NCBI GenBank assembly: GCA_036785375.1 | Contig: JAWMAR010000201.1 | Span: 248,001 to 312,000 of the forward strand | Source of the DNA: Leucoraja ocellata | Lineage: Eukaryota | Reading direction: 5' to 3' | Length of the DNA: 64,000 bases | Part shown: positions 1 to 64,000 of the stretch, piece after piece | Position numbering within the stretch: position 1 is the first letter of the stretch | Layout: every line of letters begins with the position of its first letter | Notes under the pieces: generated by a model | Seen by the model: the letters and a program-made list of their open reading frames with translations, nothing else | Databases searched by the model: none | What the model was told of the DNA's origin: nothing | Made by a program: the position numbers and the translations under genes

Positions 1-519
1 TTAGGTGAATGGTCACAGTTTTTTCCTTAGAGGATAGAGGAGTCGAGAACAGGAGGCATGGGTTTAAGATGAGAAGAGAAAGATTTAGAACACCTGTCGA
101 GCAATGTTTTCTTGTAGAGAGTGGTGTATGTGTGGTACAAGCTGCCAGAAGAAGCTGCAGAGGAAGGTATAATGGAGACTATTAAAAAAAACATTTAGAC
201 AAGTACATAGATAGGAACGGTTTACAGGGACATGGGCCAATCCAGCCAAATGGGACTAGATCAGTTTTAATGAACTAAAGCATGACCAGCATGGACAAGT
301 TGGGCCAAAGGGTCCATTCTGTGTAAGAAAGAACTGCAGATGCTGGTTTAAAATGAAGGGGGACACAAAATGCTGGAGTAACTCAGTGGGTGAGGCAGCA
401 TCTCTGGAGAGAAGGAATGGGCGACTGGGCCTCAGGTTTCAGAAGAAAAAGGGTCTCAACCCAAAACATCGCCCATTCCTTCTCCCCAGAGATGCTGCCT
501 CGCCTGCTTAGTTACTCCA

Positions 520-760
520 ACATAATTCTATAATTTGTCTGCATCCGTGCTTCTCTATCTCCTGCTGACTATAGGGATGCCAATTTTAAATCTATGTAGA
601 AGATCCCCGAAAGGTCTACTAAGAAGAAAAGCCCACTTGGATTCATTCAAAGAGCATTCTATGGTATGCTCCCGCAGTGGACCCCTGAACTAATATTGCA
701 ATATGTGCTCCTCTTTTAAGTCCTCCTTCCCCATCACGCTTGAAGAGTTTAGTTCCTGTT
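520..760 (-). pseudogene. Gene C decayed IgV-like exon, truncated by a repeat
   Basis: Phase-1 frame reads QELNSSSVMGKED...QY*FRGP...IEC..., later DAD(N)YRIM across frameshifts, resembling the D-x-x-x-Y F-strand motif; multiple stops. Confidence 0.4.
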
Positions 761-832
761 CTGGAAAAATGAAAGAAATCCGCTCAGAGAGGGGGAAATG
801 AAATAAAATGACTCGCTCAGAATGAAACTCAC

Positions 833-887
833 GGATTGTGCTGGGGAGAGACAGCCAGAAGCAGATGAGCAGGCACCAAACATCCAT
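833..887 (-). pseudogene. Gene C signal-peptide exon (MDVWCLLICFWLSLPSTI)
   Basis: aagATG, hydrophobic 18 aa, phase-1 donor C|GTGAGT; followed 72 nt later by a good acceptor (tttcatttttccag). Confidence 0.6.
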
Positions 888-3800
888 CTTTTTCTCAGCA
901 ACCAGTGTGAAGTGGACACCTGATCTGTCCCGATGGACACCTTTTCTCTTCAGGAAAGATGTCAAACTCCTGGACTCACTCAAGGATGGGATTGGTGCAG
1001 TGGAGCAATGTGAGAGAGGACAGAGGGCGACTTCCCTCAGTCTCAGCGCCCTTCCTATCCCGCTGCTTCTGTGCAACTGAAACAATCGAGAGAGATGGAC
1101 AGGAAGTCAGTGTGGGAGGAGGCGAGTTCACAATAGAAGCCACAAAGGGGTGACAGGACTAGCGATATCAAAACAATGGCCAAGAAAACACACCAACACC
1201 TCTACTTCCTTTGAAGGCTTCGGAAGTTCGGCATGTTCCCAACAAAGCTCACCAACCTCCACTGATGCGCCGTAGGGAGCATTTTATCAGGAGGCATCAC
1301 AGCACAGTTTGGAAACATCTTCATCCAAGATGGCAAGAAATTACAGAGAACCCTCCAGTTTTCCGGCACCTCACCCGTGCCTAACAATGATGCATACATC
1401 TCACCCAGGGCTACTGCAATTTCTTCTCTAGCTTACTAGTGTTCTTGGATCTACCTGATCAGGCCCTGAAGATTTATTTACCATCATACATTTTAACATG
1501 TGAACATGTATATGAAATGTAATATGTCAACAAGTATTAGGTACTGAGGTACCACAGTATTGTACTTAATTCTAACAAAAATAAAAAAATAAAAAATTTA
1601 AAATACATTTTAACATGTCAAGCACCTTCTGTAATTACCAAGACATCCGCATTTTCGAAGTTAATTCGGCTTCATGTCTTTCTCTATTTGTAAGAACGAG
1701 AGGATAAATATTAATTGAGGACCTCATCCATCTCTTCTTCCTCCAAACTTAAATGTCCAGTTTGGTCTTCGGTATTATCTCATTTGTTCCTCTTTTTCAC
1801 AGTGCACATTTGGACCAGTTTCTTGATCTTTGTAATAAAAAGGAACTACAGATGCTGGCTTATACCAAAACACTGGAGTAACTCAGTGGGTCAGGCCTTA
1901 CTCCAAAATTTTGTGTGTATATCTCTTGTTATCCAGAGTTCTCTACTCCTGCCAGCCTCACGCCATCTCCTTCACATCAAGCATCCCCTCCCCTCCCCAT
2001 CATACTCTGCCCTAAGCTTTTTGTTCGGGCCATGGCCACATGGTCTCTAATATCCTGCTGTGGGTGGGAATTAGATGGGGGATTCGTCTACACAGAGACA
2101 AGAGAGAACATTGACGATGTCATGCAAAGAACAACCTGCTGGAAAACAGCGGGTTGAGCAGCATCTGCAGAAGGAGATGCTTCAGCATATTTGGTCCATG
2201 CCTCGCGTTAGCGTCAAGGGTCAGTTACCAAATGTATTTTTCCCGCAGATGGACATAAAATGCTGGAGTAACTCAGCGGGATAGAAGGAATGGGTGACGT
2301 TTTGAGTGGAGACCCTTCTGAAACGTCACCCATTCCTTCTATCCAGAGACGCTACGTGTCCCGCTGAATTACTCCAGCATTTTGATTCTATCTTCGGTAT
2401 AAACGGGTAAATCTACAGTTCCTTCCGCCACGTCTCTTCTCGCAGCCGCCAGACTAGTGACCCACGGCATCATTCAACGAGTTCGCACGCATCCTGGCCT
2501 GGGCGCATTTGAATTGGTCGGTGCTGAGAGTGACGGAGAGCGGGGGTGCGAAAAGGAGAGCGACCGCACCCCCCTTTATTTCCAGAGTTAAAAAAAAAGA
2601 AGTCCCAACTGCCTCCCCTTTAGGCGGTGGGCAGGGACGGGCTGCGGGGCGATGATGCCGGTGTTGGCCGAGGAGCGCTGACCTTCCTTCCTCCTCGCCA
2701 CCTCCTATGCATCTTCTCTCTCTTGTACGACCCCCCCCCCCCCTTTATCCTGGGACCCATCCTATCCACCCCACACTGATCCCAATTCCCCATCTATTCA
2801 GTCCTTACTGCCACCCCCGTGCTTCCCTCCCGAACTACCCCCCCCCCCCCATCTATTCATCCTGCACTGATCTCCCTATCCACCTCGCATTGATTCTCCT
2901 GCTTTCCCCCCATCCCCCCCATCCATCCTACACTGGTCCCCCAATTCATCCTGTATTGACCCCCTTCCCATCCATCCTGCACTGTCTTCTCCATTCATCC
3001 TGCACAGACCCCCCGATCCACACTGTACTGACCCACCCCCATTCATCCTGTACTGAGCCCCCCATTCATCCTGCACGGACCCCCCCCCCCCCCCTCCCAT
3101 CCATCCTGTACTGATTACCCCCATCTATCCCGTACTCCCCCACTGACATCCCCGCATTCTCCCCTCACATGTTTACCTACTCAACCAACACACACTAATA
3201 GGGGGGTTGCACGTAAGGTCACTGGGTCATAGGGCTTGACGCACGGAGCCACTCAATCCACCTGGAGGACATCCGGAACTTCCGGTATATGTTATTAATG
3301 TTATAAAACGCGTACTTTCCTACCTGTTAAAAACTGCCAAAATGTTGAATCTTTGCGCTGAAAAAAATTGTGGAAGTCGGGGTAAGTGTGAGAGACATGT
3401 ACCCAACCTCAGAATTCCAAATGTGAAACGAAATTAAGGTAAAGAGAAGCGAGAGCTGAAGGGACAACAGCAGCTAAAGTGCTTGGTAAACATTGGCTGT
3501 GCAGATATCAGAATTGAAAATATTGGGAATATTGAGAAGGCAATCGTTGCAGAATGGATGGATTGAGGCAGGAGAATAGGGAGGTTTCACGGCAGTCGAG
3601 TCACGACCCATGACCCGTACTGTTGCTACACTACTCCAAATGGAGTACAGGCGATGAACTGCAGGTAAGCACTTACCATTGTTTCCAACGTAGTGGGCCC
3701 GTTAAAACCCGCTGAAATTGTCAATTTTTGCGCTGTAAATAATTATGGAAATCGGGATAAGCGTGTGAGACATTTAGCCTACTTCAGAATTCCAAAAGTG

Positions 3801-4056
3801 AGGAGAAATGACGGTAGATAGAAGCGAGATCTGAAGGGACAACAGCCAAAGTGCTTAGCGAACATTGGCCGTTTGCTCACTGTATTTCATCAACAATAAG
3901 GCATTATTTGTGTTTTGTCTTGAATCCTTTGGTATCTAAAAAGTCTCAGAAGTGATAAATCTGGCTAAATCTTGCTTCAGAGGCATTTTCATTTTGTATG
4001 TAAAAACCCACTTGAGAAGCATGGGCGATTTAAAAAATTTACAGCCAGATTTATCA

Positions 4057-5601
4057 CTGGCAACGGGAGCAGCAACGTCGGAAGGGGGAGAATTAGCAGA
4101 GGGGACAGAGGCTGCAGCACCCCACGGTGCACAAGTAACCACTCCAGCAGCGTCCCAGGAAGCACCAGTTGCCACGCCAGCTGCATCCCAGGGTGCACAA
4201 GTAACCACGCCAGCAGCGTCACGAGAAGCAGCATCAGGTTGCCCCAAGGAGCCGCTCAAGGGGCAGGTTGGTGAAGGGTCATGGGGGGGGGGGGGGGTGA
4301 ATCAGTGCGGGATGGATAGATGGGGGGGTTGAGAAGGCAATCGTTGCAGAATGGATGGATTGAGGCAGGAGAATAGGGAGGTTTCATGGCAGTCGAGTCA
4401 CGACCCATGACCCATACTGTTGCTACACTACTCCAAATGGAGTACAGGCGATGAACTGCAGGTAAGCACACCATTGTTTCCAGCGTAGTGGGCCCGTTAA
4501 AACCCGCTGAAATTGTCAATTTTTGCGCTGTAAATAATTATGGAAATCGGGATAAGCGTGTGAGACATTTAGCCTACTTCAGAATTCCGAAAGTGAGGAG
4601 AAATGACGGTAGATAGAAGCGAGATCTGAAGGGACAACAGTCAAAGTGCTTAGCGAACATTGGCCGTTTGCTCACTGCATTTCATCAACTAAGGCATTAT
4701 TTGTGTTTTTTGTTGATCCCTTTGGCATCTAAAAAGTTTCAGAAGTGATAAATCTGGCTGTAAATTTTTTAAATCGCCCATGCTTCTCAAGTGGGTTTTT
4801 ACATACAAAATGAAAATGCCTCTGAAACAAGATTTAGCCAGATTTATCACTTCTGAAACTTTTTAGATGCCAAAGGGATCAACAAAAAACACAAATAATG
4901 CCTTAGTTGATGAAATGCAGTGAGCAAACGGCCAATGTTCGCTAAGCACTTTGACTGTTGTCCCTTCAGATCTCGCTTCTATCTACCGTCATTTCTCCTC
5001 ACTTTCGGAATTCTGAAGTAGGCTAAATGTCTCACACGCTTATCCCGATTTCCATAATTATTTACAGCACAAAAATTGACAATTTCAGCGGGTTTTAACG
5101 GGCCCACTACGCTGGAAACAATGGTAAGTGCTTACCTGCAGTTCATCGCCTGTACTCCATTTGGAGTAGTGTAGCAACAGTATGGGTCATGGGTCGTGAC
5201 TCGACTGCCATGAAACCTCCCTAATCTCCTGCCTCAATCCATCCATTCTGCAACGATTGCCTTCTCAACCCCCCCATCTATCCATCCCGCACTGATTCAC
5301 CCACCCCCCCCTGACCCTTCACCAACCTGCCCCTTGAGCGGCTCCTTGGGGCAACCTGATGCTGCTTCTCGTGACGCTGCTGGCGTGGTTACTTGTGCAC
5401 CCTTGATGCAGCTGGCGTGGCAACTGGTGCTTCCTGGGACGCTGCTGGAGTGGTTACTTGTGCACCCTGGGTTGTTGCTGGTGAGGCTGCCGTTTCTTCC
5501 TGGAGTGCTGCTGGAGTGGTTACTTGTGCACCGTGGGGTGCTGCAGCCTCTGTCCCCTCTGCTAATTCTCCCCCTTCCGACGTTGCTGCTCCCGTTGCCA
5601 G
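4057..5601. repeat. Long inverted repeat (arms 4057-4759 and 4836-5601, ~76-bp spacer)
   Basis: Arms are near-perfect reverse complements (right arm has one extra 60-bp unit); a third direct copy of part of the arm lies at ~3533-3966. Confidence 0.9.
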
Positions 5602-6090
5602 CCCCTGCTGCTTGTCGCCCCGGCCGCTAGAGCCGGACAGCAGCCAACGGACCAGGCTGCCAGTGCCCTTGAAACTGGTGGCCGCCGCTCCTCGCATAAA
5701 CTCGCACTTCTGCCGATACATGACCAGCGAGTCAGGCCTGAGCTGCATCTTGGAGCTGGAGTGACGCACAATGTCAGGCGGGAGCCCCAGCTGCCCACTC
5801 TGCTGGGGGCTGCCGGAGGCCAGGTAAGTCTTCATGCTGCTGCTCACCCCGCTGCCGCTGCCTTCCTCGGAGGCAGAGCTGCTCCAAACCATTGGGCTCC
5901 ACTTCGTCACCTGGCTCCTCAAGTGCTTGGCCTTGTTGGCAGCCAGTCTCTCCACAGTGCTCTGCCGACCCCGCCTGTCCCCCTCCATTTGTCTACAGGG
6001 GTAGCCGGATCCCTTGGACATGAGCCTAAGTGCCAGAGAGATGCTCGCCTCGGGCGACATGCTTGCAGTGGGCGCGATCTCGCTCAGCAT
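5600..6090 (-). pseudogene. FAM110C: FAM110C-like N-terminal coding fragment inside a hAT-derived element; part of a 233-aa chimeric ORF (5389-6090)
   Basis: LALRLMSKGSGY...STVERLAANKAKHLRSQ and LRPDSLVMYRQKCEFMRG...SLVRWL match FAM110 family motifs as I recall them (SAVERLEADKAKYVKS; RPDSLIIYRQKCEFVRG). The C-terminal FAM110 domain is absent. Confidence 0.75.
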
Positions 6091-8799
6091 CTTGCTTTGA
6101 TCCAGCCAAAGAGGACAAACACGTTTTCACATCCGCAAAGAAGTAAAGACCAGGACTTCCATGAGCAATGACAGGCTGTCTGTATTTGCCTTAATCAACA
6201 TTCACTATGACTTTGCTCATAACTTGGAGAAAGTCGTGACTAGGTTTGCGCAGTTACATTCCTGGAAAATAGACTGGAAAACACGATTTATGGCTAAATG
6301 GCAATATATGCAGGCGTGCCACGAGTGTCCATCACCTGTATCACTACGCCAGGACTTCCATGAGCAATGACAAGCTGTCTGCACTCGCCTTAATGCACAT
6401 TCACTATGACTTTGCTCATGACTTGGATAAAGTGATGAGTAGGTTTGCACAGTTACATTCTCGGAAAACTGAACTATTTCATGTCAAAGTTGATGTGATG
6501 TGAAGTTGTTAGGTCAGGAGTATCATTAAAGGTGCACTGCACACACTAACACAGTAACAGTAACAGGCAATCAAATCATCACACAAAACATTTTCTAAAA
6601 AAAGGTTTTCTTTAAATTTGGTGCAAAAAGCTCCAAAATAAGGCTCAGAATGCACCAGAGAGCATCTAAAACTCCAAAGCTTTCAGGGCCCCTGGAACCC
6701 GGACGTGAGGGGCTTCCCGCTTGTGATGTGCGCTGCGTGCACATTATTTCACATAAATCTTTTGGATTCCTGTCATGCCACCCCCCCCCTTTTTGAAAAG
6801 CTTCGTACGGGCCTGACATACCATTCGCTTTCTTCACTGCCTGCTTCACCTGCATGCCTACTTTCAATGACTGGTGTACCACGACACCCAGGTCTCGTTG
6901 CATCTCCCTTTTCTGTAATCGGCCACCAGGTGGGGCAGGTTGACAGAGCAATTAATAAAGTGGATAGGATGATGGACAATAACAGATACATTAATATAAC
7001 AATTATGCCACATAATATAATACATTGTTGGGATCATAAGAATAGAATTGTATATGGTTGTATGTTACATGTATATGGTTACAGTCATCATACATTAGGA
7101 AGGAAATTAAGGCTTTAATGTGTGCTCCTCGTGGCATGTCGTTGTTCCCTTGGTATGGGAGCTGCACACGTGCAACAGAGTCTAGATCATAGTCCCTTCT
7201 ACGATCTTTGGTCTAGATGTTCAGTTGAATTTGTACGAGAGGCAGAAAGAAATTGCATTATTTAGCCTGCCCGATCTCTCCCACTTGATAGCTCAGATAG
7301 ACAAGTCATGGCAACGAGTCGACTATCTGAGCTGTAGGGAGAGAGCGGGCAGGCTAAATAATATTTTCATTACACGACAGAAAGTAATACATTTTTTCTC
7401 ACCTTTCGTTTTTCGTGGGGAACCTGAAGAAAGATTGGTCGGGTCGCATACCATGGCGATTTGAGCAGTACGCTGCGCTTGTAGATGACAGAAGCCGGTT
7501 ACAGAAATGGCACTGAAGATTACCCATCCGCTACTACGGCTTTTCTCTGGTATCTTTGTCCACCACCCTCTCATGCAGTGTGGTCCAGTCTCCAACCACC
7601 CTTTGGGTGAAACAATCTTTTCCTCAGATCGCTCTTATTCCTCACCCTAACCTTATGCCCCCTTACTGTGAACACATCTATTGTGGGGTTAGGGAACATA
7701 CTGATGAATCTCCTCTGCACTCTCACCAGTGCAATGAAATCCCTCCTTTAGTGCGGTGACCCGAACTGTATATAATACGCTCACTGAATTCTAATCAATG
7801 TGTTACAAAGTTGTACCATAACCTCTCTGTTCTGTATTAAATGTCCCAGCTGATGAACCCACACACAGGATGGTGTGCCTCCCTGGTGCCAGAGTTGGGG
7901 ATGTGTCTGAATGCAACAGAACATTCGCAAGGTGAGGGGTGGGGTGGGCGTCGGCGGTGAGTGGCCTGAAGTTGTTGACAGGGAGAGAAACGCTGAGATC
8001 CTGTGGACCAGAAAAGATTTACTAGGATGTTGCCAAGATAATGCGGACTGAGTTACAGGGAAAGGTTGGCCAGGCTAGGACTTTATTCATTGAACGGACA
8101 AGACTAATCTTATCGAGGTATCTAAAATCATGAATAACATAGATAGGATGATTGCACATAGTCTTTTTCCTGGTGTTGGGGAATTAAGAACTTGAGGGCA
8201 GAGCTCTAAGATGAGAGGGGAAAGATTGAACAGGAAACTGGGGGGCATATTTTTCACATAGAAAGAGGGGGTGGAATATATATATAATACTGTATATGGA
8301 ATGCTGCCAGGGGTAGGTACTTCGTAACATTTAAGACTTTTGGACAGGTACGTGGAATGGTTTAGATGGATGTCAAAGTTTGGCAAATGGTAACAGCTAA
8401 GTTAGGATGGATGAGTTGGGCCGAAGAGCCTATCTTCTTGGAGACGCAAGGAACTGCTGAATCTGGTTTATTATAAAGACGTACAGTGCAAATGGCAAAG
8501 GGCCCGGATGAATGTCTGGACAAGTGATATTTCAGGTTAACACCTTTCTTAAGATTGATTGTAATAGTGAATTGGGAGGGGGGGGGGGGGGGGGGGTTAG
8601 GCTGTTGGGTGGAGATATAGATAGTTAGAAGAGAGGTGGGGGCAGGACAAACTTTGGGAAGTGATGGGTTGGTGCAGGTGAGGTGGGATTTGATTGGCAG
8701 TTGCATAATTCTCCGACATTTCTGCCATCTTCAATGTGATCCCACCACCAGTCTCATCTTCCCATCCCCACCCCTTTCCACCTTCTGCAGAGACAACTC

Positions 8800-10310
8800 C
8801 CTTCACAACCTGGTTTCATTCATCTCTTCCCACATTTTCCACACTTTCCCTCGTTACTTACATGTGACACCTGCTCTATAATGCGAATGGTAGGCAAGAA
8901 TTAGATGGGCCAAAGGGCCTGTTCCAATCTGTATCTCATACCTAACCTAAAATATAGTTAAATATATTAAAATATTGTAACCATTTGCTGTTTTTCTAGC
9001 TCTGATATTCTACTTCCCCTTTCTTTGTCAACACCTTGATCCTTTGCTCAACTGTGAAATGTTTTGCAGTCCTTGGGTCCAACATTCATTGGTAACATTT
9101 TAAGTTTGAGTTTATTATTGTCATGTGTGTGAGGTACAGTGTAAATCTTTATTTTGCAGGCCACCCAAACAGATCAGATAGTCCATGCCCAGCCACAATC
9201 ATTTCAAATTGAGTACAGTAGATGGAGCAAAGACAAAGATTGAGTGTCGAATGTAGTTCCCATCATTGTGGCACCAGTTTTCAACATTTCCATTGATCTA
9301 ATCTCTTTAATCTTATTAACCACAGATTAACCACTTATTAACCACAAATTACTTATGTTTGTGTACCGGTGTGTAAATATTTCTAACTACTGGCTCGGTC
9401 TAGTTAAAGGGTGCCATTACTGGCTCCTACCATGTTTTTGAAGGTAGAATCTCAGTCAAACAGTCATCGCAGTGTCTGCTCTCAGTTTGCTTTATTCAGA
9501 TATATTCACACTGTAGTTGCTGGGGGGGGAGGGGATGTCCGTCGTTACAGACAAACTAGCAATTTCATCACTGAACAAACACAATTGGAAACCTTTGCAA
9601 CTGCCGTTGGTTCCAGGAACAGTCCATTGTTTCTTGGGATCATTGATCTGGCACAGGCTCTGTTCTGATCCTGTGCCCGCGGCGTTATCCCTCTCCCGGT
9701 CTCACCTGCTCCACTCGCAGACACTCCACCTCCATGTTTCATTCATCCCTTTCCACATTTTCCATCCCCTCCCTCGGTATTTACATGTACTGTAACAAAT
9801 GCCCTATAGTGTGAATAGGTAATCAAAGGTCTGCATGGACTGGGAGGGCTGAAGGGCCTGTTCCACGCTGCATTTCCTACCTGAATTAAAGTATAGTTTC
9901 TCCTGTCTGAGTCGTGATGGTTCCATATCAACATTAGCCAATCATTGCCACTCTACAGATCCACAGATGTTTGTTTTTTGTTGTTTTTCTTGCTCTTTTA
10001 TTCTGCCCCTTTCTTTGCCAATGACTTGATCCTTTTCTCAACTGTGAAACATTTTACAAACCGTGGGTACAAATGCTACAAACTTTGGTAACATTTTAAG
10101 TTTGTGTTTATTATTGTCACGTGTGCTGAGGTACAGTGGAAAGCTTTATTTTGCATGCTACTCAAACAGATTAGATAGTCCATACATAGACAATAACTTC
10201 AAACTAAAGTACAGTAGATAGAGCAAAAGTGAATATATAGCGAGCAGAATATAGTTCCCAGCAGTGCAGCTCATCAGTTTTCGTCCTTTTAAAAAAATCT
10301 CTTTAATCTT
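8800..10310 (+). repeat. Old diverged ~1-kb tandem duplication; the 9530-9730 segment recurs at 12690-12900
   Basis: 8810/9735 and 9020/10006 segments align with substitutions. Confidence 0.7.
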
Positions 10311-11574
10311 AGGTGGGTGTGGCGGCGCCTAACGGCAGCGGCTCGACTACAGTCGTCTTTTTTTAATTTTTGTCTTGTTAAATGTATGTCTTGATCCTAG
10401 TTTTTATTATTTTTTTAGCTGTGTATATGTGGGGGGTGGAGGGGGGGGGGGGGGGGGGGGGAAACCGTTAATCTCTTCCCTTAACGGGGACGCAACATTT
10501 TCCCTGTCGGGTCTCCGGTGTCGTTGAGCCTATCATCGTGGAGCCGGCGGCAGCCTCCGGCCGGGACCAGCCTGAGGGCTCCAGTCGCGGAGCCTGCAGA
10601 CCTGACATCGCGGATCTGGCCGACTTCGGAACGGGAGGATCTGTGGTGGCGTGCGGCTGCGGCCAGACTTCGGAGCTTCGGAGGCTCCGGCCGCAGGCCC
10701 GGTGGACAGGAACATCGGGAGCTCCAGGTCCCTAATGGGGGGGGACGGCTTTTTGGAGCTCCCGTAACGGCAACTTCTACCGCTGGAATCGTGGGGTTTA
10801 AAGGACAAGGAGCCGGGGCCTAACATCGCCGGCGTGGCTTAATGGCCACAGGACTTACCATCGTCCACCGGGGGCTTTAACATCGGAGCCCCAGTTGGGC
10901 GACATTTTCGGCGACAGACTGAAAAGAGGTTGTCGCGGGGTGGCGCATGTGGAGACGCGCGGTGTCTCCCTGCCGCCCCTGGATTTTGGAATGTTCAAAA
11001 TCTTCAGACGACATCTGGGTGTCTTGTCATGTCGTGCGCCCTGTCACACGCTGACGTACGCTGTCCTGCGGGTGATACCCAGTGACGCGGGTATATAACG
11101 CGCCGACTTTCAAAGCTTTTTAGATTATTTGGCTGAAGATAGCCAGGGCCAAAGTGCCCATAAACAATGAAAAGTACAAAAGTACATAAATGTACAAAGT
11201 ACATTATTAAGAACATCTGAAATGATGTTCATTCTAATGTGGTGAACAAATAAAGATCTTTTTGCCTAGTTGAAGTTCATTGGAGTTGATGTAAATTGTA
11301 ACCTCATTGTCAGATCTGACTATTGTTCCTGAATAAAATGTTTGTATAAGTATGGTGTTCTTTGAAATATGGCGTTAAATATATGCAGTTATTTTTGTTG
11401 ACGTTAAACCTTTCTTGTTAAACAAATTACTGTTTCTCAATATGATGTTATTTTTAAGCTATTAAATAAACAATTCATTTCTTAAAAAGTTGTTGGTCCT
11501 TAGATTTATTGTAGATAAGTTCATTTCCAATGTGATTATTATACTTCAGTGTAACCTTCTTGTGTTGTGAAGGT

Positions 11575-12520
11575 GGGTGACGCGGAATTGAATGCAACAT
11601 CTCCAAGTTTGCGGATGACACGAAACTGGGGGGCAGTGTTAGCTGTGAGGAGGATGCTAGGAGGCTGCAAGGTGACTTGGACAGGCTGGGTGAGTGGGCA
11701 AATGCATGGCAGATGCAGTATTATGTGGATAATTGTGAGGTTATGCACTTTGGTGGCAAAAACAGGAAAGTAGACTATATCTAAATGATGGCCGATTAGG
11801 AAAAGGGGAGATGCAACGAGAACTGTGTGTCATGGTACACCAGTCATTGAAAGTAGGCATGCAGGTGCAGCAGGCAATGAACAAAGCGAATGGTATGTTA
11901 GCATTCATAGCAAAAGGATTTGAGTATAGGAGGAGGGAGGTTCTATTGCAGTTGTACAGGGTTTTGGTGAGACCACACCTGGAGTATTGCGTACAGTTTT
12001 GGTCTCCAAATCTGAGGAAAGACATTCTTGCCATAGAGGGAGTACGGAGAAAGTTCACCAGACTGACTTTCATATGAAGAACGACTGTATAGACTTGGCT
12101 TGTACACGCTAGAATTTAGAAGATTGTGGGGGGATCTTATAGAAACTTACAAAATTCTTAAGGGGTTGGACAGGCTAGATGCAGGAAGATTGTTCCCGAT
12201 GTTGGGGAAGTCCAGGACCAGGGGACACAGTTTAAGGATAAGGGGGAAATCCTTTAGGACCGAGATGAGAAAAACATTTTTCACACAGAGAGTGGTGAAT
12301 CTCTGGAACTCTCTGCCATAGAAGGTAGTTGAGGCCAGTTCATTGGCTATATTTAAGAGGGAGTTAGATGTGGCCCTTGTGGCTAAAGGGATCAGGTGGT
12401 ATGGAGAGAAGGCAGGTACAGGATACTGAGTTGGATGATCAGCCATGATCATATTGAATGGCGGTGCAGGCTCGAAGGGCCGAATAGCCTACTCCTGCAC
12501 CTATTTTCAATGTTTCAATG
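11575..12520 (+). mobile_element. CR1/HER1-type LINE 3' fragment
   Basis: [41 protein letters not shown]; typical 3' UTR. Confidence 0.9.
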
Positions 12521-14106
12521 TCGTAGCCTGTCGTAGATTGACGTACAACTTGACGTTTTGTTAGGGCGACTACAGGTGTCAGTCACTGACGCTCGCAGTC
12601 GCTGAACAAATCGCAAAGTTGGACAGGCCCTTTACAGGTGGGAAGGGGGAGGGGGAGAGTGAAGGAAATGGGGAGGAAGGAGGGGAGGAGGGGATGTCCG
12701 GTCATTACAGACAAACTGGCAATTTCATCACAGAACAAACACAAGTGGAAACCTTTGCAGCCGTCTTTGGATCCAGGAACTGTCCGCTGTTTCTTGGGAT
12801 CATTGGTTGGGCACAGGCTCTCTTCTGAATCTGTGTCCACGGCTCTCTCCCTCTCCTGGTCTCACCTGCTCGACTCGCAGTCACAACACCTCACCACCTC
12901 AAACTCTCTTCTCCTTCCCAGACTCTCTCTCACTCCAACCTCAGTCCTTCGACCTCCTCCCGGCTTCCCGACCCCTGATCACTCTGTCACCTGCCATTCC
13001 CAATCAACATTCTCTTCCTCTCTCCCCATCAGGCAGCCTCCATTCCCATGCTCACCCAATCCACAGCCCCACCCAGCCATCCTCACTCTACTCTTTACAC
13101 CTCCAGACCTCCTTCTGCTCTGCCCTTCCCCCACTCTCTGTCCCTATGATCCTCCCTCATTCATCTGTCCTTCCCCCATGCCAACCATCTTCCTTCTAAC
13201 CCCTCCATCTCCCTTCTTATTCCTGAGACCTCTGTGAGGCCTGTCTGCAGTTCCACTGACAGGGCGGGCGCCTGTGGGGAGAGAGATAGGAGAGAAGTCA
13301 GTGCACCCTACGAGAGTCCACATGAGATGAAACACCTGTCCGTTTACCTTCACCCTCGCCTCTATCCAGTGACCCTAGCATTCCTTCCAGCTGAGAAAGA
13401 CGTTCACATGCACCTCCTCTAACCTCTATTACTACATCCAGTTTTCCCAACATAGCCTCCTGTACACTGGGCAGGCCAAGCATGGACTCGTTGTCGGTTT
13501 CAATGAACAGTTACGTTTGGTCCACCAATGCCAACTGTATTTCCCATTTGCTATCATTTTAACTCCCCTCCCCATTCCCACACTTACTTTTCTGTCCATT
13601 GTCAGAGTGAGGCCATACACTAAATGGAGGACCACCTCGTATTCCATGTGGATAGCTCAAAAAAACCAGTGAAATAAATATTAAATTCTCCAATTTTAGG
13701 TCACCACTTACTAATTATCCCCATCTGGCTTCACAAGCTGGAGCTCTTAAACCTGTCTCTCACCTTCCTTTCTTATCTCTGGCCTCTGTTTTAACCATCT
13801 GCCTATCAACAACCACCCTCTCCCGCCTTTGTGAATCTTTTACCTGCCATGCTTTGTCCTGCCATTCCCGTTTCCACCCTTTTTCTCCTGCCCCTACAAT
13901 CAAGGATATCGAGCAGAAACCCGTCTACCCATGTTCCCCAGAAATGCTTCTTAAACTGCTGAGCTACTGTTATACGAGAATTTCCCTGAACAGTCTGTGA
14001 CCCATGGCGCTGTGGCTGAGTGGTCAGTGTGACAGTGTGGACTCAGTGAGCTCGGAGTGGTCAGTGTGACGGTGAGATAATGAAACGGGTGAACGAATCA
14101 AGGATC

Positions 14107-14153
14107 TTAAAGGTCACACATCCTTTCTGAATTCATGTTATCCAGCACAACGG
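14107..14153 (-). CDS. Gene B exon 5 (candidate): short cytoplasmic tail (TVVLDNMNSERMCDL*)
   Basis: Acceptor ttgtctcgtcattgcttcctgtacag; phase 1 compatible with the TM exon; TAA at 14109-14107; lies in a unique-looking stretch between repeats. Confidence 0.55.
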
Positions 14154-15109
14154 CTGTACAGGAAGCAATGACGAGACAATTAAACTATAGGACATTCAGA
14201 AGAAGGCTGCAATCCATATGTTTCAAAACACGTGCCAGGTATTGGCAGCAACGTTTAATGACACAGCGATCACATAATCTCTGATGGTATTGATGACATT
14301 AAAGTTTGGGACCTCTGACAAAACAGGTTAATTTATACCATGCGTGGTCATACAGACTTAGTGACTGGTTTGACACGGAGTGAGGTAAAAGAGAACATCA
14401 CCATCCTCGCTGACCACATCCTGGAAGCCATGGGGAAGGGTCGGAGAACAGTACCATGACTACAATCTCCCGGGAGGATGGTGGCCTTTCGGGATGTTTG
14501 GAGGCTGGTGGACAACAGTGGTGCACTGCGAACTGACCATTGGGACAATCTTGTTGGCTATAATATTACAGCCTTCTATGTGCGACCGTGTGGACTTTAC
14601 TAAAGCCTGTGGGCCGGATGTGACGAGGTAAAGCCTGTGGGCCGGATATGACGGTAACCAGATTGTTCAAGGGGTGGAATGTTATATGAGAAATTTTCAA
14701 GTTCATGTACGAGCGGGGTTCTCCGACGGGCTGAGACGCGATCAGCGCCGCAGATGGAGGCAGAGAGAGAGAGAGATGTGTGCTGCTGTAAAACTGGACC
14801 CTGGGCATACCGAGAAAAGTGTTCTTTTTGTTCTCTCTTGCCAAAAAAAACTAATTTGTAACTAAACAGATGAGTGAGCCTTTTTCTGTTCTACTAGTCG
14901 GATCCTTGAGCCTAAGGTAGACACAAAATGCTGGAGTAACTCAGCGGGACAGGCAGTATCTCTGGAGAGAAGGAATGGGTGATGTTTCCGGTCGAGACTC
15001 TTCTTCAGATTGCTGGCAGGGCAGTGGGCGGGACAGGGATAGAATGTAGTCGGAGACAGTAAGAGATGGGAGAACTGGGAAGGGAGCGGGGATAGAAAGA
15101 TCGGGAAAG

Positions 15110-16060
15110 CAAGGGCTATTTGATGTCAATATTCATATCGCTGGGGTGTAAGCTACCCAAGCAAAATACGAGGTGCTGTTCCTCCAATTTGCGCTAGGAC
15201 TCACTCTAAGAATGGAGGAGGCCCAGGACTGAAAGGTCAGATTGGGAATGGGAGGGTGAGTTAAACTGCTGAGCAACCGGGAGATCAGGCAGGTTAAGGC
15301 AACTGAACGGAGGTGTTCAGCGAAACGATCGCTGAGCCTGCGCTTGGTCTCACCGATGTACAGAAGTTGATACCTGGAACAGCGGATACCATAGAGGTTG
15401 GAGGAGGTGCAAGTGAACCCCTGCCTCACCTGAAATGACTGTTGGGGTCCTTGGATGGAGTTGAAGGGGGAGGTATAGGGACAGGTGTTGCATCTCCTGC
15501 AGTTACAGGGGAAAGTACCTGGGGAGAAGGTGGTTTGAGTGGGAAGGGCCGAGTTGACTAGGGAGTTACGGAGGAAAGGGTGTCTGCAGAAAGCAGAAAG
15601 GGGTGGAGATGGGAAGATGTTGCCAGTAGTGGGATCCCGTTGGAGGTGGTGAAAGTGTTGGAGGATTATATGTTGTATGCAACGGCTGGTGGGGTGGAAG
15701 GTGAGGCCAAGTGGGACTCTTTCCTTGTTGCGAATGGGGAGCAAGAGCAGAGCTGCGGGATATCGAGGAGACCCTAGTGGGAGCCTCATCTATAATGGAA
15801 GAGTCGAAATTCCGTTTCCTATAGAATGAGGACATCTCCGATGATCATGGAAAGCCTTGTCCTGGGTGCAGATGCAGCATAGAGTAAGGAATTGGGAGTA
15901 GATGACAGTCTTTACAGGAAGCAGGGTGGGAAGAAGTGTAGTCTAGATATCTATGGGAGTCAGTAGGTTAGTAGTAGATGTCGGTCAATAGTCTGTCTCC
16001 TGTGATGGAGACGGTGATATTCAGAAACGGTAGGGAGAGTTCGGAGATGGTCCAAGCGAA
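15110..16060 (-). mobile_element. Penelope-like retroelement 3' part (GIY-YIG endonuclease)
   Basis: CNCRRCNTC...IRCSRYQLLYIGETKRRLSDRFAEHLRSV; further fragments at ~13200-13700 (+), 22097-22335 (-) and 31970-32270 (+). Confidence 0.85.
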
Positions 16061-16173
16061 CCTGTTTCCTTGCTGCAGCTACTCCAGCACTTTGTGACCT
16101 TTTCTGAATTAAACAATGGCTGCAGTTCATTGTTTCTACATTTTAACTGCAAACACTTAAAAACAGCACTCAC

Positions 16174-16272
16174 TGATGATGTGGGTGGCGACAGTGACTG
16201 AGATGAGAATCAGAAGCAGGACGGCTACGACCGTGGCCCTCAACCAACATCCACGGAGACAGCTACTCAACC
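16174..16272 (-). CDS. Gene B exon 4: stalk/transmembrane exon (GLSSCLRGCWLRATVVAVLLLILISVTVATHII)
   Basis: Acceptor cccctcttctttcaccag, donor ATCA|GTGAGT; 99 nt, phase 1-1; hydrophobic run preceded by Arg. Not present in the ORF track. Confidence 0.8.
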
Positions 16273-16766
16273 CTGGTGAAAGAAGAGGGGATCACTCATC
16301 AGAGAGACTGCACTGGGCCTTGTTCACAAACTCAGCAAGAACTCGGGGCCCACATCGTAGACTGACATCAAATAACTGTGACAGCGCTGTCCATTTACAC
16401 ACTCACAGAGCATGGATAGAACACTGCTGCAGAGTGCCTTGTCAAGATCAATGGCTCTTTGTTGGCTCCCATTGTGTCCCTGGAGAGGGAACATGTGGAG
16501 TCCACGGGGACTCTGGTGGCCTTCCGTGAACAATGACCTTCCGCATCTTTACAATGAATGCATTGTAAAGATGCCATTAGTGTTTTATGATGATTGCCTG
16601 ATGCAATGTGACTTGAACATTTTTGTACTTTCTGGTACACTGTAATATGCAATTACTGAATAAAGTCCTTGGAAGGGAAAACTAAATGTGAAGCTCCCTC
16701 TGCACTGTCTCAATGAACAATTAAACCACCACATTCTTCAAACCTGATTGGCCCTCTGACACTCAC

Positions 16767-16930
16767 CAGATGTGGTCTGTTTGCAGACGTCCTTCGGCCA
16801 GATCTGTGCTGTGCCTTCACTGACCTGGTTCCTGGCCTCGCACCTGTACACAACGTCCCCGACCTCTGCTGTGTGATGAACCTGTATTGTCTTTCCATGT
16901 CCCACGAGGTGATGGGTGATGTCATTTCCC
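16767..16930 (-). pseudogene. 5'-deleted paralogous IgC2 pseudo-exon
   Basis: GNDITHHLVGHGKTIQVHHTAEVGDVVYRCEARNQVSEGTAQIWPKDVCKQTTS with donor G|GTGAGT. Homologous to the 3' half of 26254-26534; an ~300-bp deletion removed the acceptor and 5' half. Confidence 0.8.
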
Positions 16931-17519
16931 ACACGTCAAGTCCACACGTGTGATGTGCCCCCTTCCCGAGCACTCCCTGCACCCATCCACAAACTCTCCA
17001 CTGTGTCCTGTTTATGGCTCTGTTCCCTGGGAATCTCTCCAGTTCCATATCTTTTGTCACTTGTGAGTGGTCCCAGTGTTCCTTAAAAACCCGAGTGTGA
17101 CCCAACTCAGACCGGCCCAGAACCTGGCCAACAGCGGCAGCCCTGGGACTGTGACGGACACAGAGCCAGACTGGGTAGCGTGTTGTGTTCCAGAGTGAAT
17201 CCAGCACGTGCAGATCCTGGGTCACCTATTGTAGTAGGATCTTGATTAGTTGGGCAGGTGAGCTGACGAATGGTTAATGGAGTTCAGGTTTGGTCACCCT
17301 GCTACAGGAAGGATGCTGTTCGGCAGGAAAGAGTACAGGGAAGATTTACAAGAATGTGGCCAGGACGTGAGGGCCAACGCTATAGGGAGAGTTTGGGCAG
17401 GCTAGGACTTTATTCTTTGGAGCACGAGGATGATCTGTATAATATACATCTTATAGAAGTTTAGTTTAGAGATACAGTGTAGAAACAGGCCCTTCAGCCC
17501 ACCGAGTCCACACCGACCA

Positions 17520-19328
17520 TCATGCACCTCCGATTTCTGGATTATCTCCCTATTTAGAAAATAGTCTGCACCTTTATTCCTCTGAACAAAATGCATCATT
17601 CCACACTTTGCTACACTATATTCCATCTGCCACTTGTCTGCCAACAATCCCAAGCCCTTCTGCAGACTCTTTGCTTTCTCCGCACTACCTGACCTTCCAC
17701 TTATTTTCATATCATCCACAAACTTGGCCACAAAGCCTTCAATCCCCTCGTCCAAATCATTCATCTACAACTTGAAGAGTAGCGGCCTCAGCATCGACCC
17801 CTACGGAACGTCACTAGTCACTGGCTGCCAACCAGAAAAAAAACCTTTTATTGCCACTTTTTGTCTTCTGCCATGCAGCCAACCTGCTATCCAAGCTAGT
17901 ATCTGCCCTTTGATACCGTGGGCTCTCGACTTCCTTATCAGTCTCACGTGTGGCACCTTATCAAAGGCTTTTTGAAAATCTAAGTAAATAACATCCACTG
18001 ACTCTTTGTCTGTCCTCCTATTTACTTCTTCAAAGAATTCCAGCAAATTTGTCAAGCAAGACCTCCCCTTCACAAAGCCATGCTGACTTTGACCTATTTT
18101 ATCGTGAACTTCTAAGTACTCTGTAACCTCATCTTTTATAATGGACTCTAAAATCTTACCAAGATTTTAGACCAAAGTCAGATTAACCGACCTATAGATC
18201 CCACTATTCTGCTTTGCTTCCTTGTGCAATAGGGTAATATTGGCAACTTTCCAATCATCTAGGACCTCTCCTGTCTCTAGTGATTCTTGAAAAAAGAGTA
18301 AAATTGTAGATTAGGAAGCAGAGATCAATCATGATTGAGTGGTGGAGTAAACTCGATGGGCCGAATGGCCTAATTCTACTCCTATAACCTATGAACTTAT
18401 GAAATATCACTGTCAATACCTCCACAATCACTAAAGCTGCCTCTTTCAGAAGACTAGGGTACAGTCCATCTGGTCCAGGTGACTTCAGCCTTTTCAGTTT
18501 CCCAAGCACCATCTGCCTCTAATAACCACCCCACTAACTTCCAACCCCTGGCTCTCTTGAATTTCAGGGACGTTGCTGGTGTCTCCCACTGTGTAGACTG
18601 ACGCAAAAAAGTTATTTAACTCCTCTGCTATTTTTTTATTCCCCATTGTCACTTCTCCTGCATCATTCTCCAGCGATCCAACTTCCACTCTTGCCTCTTT
18701 CTTACTCTTTATATTTTTTCACGATATTGCCTTTTTAGTTACCTTCTGTTGTTCTTTAATAGCTTTTTACTATATACATCAATGATTTAGATGAAGGGAT
18801 TCAAAGTAACATTAGCAAATTTGCAGATGACAGATGAGAATGTAGGGTGACTTGGATAGGTTGAGTGAGTAGGCTGATGCATGGCAGATGCAGTTTAATA
18901 TGGATAAATGTGAGGTTATCAACTTTGGTAGCAAAAACAGGAAGGCAGATTACTATCTAAGTGGTGTCAAGTTGGGAAAAGGGTAAGTACAACGGGATCT
19001 GGGGGGTCCTTGTTCATCAGTCAATGAAAGTAAGCATGCAGGTACAGCAGGCAGTGAAGAAAGCGAATGGCATGTTGGCCTTTATAACAAGAGGATTTGA
19101 GTATAGGAGCAAAGAGGTCCTTCTGCAATTGTATTGGCCTTAGTGAGACCACACCTGGAGTATTGTGTACAGTTTTGGTCCCCTAATTTGAGGAAGGACA
19201 TTCTTGCTATTGAGGGAGTAGGTTTACAAGGTTAATTCCCACAATGGCTGAGAGAATGGTGCGGCTGGGCTTGTATACTCTGGAGTTTAGAAGGATGAGA
19301 GGATATCTTATTGAAACATATACGATTA
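17520..19328. mobile_element. CR1 LINE fragments (minus 17520-18750; plus 18770-19328)
   Basis: GRSCLTNLLEFFEEV...YLDFQKAFDKVPH; KANGMLAFITRGFEY. Confidence 0.85.
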
Positions 19329-21822
19329 CTAGACTAATTGGGACCTGTTGGGTCCCATGTTCACACAGGAAGGCTGGTCCCCCGACGCAATATTCCACCT
19401 CTCCACCAATTCCAATATTGGTGGCCAGTGGGGGGCTTTATGGAGAACTGGTATGGGTTCTTGGGTTGGCAGCTCAGTCCCTCAAGCCTGATGTGCTGGC
19501 AGCTCACTTGCGGCTGGTGGGCTGGCAGTTGACTCATGGCTATTCCTTGAAATTCCATTTCAAGCAGGCTGCAAGGCCACCAAATTCAAGTGCAGTTTCC
19601 TGCCACTTCAAGCAGGGTACAAGGCCACTGAATTTAAGTGCAGTTTCATACCATTTCAAGCAGGGTGCAAGGCCACCAAATTCAAGTGCAGTCTTATACC
19701 ACTTTCAGCAGGGTGCAAGGCTGCCAACTTCAAGTGCAGCTTCATAACATTTCAAGCAGGGTGTAAGGTCACCAAATTCAAATGCAGCTTCATACAATTT
19801 CATGCAGGGTGCTACGCCACCACATTCAAATGCAGTTTCATACCATTTCAATCAGGGTGAAACCACCATAAAACCACACAAAACACCAAACTCACAGTTC
19901 AGTAGACATTCAGTGTGTTCAGTTGATTCACAGCTCAGACAGAGTTGTGACCTCTCCCTCCCCCATAATGCAGAGACTGAGCCACACCCTCACTTTCAGG
20001 TTTTATAACCCCTCCCCCTCCCTCTGGAAAAGGTGTGGCCTTCATGGCATGATTGACAGGAGAGTGATTCTCAACTTTTTAAACAGTAATAACACTTTTA
20101 TTTTTCATTGATGGGAAGAATCCTCTGCACCTGCTGAGCGGAGGGGGACTGAGTAAGATGGCCAAAAATCACAGCCGTAAGTGATAGCGTTTTATCTAAA
20201 ATCAATATACAGTGCAAACAGGATGTTACCCAAAGCACTCAAATCACCATTTGCAGTAGTGCCTTTTAACTTCAAGCAAAAGCACCCAAACCACAATCTG
20301 CAGCAGTGCCTTTTAACTTAAACCCAAAGCACCCAAACCACCATTTAAAGTAGTGCCTTTTAACTTCAAGCCAAAGCACCCAAACCACCATTTGCAGTAG
20401 TGCCTTTTAACTGCAAGCCAAAGCACCCAAACCACCATTTGTAGTAGTGCCTTTTAACTTCAAACCAACCATATTTTCATTTTCAAAGCACATTAAGGGG
20501 ACTCACAGTTGAGTAGACATGTGTTTAGTGTTATTCAAAGCTCAGAGAGACATGACCCTCTGGCTTCTTCCATCTTGCAGAGGCTGAGTGATGCACACCA
20601 CTTCCGGGTTTTATAGTCCCTCCCCCCCTCCCACCAGCAGGGGCAGCAGAGAGAATAGCAATTTTTTTTTAAACATTGATATCTCTCTGATTTTTAATCG
20701 ATGGGAAAATCCCTCCGGTCCCGGAAGGGGGCTCTGAGCTTGGTGGCCAAAAATGACGGCCGTAGTGGCTGTGTTCTCTCGGAAATCACAGCACAGCAAG
20801 TCAAAAGCGGTCAAGATCAGACTTTTAGTAATATACTAGACCAAGTGCAGACCCGTTGGGTCTGCTCCCCCAATGGTGTGATCCCCCAACCCAATATTCC
20901 ACCATGCACCCGTCTCCTCCAATGGAACTGAAGCCGTTCTCAAAAGTAAGATTCCAGCACTGCCCTGCCTCTTTAAAAAAAAATCCAATGGCACCTCCCC
21001 TGCCTGCTGCAGCAGTGAAAAGTTCAGTCTTCCTGTCTTTCAACTTTGTTTCGAAGTGTGTTGGAAGCTGACATGTAAATGGAGAAGCCTGTTTATTTTT
21101 GAAATACTTGGGGGTGGGTGGGTGGGGGTGAAGGATTTGATTAAAAACGTGAACTTCAACACGACAAAATGAAATGAGGAGCCGATACTTAGAAAGAAAA
21201 GCGAAATCTGCACCGAAATGGAAAATATCTCGGAGAGTGAGCGTCTGGATTGGGCGTGGCAATGAATCAAAGGAAGAAATGCAGCCGGCAGCCGTACATG
21301 CAAATGAATCCATTCCGATTGGACATCTGCGAGCATCAGCCATTCCGATTGGACATCTGCGAGTATCGGGCACGAATCGAAAGGCAGGAAGGGCGCCGGT
21401 CGGCAGTCGGTCGGATGGGGCCAGAGTTTTAAAAGCATACTAGACCAAGTGCAGACCCGTTGGGTCTGCTCCCCCAATGGTGTGATTCCCCCAACCCAAT
21501 ATTCCACCATGCACCCGTCTCCTCCAACGGAACTGAAGCCGTTCCCAAATGTAAGATTCCAGCACTCCCCTGCCTCCCTCAGCAGTGGATTGAAAAAAAA
21601 ATCCAATTGCACCTCCCCTGCTTGCTGCAGCAGTTCAAATTGCAATACCAATTGGCCCTCCCCCTCCTGTTGCAGCACTTGCTGTGATATCCCATTGAGG
21701 TGAAAAGTTCAGAGTGTTCCTGTCTTGCAACTTTGTTTTGAAGTGTGTTGGAAGCTGATAGGAAGGAGTAGCGAATCAAAAGGAAGAAAGGCAGCCGGAC
21801 GGACGGACGGCAGGCGGCAGCC
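19329..21822 (-). mobile_element. Tandem non-autonomous Helitron units with internal 48-bp and 47-bp minisatellites
   Basis: Three 3' termini (hairpin GCAGACCC-AAC-GGGTCTGC or GGGACC-CAACA-GGTCCC followed by CTAG-T) at ~19329, ~20836 and ~21440; minisatellites at 19555-19860 and 20228-20465. Confidence 0.75.
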
Positions 21823-21955
21823 NNNNNNNNNNNNNNNNNNNNNNNNNNNNNNNNNNNNNNNNNNNNNNNNNNNNNNNNNNNNNNNNNNNNNNNNNNNNNN
21901 NNNNNNNNNNNNNNNNNNNNNNNNNNNNNNNNNNNNNNNNNNNNNNNNNNNNNNN
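21823..21955. other. Assembly gap
   Basis: Run of N. Confidence 1.
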
Positions 21956-24082
21956 GCGTGTGCGTGCGTGTGTACGCGTGTGTATAATATATATATACAC
22001 ACAGTTTCCCTCCTGGGATTAATAAAGTTCAATCTTATAGTATCGTGTTATCGTGTGTGTAGGAAGGAACTGCAGATGCTGGTTTAAACTGAAGATACGC
22101 TTGGTCTCACCGATGTAGAGCAGCTGCCACCTAGAGCATTGGATGCAATAGATGAGGTTGGAGGAGGTGCAGGTGAACCTCTCCCGCACCTGGAAAGACT
22201 GCTTGGGTCCTTGAATGGAGTCAAGGGGGGAGGTAAAGCGACAAATGTAGCATTTCCTGCGGTTGCCTGGGAAAGTGCCAGGAGAGGGGGTGGATTGGGT
22301 GGGAAGGGACAAATTGACCAGGGAGTTGCTGGAGAAAATCAGCGGGTAAGGCAGCATCTATGGAGCGAAGGAAGTGACGACGTTTCACGTCGAGACCCTT
22401 CTTCAGATTGATGTCGGGGGGGGGGGTGGGGTGGGGCGCACGAAAAAGAAAGGAAGAGGCGGAGATAGTACGCTGTGGGAGAGCTGGGAATGGGAGGGGA
22501 AGGAGGGAGAAACCAAGGACTACCTGAAATTAGAGAAGACAAAAGGTGTGAGATAAGGATAGAAGATAGACTTTATTGTATTTTAAATTTTGTTATGGTA
22601 CCCACTGCAACCACTTCATCAGGTTACACATTCCATTTATGTACCACCTTCTGTGTGGAAAACATTGCCCCAAACTTTTCCACTAAATCTTTCCCCTCGC
22701 ACATTAAAGTTATGACTTCTAGTTCTTGATTCTAAAGCCCTGGAGAAAAGGCAATGTTCACCCTATCTCTGCTATACGTGATTTTATACATCTCTGTAAG
22801 ATCACTCAGCATTCTACTCTCCAAGAAATAAAGTACTAGCCAGCTCAACCTCTCACTGTCATGTCAACATCCTTGTACATTGTTCTGTACGCTTTCCAAC
22901 TTAATGGCATATCTCCTATTTCATTTGACCAAAATTGAACTCAATACCCCTAATTGTGGCTTCATCACAGTTTTGTACAACTGCAACATAGCATCCCAAC
23001 TTTTATAATGAATGCCTATACTGATAAACGGCAGCATGTCAAAAGCCTTCTTCACCACCCTGTCAACCTGTGATGTTATTTTCAGGGAACTATGTACTTG
23101 TACTCAGTCCCTCTGTCGTATGAGACCCTCCAGGGATCAATGTTATAATACATTGATTAAGCCACAGCTGGAATATATTGTGTACAATTCTGGCCATCAC
23201 ACTAGAGAAAGGGTGTGAGTTGGATGATCAGCCATGATCATATTTTGCAGTTGTACAAAACTGTGATGAAGCCACACTTGGAGTATTGAGTTCAATTTTG
23301 GTCAACATGAAATACGAGATATGCCATTAAGTTGGAAAGCATACAGAATGGCGGTTCAGGCTCGAAGGGCCGAATGGCATACTCCCGCACCTATTTTCTA
23401 TGTTTCTATTTCACTGGAGCAATGCAGAGGAGATTCATCAAAATGTTGTCTGGGATTGAGTGTTTCAGTTATGAGGGGAGACTGGATTGGTTGCGTTTGT
23501 TTTCTTTAGAGTGGTGGTGGCTGAGAGTGGAGGAGTGCTGTTATAAATGCACCACATCATGGGGGACTTAGATAGGGGAGATAGTATGAATAGGTTGCCA
23601 AGCCGGGCAAAATGACTCGGTGTTTAGTTGCCCGGCGGCGCTTTGAGTGGTCAATGGCACCAAGGCAACCGTTAATTTTGAGCCCTGTAGTGTGAATAGA
23701 TTTTTCTAATAGAAGATATATATTTAAGGAGAGTAGTGAAAGGTTATAGAGGATCTGTGGAAGATTTGTAAATGAAACTAACATTACAATAACTTTGAAA
23801 CTAACATTACAATGCTGCAAAAATATATTCTGCATTCTGGTATTTTTCTTTTTGCTTGTGTATAGCTTGATTGTAGTTACATGTATGTTTAAGAAGGAAC
23901 TGCAGATGCTAGAAAATGGAAGGTAGACAAAAATGCTGGAGAAACTTTGCAGGTGAGGCAGCATCTACAGAGCGAAGGAAATAGGCAACGTTTCGGGTCG
24001 AAACCCTTCTTCAGTCTGAACATGTTACCCACATTATTCTACATTTGTTAGATCCTTGCCCGCTCACTTATCTTGCCTTATT

Positions 24083-24397
24083 ATCTATACAGGTATTACT
24101 AAAACTAAGATCTTGACCGCTTTCGACTTTCTGTTTCGTGATTTCCGAGAGAACGCCGCCATTTACGGCCATCAATTTTGGCCACCTCGCTCAGAATCCT
24201 CCTCCGCCCGACAGGACCATGGGATTTTTCCCATCGATGAAAAATCAGAGAGTTATTAATGTTTTAAAAAATGTCACCATTCTCTCTGCCGCCCCAGCTG
24301 ACGGCAGGGGGGAGGGACTATAAAACCCGGATGTCATGCCTCACTCAATCTCTGCGAGATGGATGAAGTGAGAGGGTCACAGCTCACTGAGCTGCGA
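24083..24397 (+). mobile_element. Helitron 5' fragment of the same family
   Basis: TCTATAC...TATTACTAAAACTAAGATCTTGACCGC matches the reverse complement of 20530-20834. Confidence 0.65.
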
Positions 24398-24497
24398 AGG
24401 ACCTGTTTCCATGAGCTCCTCCTGTGGAATGTGTTACCCTGCTGCCTGTCTCTTGCTTGCCCATTGTTGCCCTGTTCCGACGTTTGTGCAGACCTAC

Positions 24498-24773
24498 CTG
24501 AATGCTGCTCACACACGCGTTCCCTGGTGAAGTTGGCGGACTGGCGGCTGACGGGATTCCACACCGTGCAGGCGTAGTCGATTCTGTCGGAGGCCCCCAG
24601 CGACAGCAGGAGCTCGTCGCCCAAGTCGGACACCTGCCCGAGGGGGGAGCCGGCCCCGGGGCTCCAGCCAAAGTTCATCTCGTCTCCGGCCGCAGCGGAA
24701 CACCTGAGGGTCAAGTTGCAGGAGTGGCCTAAGCTGCTGTTGGCCACCTCCACCCTGACTCCAGACACCGGCT
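24498..24773 (-). CDS. Gene B exon 3: IgC2 domain of SLAM type
   Basis: Acceptor ctccttttccctgcag, donor TCAG|GTAGG; 276 nt, phase 1-1. EPVSGVRV...SCNLTLRCS...FGW...YACTVWNPVS...VCE has the four-Cys pattern typical of SLAM-family C2 domains. Confidence 0.9.
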
Positions 24774-25580
24774 CTGCAGGGAAAAGGAGGAGAGTGATAT
24801 GGAGCAACCAGGGCACAATCCTGTCTCTGGTTCAGGACCTCAAGGAGCCAGACCTCTCCGCCCGGCTCGTCTCGTTTGACCACCCGCATGCCTCTCACCC
24901 CGCCACCTCGTGTGCGTGTGTCCCCAGTCCCCCATCTCGGATTGGGACCCTTCTTCAAACAGAATCAATCAACAAAATGTCAGACCGAAAAAGTGTGCTA
25001 TGCATTCAGTCTCTCCACGCAGGTTGTGTTTCAATTCCTTGACCGTGTGGGTTTACACCGGGTGCTCCGGTTTCCCACCTCATCTCAAATACGTTAATTG
25101 CCTGCTGTAAATTGCTCAGTGTGTTGGTGGAATCTAAGTGCAGCTGCTTTGTGTGTGTGTGTGTGTGTGGGTGTGTGGGTGTGTGGGTGAGTGAGTGAGT
25201 GAGTGAGACAGATAGAGGAAAAAAACGAAAACCTGCTGGTCTACATGGAAATAAGGAGCAGAGGAATGGGACTGTGGGATTGTTCCCTGGGGGCCAGCCT
25301 GGTCCCAATGGGACGAATGGCCTCTTGCGGTGTGTAAAGCAAATCCATTATAACGCTCCTCCTTCAAGGGGAAAGAGAGGTAGCGAACGGAAGATTATTT
25401 TTAGTTTGCCGAACAATGAGAAATCTGTAGAATCCCTAAACCAATGATTCGGAGCAGGGAATCACAGTCTGAAGAAGGGTTTCGGCCCGAAACGTCGGCT
25501 ATTTCCTTCGCTCCATAGATGCTGCTGCACCCGCTGAGTTTCTCCAGCAATTTTGTGTACCTTCATTGATATAGATGGTC

Positions 25581-25780
25581 NNNNNNNNNNNNNNNNNNNN
25601 NNNNNNNNNNNNNNNNNNNNNNNNNNNNNNNNNNNNNNNNNNNNNNNNNNNNNNNNNNNNNNNNNNNNNNNNNNNNNNNNNNNNNNNNNNNNNNNNNNNN
25701 NNNNNNNNNNNNNNNNNNNNNNNNNNNNNNNNNNNNNNNNNNNNNNNNNNNNNNNNNNNNNNNNNNNNNNNNNNNNNNNN
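25581..25780. other. Assembly gap
   Basis: Run of 200 N. Confidence 1.
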
Positions 25781-26253
25781 CTCTTGGAGCTAACTTATTT
25801 CGTGTAGATTCTAATTGCTATTTCTCTTTTTGTATTTTGGACACACCTAAGCTTGCAGGTCTGTTCAGCGTGATGTTGAATAAAGTTTGGAATCCTACAG
25901 TTCCAGCATGGATTGTTTTCTCTCTTCTGTAATTCATCTCGTAATTGCACCTTCTACAATCAGGTTCTGTACAGAAAACAAGTATTCACCATCTCTCAGC
26001 CAGCACCACCATCGCCTCTGTTATGTGTGTCTCTCTGTCGCTATCATTGGCATTCTCTTTGTATTTCCGATTCCACCTCTCTGTCACATAAAATACATTT
26101 GATTTCTAACGTTTCCAATTGCTGACATAAAATCTTCGAACTGGACTGTTGTTTATCTTTCTCTCATATCATTGGATGTAGAACCTTCGGAGTGTTTCCG
26201 ATATTTTTTGTTTTTATTACACATTTCCAGTATCAGCAGTGTGTTTCTCTCAC

Positions 26254-26534
26254 CAAATGTGGCCTGTTTGCAGTTGTCTGTCAGCAGGATCTGTGCCGTG
26301 CCCTCACTGACCAGGTTCCTGGCCTCACATCTGTACTCAACGTCCCCGACCCCTGCTGTGTGATGAACCTCTACCGTCTCTCCATGTTGCGAGACGTGGT
26401 GGGTGCTGTCATTTCCCAGAGGTTCTTGTCCCCTCCACCACCTGAAGCTGGTGGGGTCGCCTGAGGTAACGGAGCAGGTCAGGTTGCAGATCCCGGTGAT
26501 GTTCTGAGCCTTATCTGTGTTCCTTCCACGGGCT
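26254..26534 (-). pseudogene. Frameshifted IgC2 pseudo-exon (SLAM-like)
   Basis: Intact acceptor (ccccaacctcag) and donor (TTTG|GTGAGA), but 281 nt long. It starts EPVEGTQI, then shifts frame near 26510 into AQNITGICNLTCSV...FRWWR...YRCEARNLVS...C. The unshifted frame hits TGA. Confidence 0.8.
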
Positions 26535-27479
26535 CTGAGGTTGGGGCAGAGAGAAGAAAGATGAGTAAAGGAGGTCCATGTGGGCCCCACGATACCCAAC
26601 ACCCCGTCTCCAACAGCCACAGGTGAACTTTAATCCGATCCCAGCTCATTTCCACCCACCAGTTTAACTCTTTCCCCCCCCCCCCCTTCAGTTCAGCGAG
26701 TTGTTGCTGCACAAAGTCCACACGTGATGCGCCCCCTTTCCAATTACTACTGCCCGCAATCATCCACCAACTATCCACCATGTCCTGTTTATGGCTCTGT
26801 ATCATGTGATAGGAGTAGAATTAAACCATTTGGCCCATCAAATCCACTCCGCCATTCAATCACGGATGATTGAACCTGGAGATTCTATCCAGATGCAGGT
26901 TTTTTTTCAATTCTGCAAATGGTCCCTGTGTCCCTTATGCACCTGAGTGTGACCCAGCCCAGGCCGGTCCTGGACCTGGTCCAAGAGTGTCAGCCCTGGG
27001 ACTGTGATGGGCGCAGACCCAGACTGGGATAGTGTGCCATGTTCCAGAGTGAATCCAGCACCATGCAGATCCTGGGTCCCACACCGTCTCCCCCACAGAG
27101 ACTGAAACAGCTCACAAATCGGGGGTGTAAATAGTAAGTTATTCCCAGTCTTGTGATGGGACACATTCCGAGAGGGGAACCAAGTAGTTAGAATGGAGAA
27201 ACTGTCAAAAGGGACAGATGAGAGATCTGGGGTTGCAGAGTCACCCTCACTGAAAGCAGATACATGGGCAGGGAAATCTCCTGATCACTGCCCCCAATCC
27301 TCAGCGGATGAGCTGGCTCTCCCTCATGTTGGACGACACTTAGAAAATGTCCTGAGAGCAGCAAAGGCCAGAATGTCCTCTAGGTGGGTATTTCAATGTC
27401 CACCATGGGAATGGGTTGGTAGCACCTCCACCTGGCCACCCAGGCTACCAGTGGCAGGTGTATCTGTCCCTGACACCAA

Positions 27480-28980
27480 TTACGAGACTTCTACCTCGTC
27501 AGTCCCTACGTCTTCCCTCGCAAGGGACTGAATTCCATCCCTCACCAGCCGAGCTACTCCCCCTCCTCTGCCCACCTGCCTGTCCTTTCTATAGGATGTA
27601 TAACCCTGAATATTAAGTTCCCAGGCTCGATCCACCTGCAGCCACGTCTCAGTAATCTCCACAATGTCATATCTACCAACCTCTAACTAGGTATGTTGCA
27701 AAGCGTACCTGAAGCGTCACTGAAAATCTGTCCCAGCCCGTGTGCTTGATTTTGGCGCCGTTTAGAGGGGGGCGGGTTTAAAACGCGATTTTCTCTAGGC
27801 TGTTCAAATCGAGTTTGTTCAGCCTAGTTAATTATTAACGAAAATTCGCTGGTAGGTTCCCTCACATGAGCTATTATTAGTTTTACGAGTTTTTCCTAAG
27901 TGCTATAGTAGTTTAAAAATTAACCTCTAAACCCCCGACGGCTCGCAACCAGCTATAGAGCAGAAATCTGAAGGGTAGCAGTATTTTTTTACATTAAAAA
28001 GGGCTTCTTAAGATCACTTTATACAAAGTTTAATATTGCGAGTAGCTAATTTTGGGCCCATTATATCCCGCAGTATTTTTCTGGGCATTTGAGAGCACAA
28101 ATCTACCACAATGTGAACGTTCTAAACCAGCGCGTTCACAGGATCCCACAAGAAAGCTGATTTAAAATGGACTTTAATTCACAGCAGTTGAACACTAAAT
28201 TCCTTCCATTTGGCCTATAAATTAATGTAAATGAGATTTAAAAATCATGTTTTATTGTGAATTATTTGTGAATATTATTTGGACACTTAGGCTATTTAAA
28301 AATGTTAATCATTTATTAAGAAATGGATAGATGTTTAGATCTAGTAATTGAAGTTTGAAATTAGCTACAAGTGGGTAACTAACTAATTATATGCTTTAAT
28401 TTCAGGTCATCCGAGTAAGATTATTTTATATTTGTTTCAGAATGCTTCAATCTAGGATAACTGAAAATTTCATTCAGTTCTCTTAATTTTTAAGAAGGTT
28501 ATGTGCTTTTGACTGTTCACGATCACAGCTTTTTTGTTATGTCCATAGAAAATCAATAGGGAACAAGATGCTAATTTCCGAGTATGAAAATGGCCATAAC
28601 TTTTTAAATACTTGAGATATGAAAGTGAATTAGGTGCCAAATTAAACTTCTTTTTATGCTTTATCTGATGGGATAAATTACAGACTTGATTTTTTAAATC
28701 TCAAAATTTTGTAACATTGCTACTCTAACTGAGCCTCAAGCTCATCTACTTTACTCCTTATACTTCACACATTCATATACAATACTTTTAATTCCTAACA
28801 CATCTCACCTTTCACATCGATCCCTCTTACACTTGGCCATACTCTCCTATCCCTTTGTGAGCTTCCTTTCCCGTTAATTCTGGGGTCATTAACCATCCCT
28901 TTACTCTCTTTCTCTTTAACTCCGTCCTCGACTATCCCATTTGACACCCCACCCCCCCTTATTCAGTTTAAAACCACACG
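27480..28980 (-). mobile_element. CR1 LINE endonuclease 5' fragment (interrupted)
   Basis: ITETWLQ...NIQGY...RKDRQVGRGGGVA motif. Confidence 0.8.
27688..28722. mobile_element. ~1-kb non-autonomous TIR element inserted into a CR1 endonuclease fragment
   Basis: Imperfect TIRs TAGGTATGTTGCAAA / TTTGTAACATTGCTA, TSD CTCTAAC(T); the CR1 frame KVDELEAQ|LEVGRYDIVEITETWL is rejoined when the element is removed. Confidence 0.8.
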
Positions 28981-30705
28981 TGTAGCAGTGGCAAACTGCC
29001 TGTCATAATGCTGGTCCCCCAAAAGTACCATATGTCCTTTTATTCTGAGGCTATGGCCTCGGGTCCTGGACTCAATCATTAATGGAAACATATTCTCCGC
29101 ATCCAGTCTATCCACGAAACAGCAGAGAGCCCCTATACATATCCAGCTCCAGGCAACTTCCAAGCTATAGTACTGAAGACCTGTACTCCTGAAGTCGTGG
29201 CACGTCTGGCCAAGTTGTTTTTGCAACATTGGCATCCAGTGACAATGTGGAAAATTCCCCTCATGTTTGCTGTTCAAAAACAGGATGAATCCAATCAGCT
29301 GATCACCTTCCAATTGGTCTACTCTTGATCACCAGCAAAGTGAGAGAAGCTATTGTTGACACTTTTATCATGCAGCACTTACTCACCAATAACCTGCTCA
29401 CTGAAGCTGAAGATCTCATCAGGGCTTTGGTCCAAGACTGGAACGTAAAGCTGAGTTGCAGAGATAAGGCGAGGCTGACTGTCCTCAACATCAACGCATT
29501 GTTTGACTGAGTGACATTAGGGAGCCCTTGTAAAACTAAAATCAATGAACATCCAGGGGTTAACAATCTGACGTGAGTCACACCTCTCACGGAGGAAGAT
29601 GATTGTGGTCATTGGAGGTCAGTCAATCCAGCCACAGGTCATCACTGCAGGTGTCCCACAGGGCAGTGTCCTGGGCTCAACCAGCTGCTTCATCAATTAC
29701 CTTCCTGGCATTGCAACATTTGACTGATGATGGCACAATGTTCAGTTCCATTATCAACTCAACTGCATGCAGCAGGACCCAGCGAATATTCAGGCAGTGG
29801 CTGATAAGTGGGAAGTTTGCAACCACGTGATGGAAGTGTCAGCAGGAGACAGCCCAGTGCTTGAGACTCAATGATTCTCCCAGCAGCAAGTCCCACATCA
29901 TCAAAACAACGGAACAGTAACTCAACAATACTAATTACACATGCTCTGTGGCTATTGGAGAAAGTTTGAGGCTGGGTATCCCGTATCCTGACACCATGAC
30001 CTTTCCTCATTTACAGGACATGTCAGGAGTGTAAGGGAACACTCTTCAAATACCTGGGTGAGTGCAGCTTCAACATCACTCGAGAAGTTGCCATCACCTG
30101 CAACTGAAGCAGCTGCTTAATCAGATCCCTACCTACTTCCTTAAATACTCCCACCCTCCAGCAGCCTAAGCACTTCCTCCCCCATCCTAATATCATCCTT
30201 CTGCCACTCTAAGCACTCCCACCACCACCCCAAGCATTCCCTCTGTCCAATCCTTAAACATTCCATCCCTCTATGGAATGGGATAAAGAAGGGTCTCGAC
30301 CCGAAACGTTGCCTATTTCCTTTGCTCCATAGATGCTGCCCCACCCACTGAGTTTCTCCAGCATTTTTGTCATCCCTCTATCAATGTGGGTGGTATGTAT
30401 GTAATCCAGAAAATTCACCCGGGAGCCTGGAACAAATTCCTTCCTCATGGAGCAGTGGGAACGTGGGAACCGTTGACGGTTCGATGCTTCACGGCCCCTG
30501 GCCCAATGATCGGGGATGTGGTGGGCCTGTCCCCCAGCCTGGCACTGCCCCAGTCCCACTACACTGGGACCGTGACGCCCACTCTACATACTGGCATTCA
30601 GTGGGGTTCAGTAAACTGGGGAACGCACAGGATCTGCCCTCGCCCATTAATTAGAGCGGTTCAGGAGCCGGTGAAAGCCGGAACATCCGCGGCAGTCTCA
30701 CTCAC

Positions 30706-31023
30706 CGTACACCTCCAGTCGGACTCCCGCTGAAGTTTTAACTCCTGAACGTGTAACAACATCCACCTGGTAATCACCAGCGTCATCTCTCCGTAGATCA
30801 CGGATTTCCAGACTGAAGTTCCCGCGGTGAAGAGTTACCCGTCCCTTGTAATTGGTGGTATAGTATTTAATATTCTCAGCCGAGTACTTGGCTATCTTGG
30901 TGCTGGGTGATGTCCGGATCCACTCAACGCTGCGAACATCCGGTGTGACTGTGATCCCAGCAGGTAAGGAGACCGAGTGTCCCCGAGCTCCGGTCACGGT
31001 GCCAGCGGCGGCCCCAGTCCCAG
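30706..31023 (-). CDS. Gene B exon 2: N-terminal IgV domain lacking the canonical disulfide (CD2/SLAM type)
   Basis: Acceptor ctctcttgtctcctcag, donor TACG|GTGAGT; 318 nt, phase 1-1. Translation has VTGARGHSVSLP, VEW, YKGRVTL, NFSLEIRDLRRDDAGDYQV and VRLEVY; no Cys in the B or F strands. Confidence 0.9.
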
Positions 31024-32339
31024 CTGAGGAGACAAGAGAGGCAGTCAGCAGGAGAGCTCGGTGACTGGAGGAGGAATCGGAGCTGGGAGAATCACAGAGC
31101 ACAGGAGTAGGCCATGCGGCCCATCGTCTGGCTCCCGGCTCTGTTAGTGACCCGGCCCACAGTTCCTATAGCACATAGTGAGCCCATGGGGGGAACAGAG
31201 TGAAGACATTCTGCACCGGGGCCGAGGAAAGAAGTTACTGCCTGCAGCCAGATATAGACGGATGGGTCAGGGGGAACAGACACGGCAAATGGGACCTGGT
31301 CTGAAAAAGAAGGGTGATGGGGTGAGTTTGGAGAGAGTGAACATGGTGGAGGAACGGGGTAAATGGGAGGGTGTGAGTGATATGGTGGGCACAAGGAGCA
31401 GACCTTTGGAGTGCACTTACACAGATCCCTGAAGGAGGAAGTAAGGACAGGTGGGTGACTGAATACCACACAAGAAATGATCAAAAGGTGAGAGCACACG
31501 ATCCAGGGAAAATTGGCAAATCGGATGCAAAATTATCTGGGTGTTTGGAGGCAGAAGATATTGGTAGAGGGTTGGTTTTGTTATTGGAACCCTGTGACCA
31601 GTCGTGTACTGCAGGGATTGTTGTTGGGATTCTTACTCCCTGTGTACAATAAAAATGTCTAATTCGTAAGTTTACAGATGACACAAAAAAAATCAGTGGT
31701 GTCATTGATCGGAGCATAGTCATAGACTAGAATATACCGTTCAGTTGTTAAAATGGGCAGAGCGATTACAGGTGGAATTTGTTTCTAATAAGTGCAAAAT
31801 TAGATATTTTGGGAAGTTATAGAATGAGAACATATTTAGAATGGTAGGGTCATAAGGAGTGTTGAAACACAGAGGGATCTTGATATACTAGTCCAAGGAT
31901 CTCTACAGGTAGCAGCATAGGTGGATCTGGTGGTGAAGGTATACGGAATATTTGCCTTTATTGGTTGAACACGGGTTCACCTGCACTTTGTCTAACCTCA
32001 TCCACTGCATCTGGTGTTTATGATGTAGCCTCCTTTACATCAACAGGATGAAGCATAGATTCGGCGACCGATTTACCGAGCACTAGCCCTCGGTCTGCCA
32101 AGGCCTGCTGCATCTCTTGGCTGCTAACTATTTTTAAATCACCTGGGCCTTTCTGTCCTGGACCTCCATCATTGTCAAAATGAGGCCACATGCAAGCTGG
32201 AGGATAGCACCTCAAATTCCGTCTGGGTAGCTTACAACCAATAGAATTCTCCAATATTAGGTAACTGTTCTGTACTGGCCGCTGTTCTTTTCCACAATAT
32301 CCCGGGTCCCGGGTGGGGGCGGGGGGGGGGGGGGGGGCA

Positions 32340-33560
32340 GAGGAACAACTACAGGACTGTTTGGAGTCTGTAGTCAGGGCAATGTTCAGGGACTCGGCAA
32401 TGGACCTGAACGAATATGCCACTGTTGTTACAGACTTCATAAACAAATGTGTGGAGGACTGCATCTGAACAAAAACCTTCCAAGTGTTTCCCAATCAGAA
32501 GCCTTGGATGAACTATGAGAATCCCACTCTTCTAAAGAACAGACACCGGGCATTCATGTCTGATGATACAGTGGTCTACAAGAAGTCCAGATACAGCCTT
32601 GGTAAGGCCATCAAAAAGGCCAAAAGCGACTTCTGCTCCAAACTGAAGGATGACAGATGTTCACCAGCTGTGGCGGGGCTTGAATGCAATCACCTGCTAC
32701 AAGGCGAGATTAGGAGGCAGCTCAAATGTCAGCGAAACATCACTCCCTGACGAGCTCAATGCGTTTTATGCACGCTTTGATAGGGAGAACACTGGTGTGC
32801 CTTCTCGAGCCCCCATTCGCTGTGATGGTATTTCAATCACAGTCACAGGGGCCGAGGTCAGAATATCCTTCAAAGTACAGAAGTGAGATCGACCGACTGA
32901 CCAAATGGCGCCAGCACAATAACCTGGCCCTCAACACCAGCAAAACCATGGAACTGATTGTGGACTTTGGAAGGGGAGGATGGAGACCCATAGTCCCGTT
33001 TATATCACTGGGTCGATCGTGGAGAGGGTCAAGAGCTACAAATTCCTGGGCGTGCATATCTCTGACGATCTTTCCTGGTCCGCAAACACTGATGCAATCG
33101 TAAAGAAAGCACATTAGCGCCTCTACTTCCTGAGAAGATTACTGAGACTCGGTTTGTCAAGGAGGACTCTCTATAACTTCTAGAGGTGCACAGTAGAGAA
33201 CATGCTGACTGGTTGCATCGTGGTTTGGTTCGGAAACTTGAGTGCCCTGGGGCGGAAAAGTGCAAAAAGTAGTAAACACTGCCCAGTCCATCATCGGCTC
33301 TGACCTCCCGTCCAACTATCATATCTATCATTGTCGCTGCCTCAAAAAGGCTAGCAGCATCATCAAGGACCCATACCATCCAGGCCATACACTCATCTCC
33401 TCACTACCTTCAGGTAGAAGGTACAGGAGCCTGAAGACTGCAACGACCAGGTTCAGGAATAGCTACTTCCCCACAGACATCAGGCTATTAATCTCTGCTC
33501 GGACAAAACTCTGAACATTAATAGCCCATAATCCGTTTATTTGCACTTTATCATTTTATT
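32340..33560 (+). mobile_element. Rex1/Babar-clade non-LTR retrotransposon, internally deleted
   Basis: FPNQKPWMN, LPDELNAFYARFD, NNLALNTSKTMELIVDF, TTRFRNSYFP motifs. Confidence 0.8.
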
Positions 33561-33589
33561 TATTCATGTGTGTATATCTATCTATCTAT

Positions 33590-36530
33590 CTTCTAGTATA
33601 TATTAAAAGTCTGTGTCCGACCAGCCGACTTTCTGCCTGACTTGTGACTGCCAGCCTTTGATTCCTTGCTACGTCAACACCAGACGTAGAATCGCCGAGA
33701 TGTTTTCCATTTCAGTAGAGATTTCACTTTTCATTTCAAGTATCAACTCCTGATTAAATTTTGTCGTGTTTATGTACACATTTTTAATAAAATCCTTCTC
33801 CCCCTCTCCCCTAAATTTTTGTTTTTTTAAATGACTTCTCACCCATAGAATGTTGGTGAACGTTCAATCGTGTGATGTCACAATGCCCAATGCTCACAGA
33901 TGTCCAATCGGAATAGATCCATTTACATATGCCTTTGCAACAGCCCCAGCCCCTCCCCCCAGCCGGAGTCGAAGCGCGTCATCACGTGTGTGGGAATAGA
34001 GAAAGAGGATTGGGGGTGAAAGGGAATGAGGAACAGATGGACTGTCCCAACCCCTCCTCCTTCCACTCTCCCTCCCCACTATTTCCCCTCTCTCCCCCAC
34101 CCCTCTCTCCCTCCCGCCACACTCTTACCCCTCCCTCCCCTGCTCCATCCCTCCCACACACCTCTCTCCCCATCCCTCTCTCCCTCTCCCCATCCCTCTC
34201 TCCCCATCTCCATCTCCTCACCCCTCTCCTCCCCCTTCTCCCACCCCATCCCCCTTTCCCCACCCCCCTTCCCTCTCCCCACCCTCCCCCACCCCTTTTC
34301 CTCTCTCCCACCCCTCTCCCCCTCCATCCACACTCTCACCCCTCCCTCCCCTACCCCGCATCTCCCTCCTCCCTCCCCATCCCTCCCCCTCTCCACCCCT
34401 CTCTCCTCCACCTCTATCAACCCCCGCCCCTACCCTCCCCTCTCCCACCCCTTTCCCTCTCTCCCCCACCCCTTTCCCCCTCCCCACTCTTCCCCCTCCA
34501 TCCACACTTTTCCCCCTCTACCCCATCTCCTTGCCTCCCTCCCCCACACCTCTCTCCCCCTACCCTCGCCTCCCCCACCCCTCTCCATCTCCGTCTCCTC
34601 ACCCCTCTCCCCATCCCTCTCACCCACCCCCTTCCCTCTCTCCCCTTGCCCCTTCCCCCTACCCCCCTGTTCCTCTTCCACCCGCTACCCCTCCCGCCCC
34701 ACTCTTCCACTTCTCTCCCCCTTACCCCACCACTCCCCCTCCCTTCCCTCTCTCCCCACCCCTTCCCTCTCTCCCCCACCACTTCCCCTCTGTCCCTTCC
34801 ACCACTCCCCCTGCCCCTCTTCCACAACTCCCGCTCCCTCCCTACTTCCACTTCTCTCCCCCCCTCCCTCCCCAATCTTTCCCCTCTCTCCCCCTCCCAT
34901 CCCACTCTTCCCCCGCCCCCTCCACACTCTTCCCACTCTCTCCCCTTCCCCTTCTCCCTCCTCCCTCGCTCCCCTTCCCCCACCCCACTTTCATCCTCCC
35001 ATCTCCTCCCAACCCCCTTCCCCTCTCTCTTGCACCACTCCCCGCTACAGCTCTCCCACCCCCCCTACCCCTCCCCCCACCATCGTGTGATGTCACAATG
35101 CCCAATGCTCACAGGTGTCCAATCGGAATGGATCATTTACATATGCCTTTGCAGCAGCCCCAGCACCAGCCCCCCACCCCACCCCCGCAACCTGTGTCGA
35201 AGCTCAGCATCACGTGTGTGGGAATAGAGAAAGAGGATTGGGGGTGGTAGGGAATGGGGAACAGATGGACTGTCCCCACCCCTCCCCCTTCCACTTCCTC
35301 CGCACTATTTCCCCTCTCTCCCCCACCCCTCTTCCCCTCCCTCCACACTCTTACCCCTCCCTCCCCTACCCCATCCCTCCCCCACACCTCTCTCCCCATC
35401 CCTCTCTCCCCCTCTCATCACCCCTCTCTATCTCCCTCTCCTCCCACCCCCATCCCCCTTCCCTCCCCTACCCCTTTCCCTCTCTCTCCCACCCCCTCCC
35501 TCCACACTCTTACCCCTCCCTCCCCTACCCCATCTCTCTCCTCCCCCACACCTCTCCCCCTCCCCATCCCTCTCTCCACCTCCCTCCTCACCCCTCCCAT
35601 CCCACTCTCCCCCACCCCCCTTCCTTCCCTCCCCCACCCCTTCCCTCTCTCCCCCACCCCGCCCCTTTCCCTCTCTGTCCCACCCCTTTTCCCCTCCCCA
35701 CTCTTCCCCCTCCATCCACACTTCCCCCTCTACCCCCTACCCCATCTCCCTCCTTGCCTCCCTCCCCCTCCCCCACACCTCTCTCCCCCCTCTCTCCTCG
35801 CCTCCCCCATCCCACTTTCCTCCCCCTCTCCATCTCCCTCTCCTCACCCCTCTCCCTCTCCTCACCCATCTCCCTCTCCCATCCCTCTCTCCTCAGCCCC
35901 CTTCCCTCCCGCCCCCTTCCCCTACCCCTCGTCCACCACTCCCCTACCCTCCCTACCCCACTCTTCCACTTCTCTCCCCCTACCCACCCCTCTCCCTCTC
36001 CCTCCCCCACCCCTCTCCCTCCCCTTCCCTCTCTCCCCCACCCCCTTCCCTCTGTCCCTCTTCCACCATTGCCCCTGTCACTCTTCCACCACCCCCTACC
36101 CCTCTCCCCTCCCTCCGCACTCTTCCACTTCTCTCCTAACCTCCCTCTCCCACTCTCCCTCCCCACTATTTCCCCTCTCTCCCCCTACACCTCCTCCCTC
36201 TCCCACCCCATCTCCCCCCTCCCCCACACATCTCTCCCCCTCCCCATCCCTCTCTCCTCCCCCTCTCCATCTCCCTCTCTTCACCCCCTCCATCCCTCTC
36301 TCCCCCACCCCCTTCCCTCTCTCCCCTCGCCCCCTACCCCTCCTTCCCCACTCTTCCGCTTTTCTCCCCCTTACCCCACCACTCTCCCTCCCCACCCCCC
36401 TCTCTCCCCCCCTCCCCCTCCCTTCCCTCTCTCCCCCTCCCTTCCCTCTCTTCCCCCTCCCTTCCCTCTCTCCCCCACCCCTTCCCACACCCCCCTGTCC
36501 CTCTTCCACCACTCGCGCTGCCCCTCTTTA
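33590..36530 (+). repeat. Helitron-like 5' segment followed by an expanded C/T-rich low-complexity repeat
   Basis: 33880-33930 and 35085-35145 match the Helitron internal motif (TGTCCAATCGGAATGGAT); ~2.5 kb of almost pure polypyrimidine. Confidence 0.6.
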
Positions 36531-38660
36531 GATATTTAGATCAAACCACATGCCATTTCTCTGCCCATTTCTGTAGTTGATCTATATTCTGCTGTAATCT
36601 TTGACACCTTCCTCACTGTCTGCAACTCCACCAATATAAATATATATAATATTAAACACCCAATAGTGATCCAACACAGATCCTTTTGGAACTCCATTGG
36701 ACACAGACCTCCAGCCAGAATAACACTCTTCCCCCACAACCTTCTGCCTTCTATGAGTGAGCCAGTTCTGAATCTGAATGTCCAAGTCACTGTGGATCCC
36801 ATGAATCTTAAATCAGGCCCTTCATCCCAGTGCTACGAAACTACCTGGTGCGAGGAACTGTCTCTGCTGTGTTGTGCAATTCTGTTATTAGACAGCTCAC
36901 TTGGAGTTGGGGTTCATTACTGTTATCCATCAGAGCTGATAGTCTGAATGTCCAGAGCCCGGTAGAAGTCGGAAGCTGCTGTCAGGGTGCAATGAGCTGG
37001 TTCTGATAGGGAGGGTGTTTGGTCAAATATTGCATCAAATGGTGGCAGGAAGTGGTTCAGGCTCAGAACACTTTGCTGAACAAGAAGTATGTGAAGTGAA
37101 AAATAGAGCTGGACTGCGGATGTAAAGCGAGAGTAGTGGAATGGGTGGAGGGCGGGGGTTGTTGAAGGGAGGGAGGGAGAGAGATAGCGAGGCACAAATG
37201 GGAATACAATGTTAATTACAGAGAGGTTTGTAGAGATGTCAGGAACCAGCAGAAAGTGACAGAACTGGAGAAAGAGGCACAGAAATAGGCTTCCCCCTAC
37301 CCCTCGTCCACCACTCCCCTACCCTCCCTCCCCACTCTTCCACTTCTCTCCCCCTACCCCACCCCTCTCCCTCTCCCTCCCCCACCCCTCTCCCCTCCCT
37401 TCCCTCTCTCCCCCACCCCTTCCCCTCTGTCCCTCTTCCACCATTGCCCCTGTCACTCTTCCACCACCCCCTACCCCTCTCCCCTCCCTCCGCACTCTTC
37501 CACTTCTCTCCTAACCTCCCTCTCCCACTCTCCCTCCCCACTATTTCCCCTCTCTCCCCCTACACCTCCTCCCTCTCCCACCCCATCTCCCCCCTCCCCC
37601 ACACATCTCTCCCCCTCCCCACCCCTCTCTCCTCCCCCTCTCCATCTCCCTCTCTTCACCCCCTCCATCCCTCTCTCCCCCACCCCCTTCCCTCTCTCCC
37701 CTCGCCCCCTACCCCTCCTTCCCCACTCTTCCGCTTTTCTCCCCCTTACCCCACCACTCTCCCTCCCCCTCCCTTCCCTCTCTCCCCCTCCCTTCCCTCT
37801 CTCCCCCCTCCCTTCCCTCTCTTCCCCCTCCCTTCCCTCTCTCCCCCACCCCTTCCCACACCCCCCTGTCCCTCTTCCACCACTCGCGCTGCCCCTCTTT
37901 AGATATTTAGATCAAACCACATGCCATTTCTCTGCCCATTTCTGTAGTTGATCTATATTCTGCTGTAATCTTTGACACCTTCCTCACTGTCTGCAACTCC
38001 ACCAATATAAATATATATAATATTAAACACCCAATAGTGATCCAACACAGATCCTTTTGGAACTCCATTGGACACAGACCTCCAGCCAGAATAACACTCT
38101 TCCCCCACAACCTTCTGCCTTCTATGAGTGAGCCAGTTCTGAATCTGAATGTCCAAGTCACTGTGGATCCCATGAATCTTAAATCAGGCCCTTCATCCCA
38201 GTGCTACGAAACTACCTGGTGCGAGGAACTGTCTCTGCTGTGTTGTGCAATTCTGTTATTAGACAGCTCACTTGGAGTTGGGGTTCATTACTGTTATCCA
38301 TCAGAGCTGATAGTCTGAATGTCCAGAGCCCGGTAGAAGTCGGAAGCTGCTGTCAGGGTGCAATGAGCTGGTTCTGATAGGGAGGGTGTTTGGTCAAATA
38401 TTGCATCAAATGGTGGCAGGAAGTGGTTCAGGCTCAGAACACTTTGCTGAACAAGAAGTATGTGAAGTGAAAAATAGAGCTGGACTGCGGATGTAAAGCG
38501 AGAGTAGTGGAATGGGTGGAGGGCGGGGGTTGTTGAAGGGAGGGAGGGAGAGAGATAGCGAGGCACAAATGGGAATACAATGTTAATTACAGAGAGGTTT
38601 GTAGAGATGTCAGGAACCAGCAGAAAGTGACAGAACTGGAGAAAGAGGCACAGAAATAGG
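35915..38660 (+). repeat. Near-identical ~1371-bp tandem duplication
   Basis: Identical ORFs offset by 1371 (36536/37907, 36666/38037); junction near 37289. Confidence 0.9.
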
Positions 38661-38924
38661 GTCAGTGAGAGAAGGAGTGTTTGGACAGAGAGCGAGATAA
38701 AGAAAGATAACATCAGCAGAATGGAAGAGCGGCTGTGAATGACACAGAGAGGGACGGAATGAGAGACCAGTTTGTCCCACCTTTATGACAGTGTGGCAGC
38801 ATTTGGGATAGCATAAAGCCAGGAAATTACCACAATTGGTTGAATGGCCTTTATATGCACTGAAAACCTGCACAAGCCTCACACTCATCGATAACCAGAG
38901 TTGATCATTAATATCTGTACTTAC

Positions 38925-38985
38925 CTACACAGATGCCGATGAAGGATGCACAGAGTAGGAAGGGGATCCTCCTCAAAGAAAACAT
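38925..38985 (-). CDS. Gene B exon 1: signal peptide of a CD2/SLAM-like receptor (MFSLRRIPFLLCASFIGICV)
   Basis: aagATG start; basic then hydrophobic 20-aa leader; ends G|GTAAGT (phase 1), which joins in frame to the IgV exon; TATAAA about 30 nt upstream. Confidence 0.75.
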
Positions 38986-38988
38986 CTT

Positions 38989-39070
38989 GAAGTGATGTTT
39001 CAGCGCTGCGAGATTTATAATAAGAGTGAAAAGATCAGGAACTGACTCCTCCTCAGACCCGCCTGTGATA
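38989..39070 (-). promoter_or_regulatory. Putative core promoter of gene B
   Basis: TATAAA at 39019-39014 and Inr-like TCACTTC at 38995-38989; nearby AGGAAC (Ets-like), TGACTC (AP-1-like) and TGATAG (GATA) motifs. Motif evidence only. Confidence 0.35.
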
Positions 39071-39144
39071 GGGTAATAGGCAGCATGTTCTGCATGTGAC
39101 ATAGGATACATACAGAGAAGAAACACATTGCACTGACCTCTTCC

Positions 39145-39620
39145 ATAGAAACATAGAAAATAGGTGCAGGAGTAGGCCATTCGGCCATTCGAGCCTGCAT
39201 CGCCATTCAATATGATCATGTCTGATCATCCAACTCGGTATCCTGTACCTGCCTTCTCTCCATACCCCATGATCACTTTAGCCACAAGGGCCACATCTAA
39301 CTCCCTCTTAAATATAGTCAATGAACTGGCCTCAACTACCTTCTGCGGGAGAGAATTCCAGAGATTCACCACTCTCTGTGTGAAAAATGTTTTCCTCATC
39401 TCGGTTCTAAAAGGTTTCCCCCTTATCCTTAAACTGTGACCCCTTGTTCTGGACTTCCCCAACATCGGGAACAATCTTCCTGCATCTAGCCTGTCCAACC
39501 CCTTAAGAACTTTGTATGTTTCTATAAGATCCCCCCTCAATCTTCTAAATTCTAGCGAGTACAAACCTAGTCTATCCACTCTTTCTTCATATGAAATTCC
39601 TGACATCCCAGGGATAATCT
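39145..39620 (-). mobile_element. CR1 LINE 3' fragment just upstream of gene B
   Basis: LGLYSLEFRRLRGDLIETYK...VVNLWNSLP. Confidence 0.9.
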
Positions 39621-39829
39621 CACCTTCCGTACCAACATTCTGATGTTTGCTTTATCATTATGTTTTATCGGTGGCTCTCTCAGTCTCATGGACCCTATTT
39701 TTATGACGCTCTACATATGTGACTCTCTCTACATCATTGCATGTAACTCTCTATACACACATCCACACACAGTCCTAGTCTCTCTCCCCGTTTCTTTTTT
39801 ACTTCCAATCTCTCTTTTTTTTTTCCTTT

Positions 39830-40330
39830 TCAAAAACCTTTATTCAACACAATCGTATGATACAACACATCAAAACATAATCAGAAATTACACTATAACA
39901 AATAATCATTATAGTATAACAGTGCATTCATTGTTTACAATACTCTCAACCCCACGTGGTGATCAGTGCCCACGGAAGGCCTCAAAGGTCCCCGTGGACA
40001 CCGTGTGTTCCCTCTCCAGGGACACACGTGCACGGACGTAGGCCCTTAAAGAGGGGCAGGCAGCCGACTCTAGCCTGACCATTGACCGCCCACTGCTTGG
40101 CCCCGTGAATGGCCATCTTGGCCAGGCCAGGAGCAAACCGTCAGGGAAATCCCACCCCCATCGGCTCTCTTCACTCCGTGCCCTATGTCCAAACACTGAA
40201 ATCTTGGGACTAAAATGCACCCAGAACTTGAGGAACAACCCCTTCAGATATTGGTAGAGGGGCAGTAACCTCTCATGCACACATGGAACACGGTCTCCTT
40301 CTCACCGCAGAAAATACATGCGGCGGGCAA
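39830..40330 (-). mobile_element. Tx1-clade LINE 3' fragment (related fragments at 16390-16670 and 47930-48660)
   Basis: ETVFH...RLLPLYQYLKGL...YVRARVSLEREH C-terminal motifs. Confidence 0.6.
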
Positions 40331-40573
40331 GCTCGTGAACCAACTCAAATTACATGCCACCACCTGTACGGGCCCCGCACAGCAGCAACAGTGGCGATGG
40401 CGGCTCCACTTCCTTCTGCACCATGCCCACCCTCATACCTCAAACCCTCCTGAATGCCGAGGCTGGGAGGAGGGAAAGAAGGGGGAGGCCCCCTTCCGCC
40501 GTCTGAAGCACCTGCACCGCTCGGCCCCGCACCTTTCTGTTTGCTGGCGAGGAGGGGAGGCTGTGGCGAGGAG

Positions 40574-40689
40574 GTCCCAACTGCCCCCCCTTTTGGTGGT
40601 GGGCAGGGACGGGCTGCGGGGCGATGATGCCAGTGTTGTCCGAGGAGCGTTGACCTTCCTTCCTCCTCACCACCTCCTCTGCCCCATCC

Positions 40690-40734
<45 letters not shown>

Positions 40735-41523
40735 ACCCCCTCCCCCTTTATCTTGGGACCCATCCTCACCACCCCGTACTGATCCTAATTCCCCATCTAT
40801 TCAGCTTCACTGCCATCCCCTGTGCTCCCCTTCCCATCTACCCCCCCCCCCCATCTATTCATCCTGCACTGATCTCCCTATCCACCTCGCATTGGTTCTC
40901 CTGCCACCCCCCCCCCCCCCCCATTCATCCATCCTCCACTGGTCCCCCAATTCATCCTGTACTGACCCCCTTCCCATCCATCCTGCATTGTCGTCCCCCA
41001 TTCATCCTGCACATATCCCCCATTCATCCTGCACAGACCCCTGATCCACACTGAACTGACCCACTCCCATTCATCATGTACTGAGCCCCCCATTCTGCAC
41101 TCGTCTTAATGCACATTCACTATGACTTTGCCCATGATATGGACAAAGTGGTGAGTAGGTTTGCACAGTTACATTCTCGGAAAACGGAACTATTTCATGT
41201 TAAGTTGATGTGATGTGAAGTTGTTAGGTCAGGAGGACCATTAAAGGTGCACTGCACACACCAACACAGTCTAACAGTAACAGGCAATCAAATCAACACA
41301 CAAGACATTTTCTAAAAAAAGTTTTTCTTTAAATTTAGTGCAAAAAGCTCCAAAATAAAGCTCAGAATGCACCACAGAGCATCTAAAACCTCTTAAGCGG
41401 GCCCTGGAACTGGGACGTGAGGGGCTTCCCGCTTGTGATGTGCGCTGCGTGCACATTATTTCACATAACATTTTTGGAATCCTGTCATGCCACCCCCTTT
41501 TTGGAAAACTTTGTACGGGCCTG
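40574..41523 (+). mobile_element. Shorter copy of the same hAT-derived family, without the FAM110 or fold-back cargo
   Basis: Shares the C-rich 5' segment, the hATC remnant (41095-41190) and the GTACGGGCCTG end with 2602-6815. Confidence 0.7.
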
Positions 41524-44500
41524 CGGGAGTGGGTTGCGAATTATGGAATAGCCACTCCCGCGAAATGCATCCATTAATCCCGCAGTCTCGGGCTCCGTTT
41601 GGCCGCTGCGCTGATTGGGGACCATGGAAAGTGTGGCGCCCTGGCTTCGCTGTGTGAGAGCCATTGGCGGCCATGGTGATGTGGGACGGGACTGGTCAAT
41701 TGGCCGAGGTCCGGCAGAACCACCGTGAGATGGGCGGGGGAATCTTTGATCCTTGCTAACCTATGATCTTTGAACAGGAGGAAGAAATGGTGTCTGTTGA
41801 TGAGCTGTGGGGCCTGGACCTCACCGCGGGCCACGGAGATCACTGTTCGGTCAGCGTCTAACCGCTAGCAAGGTTAACCAAGATCATCTGTCTCGTTCTG
41901 CTCCCAATTAGGTAGTTACTGACAATATCCGCAAGTAATGTCTGCAGGTACTATCGCAAAGTTTAAGAAACAGTTAGACAGATACATGGATAGGATAGGT
42001 TTGGAGAGATGTGGGCCGAATGCAGGCAGGTGGGACTAGAGTAGATGGGGCATGTTGGTCGGTGTGGGAAAGTTGGGCTGAAGGGCCTGTTCCCACGATG
42101 TATTACCCTTATACAATGTGTGGGTATGGGCCACTCGGTATGGGCCACATCTTTCTCCATTTTAATTAAACTCGATGGCAGAGCCTCTACCGCCTCGGGG
42201 AAAGAGAATCAAATTAATCGTGGAGGGAGAAATTTCTTCTCTTCCGCTGAAGTTATAAATGACTGTCCCCTCATGCTCAAACTATACCTCCAGGTCTAGA
42301 TTTCCCAACTGGGAGAAGCATCCTGAGAGAGAATACAGTCCCAATCTATTATGGAGTTAGTTAAGGAAAATGGGACTGTTAAAATATCAGATGTGTTCCG
42401 AATTTGTGAATTACAATTCCTCTAACAGGGTGACCAAAACTGAACACAGTACTTTAAATGCAGCCTCACCAATGCCTGTACAACTGTAACATCACAATAT
42501 CCTAACTAATGAAGGCCAATGTACCAAAAGCCCACTATCTACCTGTGACACGAGTTGCAAGGAACTATATTCCTGCACTCCTTGATACTGCTCCACAACA
42601 ATCCCCAAGGCCTTGCCATTCACTGTGTAGATCATGCCCTGGTATGACTTTCCAAATTGCAACATCTACACGTATCTGCATTAAACTACATTAACAATTC
42701 TTCAATCCACTTGCCCAACTGATCAAAGTGCCTGCTGTTATTTTTGATAATCATCTTTGCAATGTACAATACCACCCCATCTGCAAACCTATTAATCACT
42801 CCTTGAACATTCTCATCCGTTGATATAAAGCTATAAACCGCAATGGGCCCAGCACTGATCCTTGAGCCTGTGCCTCACTAGCCACAGGCCTCCAGTTGAA
42901 AAACAGCCTTCTACATCACCCTCTCCATCCTTCCATCAATCAAAATCACTTTCCAGACAGCTGTCTCTCCCTAGATCCCATGTGATCTAATCTTCCAGAA
43001 CAGCCTACCATGTTGATTTTTATCAAAGGCCTTGTGGTAGTCCATCTAGGCGACATCTATGGCTTTCAGCTTGTCAACCTTTTAGGTTAGTTCTTCAAAA
43101 AATGTAATCCGAGTCAAAAGCCATAATCTCCCACATGCAGAACATCCCTCATCAGCTGCTGTCTACTTTAATGCATATATCTCTTACCCCTTAGCATCCT
43201 CTCCGGTAACTTGGCCACCACAGATATTATCCTCACTACTCTATAGTTCCCAGGCTTTTAAGATGCAGCCCTTCTTAAATAGAGGCACAACATTAGCCAC
43301 CCTCCTGTCGTCCAGCATCTCAACCATGTCTAATGATGATTCGTATATCTCAGCCAAGGCTCCTGCAGTATCCTTTGCTTCCCAGTGTTCTCAGATATCT
43401 GTTCAGGCTGGGGAGATTTATCTACCTTCATGAGCATTAGGATATCCATCACCTACTCAACCGTAATAAGGACTGTGCTCAAGACATTTACATTTCATGA
43501 AGTTCCCCAGCCTTCATGTCCTCTCCATGGTAAAAACCAGTGGAAAAATAATCAGAGGACTTTGCGCATCTCCTGTGTCTCCACACAGACATGACAGCAT
43601 TAGTTTCTGAGGTGCCTTATTATTTCTCTAGTTACCCATTTACTTAAACAATCTCTGGATTTTCCTTACTATTGTCTGCCAGAGCTATCACTTGCCCAAT
43701 TTTTGATTTAAGTATGGTTCCGAAACTGCTCTGGAGATAGTTGCTCCCATCTACCTGTATGGGACCATGCCTCTTTTCTCTTGACCAGAGCTTCAATTTC
43801 TTTTATCATCCAGGCTTCCTTACTCACACTTGGCTTGCCATTCACTCTAACAGGAACATGCATGCCTGAACTTTTGTCATCACATGCTTAAAAGTATCCC
43901 TCTTTCTGGATGATCCTTTGCCCACAAACAACCTGCTCCAATCAACTTGAGCAAGTTCCTGTCTAATACTAAAGTTGGGCTTGTCCCAATTCAGAATTTC
44001 AACGTGGGCCTTCCCGGTCTTTATTCATAACATTTCAGTTACTTGCTCTTTCCAATTTCGTACAGGTAGAATAAGCTTTGCCCTCACCCCTGTAGGGCCC
44101 TCTACATCTTGCCTAAGAAAACTTTCCTGAACACATTTGACAAACTCCACCCTGTCTAAACTCTCGGCACTATGACAGTCCTAGTCCATATTGGGAAAGT
44201 TAAAACCTCCCATTATGACAACCCTATTAGTCTTACAGCTGCTTGAAATGTCCTGGCATATTTGTTCTTCTGATTCCCTTTGCCTATTTTCGGGCCTGTA
44301 GTACACTGCTAACAAGATGGTCATCCTCTCCCCCCCCTCAATTTGATCCATATAGCTTAACTGAACAAGCCATCAGTTATGTCATATTGGGCTCTTTAAT
44401 CAATACTCCCTTTCCTCGTGGTCACCCTTGTACTTCTTTCCTGTACCTTGGCAGTGATCACATCGCTATAACTCCTGTTTATGATGCTCACATTCACTCG

Positions 44501-44620
44501 ATGATCTTGAGGTTGTCCAGCCTCAGTTCCAGTTCCCTAGCGTGGTCTGGAAGGAGCTGCTCTTGGACACATTTCCCACAGGTATAGTCATCAGAGATAC
44601 CAGCAGTATCCCTGACCCAA

Positions 44621-45637
44621 TGTAGGGGTTTTGCGGTTCCCTTTATTTCCCTTCAGGCCCAACTGCCCGAGTCATTCTCTCCCTTGTCGGGGGGGGGTCA
44701 AACGGCCACCACTCCACTCGAGCGGTTTCCAAGAGAGAGAATACAACAAAAGGGATTCCCCTAGGTTCTAGACCTCGGAATTATGGTGGGATATGATAAA
44801 AGGTTGAATTGACCAGAGTGTGCCGATGAGAGAAAACAGTAACCAAGATGGACTCAAAGCAAGTCTAAAATTTACAGGCTTTATTGAACAATGAGAAATC
44901 GAATCTCACCAACACTACATAATACGTGGCTAAACTTATGCTTTAAACTAAGACTATGGACGGAAAACTATCGGGCACATCGTAAAACTTACTTTACACA
45001 ATTTTACCCCCTTATATTTTCTTAACCTCTATACTATTTCGGGAATTTCACCAGGTCACTGGGGTACTTACAGTTGGGCTCACGAGCTGTCCAGCAGAGC
45101 AGAAAGAGAGTTATAGTTGGGCTCACGAGCCATCCAGCAGGGCAGGAAAAAGAGTGAGTTCTGTTTGTTTTTATACCTGAGCTTACTTTGAAACCCCCAG
45201 GTGGTCCTCTGGATGAAAAGGGTTCTTTTGATGATACCCAGTTTCGATCTGGCATGAACAATAGGCTTCCGATGATAAGGAGCTTGCTGATGTCATGATC
45301 CCTCAGCCTGATCGTTATCCCATCGCCTGGACGGGCTCCTATTGTCTCGATGGATGGGTCATCCAAGATGGTGATTGAGCTTGCAGCTGGCCTGTTTACC
45401 ACCGTCTGCTGAGGCTTGGTTCCTTCCTTTGTGTATCCAAGATAATCTCGTTATCTCCGTCTCAGCCTTTCCTCCCCACACCATTCGCCCAGTTGTTTGA
45501 TGCGCAAGTCCACATGCCAGACAGGTTTGTGGATTGGGGGTTTTTCCGTTGCAGCCAGCAAATTTGTCTTTTTAAAACGTTCATGTCCTTATCCGAGTTC
45601 TTCCATGATTTTGGAGGATTTGCCCCAATAAATTACA
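44621..45637 (-). mobile_element. Solo LTR inserted in an old CR1
   Basis: TGTA...TACA ends, imperfect 4-bp TSD (CCAA/CTAA), minus-strand TATAAAA at 45175-45169 and AATAAA at 44885-44880; CR1 sequence resumes on both sides. Confidence 0.6.
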
Positions 45638-45819
45638 CTAACATTTTGCAGGAAGAACATTTCACCATTCTACCTGCCATCTCTACTCCACAAAAACTAA
45701 TAGGGAAAAAACACAATCATCACACAAAGAAACAGAAACTACCTTTACCTTCTTTCAGCCTTAGCAAAGCCTCCTGGGCCAAAGCAACACACTTCACCTC
45801 AACAGTGCTTTACCTCAGT

Positions 45820-46045
45820 ATGATGGCGCAGTGCTAGAGTTGCTGCCTTACAGCCCTTACGACACTGGAGATCCGTTTTCGTTCCCAACTACGGGTGCTG
45901 TCTGTACAGAGTTTGTACGTTCTCCCCGTGACCGCGTGGGTTTTCACCAATATCTTCCGTTTCCTCCCACACTCCAAAGACGTACATGTTTGTCGGTTAA
46001 TTGGTTTGGTGTAAGTGTTAATTATCCTTAGTGTGTGTAGAAAAA
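45820..46045 (+). mobile_element. HE1/V-SINE-type tRNA-derived SINE (others at 48820-49104 minus, 49676-49925 plus, 25000-25120 plus)
   Basis: A/B-box-like 5' end and the core GTTTGTACGTTCTCCCCGTGACCGCGTGGGTTTTC. Confidence 0.7.
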
Positions 46046-46049
46046 AAAA

Positions 46050-46810
46050 AAAAAAGGACATACATGGTAAATGGTAGGGAATTGAAGAATACAGTTGAAC
46101 AGAGGGATCTGGGAATAACCGTGCATAGTTCCTTGAAGGTGGAATCTCATATAGATAGGGTGGTAAAGAAAGCTTTTGGTATGCTAGCCTTTATAAATCA
46201 GAGCATTGAGTATAGAAGCTGGCATGTAATGTTAAAATTGTACAAGGCATTGGTGAGACCAAATCTGGAGTATGGTGTACAATTTTGGTCGCCCAATTAT
46301 AGGAAGGATGTCAACAAAATAGAGAGCGTATAGAGGAGATTTACTAGAATGTTGCCTGGGTTTCAACAACTAAGTTACAGAGATAGGTTGAATAAGTTAG
46401 GTCTTTATTCTCTGGAGCGCAGAAGGTTAAGGGGGACTTGATAGAGGTCTTTAAAATTATGAGAGGGATAAACAGAGTTGATGTGGACAAGCTTTTCCCT
46501 TTGAGAATAGAGAAGATTCAAACAAGAGGCCATGACTTCAGAATTAAGGGACAGAAGTTTAGGGGTAACATGAGGGGGAACTTCTTTACTCAGAGAGTGG
46601 TAGCGGTGTGGAATGAGCTTCCAGTGGAAGTGGTGGTGGCAGGTTCGTTGGTATCATTTAAAAATAAATTGGATAGGCATATGGATGAGAAGAGAATGGA
46701 GGGTTATGGTATGAGTGCAGGCAGGTGGGACAAAGGGAAAAAAGTTGTTCGGCACGGACTTGTAGGGCCGAGATGGCCTGTTTCCGTGCTGTAATTGTTA
46801 TATGGTTAAT
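46050..46810 (+). mobile_element. CR1 LINE 3' fragment nested in an HE1-type SINE
   Basis: LYKALVRPNLEYGVQFWSP; SINE sequence on both sides. Confidence 0.85.
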
Positions 46811-49800
46811 AGAGTTAATGTGCGGGGATCGCTGGTCGGTGCAGACTTGGTGAGCCAAACACTCCGTGTTGTATCTCTAATACTCTAAAAACTAAAACAA
46901 CTTCACTGTCAATGGGCCATTTTGCTACATTTAATCTTCCTTTCATTGGCTGCTCAATATGGCAATTTATTGGCCACTCATTTCTCCAATCCAATGGCTA
47001 GCTTTGGAAATCCACTATTGCTCAGGCATTGAAATACAGTCACTTGTCCAATCCAATACTTTTGCATCCAACATCTATCTTTTGAAGAGATTAAAGGAGG
47101 TGTATGTGAATATCTATTTCACCTGTATGGACTACGAGTCCTTGATGGATGAGAGGGAGCAGGTTCAGGGACAGGTGTTAAAGGCGAGGCCATTGCAAAG
47201 ACAATAAACAAATATATAAATAAAAAGACGTTTTTTGGAAAATATATTATTCGACTGAAAAATTTCCAAGGCATTCCATTAAACAAACTGCAAACTATGA
47301 ACGTTTTAAAAAAAAAATACATGCAATGAATCTAAAGCAAAAATGGAGCAAAAAAATCAGCAGGTCAGACAGCAAATGAAAACGGTTAACGGTTCAGGCC
47401 ATATGACATCTGAACTGTGAAAAATACCAAAATGTTTGTTTTAATTTGCAAAGGAAGTGGGAGAGTGATGGCTTGACCAGTGAATCTCTGATAGGATGAA
47501 GCCATGGTTACCATGGTAATTAAGAAGTTAAAAAATAACAAAGAAAAGTGGAAGTAGCAGGTCAGTGTGTGCTAATGGAGAGGCGACCAAAACCTGAGCA
47601 AATGTCACAAACAAATGATTTCCAGCAAAAACACATCACTTCTGATAACTCTGCCTGCATCAGAAGATCATGAATTCATTATTGGGTCAGAAGGCTGTAT
47701 CATTGCCGCACCACCTGTCCTTGGTTGAAAAGTTCTTAAAGCCTCAAACATTTGACCACAATGTAGAAACAACGAACGACAGATGTGGATGTATATCAAA
47801 GATAGACACAAAGTGCTGGAATATCTCAGAGGGACCTGACCATCACCCATCCTTTTTCTCCAGAGATGCTGCCTGACCCGCTGAACTACTCCAGCACTTT
47901 GTGTCTATGTACCTTTGACTATAAGTCCATTGGGTAGTGGTCAGCATGGAACATTCTGAAAGTATACAAGACAAGGTTTTGATGGATCCTGTGGCATGGT
48001 ATCCTGAGCAGATTATTTTGTCGTGTATTTGCCAAAATGCCTCATCGCCAAAACCCACCAACATACACCAAGACCTCACAAGGCTCGCGATAAGAGACCC
48101 TCCCTGTAAAATCCTTGTACTGTCGGAATCTGACACGCTGCCCTCTCGACAGCTGCTACAGACACTGAAAAAGGGCCTTGACGCAAAATATCATATATCC
48201 GCATTCTCCAGGGATGCTGCCTGACCCGCTGAGTTACTCCAGCACTTTGTGGACTTTTTTTGTATTAACCAGCATCTGCATTTCTTATTTCCACAGAGAG
48301 GAGACTGTTGCCCACCTCTTCACTGAGTGTGCATTTGCAAAGACGGTTTGGAGAATGATGCAAGGGTCCAACCTGAGCAGCTCCATAACTGAGCACTATC
48401 TGAAAGATGGGCTGTTCCCATGCCACATTCGGAGATGGACATCAAATGCTGCTGGGCGATCATCAACTCTGAAAGATGATGTTTGGTCTGCCTGAAACCT
48501 GACCTCCTAGTACAGCAAGATGTCCATGTTGAAGGACTCGCTGATGTTTGGTGCAGCCAACACCAAGGCTCTGTGGGGGAGGATCATATTCTCGGGTCCT
48601 TCAGCTGCTGGATACTGAGGGATGGAGTCTGGTGGGGACACCCCTCAAACGTGGGGCTTAAAACAGCTCAGAATTCGTCAGCACCTCTGCTTCTCTATCT
48701 TCTGCTGGGACACCCGTGGTTGACTCTCCAGAAATGTTTCTACCCACATGGCCTCATTTGAAGAGCCTTCTTGGATTTCCTTCCTCTTTTCTGAAGCAAT
48801 GGATTATTTTTGGCTTTACTTGAGAGATACAGCACAGAAACAGTCCTTTCGGCTCAATGGGTCCGCACCGACCATTAACACTACCCTACATACCAGGGAC
48901 AATCTTACAATTTTACTGAAGCCAATTAATCAACAAGCCTATACCTCTTTGAAGTGTGGGAGGAAACCGGATACCCAGAGAAAACCCACTCGGATACAGG
49001 GAAAACGTACAAACTCCGTACAAATAGCATCTATAGTCAGGATCAAACCCGGGTCTCTGGCGATGTAAGGCAGCAACTCTACTGTGGTGCCACTGTGCCA
49101 CCATGAATCAATATTAATAATAATAATAATACATTTTAGTTATGGGCGCCTTTCAAGAGTCTCAAGGACATCTTACAAAAATTTAGCAGGTAGAGGAAAA
49201 ACATGTAAGGGGAATGAAATAAATAGTAGAGACATGACTAGTACACAAATTTAAGACAGAATTCAATTCAAAACACAATATGAGGCAATTAATATTGCAC
49301 TGTCACTTCCTTTTTAAAATCGTCCTTTCCCATCATGCATGGTGTTTAGACATTTCTACGAAAAGGAAAGCTGTCCCCAGAGAAGGGGAAGTGAAATGTT
49401 CCCCATGTTGGCGGAGACTAGAACCAGGGGTCACAGTTTAAGAATAAGTGGTAGGTCATTTAGGACTGAGATGAGGAAAAACTTTTTCATCCAAAGAGTT
49501 GTGAATTTGATGAATTCTCTGCCACAGAAGGCAGAGTTAGATATAGCTCTTAGTGTTAATGGAATCAAGATATATGGGGAGAAGCAGGAACAGGTTACTG
49601 ATTCTGGATGATCCGCCATGATCATATTGAATAGCGGTGGTAGCTCGAAGGGCAGAATGGCTGACTCCTGCACCGACGGGTGCTTATCTGTACGGAGTTT
49701 GTACGTTCCCCCTGTGACCTGCATGGGTTTTCTCTAAGAACCTCAGATTCCACCCTCACTCCAAAATCATAACCGGTTTGTAGGTTACTTGGCTTGGTAT

Positions 49801-50535
49801 AAATGTTAAAATTGTCCCTAGTGTAGGATGGTGTAGGATGGTGTTAATGTGCGGGGATTGTTGGTCGGTGCAGACTCGGCGGGCCGAAGCGCCTGTTTTC
49901 GTGTTGTATCTCTAAACTAAACTATTTTCTATGTTTCTATAATGGCACACTCAGGATACACATGCTTCATTCCCTAGGAATAAGTGTGAGGAAGGGCACC
50001 GACCTACCCTGACATATCCTCTCTCATCAGACAGTCCGTAAATGTGAGGACTTAATAAAATATGGATGTTTCAATGGAGTGACAGAGCTTTACTCTGTCT
50101 CAAAGCAGTTCCTACTCAGCTGGTAAGGGGGCCTCACCTGATCGCATTCCCATTGCTCTGCTTTACTCGTCATGTTGATGCACACAGCACGAACCCTTCA
50201 TTGGCGAAAGATCAGCTAATGTCTTTCAGATGGTCAGCCAAGTTCAACATACTTTTTGTCATGCTATATTTTTAATCATTTGCATTTTAGCTATATTAAC
50301 TTTAAAAATTAATCATTACACTTCAAATGTTGACTATCGTGGCTCAGCAATCGAGAGTGGAGGTTGTTCCTCAGGTTTGACGTTCTGAGGACTAGTTGGC
50401 AATTATGCAGGCCTACTTATAGGCTGGTTACAGCTACAATGTTTCAAAGTGGAAAGCAAGTTAGGCACAGCCGTGGTGTCATAGATAAGAGTACAAGCCC
50501 AACACCAGACTCATGAAACTCCTGAAACGGACACT

Positions 50536-53500
50536 TAGGCTGTGGGCCGAGGAGCTTTATTCTACAGTTTCATGAGCCAAGTCACCAAACTACATGAAAT
50601 TTTCACATATTATGTAAAATAAATTATATAAATCACCCCTGAAACTCGTCATGAAGAAGACTTGCACATTTTTTATTAAATTAGAGAAAAAACGGAAACA
50701 TTTCGGGTCATTTTGAGTCCAATCAAAGCACGTTTAACATTGAGTTGTTTGCCAGTTGGCCAATCACACGCTTTGCTTCAGGCTAGCACACAACATAGCT
50801 GAGGCTGCCCCAGCAGATGCCTGTTTTACTGGAGATTCCGATTTGTTGTTCTGTGGAATAAATGTTGTGGAAACTTGCCGCAGGGTAATTGAATTTAGTG
50901 AGAAAAGCATTAAAAAGGCTGAAGAATGTGCTGTTAAGTAGATTGAAGTAGAAGAAAGCCTTGAAAGCAAAGTCGCTGCTGAGGTGCAGGAACACAAGAA
51001 GACAGCCAGGAATCAACTCTAACTGCAAGGTAAGATCTAAAGTCTGAATTTATGAAAATCTATCTTTTATAATGTGAATACATCCATTCATTCATTAAAT
51101 TGAGGGCCTAAACTATATGTTTCCATAACACAGTCAATAAACATTGTCACCAATGCCAGCTTGTTGTAGAGTAATGAGTCTTTAACAGCTAATCTCGGAG
51201 CTGCCTGCGATAACTTACCGGGAAAAAGTGCTCCGATCGCGGGGCCTAGGTACCCGCGGTATAGTGAAGCCGCGGTCTCAATTAAGAAGCGGCCGATTCG
51301 CGAACGCGGAGCCGCAGATCATCTCCGCAGGCGGGCGGGCGAGGGGGGGGCGGGGCTGTAGATGGTGCCGTCTGTAGCTGCCGTTTTCAGGCCCAGACAA
51401 CGGGAGAAAAACGGAGGGATATCGATCGCTATTTATAGGCTTCCATTGCAGTGAGAATGGTCAGAAATGGTTGATTTTTCTGTAGAAATGAATTGGTGAT
51501 ATGTGAACTAGTTTTTCTATGGTAGTAACCTATTGTTATTCTCATTAACATTAAGAAGAGGTTTAAATTTTATGAATTGAAGTCCATGCAGACTTAATGA
51601 CTGAGATTTTTTTTTTCTGTAGCCTCTACTGAAACTTAAAATAACTTATCAACTGTAGTAAATTACAGTGTAAGCCTCATTGACTTTAAATAGAGGTCGA
51701 CACTTTATGAATTGAAGTCCATGCAGACCCAAGTACTATGAGATGTTTCTTTCTCTAGCTATTCTGCACCCTCTGCTCCTGCACTTGAACTTGAAGTCCT
51801 AGCTATAGCTGTAAATTACAGTGTCAGTCTCATTGACATTAAGAAGAGATTGACATTTTATGAATCAAAGTCCATGCAGACCTAAGTAATATGAGATTTT
51901 TTTTTCCTGCAGCTTCTGCCCCTCCACTCTTCAGAGCCTGTCCACAAAAAAGTGTTTTGTGTGGACATTCACTGTGCTTTAATGAACACTAATTTGATAA
52001 TTTGCAGACTTGCCATCCCACCTACCTGGACATGCATACATGTTTAATTTCCTCATTGATATGTCGATATTGTCTTACATAATATAAAACATGAAAAGAT
52101 GTAAAATACACCCTGACACATATTATCTTCTATTATTAGGAGGCAGCAGTGTATCCCAGGTTATCATGCAGAGTGCTTCTGCAACATAACAATAAATCGA
52201 GCAATAGCAAAGTCTAGAAGGAAGAAAGGTAATGATAGGACTCAAACAACAAATCTTTTTACTTATGGTCATATGATGTTAATTTGAAAAATGAAAAGAT
52301 ATATTTGAGGATGTTGATTTAATTTACTTTTCATTCCTTTTCTGTTTTCTTTTTCCTCTTTCAATTGAGTTCAAGACGTTGAAAAGCCTGAAGCAGGTGA
52401 ATTACCTCAAGAGGCAGTTCCTGATGGTGAAGCAGATGAGCCGGCCCCAAAGAGACTGCTTCGATCCATGACAAGTCATAGTCAACAAACAGCAACTGTC
52501 GAGCACACTGGCTGTAGGCATGTCCTACCAGCGCATTGCATCATTTGTAAATGTTCAAAGTACACAAAATAAATTAATTGTGGAAAAAAATTATTATATA
52601 AAGTTTTATTTTAATATGGATCGTTTCACTGTTTATTTGGTCAAATTATTTAAACAATGAGTGAATTACTTATAATAATGGCGTGGCGGTGAATGACTGC
52701 GACAATCCACCCACCGATCCACACATGCATACATGCGCACACTTCCATGCATGCAAACACATACATGCACACATAAATCCGCACACAGACATACATGTAC
52801 ACATCCAAACATACATGCACACATATATCCATCCACACGTACATACAGCCACAGATACATGTTTGAAAGGCACACACAGACACACAAACAAACTACAGAT
52901 AAACAATGCAACACTTTCAGGGTTCTTTTAGGTTTAAGGTAATAGCCCTCATTTGCAAAGGCACCATCGGGGAGGGGGGGGGGGGGGGGGGGGCTATAAC
53001 ATGAATATAAGCTCATTGTAGCTTAAAATGAATATTCATTGAGTAAACAGAGCATTCGATTCTTGGCCAGGATGTGACATTTACATCAGAAATAAGACAG
53101 GTCTCTTACAGGTCTGGCACTGCCCCAGTCCCACTATGGCCGTCACCCCCACTCTCCCCACTTTGGCAGTCAGCGGGGTTCAGTAAATGGGGAAACCTAG
53201 AGGATCTGTCCTGATCCTTTAATTAGGCAGGTTCATGAGCCCTTATTACCTGGGATATCTGCTGCAGTCTCATTTAATTTCCTATGAAAGCGACTGAAAC
53301 ATGCAAGCCTGGCACTGCCCCGGTCCCACTATGGCCGTCACCCCCACTCTGCACACTGGCAGTCAGTGGGGTTCAGTAAAGGAAGGAACCCTCAAGAACT
53401 GCCCTAACCCATTAATTAGGCTGGTTCAGGAGCAGGACCTCTGCGACAGTGTCATTAAAAAAACACACTCAAAATTATATTCATCATATTATTTTTATTT

Positions 53501-56500
53501 ATTTATTTATTTTTTGTTTATTTTATTAGAAGTTAATACAGCACAAAACAGTACAGTGGAACCTAATTTTAGGTGCCAACTATCTAATACCGTAATCCAT
53601 TCTATGTACAACCTCTAGTTTTATGTTATGAGAAGGAAGTAAGCAAGACAAGAAAAAGAAAACAATAGAAAGAGGAAAAAGTGGAAAAATAGATGGTAGA
53701 GTAGAAAAACGTGAAGTGTGTATATAAAAAATAAAAAAGGAAGAGAGAAAGTGGAAAGTAGAAATAGAAGAGAAGGCCCCTTAAAAGAAAATTTTTCAAA
53801 TCTGTATTCGGAGATGTAGATCTATCCGCGTCATGAACTGAAATCAGCAATCTTTACGGTACCGCTGCATCACATGATTCCAAAAAGTCGATGAAAGGAG
53901 ACCAACTCCTTGAGAATTGGTCATATTTATCTATTAGTCGGAGTCTCATTTCTTCAAGGCGTGCTATGTCCATCATATTCCTAATCCACATTTTAACAGT
54001 TGGTGTGGTTGCATTTTTCCAAAATTTAAGTATCAATTTCTTTCAATATCTTCTCCTATTATTCCAAATATAATCCATTCCGTTTTGGGTTCTATTCTTG
54101 ACTTGAAAAGCTTTGTAAATATATCAAATATATCACTCCAAAATTTATTCAACTTTGTACATCCTACAAATGAATGTGTTATATTAGCGTTTTGAAACAA
54201 ACATTTATCGCATCTGGGAGAGACGTTTGGTTAAATTTATTCAACCTCGTTTTTGAATTATATAGTCTATGTAATAATTTGAATTGAATTAAATTATGTC
54301 TTGCGTTAATAGAATAGTTATGTGTATTCATCAAATACTTTTCCCATCTATCCTTCGAGATCTTTATCATTAGCTCATGTTCCCAATCTTCCCTTAATGC
54401 TTCTGTTGAGGGTGATTCTCTATTTAATATATTATTATAAAAGTATGATATTAATTTTTGTGAATCAGCCTTAATATTCATTGCTTCTTCTAAAGGATCT
54501 AAAAATATAGTTTGAAATCTATGTGTATATTTCTTCATAAAGTCACATACTTGTATATATTTAAAATATTGATTATCCTTCAATTTTAATTTTAATTTTA
54601 ATTGTTGAAATGATAACAGTTTGCCCACTTCATACATATCCCCTACTTTCCTAATTCCCAGTCTATCCCATTGTTGATATGTGTTGTCGATGAGAGAAGG
54701 TTTGAATGCGGGGTTGTTCAATAGTGGGGTTAGTACTGATAAATTATTTAATTTCAAGGAGACTTTTATTTGTTTCCAAATTCTTATTATATTGTGAATA
54801 ATTGGGTTCTTCTTATATATTATACTATTCAATTTTATCGGTGAGAGCAGGATCATTCCTATATTGTGCGGATAGCACTCCTCTTTCTCCATTCTTATCC
54901 ACTCCAACTGCTGAGTGGAACTATCCAGCCAGTACATTATGTTCTTAATATGCACTGCCCAGTAGTAATATATAAAGTTAGGTAATGATAAACCCCCAAC
55001 TTCTTTAGATTTGCACAAATGCTTTCGTTGAATTCTATGTGTTCTGTAGTCCCATATAAAATTAGTGATAGTGGAATCTAGTTTTTTGAAAAAATATTTT
55101 GGAATATATATTGGGATCGCTTGAAACAAATATATTAATTGTGGTAAGAAAGTCATTTTTATAGCGTTAATTCTACCTATCAATGAGAGCGGAAGCGTTT
55201 TCCAAAATTTAATCGTATCATTCAGTTTATTTAATAGTGGTATAAAATTGGCACTAAATAATGATTTGTGTCTTCTCGTAATTTGAATACCCAGATACTT
55301 GAATTTTTCTGTTGCAATTTTGAAGGGGAATTTTAGTAAGTGTCTCGAATCCTGTGGTTTTAAAGACATAATTTCGCTTTTATTCCAATTTATTCTATAT
55401 CCTGAAAAAGAGCCGAATTCCTCAATTAGTGTTAATAAGGTGGGTATACTCATTTGTGTATTAGTAATATATAAAAGGATATCATCAGCATATAATGAAA
55501 TTTTATTCTTTGAGTCCTTGCTGTTATATCCGTGAATATTCGGGTGATTTCTAATCCTTTCGGCCAGCGGTTCTATCATAAGGGCAAATAGCAATGGTGA
55601 TAAGGCACACCCTTGCCTATTACCCCTTGATAAATAAAATTTTGGAGATAGCGTATTGTTAGTTAATATTCTTGCCGTAGGTCTATCGTAAAGTAGTTTA
55701 ATCCATCTAATAAAATTCTCTCCCGTATTAAATTTTTGGAGTACCTTGTATAAATACTGCCATTCTACTTGATCAAATGCCTTCTCTGCATCCAACGTGA
55801 CAACTGAAATATCTTTATTGTCCTCATTATGAGAGTACATTATATTAAAAAGCCTTCTCAAATTATTAAATTATTGTCTTTTGGGTATAAATCCCGTTTG
55901 ATCCGTATTTATTAAATTGTTAATATAATTATTTAGCCTTCTAGCTAGAATCTTTGCTAAAATTTTCTGATCCGTATTTAGAAGTGAAATAGCTCTATAA
56001 GAACCCGGTTCATCTAAATCTTTATCTTTTTTTGGTATAAGCGTTATTGTTGCTTCTGCTAGGGTTTCTGGTAGTTTATTTTCAGTATAAGCCTGCATGT
56101 ATAAATTGAATAATCTTGGTACAATTGACTCCTGAAATCTTTTATAAAATTCATTACTAAAGCCGTCTGGTCCTGGGTCCCATTTTTCAGTGAGTTTATT
56201 ATTTGTTTTATTTCTTCACTAGTAATCCGTGCTCCTAATTGCTCTTGTTCTAAACTATCCAATTTTGGGAGCTTGCAATTATCTAAAAAATTTGTAATTT
56301 TACTTACATCTGTCTTTATTTTAGATGTATATAAATTATGATAAAATTGGGCAAACCTCTTATTAATATCCTTAGGCAATGTTAGAAACTCACCCTTGTC
56401 CGATTTAATTTTTGTAATAGATTTTTCCTTTTCTCGTTGCTTCAGTTGCCTCGCAAGTAGTTTATGTGGCTTATCCCCAAATTCGAAGTGTGCTTGTTTT

Positions 56501-58898
56501 GTAATTTGGAATAATCTTATTACTCTAGCCGATAGTATTCTATTGACTTTATATTTCAATAAAGTTATCTTATTATGTTTATTTATGGTTGGGTCAGTTG
56601 CATTGTCCAGTTCTAATAATTTTATTTTCTGTTCTATCCGCTGACGTTCACTTTTATTTTCCTTATTTTGAAAACTTTGGTAAGAGATTATGACACCGCG
56701 AATATATGCCTTGAAGGTTTCCCATAATAGCGGTGCAGAAATACCCGGTGTGTCATTTATTTCGAAAAAAAGTTTTGTTTGTTCTTTTATATACTCATAA
56801 CCCTGCGGGTTATTTAATATGTGTGCATTGAACCTCCAAAAAGGTTTTATACTCGGCATTCCCTCAATTTTAAGTATAAAAGTCAATGGTGAATGATCAG
56901 AAATAATACTATTATGATATGATGGTTTATTCGTATACGGGATCAATTTTGTGTCCAATAAGAAATAGTCAATTCGCGAATACCTTTTGTGAACTGATGA
57001 ATAAAATGAGTATTCCCTACCACTTGGATTTGCTATTCTCCAAACATCAGCTATGTTATTATTTTTTATATAAGTATTTAAAAATTCACAGGTCTTAGTT
57101 TTAACAAGACGCTTCCCTAGCTTTATTGATTTATCTAAGTATGAATCTATAACACAGTTGAAATCTCCCCCCTTTATTATATTTTGAAAATTATGCTCTG
57201 CGATTAAATCTATGATTTTCCTAAAAAATTGTGGGTTATCAAAATTAGGCGCGTAAATATTTATCATAGTTAATGGTGTATTATAAAATTCTCCAGTGAC
57301 TATAACATATCTTCCCTCTTTATCAGATATGGAATTCTTTAATTTAAAAGGTATGCCCTTCCGAATTATTATGGCTGTGCCTCTTGCTTTAGAGGTGAAT
57401 GAGGAGTAATAGGTTTGACCTATCCAATTTGCCCTTAATCTGATCTGAGTTTGTTGTTTCAAATGTGTCTCTTGTAGGAAAGCAATATCCATATTTAATG
57501 ATTTTAATTGTGCCAGAATTGTACCTCTTTTAATTGGCTCATTCGCACCTCTGGTTTTCCAACTACAGAAGGTGAGACCTACGATATTTATTCGACTATT
57601 ATCTTGCATTGGCTATTATTACCAGACTGTATGATTCATGTGATGCAGCCAAGTACCTCAGAATCCCGAATCCAGAGTTGTCCTTCATAATTTCTACAGC
57701 AGTTCTACATCTCCTGACACTATTAAACATAATTAAGGGAAAGAGAAAAACATAAAATAAAGTGTACATAAAAATGATTGAGTCATACAACACATAATTG
57801 TGAATAAACAAAAAAAGTGAATGTAATTTATCAAAAAAGCGATAAATTACAAAAAAGCTAAGGTAGCTAGATTTGTTTTTAAATTGACCTCCGTCGATGA
57901 GATTATGCACTGGGCCTTATCCCCCTATTAGAATTTGACCCAACGTTAGTCGGTTCCCTCTAATTGTTACCAAAATTATCATATCAGGTCATCGCTGAAC
58001 AGTTTAAAATAGAATAAAATAAAAGGGAAGGTAGAAGATTTGGATTAAAATAAAAGTGATTATGGGTTAAAATACCTCGTCAAAAATTACACTTTTCATT
58101 TACCTGTATGTTAGTTAATTCATTATTAGTATTTAGTAATTAAAATATATGTCTAACCTCCCCCACCCTTCCTGCTATATAGTTAATCGTGTTAGTATAG
58201 GACATTACGCCTTTAACATTGGTTGAGTTTATTGCGCGTAATTGGATAATATGATAATAGGTCATATAGTGTGGAACAGATGCCTCATATCATGGCCATT
58301 TCAAAAGGAGACGGTCTCATAGTTCTCCGTGCTGAAGGGTTTGGTGACGTGCTTGCAACCTTGAGCTTTTATATGTGCTTTCAGTTCAGAAGATTAGTTC
58401 GGCCTGTGTTATTAACAGCACATTCTTGCCAGATAAGACTGTCTGGTAACTGTCTGAAGCGTTCTAGTGTTTTAATTTGAACAGAAAAAACAGTTTCACA
58501 GATAAAATGGCAATTAATCTGTTCCTCCTTGAATTTTGTTTAAAATCTCTATATTATTTTATATAATATAATAATACTTAATTATCAATGATTACATTCA
58601 TATTTACGTTACATATATATATATATTGGTATAATAATATATAGTTTAAATGGACTGCAACACAGAAATAGGCTGCCCATGGTGTAATACGGGCATTAGC
58701 CACTAGACGGCGCTTATTTTTCCGATCTCATTTTCTAATTAGTTTAATTAATTAATGTGCAACTTTCGGCAATTACGAGTTATGACTTTCTTCTCAATTA
58801 TATTTCATTCAAATCTGTGGAAATTTTCATGTAGTTTGGTGACTTGGGTCACAAAATCCTATTTCTAGACACATCTTTGATGCTCGGCCCACAGCCTA
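50536..58898 (+). mobile_element. Academ-like DNA transposon derivative with nested L1
   Basis: TIR TAGGCTGTGGGCCGAG / CTCGGCCCACAGCCTA, subterminal inverted repeat (CCAAGTCACCAAACTACATGAAA), 3-bp TSD ACT; internal coding remnant EPAPKRLLRS...HVLPAHCIICKC at ~52440-52560. The superfamily call is inferred from TAG..CTA ends and TSD length. Confidence 0.6.
53490..57610 (-). mobile_element. L1-clade LINE, near-complete ORF2 (APE endonuclease + RT) broken by frameshifts
   Basis: DIAFLQETHL and ISDHSP (EN, 56059-57609); LDAEKAFD, RQGCALSPLLF, LYADDILLY (RT, 54179-55861); ILKFWK C-terminus; A-rich 3' tail at ~53490-53527. Confidence 0.92.
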
Positions 58899-59823
58899 AC
58901 TGTTCCAAGCTCTAACACAGGCTTGGATTACAAGGTGGACAGATGGATGTGCTCAACATTTCCTTGAAGAAATACAGCTTCACACTGACTTCAGGGGATC
59001 CTTGGCCCATGACCGTTCAAAATTCAGGATGGCATTGAGAACTTCCAACTCGAGCATTGGAAACATGCTTGGAGTCTTTTATTTTGTCTTTCTCATCAGT
59101 TGAATTCTATAAAGCTCCCAATCCACAGGCCTATGGCTATTTCTGCAACTTTATAAGCTTCTACACTTTACCAACACATACCTGTACCACCCATTAAAGC
59201 TTTGAGTCATCTGCAAAGTTGGAGATATCACATTTGGTTCTTTCACCTAAATCATTGATCCATGTTGTGATGGTTCAGTTCCCAGCACTGATCATTCCCC
59301 TACCCCATTGGTCACTGTCTCTCACCTGGTCCAAAATCTGTTCATTCCAACAGTTTTTTCTTTCCTGCACTTCTCAACCCATCCAAACCACCTGCTTTAA
59401 TTTTGCTCACTTACAATTTTTCCGGGTCTTCATTAAAAGCTTTTGCACAATTCAATACACCTATCCACTGGTCACCCCTGATCTTTTCTACCAGTTGTCT
59501 CCTGTAAAAACTCCAGTTGATTTGTTAAGCATGATTTCTCCTTTTTAAACACAGGATGACTGTCTAACCCTGTTAGTTTCCAGCATTTTCTTCTTTACTG
59601 ATGGTAGACTCACTAATATGATTCCTTGTTAATTTTCTCTGCTCTTTACTCATACTGATTTTTGTCAGATACTTGGTTCCATGGAAGATTATTTGTGCCT
59701 ACATTTATGAAGATAAAATTGAAAGCTACATATAATTGTTCTGTCATTGCATTGTTCCCATTTAGAATTATCCTGGATTCCAGTCATGGGGAATAAGGAT
59801 CTGTTTTCACAATTCTTTAACAG

Positions 59824-62185
59824 CAGGGTTCAAAATTAACGGTTGCCCGGGTGCCATTGACCACTCAAAGCACCGCCGGGCAACTAAACACCGAGTCATT
59901 TTGCATCGGCGTGCGGGAGGGTTTGTATTGAACATGCTGTTAGCGGGTTTGCAGGCAGCGGCCGCTATCAGGGAGGAGGAGGAGATGATGGAGCCGCTGC
60001 TGCTGCTGTGCGGGGCCCGTCATTCGCTCCAACACTTCTGAAGCAGCTGCATTAAAGATACTATAGCTATAGGACTTTGAGCTGCACGCTCGGCCCCGTT
60101 GCCTGGCGGTGACGAGGAGTTCCCAACGGCCAAGGCAGTCCGAGGAGCGCTGACCTTCCTCCTGCCCACCTCGCCCCCCTTCTCTCTCTCTCTCTCGTAC
60201 GCCCCCTCCACCCCCCCCCCCCCCCCCTTATCCTGGGACCCCTCCTCTACATCCCGCACTGATTCCCATTCCCGCCTCTATTCAGTCCTCACTGACATCC
60301 CCTGTGCTCATCTCCCCCCCAATCTATTCATCCTGCGCTGATCACCCTATCCACCTCGCATTAATTCTGCTGCCGCCATACACCCCCCCCCCCATCCATC
60401 CTACACTTGTACCCCAATTCACCCTGCATTTACCCCTTTCCCATCCATCCTGTAACTCCACCTGTACTGATTCCCCCATCCATCCTGTACTAATCCACGC
60501 ATTCATCCCTTACTGACCCACCCTCCATTTACCCTGCACCTTCCCCCATTCATCATGTAGCGATTCCCCATTCATCCTGCACAGACCCTCAGATCCACAC
60601 TGTACTGACCCCCCCCCCCCATTCATCCTGCGCTGATCTCCCCCCCCCCATCCATCCTGTACTGATCCTCCCATTCAAGAAGAATGGGGGGAATAGTCTG
60701 AAGAAGGGTCTCGACCCGAAACGTTGCCGATTTCCTTCGCTCTTTAGATGCTGCCTCACCCGCTGAGTTTCTCCAGCACTTTTGTCTACCCCCATCCATC
60801 CTGTAGTGACCCCCCCCCATTCAACACCACTGACATCCCCCATGCTCTCCCCTCACAATTTTACCTACTCCAACCAAGACGTACTAATTCACCTGCCTCA
60901 ATCCATCCATTCTGCACCGACTGCCTTCTAACACCCCCCCCCCCCCACCCCCAATTTATCCACCCCGCACTGATTCACACACATACCCTTCCCTGACCCT
61001 ATTGTCCTGGAAATGTCTGCCGAGCGCATATTGACTATGTTTGATAACGGAATGCAATCAAATGTGTTTTAATTCCCAATGTTATTATTTGTTTTAATCT
61101 ATAAAGATGGATTAATTAAATTGTGAACACGTGAAACATTAAAACCGCAGTGTTCGATTGACACTGCTACTGTTAACACGTTATTACAGAATTCATTTTA
61201 ACGGCAAATCAATGCTCTTAATATGGAGTATCAGTACTGTAGTTATTTAATGAGCAACATTCACAACTATACGTACGCATATATGTTACCATGGTCCAGG
61301 ATTTATTGACACAGGTTGATCATACGCTGAATAATCCAACCACATTTTTGTTTGGAAGTGGAAAGAACTAATAGAAATTGCATTAATTGCAATGTGTAAA
61401 AAGAGTTGAGGAAGGATGTCAACAAAATAGAGGGAGTACAGAGGGGATTTACTAGAATGTTGCCTGGGTTTCAGCAACTAAGTTACAGAGAAAGGTTGAA
61501 CAAGTTAGGGCTTTATTCTTTGGAGCGGCGAAGGTTAAGGGGGGACTTGATAGAGGTCTTTAAAATGATGAGAGGGATAGACAGAGTTGACGTGGATAAG
61601 CTTTTCCCACTGAGAGTAGGGAAGATTCAAACAAGGGGACATGACTTGAGAATTAAGGGACAGAAGTTTAGGGGTAACATGAGGGGGAACTTCTCAGAGA
61701 GTGGTGGCTGTGTGGAATGAGCTTCCAGTGAAGGTGGTGGAGGCAGGTTCGTTTTTATCATTTAAAAATAAATTGGATAGTTATATGGACGGGAAAGGTA
61801 TGGAGGGTTATGGTCTGAACGCAGGTGTATGGGACTAGGGGAGAATACGTGTTCGGCACGGACTAGAAGGGTCAAGATGGCCTGTTTCCGTGCTGTAATT
61901 GTTATATGGTTATATGGTCTTATAATTTAGCTGCATGTCATTGTGGGATATATCATGTCTTGATTGGTGAATGTTTAGTTTGTGACTTTATTTGAAGCAG
62001 AAATAATATGGGAATGCTTCATTGAATATAATTCCGACTGGTAACTACGCGCTTCGTCCGAGCATTTTATCGCATGCGTCATGCAAGCCATCTTAAATGA
62101 CCACCTAAACTGTCATTTGGTAACCTAAAAAGCTGCCAAGGTTGCCCGGCTGGCAACAGAGAAAAAAGGTTAAGCGAGAGCCCTG
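59824..62185 (+). mobile_element. Non-autonomous hAT-like DNA transposon with 5-bp TSD, containing a nested CR1 fragment
   Basis: Ends CAGGGTTCAAAATTAAC / GTTAAGCGAGAGCCCTG, flanked by AACAG on both sides; a reverse-complement fragment of its 5' end is at ~23595-23687. Confidence 0.7.
61405..61920 (+). mobile_element. CR1 LINE 3' fragment
   Basis: RGFTRMLPG...LYSLERRRLRGDLIEVFK. Confidence 0.9.
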
Positions 62186-62476
62186 AACAGTTCAGCCTGG
62201 TCCAGTCCCACAGTTGCGCACACTCACTAACCACAGATGATCACTTTTCCCAACTGTGTCATGGAACCCCAAGATCCCATCCTTACACTCCCCACCCATC
62301 CTTTCCAACCCATCCCACCTCCACACATATTACTGTAGCTCTCCCACCTATCCACACCCACTGCTGCCGATGAGCTGAGATTAGTGGGATCCTCTCCATC
62401 CCAACACCACGGGAACATCTGTCCAGAGATAAGTACATGCCCTTGGATCCAGGGTGGAGTATGGTCAACACCTGAC

Positions 62477-62695
62477 CTATAAAGGGTGGGATTTTCCATG
62501 GGCTCGTCCTCTACCCTTGATTGAGGCAAAGTGTGGGATCCCAGAATAATTCACTGTTTCATACTCTTGGATCATGCTCTCCCTGGGGTTTCTGTGCCCT
62601 CCTCGTCTGGCTGGTCCAGGAACTGGCATCACAGGAGATTTCACTGTGTCATATATGGTGGCAGGAATCTCCAGCCTCTCCTTGTTCTGAGCCTG
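62477..62695 (-). CDS. Gene A terminal cytoplasmic exon with ITSM TIYDTV and a QEYETV motif
   Basis: Acceptor ctctctctgctttctcag; phase 0, in frame with 63617; encodes QAQNKERLEIPATIYDTVKSP...MIQEYETVNYSG...HPL*; TAG at 62479-62477. Confidence 0.75.
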   Translation of the reverse strand, partial: QAQNKERLEIPATIYDTVKSPVMPVPGPARRGGHRNPRESMIQEYETVNYSGIPHFASIKGRGRAHGKSHPL

Positions 62696-63616
62696 CTGAG
62701 AAAGCAGAGAGAGTTCAGAGGATTAGAGTTTATAAATTATGAGAGCGTTAGATAAGACAGGCCGTCAGAACCTTTCTCCCAGGGTGGAAATGTCAAAGAT
62801 TAGAGGGCATAACTTTAAGGTGAGCCGAGACTCAAAAGTGTTTAATTGTCATATGTATTGAAAACAGAAGAATTACATTCTTATTTGGAAGGGCAAATTT
62901 TAAAAGAAATGTGCGGGACAATTATTTTACTCAGAGATGCTGGGTGCCAGTAATGCCCCACTTAAGAGGCTTTTTAACAGGCACAATTATGGATGGATGT
63001 GGATCACATACAAACAGAGATTAGTTTAACGTGGCTTCTTGTTCAGTGTTGATATTATGGGCTGCAGGGAGCTTGTTTCTATATGTACTGTTCTATATTG
63101 TCCTTAGTCACCCATTGCATGGGCAAATTCATGAAGGCGTAAACACTAACTAGGTGTGTGGGGGTACACAGTGTACCCCAGTAACTGGGTGTGTGAGGTC
63201 AATGTACCCCAGTAACTGTGTGTTGGGACAGTGTACCCCAGTGACTGGGTGTGGAGTCAGTCTACCCCAATCACTGGGGATTTGAGGGGGGGGGGGGACA
63301 GTGTATTACCAGTGAGAGTGGAGATGGATGAAGCAGCATCTCCTGTCCAACCTGAAGTGGATGTTGCTGAGATAAGTTTCAGTCTGATCTGAATTTTTTT
63401 CATTGAGTGCTTGGGATATTTCTGTGCCTTGTTATTGCTTTGAACTGTGGCAGAGTTCGGTGAGAGCTTACTCAACTATGATTTCTAATTCAGTGTGAGG
63501 TTGTGTTGTGCCTATATGGGATTCTGTGTCCTGCCTGCTGCAGAGATAGTAAGGATGGCCCCAGAGAACTGAGGGGTTCAGATCGCCCATCCCTGAGGCA
63601 ATATGTGTCCCTTTAC

Positions 63617-63705
63617 CATCTCGTTCTCCTCCCGAGGCTGTCTGTTGGCTGGATGTCTCTGTGATGGCTGGGGTTGTGCATAGATAGTCTCCATGTTTGA
63701 TGGGC
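63617..63705 (-). CDS. Gene A cytoplasmic exon with ITSM-like TIYAQP
   Basis: Acceptor cttcttactctcccccacag, donor ATG|GTAAAG; phase 1-0; encodes PSNMETIYAQPQPSQRHPANRQPREENEM. Confidence 0.7.
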
Positions 63706-64000
63706 CTGTGGGGGAGAGTAAGAAGGATTAGTACCTGCCCTCACCACGCATCATCTCCTTTCCATCCCAGTCACTTTAACCCTCATCCCTGTCAACCATT
63801 CTATCCCTCCCCTCCTCACCCTTAGCCCTTCCCGATCTACCTCCTGATCATCCCAGTCCCTCCCACCTTTGTACTTCCTTCCCTCCCGATACTGCCCCCT
63901 TCCCCTACCTGCAATCAACCCTCGTGCTGTGACTCATTTCCCTTTCCAACCTTCATATTTCTCTGTTCTCAAATCTCTACCCCTTTTACCCACTATTCCC

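Follow-up and report, generated by a model that had tools for sequence, protein, structure and literature searches.

The window, a stretch of 64,000 nucleotides from the skate Leucoraja ocellata, carries an ATG-initiated minus-strand open reading frame (ORF) of 233 aa beside remnants of a hAT transposase (Table 1). A reading made from the letters alone (the sequence-only reading) had reported this ORF and noted FAM110 motifs in it, and a Pfam search placed both on firmer ground with a FAM110_N match above the cut-off (E 1.1e-7). The same reading had described an in-frame fusion. The frame is in fact kept by a 10-bp deletion near 5903 that is offset by a 1-bp insertion near 5883, an insertion missing from the contigs of four further runs. 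A stop directly past a small deletion near 5404 terminates the ORF, whose 233 codons represent a copy of FAM110C that is frameshifted and truncated. Using blastn against the parental cargo, the window segment aligned at 82.8% over 5376-6150 and at 74.9% over 5316-5544, and the cargo boundary at 6150 is common to nearly all copies in the genome that keep that end.

Table 1. Positions in the window of the FAM110C-bearing element, its flank and its sister copy
Feature	Position	Strand	Remarks
Left subterminal remnant	2542-2598	+	82% to L065:5570-5625; TIR and TSD unrecognisable
C-rich internal segment	2599-3199	+	In cargo-bearing copies L027, L034, L154 and L155 at 70-81%; sister copy 40571-41095 at 79%
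Inverted duplicate of cargo part	4057-4277	+	Inside local rearrangement; 4057-4151 100% to 5601-5507
Captured FAM110C segment	5316-6150	-	~55 nt of 5' flank, N-terminal half and linker; C-terminal domain absent
Thr/Pro/Ala-coding 33-bp tandem repeat	5371-5544	-	TRF; native batoid FAM110C linker
Decayed FAM110C pseudogene ORF	5389-6090	-	233 codons; compensating frameshifts near 5883-5903; premature end
Cargo-transposase junction, 2-nt microhomology	6140-6163	+	Parent, element and transposase sequences compared
First hAT transposase C-terminal remnant	6149-6304	+	Opposite strand to FAM110C ORF
Second, tandem transposase remnant	6349-6468	+	88% to 6150-6269
Right subterminal region	6469-6815	+	Ends in 15-bp right TIR, 6801-6815
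Right flank, mid-part of common LINE-like repeat (by its ORF)	6816-6928	+	89.7% to uninterrupted window copy
Sister copy without FAM110C	40571-41523	+	41094-41523 90% to 6378-6815; right TIR identical; no cargo match

The hAT dimerisation remnant that had been proposed to adjoin the ORF is present from 6149; of the Pfam dimerisation region it covers the final ~20 aa, followed by the C-terminal tail. Contigs of four runs have a loose end at 6815, the end of the element. Neither the left terminal inverted repeat (TIR) nor the target-site duplication (TSD) of the window copy was found in the window or in 10 kb upstream, and the other half of the LINE-like flank repeat does not adjoin the left side of the element. 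Since the left TIR and TSD are missing, membership of the window copy in the family described below rests on its right end, its junction and its internal sequence. A near-palindrome spans 4114-5478 (inverted self-match 94.7%), and a ~500-bp non-cargo segment occurs three times, in both orientations and at 96-97% identity, at 3323-5268 within the element span. These features may represent a real rearrangement or an assembly artefact.

A sister copy lacking FAM110C had been placed at 40574-41523, and this description held: the copy shares the right end and has no cargo match. It joins the C-rich internal segment straight to the transposase remnant. Because this segment occurs in cargo-bearing copies too, the sister has likely lost its cargo, and is likely an internal-deletion derivative rather than an empty ancestor.

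Elsewhere in the window, a second repeat family with other termini (hAT-like by eye) lies at 59824-62000, and pieces of this family are nested in the FAM110C-bearing copies L023, L025, L027, L033 and L037. Two tandem arrays, both well conserved, have units of 48 bp and 47 bp and lie at 19555-19859 and 20230-20468, and ~3.8 kb of strongly skewed, C/T-rich low-complexity sequence occupies 34085-37872.

The parental gene and its linker

We identified an intact parental FAM110C on contig C43, where two ORFs of 461 and 470 aa from the start codon encode both FAM110 domains. These ORFs sit in a block of 30 kb or more that is present twice, in inverted orientation and with 96-99% identity, and likely represents either two haplotypes or a recent duplication; the two block copies (C43:444001-474000 and 1650301-1680200) differ in the number of linker repeats, giving the 461 and 470 aa forms. 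The C43 gene has FAM110C as its best match, and TMEM18, linkage to which we take to be a marker of the FAM110C locus, lies ~0.5 Mb from one of the two ORFs. The parental protein is 85% identical to FAM110C of Amblyraja radiata and 80% identical to that of Rhinoraja. There was no TIR match in the 9.9-kb parental locus (L031), and its likeness to the transposon copies stops at the cargo ends. In total the genome contains seven intact FAM110 host genes, with three of four genes present twice.

The sequence-only reading had interpreted the ORF as an in-frame fusion of a FAM110C fragment to TTPAA repeats. However, Thr/Pro/Ala units are present in the parental gene and in FAM110C of all six named batoids that we aligned (Amblyraja, Rhinoraja, Hypanus, Mobula, Narcine and Hemitrygon), and there is therefore no FAM110-TTPAA chimera; the repeats are the gene's own linker. 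These units were absent from the two sharks and the chimaera in the alignment. The batoid FAM110C linker is a coding tandem repeat of variable length, in proteins of 367-491 aa.

Copies, termini and transposase of the carrier

A genome search with window positions 5600-6110 gave at least 40 scored matches of 270 candidates, the 39 others being 81-91% identical to the query. FAM110_C matches numbered 144 among the 150 scored of 249 candidates and FAM110_N matches 71, with seven host genes in each set. The junction between cargo and transposase, at which parental gene and transposase share 2 nt of microhomology, matched 74 sites on 53 contigs with at most two mismatches, and a control gave none. 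Counts of this kind may be inflated up to ~twofold, because host genes are duplicated and copies occur in pairs, and the true number of insertions is therefore probably dozens to about 100.

We examined 81 loci. Cargo was present in 79/81, and in 23/81 both ends were called, with host sequence lying between the two ends of one TIR element; by blastn, cargo was absent in two of 40 fetched junction loci. Of the 23 cargo-bearing elements delimited on both sides, 12 were flanked by exact 5-bp TSDs and four by 5-bp TSDs with one mismatch, these 16 comprising 12 different sequences, while seven had no good TSD and none had a TSD of 8 bp. Many copies with one junction, both termini and distinct TSDs support the proposal, made from the window alone, that a hAT element had captured a host gene. 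The copies share element flanks, unlike an independent retrocopy that never co-occurs with hAT ends.

The proposed size of the cargo, a fragment of ~160 aa, did not survive comparison across the family. Measured against the parent, the family cargo extends 55 nt ahead of the ATG and 3 nt past the stop, covering the whole coding sequence (1.47 kb). The stop codon is retained in one sub-family, where it lies ~110 nt from the left end; in a larger sub-family the cargo is cut 197 nt earlier and the native left end is longer. The GC content of the cargo is 0.64, compared with 0.45 and 0.46 in the flanks of the parental gene. No parental sequence was found adjacent to either cargo end in the 153 loci searched.

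The termini are those of a single TIR family. In 15 of the first 20 larger loci the right end consists of one motif followed by unrelated flanks. The TIRs are 15 bp long and imperfect, with 12/15 positions matching between the ends, and the left TIR has 549 exact matches in the genome (control 0). From the first 60 listed of these 549 sites, seven pairs of which share flanks, we obtained 41 elements whose two ends lay no more than 8 kb apart. Exact 5-bp TSDs flanked 28 of them, 5-bp TSDs with one mismatch six and exact 6-bp TSDs two, and five had none. An 8-bp TSD was seen in 0/41, and a search that took the mirror image of the right TIR for the left end gave no 8-bp TSDs either. A canonical hAT of the Ac/hobo/Tam3 type was rejected on these counts, together with the 0/23 among cargo-bearing elements. 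The assignment to hAT in the sequence-only reading is consistent with the transposase remnant and the TIRs, but not with the usual 8-bp TSD. The carrier is a hAT-family element, hAT5-like by its 5-bp TSD.

An HMMER search placed the transposase remnant at residues 588-636 of a 638-aa protein with DUF4371 and Dimer_Tnp_hAT domains. The remnant of a sister copy is 63% identical to this 638-aa hAT transposase (E 4.4e-13); the remnant alone gave no Pfam match, and a word-index search returned no longer relatives of it. The nearest named proteins are annotated as '52 kDa repressor of the inhibitor of the protein kinase-like' in a sea urchin and molluscs. Locus L182 is a transposase-bearing deletion copy with the same two TIRs, a 4/5 TSD and larger transposase pieces. 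We found no intact autonomous partner. The genome's nearest transposase relatives (50-70% to the query) are all broken, and a stricter first look in the 1.5 kb around the 20 best transposase loci turned up no left TIR. Open frames of up to 360 aa that overlie the remnant run antisense to the cargo and were rejected as transposase. Two open 1220-aa frames (L214 and L215; C339:518814-520640 and 682718-684544) were also rejected as the autonomous partner, as no TIR was seen nearby and their hAT-like region shares just 28% identity with the query transposase. They are possibly a domesticated hAT gene.

FAM110C was carried by four of 60 members of the TIR family by blastn, with one further short remnant found by eye, which makes the cargo-bearing elements a minor part of a larger family. 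By eye, most other members hold GC-rich tandem repeats and LINE/SINE pieces. In the commonest sub-family with these TIRs (L108-L167; ~30-35 of 60), the GC-rich tandem repeats are combined with a fixed LINE/SINE mosaic, and the whole was mobilised as one unit with 5-bp TSDs. A decayed transposase-bearing member (L183-L194; contigs C887, C956, C1168, C1224, C1374, C641, C1822 and C1495) has its halves ~20-30 kb apart. The large block around it recurs on many small contigs with 97-99% identity, the result of a recent amplification, either segmental or tandem.

Decay and age of the copies

The family consensus has an intact frame, and differs from the parent at 27/576 nt in the N-terminal part and 7/426 nt in the C-terminal part. 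For measures of divergence and selection, duplicates were dropped from the copy set by hand. Mean divergence from the consensus was 6.4% in 25 N-terminal copies and 7.7% in 34 C-terminal copies (range 4-10%), and a frameshift or stop was present in 21/25 N-halves and 21/34 C-halves. Read from the start site, 0/60 copies reach the conserved C-terminal motif or the protein end.

Raw Nei-Gojobori omega values of 0.63-0.80 gave an appearance of selection on the copies, which vanished once base and CpG context were modelled: private substitutions then had relative omega of 0.99 and 0.96. Substitutions found in at least three copies showed no significant synonymous excess (p 0.17 and 0.49). We also rejected the two longest surviving frames as conserved, since L248 has 29 non-synonymous and 11 synonymous changes together with frameshifts, and L040 has 29 and 12. 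The FAM110C copies decay neutrally and show no sign of function, in agreement with the earlier suspicion that the window copy was decaying. As a protein gene, the window copy has no function detectable in the data.

Contigs from runs with four organism labels, one of which may be the source species, tile the cargo and the right end, and four contigs of run X15 bridge the cargo-transposase junction. A run guessed to be RNA has short junction contigs, none of which spans 31 nt on both sides.

A 311-aa 'FAM110C-like' protein of Amblyraja (XP_032885421) leaves FAM110C sequence at the residue where the larger sub-family is truncated, and shares the substitutions of that sub-family. In a tree of 11 rows with the linker removed, it groups with the family consensus and the window ORF with support 88/88, which is below the star level of the tool. 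The shared truncation point suggests that FAM110C was likely captured before the split from Amblyraja. In skates, genes annotated as 'FAM110C-like' can be transposon cargo.

Origin of the cargo and known systems

The FAM110C copies have common termini, distinct 5-bp TSDs and one junction; their parent is intact and without element ends, and they decay neutrally. We consider, with a probability of about 0.88, that the locus is a decayed and rearranged non-autonomous hAT-family transposon with 5-bp TSDs that carries FAM110C, likely acquired in one capture by template switching during repair and then spread to dozens of sites in skate genomes. A double-strand gap in the element would have been filled from the GC-rich FAM110C exon, by gap repair or fork switching through the 2-nt microhomology, and the captured exon would have replaced most of the transposase gene. 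A related transposase may then have moved the loaded element in trans, and later internal deletions would have produced the sub-families that keep the N-half, the C-half or neither.

Entry through RNA, as a FAM110C retrocopy or an mRNA-templated patch in the hAT, would have led to the same spread from a different first step. We regard this as unlikely, although the cargo does hug the ORF at both ends, and the sub-family with the C-terminus has ~7 consecutive A on the sense strand from 3 nt after the stop, a run that both the parent and the native left end lack. The genome is also LINE-rich, and the donor coding sequence is one uninterrupted ORF, so intron loss does not discriminate. However, a 3'UTR lies next to the stop in none of the 153 loci searched, the junctions gave no sign of a TSD flanking the cargo, and polyadenylation 3 nt past a stop codon would be unusual. 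The sub-family with the A-run has the shorter left end, and its A-run junction is therefore likely a secondary deletion at which the A-run is filler, rather than poly(A). A processed pseudogene made by LINE retrotransposition was rejected on the lack of adjacent 3'UTR, the presence of ~7 A only and the common element flanks. The cargo moreover coincides with the GC-rich block, as in the multicopy Pack-TIRs described in excerpts of PMC8277862.

We have similarly low expectations of a founding element that carried a complete, working FAM110C, obtained via an RNA template or through selection that trimmed it to the ORF, and of which a copy may still be in use in some skate lineage (the Amblyraja FAM110C-like protein being one candidate). 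The intact consensus frame, the fit of both cargo ends to the ORF and the A-run after the stop favour such a founder, while the lack of significant synonymous excess and the failure of all 60 copies to reach the protein end speak against it. If true, a vertebrate DNA transposon would once have travelled with an expressed, centrosome-associated host gene.

It is very improbable that the 233-aa ORF is a functional new chimeric gene with a FAM110 N-terminus and new repeats. Its 233 codons are open from the original start codon, but the repeats are native and the frame survives through compensating indels alone. Relative to the family consensus, the N-terminal part has 24 non-synonymous and 13 synonymous changes, the ORF forms the longest branch of the 11-row tree, and the C-terminal domain is lost. 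Open frames of this size arise among neutral copies, since neither a stop nor a frameshift interrupts 4/25 N-halves.

Segmental duplication or assembly redundancy in place of transposition is hardly credible and is already refuted as the main cause by distinct TSDs (12 sequences among 16 cargo elements) and unrelated flanks: host FAM110 genes present twice, several copy pairs with the same flanks and TSDs, and one cargo-less copy amplified in the 97-99% identical block on many small contigs do point to redundancy, but this roughly doubles counts and cannot make a family whose likeness stops sharply at its termini and whose copies lie 4-10% from the consensus.

The skate FAM110C family behaves as a multicopy Pack-TIR, an element of known kind, here unusually large and prolific for a vertebrate: host cargo lies between TIRs (23/81), the parent is element-free and the TSDs differ; capture at the DNA level is probable. 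Capture and spread of host sequence by cut-and-paste transposons are well known in plants and fungi, and gene capture on this scale appears rare in vertebrates. With a whole coding sequence, dozens of dateable copies and a known parent, the family is a clean vertebrate test case for capture, and provides a neutral clock and shared-insertion markers for skate phylogeny. No published report of this FAM110C-carrying family was found in the literature searched, and Repbase and Dfam, which were outside that search, may already hold the element.

Plant Pack elements usually carry short fragments of several genes, whereas the skate family has one identified donor gene. What the two have in common, going by excerpts on Pack-MULE and Pack-TYPE elements (PMC8903248), is a non-autonomous TIR element that carries and amplifies coding DNA. 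Like hAT5, as excerpted from PMC12730594, the skate carrier combines a hAT-type transposase remnant with a 5-bp TSD, and is a candidate hAT5 element; unlike the skate carrier, hAT5 is not mentioned with host-gene cargo in that excerpt.

In an animal survey of Pack-TIRs, as excerpted (PMC8277862), four multicopy cases, all of them short, were reported among 281, and the median cargo was 224 bp. Because the survey aimed at young cases (identity of 90% or more and a unique top hit), its count is not a fair base rate for old families. Pack-hAT-N8_XT of Xenopus tropicalis carries 291 bp of 5'UTR in three places, and Ssk-FB4 of Drosophila is young and under positive selection. The words 'skate' and 'shark' are absent from the main text of this survey. 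The skate family resembles these multicopy cases in its host cargo within a TIR element, unlinked parent, distinct TSDs, short microhomology and GC-rich cargo. It differs in that its cargo is a 1.47-kb whole coding sequence and its copies are dozens in number, old and neutral.

The closest match in scale is the hAT-borne histone H3 of fungi, on the excerpted account of Pseudocercospora fijiensis (PMC6710886). There, a complete hAT captured the housekeeping gene and hundreds of copies were killed by RIP, in contrast to the non-autonomous carrier and ordinary neutral decay of the skate family. In both systems a hAT captured a host gene, many copies are dead while the original is intact, and related events are found in several related genomes.

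Follow-up and report, generated by a model that had tools for sequence, protein, structure and literature searches.

A CD2/SLAM-like receptor gene with corrected exons, on the minus strand of the skate (Leucoraja ocellata) window of 64,000 nt, likely acts as the activating half of a receptor pair, docking on an FcR-gamma-type adaptor (probability roughly 0.48). Unprefixed coordinates are positions in that window; C201 and C175 are contigs of the same skate assembly. Splicing would run from signal peptide to V, C2 (26534), optionally a borrowed C2 (24773), transmembrane domain (TM) and tail (13271), giving 295 aa without the borrowed C2 and 387 aa with it. The product would join a V and C2 ectodomain, close to that of an ITSM-bearing neighbour, to a short-tailed anchor with an Arg. 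Unequal crossing-over would have built the gene, gene conversion would keep its V close to the partner's V, both receptors would share a ligand, and the TM Arg would dock the adaptor, leading to activation. The parts of this reading are not mutually independent and differ in strength: the exon correction (26534-26254 included, last exon at 13271) is very probable, the copy is probably a live gene, and adaptor-coupled activation is somewhat favored.

Members of the CD2/SLAM family have a V domain without the canonical disulphide and a C2 domain with four Cys. The skate gene has the same pattern, with no Cys in V and four in each of the C2 exons 26534-26254 and 24773-24498. Its V exon scores over the cut-off for Pfam V-set and Receptor_2B4, both C2 exons give Ig matches, and the domains follow the family layout of membrane-distal IgV, proximal IgC2 and TM described in PMC4718992. 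With a relative (P0016) as the query, the closest solved structures were CD2 (3e-8), SLAMF6 (2e-6) and SLAMF5 (7e-5), with CEACAMs at 1e-6, a small margin. Domain trees comprise ray sequences only. No ITSM was found, neither candidate tail (14153 or 13271) having a Tyr; the motif is not required for CD2/SLAM membership. ITSMs are often present in the family and are absent in SLAMF2, 8, and 9. The original prediction of a type I CD2/SLAM-like receptor stands in its signal peptide, Cys-free V, C2, outer-end TM Arg, and short Tyr-free tail, and falls short in its choice of exons.

The ectodomain closely matches that of a linked gene with a signaling tail. Exon 1 (38985-38925, minus strand, 61 nt) encodes a signal peptide whose leader is common to A. 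radiata P0010 and P0011, and the upstream neighbour has a related exon. The V-set Ig exon (31023-30706, minus strand; Pfam V-set 6.9e-14) is 91% identical in amino acids to that of this neighbour, which has an uncharged TM and an ITSM tail; its last two cytoplasmic exons, with the ITSM, lie on the minus strand at 62477..63705 and its remainder outside the window at C201:312-331 kb. The locus thus shows the linked partner, near-identical ectodomain (V 91% aa) and tyrosine-motif tail that define paired receptors. Block comparison points to a likely gene-conversion tract at 29997..31023, where identity to the neighbour is 96.9%; three blocks flanking it reach 92.8-94.7% (Fisher P 1e-5, tract boundaries picked post hoc). 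On the V tree, which holds ray sequences only, the nearest relative of 7/9 Arg-TM V domains is an ITSM-type V, the remaining two are closest to each other and not to an ITSM partner, and the Arg-TM/ITSM label needs 8 changes. The skate receptor is likely the "on-switch" partner of its ITSM neighbour; that the two signal in opposite directions is an assumption, because ITSM tails, according to PMC4718992, can deliver either activation or inhibition.

The TM exon (16272-16174, minus strand) encodes two outer Cys, an Arg in a CxLR motif, and an inner His, and has four copies in the genome, all in the cluster and 98–100% identical. Across six sequences from the skate and four other ray species, both Cys, the Leu-Arg and the His are invariant, while the Trp beside the Arg and other flanking residues vary. 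The Arg sits at the N-terminal TM end in 6/6, as in NxxR-type, FcR-gamma-coupled receptors (PMC2413239), and ITSM-bearing cluster members have uncharged TMs without it. All three observations argue against a live gene with corrected exons in which the Arg is a mere boundary residue and the product a short-tailed decoy or adhesion ligand that, like SLAMF8/9, competes with the ITSM partner. We consider that alternative unlikely, even though the motif is CxLR and not NxxR (Cys at the Asn position in 6/6), the most hydrophobic 19-mer begins three residues after the Arg, and SLAMF8 and SLAMF9 of mammals lack an ITSM and have some 30 residues inside the cell, as PMC4718992 describes. In NxxR-type FcR-gamma-coupled receptors, according to PMC6557307, the inner end of the TM carries an acidic residue; all six ray sequences have His there and no Asp or Glu. 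We do not class the skate receptor as an NxxR-type member of that group; it may work like one. A GPI anchor was rejected, a polar tail following the hydrophobic stretch in 5/5 relatives.

The same cluster contains a candidate adaptor. An FcR-gamma-like gene lies at C201:592435-595602 (PF11628 match at C201:592449), with a TM exon of the zeta/gamma type that carries Cys and Asp and has FcR-gamma as its best solved match (1e-10, vs. 4.5e-9 and weaker for CD3-zeta); contig C175 has a more zeta-like exon. For the single ITAM, split over two exons, that marks FcR-gamma, there is one candidate last exon with YxxL, a 20-aa piece with no solved match, and a search for the leader and middle exons of this gene did not find them. 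A complex predicted for the receptor TM and a pair of FcR-gamma-like TM peptides, run without alignment or folded controls, scored 0.04 and 0.03 (mark 0.34) and speaks neither for nor against docking. The "activating" label that the skate receptor already bore in the original prediction is an inference.

The cognate C2 exon (26534-26254, minus strand), previously set aside as dead, is 281 nt long and frame-shifted in the assembly and intact in 2/2 other DNA runs. One X1 contig (125 nt) and one X3 contig (139 nt) span the site behind 26512 with one extra base and no substitutions, which yields a canonical in-frame C2 exon of 282 nt. Over the 138 nt there, the nearest paralogues show 9 and 11 differences, which excludes a paralogue origin of these contigs. 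The CD3-zeta-like exon on C175 is likewise one base short (no read check), which fits assembly indels. The 281-nt form is likely a one-letter assembly error; since X1 and X3 bear different organism labels, it may instead be an allele genuinely present in the assembled animal. This C2 class comes after this V class in 21/21 relatives, and a 173-nt contig of run X16 (presumed RNA) matches the exon exactly and ends at its donor. Protein search with the exon returned four relatives, none from the skate gene itself.

Downstream, the conserved last exon (13271-13144, minus strand) is kept in 3/3 paralogues and ends all five annotated proteins with this TM. A 335-bp deletion takes its usual stop, and the frame reads on to a stop at 13146-13144, leaving a Tyr-free run-on tail of 42 aa. 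The second native C2 exon is a remnant (16932-16767, minus strand) that lacks about 290 bp relative to the paralogues, including the acceptor and 5′ third. Both deletions are known from the assembly alone, without a read check, and the copy that carries them may be decaying. A decaying pseudogene whose intact exons reflect only recent duplication would account for both deletions, the foreign intron block described below and the assembly frameshift, and three paralogues with this TM and tail are intact. We nevertheless judge it an unlikely reading: the frameshift is missing from both other data sets, the presumed-RNA contig has no differences from the C2 exon over 173 nt and stops at the donor, and the last-exon deletion leaves the tail open and Tyr-free.

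A run of 200 N at 25581..25780 hides the upstream end of a duplicated block, and five further 200-N stretches across 662 kb of sequence suggest that it is a scaffold gap of unknown length. The gene model crosses this gap of unknown content. The block (24395..25580, minus strand) reaches the gap edge and is 95.8% identical to a SLAMF6-like gene at C201:541009-542216. It contains a C2 exon, intact and SLAMF6-like in class (24773-24498, minus strand), that departs from its source at 6 nt and 3 aa; the exon, beside the gap, belongs to an incomplete copy of another gene. Past gap and block, the intron continues the ITSM neighbour's post-C2 intron collinearly, and sequence comparison places a switch to homology with the Arg-TM paralogues' intron at 18765..22536, a zone that includes a 133-N stretch (21823-21955). 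The gene is thus mosaic in its ancestry. A hidden TM exon at 22536-23221 was rejected as a degenerate LINE. Hydrophobic candidates at 38079 and 36708 were also rejected: both fall inside a tandem duplication, and relatives have nothing to match them.

One possibility is that two genes lie astride the gap: a signal peptide-V-C2 gene above it, whose product would be secreted as with A. radiata P0011, and on the lower side an activating partner of the SLAMF6-like gene with a leader and V hidden by the gap. Another V class stands in front of the SLAMF6-like C2 class in 5/5 proteins, in the source gene the V exon ends 302 bp past the point where the copy reaches the gap, and Rhinoraja (P0025) has tandem copies of the SLAMF6-like V-C2 unit. 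However, scoring of 40 out of 1108 candidates turned up no second copy of the SLAMF6-like V exon in the assembly, the intron on the lower side of the block follows the neighbour's post-C2 intron collinearly, and the single P0010 model links both sides. On this evidence two genes are improbable.

The original prediction joined five minus-strand exons, 38985-38925 (61 nt), 31023-30706 (318), 24773-24498 (276), 16272-16174 (99) and 14153-14107 (47). All were found again, with the 801-nt sum, 266-aa frame, phase-1 junctions, and AG/GT at every splice site as claimed; its sequons fall at N89, N138, N146, and N207 and its two Cys at 223 and 227. The signal peptide, V, and TM exons hold, and two of the five (the C2 exon and the last exon) are likely wrong. 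Phase 1-1 is common to the V exon, both C2 exons and the TM exon, which can thus be combined in any selection without loss of frame, and 13 of the 34 acceptor-like AGs between the TM donor and 13271 yield a tail of 8–30 aa; that the frame is open is therefore no argument for the earlier exon choice over others. Paralogue comparison and the acceptor count indicate that 14107..14153 (minus strand) is likely intron sequence: it is whole in one of three paralogues, partial in one and absent in one, and its acceptor is the weakest of six scored (10/14 pyrimidines). Despite canonical sites and an open frame, the 266-aa protein is a very improbable main product, given that the skipped C2 is intact in other data sets, that V is joined straight to 24773-24498 in 0/30 relatives, and that exon 5 is not kept in paralogues; if the assembled animal truly has the 281-nt exon, skipping it would be the only route to a membrane protein. 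The model had also been called complete, a label that the deletions in a third C2 exon (16767-16932) and in the true last exon leave unsupported. Absence from the ORF track is to be expected for any spliced gene. In RNA runs X24, X15, X16, and X17 over 14000-31200, repeats dominate and exon depth is too low for use; the 15 of 637 joints listed were all repeats, with no exon-exon joint among them, and no read or contig examined linked two exons. A search across sequencing runs listed no RNA run with a match. Two X24 reads fit only partially and were left out of evidence.

The closest known gene is A. radiata LOC116986580 (XP_032898069.1, P0010), which has leader, V, first C2, second C2, Arg TM and tail in the same order (V 84%, Arg TM 94% vs. 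the skate gene) and whose V is 98% identical to that of its ITSM partner XP_032898512.1. Both are automatic RefSeq models, and P0010 has an implausible N-terminal extension. In contrast to XP_032898069.1, the skate copy has its second C2 deleted, a C2 of a foreign subfamily in an intron, and its last-exon stop lost. In the trees, the 26534 exon and the first C2 of P0010 fall in a 6-row set (95/85), and the 16932 remnant and its second C2 in a 10-row set (100/94). The skate locus yields a corrected gene model whose thorny-skate counterpart (V-C2-C2-TM-short tail) is an automatic RefSeq model. Xenopus CD2/SLAM-like receptors with an NxxR TM were reportedly described by Guselnikov in 2011. According to PMC4536121 and PMC6557307, Arg-TM SLAM-like receptors are already known in Xenopus, whose expanded family has tyrosine-motif tails and Arg TMs as in the skate. 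The Xenopus motif is NxxR (PMC4536121, PMC6557307). The skate receptor, from a cartilaginous fish and known from sequence alone, has a CxLR motif, a pair of Cys and an inner His. Mammalian FcR-gamma-coupled LILRA2, GPVI, NKp46, Fc-alpha-R, and OSCAR share the Arg near the outer TM end and the short tail, and PMC2413239 and PMC6557307 give them LRC-type C2 domains and NxxR, unlike the CD2-type V-C2 without Asn of the skate. Mammalian SLAMF8 and SLAMF9 share V-C2-TM and a short ITSM-free tail, and the duplicated V-C2 of SLAMF3/Ly9 is the form that the skate gene would have if the gap hides a V exon (PMC4718992). Unlike the skate receptor, SLAMF8/9 and Ly9 have no near-identical ITSM twin or charged TM described in the accessible text of PMC4718992. 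Literature searches, judged on the best 12–15 of larger result sets and with most subscription journals outside coverage, found no cartilaginous-fish paper on either FCER1G or paired SLAM-like receptors.

For the skate assembly, frameshifts call for a read check before an exon is called dead. The cluster has an FcR-gamma-like gene despite a 2014 survey whose accessible text reports FcR-gamma as absent in sharks (PMC4016189). A wider reading, which we regard as doubtful, is a live three-donor mosaic in which the SLAMF6-like C2 exon replaced the deleted second C2 on a ray-wide CxLR anchor coupling to FcR-gamma; the source V exon would perhaps have been copied too, hidden by the gap, producing an Ly9-like four-domain receptor. 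If true, this mosaic would reveal a second way of coupling to FcR-gamma, one that does without NxxR, and would trace paired SLAM signaling back to the jawed-vertebrate ancestor. In rays, an old Arg anchor has been kept and its V repeatedly rematched to that of ITSM receptors, a pattern typical of paired receptors under pathogen pressure.

The gene under study, a minus-strand CD2/SLAM-like receptor, is real and ordinary in kind. Skate proteins are its nearest matches, the V domain reaching 86% and one C2 95% in protein comparison. Its contig, C201, of which the window is 248001–312000, belongs to a 3.44 Gb genome and carries 14/30 genome matches of its V exon and 19/31 of its C2 exon at 26534. 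Across C201:1–672000, examined except for 130001–140000, CD2/SLAM-like genes form a tandem and inverted cluster. V domains without the canonical disulphide and C2 domains with four Cys characterize the CD2/SLAM family. Other family features follow PMC4718992; PMC10751288 marks slamf genes close to the shark MHC.

Elsewhere in the cluster, four tandem near-identical C2 exons are spaced ~5.8 kb apart (C201:606517–624181); the three intact ones have Ser in place of the second Cys, one is frameshifted (the fourth), and we found no V exon of either class beside them. C201:6989–31507 and 221852–244653 are an inverted duplicate pair with unit order V, broken C2, V, C2, TM, tail, and two such V exons are joined in one A. 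radiata protein (P0003). Two Ig-like exons of another type (C201:89242–89424 and 108463–108672) have a weak likeness to the C2 exon. Within the window, intron 1 contains a ~1.37 kb tandem duplication (35919–38660, 98.8% identity) adjoining a long C/T-rich low-complexity tract (33867–36323), inverted and direct repeats of ~0.4–1.4 kb (95–97% identity) containing a short repeated unit occupy 3532–5478, and frameshifted LINE ORF2-like frames that look by eye like endonuclease and reverse transcriptase lie on the minus strand of an AT-rich stretch (54179–57612).

With a probability of about 0.48, just short of even, we read the locus as a live gene with corrected exons, encoding an adaptor-coupled activating partner of its ITSM-bearing upstream neighbor. 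The tail lacks Tyr, so that signaling would probably require an adaptor. In the TM, 6/6 sequences share the Arg, the two outer Cys, and an inner His without variation. A TM exon whose best match is FcR-gamma lies 320 kb away within the SLAM-like cluster; together with a candidate YxxL last exon, which may be one base short, it makes up the traced part of an FcR-gamma-like gene (C201:592435–595602; L077, L041). The shark screen in PMC4016189 reports no FcR-gamma. Tetrapod receptors, Xenopus SLAM-like receptors included, couple to FcR-gamma via an NxxR TM motif, as described in PMC2413239, PMC6557307, and PMC4536121. In contrast, the skate motif has Cys in place of Asn, and we therefore keep this receptor out of the NxxR class, to which it would at best be analogous in its working. 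A short-tailed decoy, against which the invariant Arg speaks, is unlikely.

We give similarly little weight to a pseudogene, for which the apparent lesions would speak. As assembled, a third C2 remnant upstream of the TM exon lacks ~290 bp including its acceptor, the last exon has lost its stop to a 335-bp deletion, its frame continuing to 13144, and the C2 exon at 26534–26254 has 281 nt, one base below both copies in the upstream neighbor. The original prediction called this C2 exon dead, a view not borne out by the sequencing runs: both DNA-type runs (2/2) carry an in-frame 282-nt form, which is a canonical four-Cys C2. Contigs of X1 (kind unrecorded) and X3 (DNA presumed), which are separate samples from separate studies with separate organism labels and one contig listed per run at the site, have one extra base behind 26512 and 0 substitutions over 125 and 139 nt; the closest paralogues show 9 and 11 mismatches to it over 138 nt. 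The 281-nt form fits an assembly indel, and a CD3-zeta-like TM exon (C175:2976731–2976793; L078) of 103 nt, likewise one base short of frame and likely through another such indel, is consistent with errors of this kind; alternatively, the shorter form may be an allele private to the animal that was assembled. A contig of run X16 (RNA presumed, depth 2.5) matches 26426–26254 exactly, the match ending at the donor with seven letters beyond. Were the exon joined directly to the TM exon (16272), the match would run on by a single G; it does not, which hints weakly at a further C2 as the following exon.

Mosaic ancestry bears on whether two genes flank the 200-N gap (25581–25780). The upstream neighbor (window 62477–63705 plus C201:312150–331430) is the SP-V-C2-C2-TM-tail counterpart of A. 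radiata P0009, with leader at C201:331336, V at 328108, two tandem C2 exons, an uncharged TM at 312293, and an ITSM tail. From its leader (38985) to 22536 our gene resembles this neighbor, and from 18765 downward it resembles the Arg-TM paralogues, cluster genes sharing the short-tailed TM with the CxLR Arg. A. radiata XP_032898069.1 (P0010) has the matching mosaic order V-C2-C2-TM-tail, which makes it likely both that the fusion predates the split of the L. ocellata and A. radiata lineages and that the sequences flanking the gap are one gene. Two separate genes are accordingly quite improbable.

The single gene would encode 295 aa without, or 387 aa with, a borrowed C2 exon (24773–24498). This exon has two genome matches, itself and C201:541840, the latter within a complete SLAMF6-like gene (C201:535807–547012) that has a leader, V, TM, and ITSM tail of its own. 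That gene is the donor of a copied block (24395–25580, 95.8% identical), which stops at the 200-N stretch, 302 bp before the source's V exon. The 24773 class occurs in 5 of 30 relatives, always (5/5) with the other V class; our gene's V class occurs in 25/30, of which 21 have a C2, and 21/21 use the 26534 class. The two C2 classes are >2 changes per site apart (tree of 43 rows). Since the borrowed exon is intact, with good splice sites and one residue off the little-skate protein, it may be included in mRNA.

At the 3′ end, the TM exon has four genome copies, all within this cluster, and occurs in 5/30 relatives, of which 5/5 terminate in one 16-aa tail type. The exon for this tail starts at 13271 and is found in 3/3 paralogues; the alternative last exon at 14153 is whole in one, partial in another, and absent from the third. 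The window sequence does contain all five exons of the original prediction, with their GT-AG sites and open frame of 266 aa, as well as the four sequons and the two outer Cys. The open frame is only weakly informative on exon choice: every Ig and TM exon is phase 1-1, and the interval from the TM donor to 13271 holds 34 acceptor-like AGs, of which 13 yield tails of 8–30 aa. The choice of 24773 as C2 and 14153 as last exon is likely wrong, relatives and paralogues using the 26534 class and 13271, and the exact 266-aa model is very hard to sustain.

V domains of Arg-TM receptors are typically closest to those of ITSM-type receptors. Our V tree has 19 rows, 7 drawn from the 14 C201 V matches and 12 from the 30 proteins, those with an assignable tail type, near-duplicates and protein P0002 excluded. 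TM type requires eight changes on it and clusters no more than shuffled labels. An ITSM-type V is the nearest relative of 7/9 Arg-TM V domains (91% in the window, 98% in A. radiata, 94% in Hemitrygon, 87% in Rhinoraja, only 56% in Pristis), and the other 2/9 are nearest to each other. The V exon (31023) and its downstream intron are 96.9% identical to the neighbor's, versus 92.8–94.7% for three flanks, with boundaries set post hoc; 9/11 V codon differences change a residue, a number too small for a selection claim. Recurrent gene conversion likely underlies the resemblance to ITSM partners. What merits follow-up is the pairing seen across rays, together with the non-NxxR anchor and the FcR-gamma-like gene.
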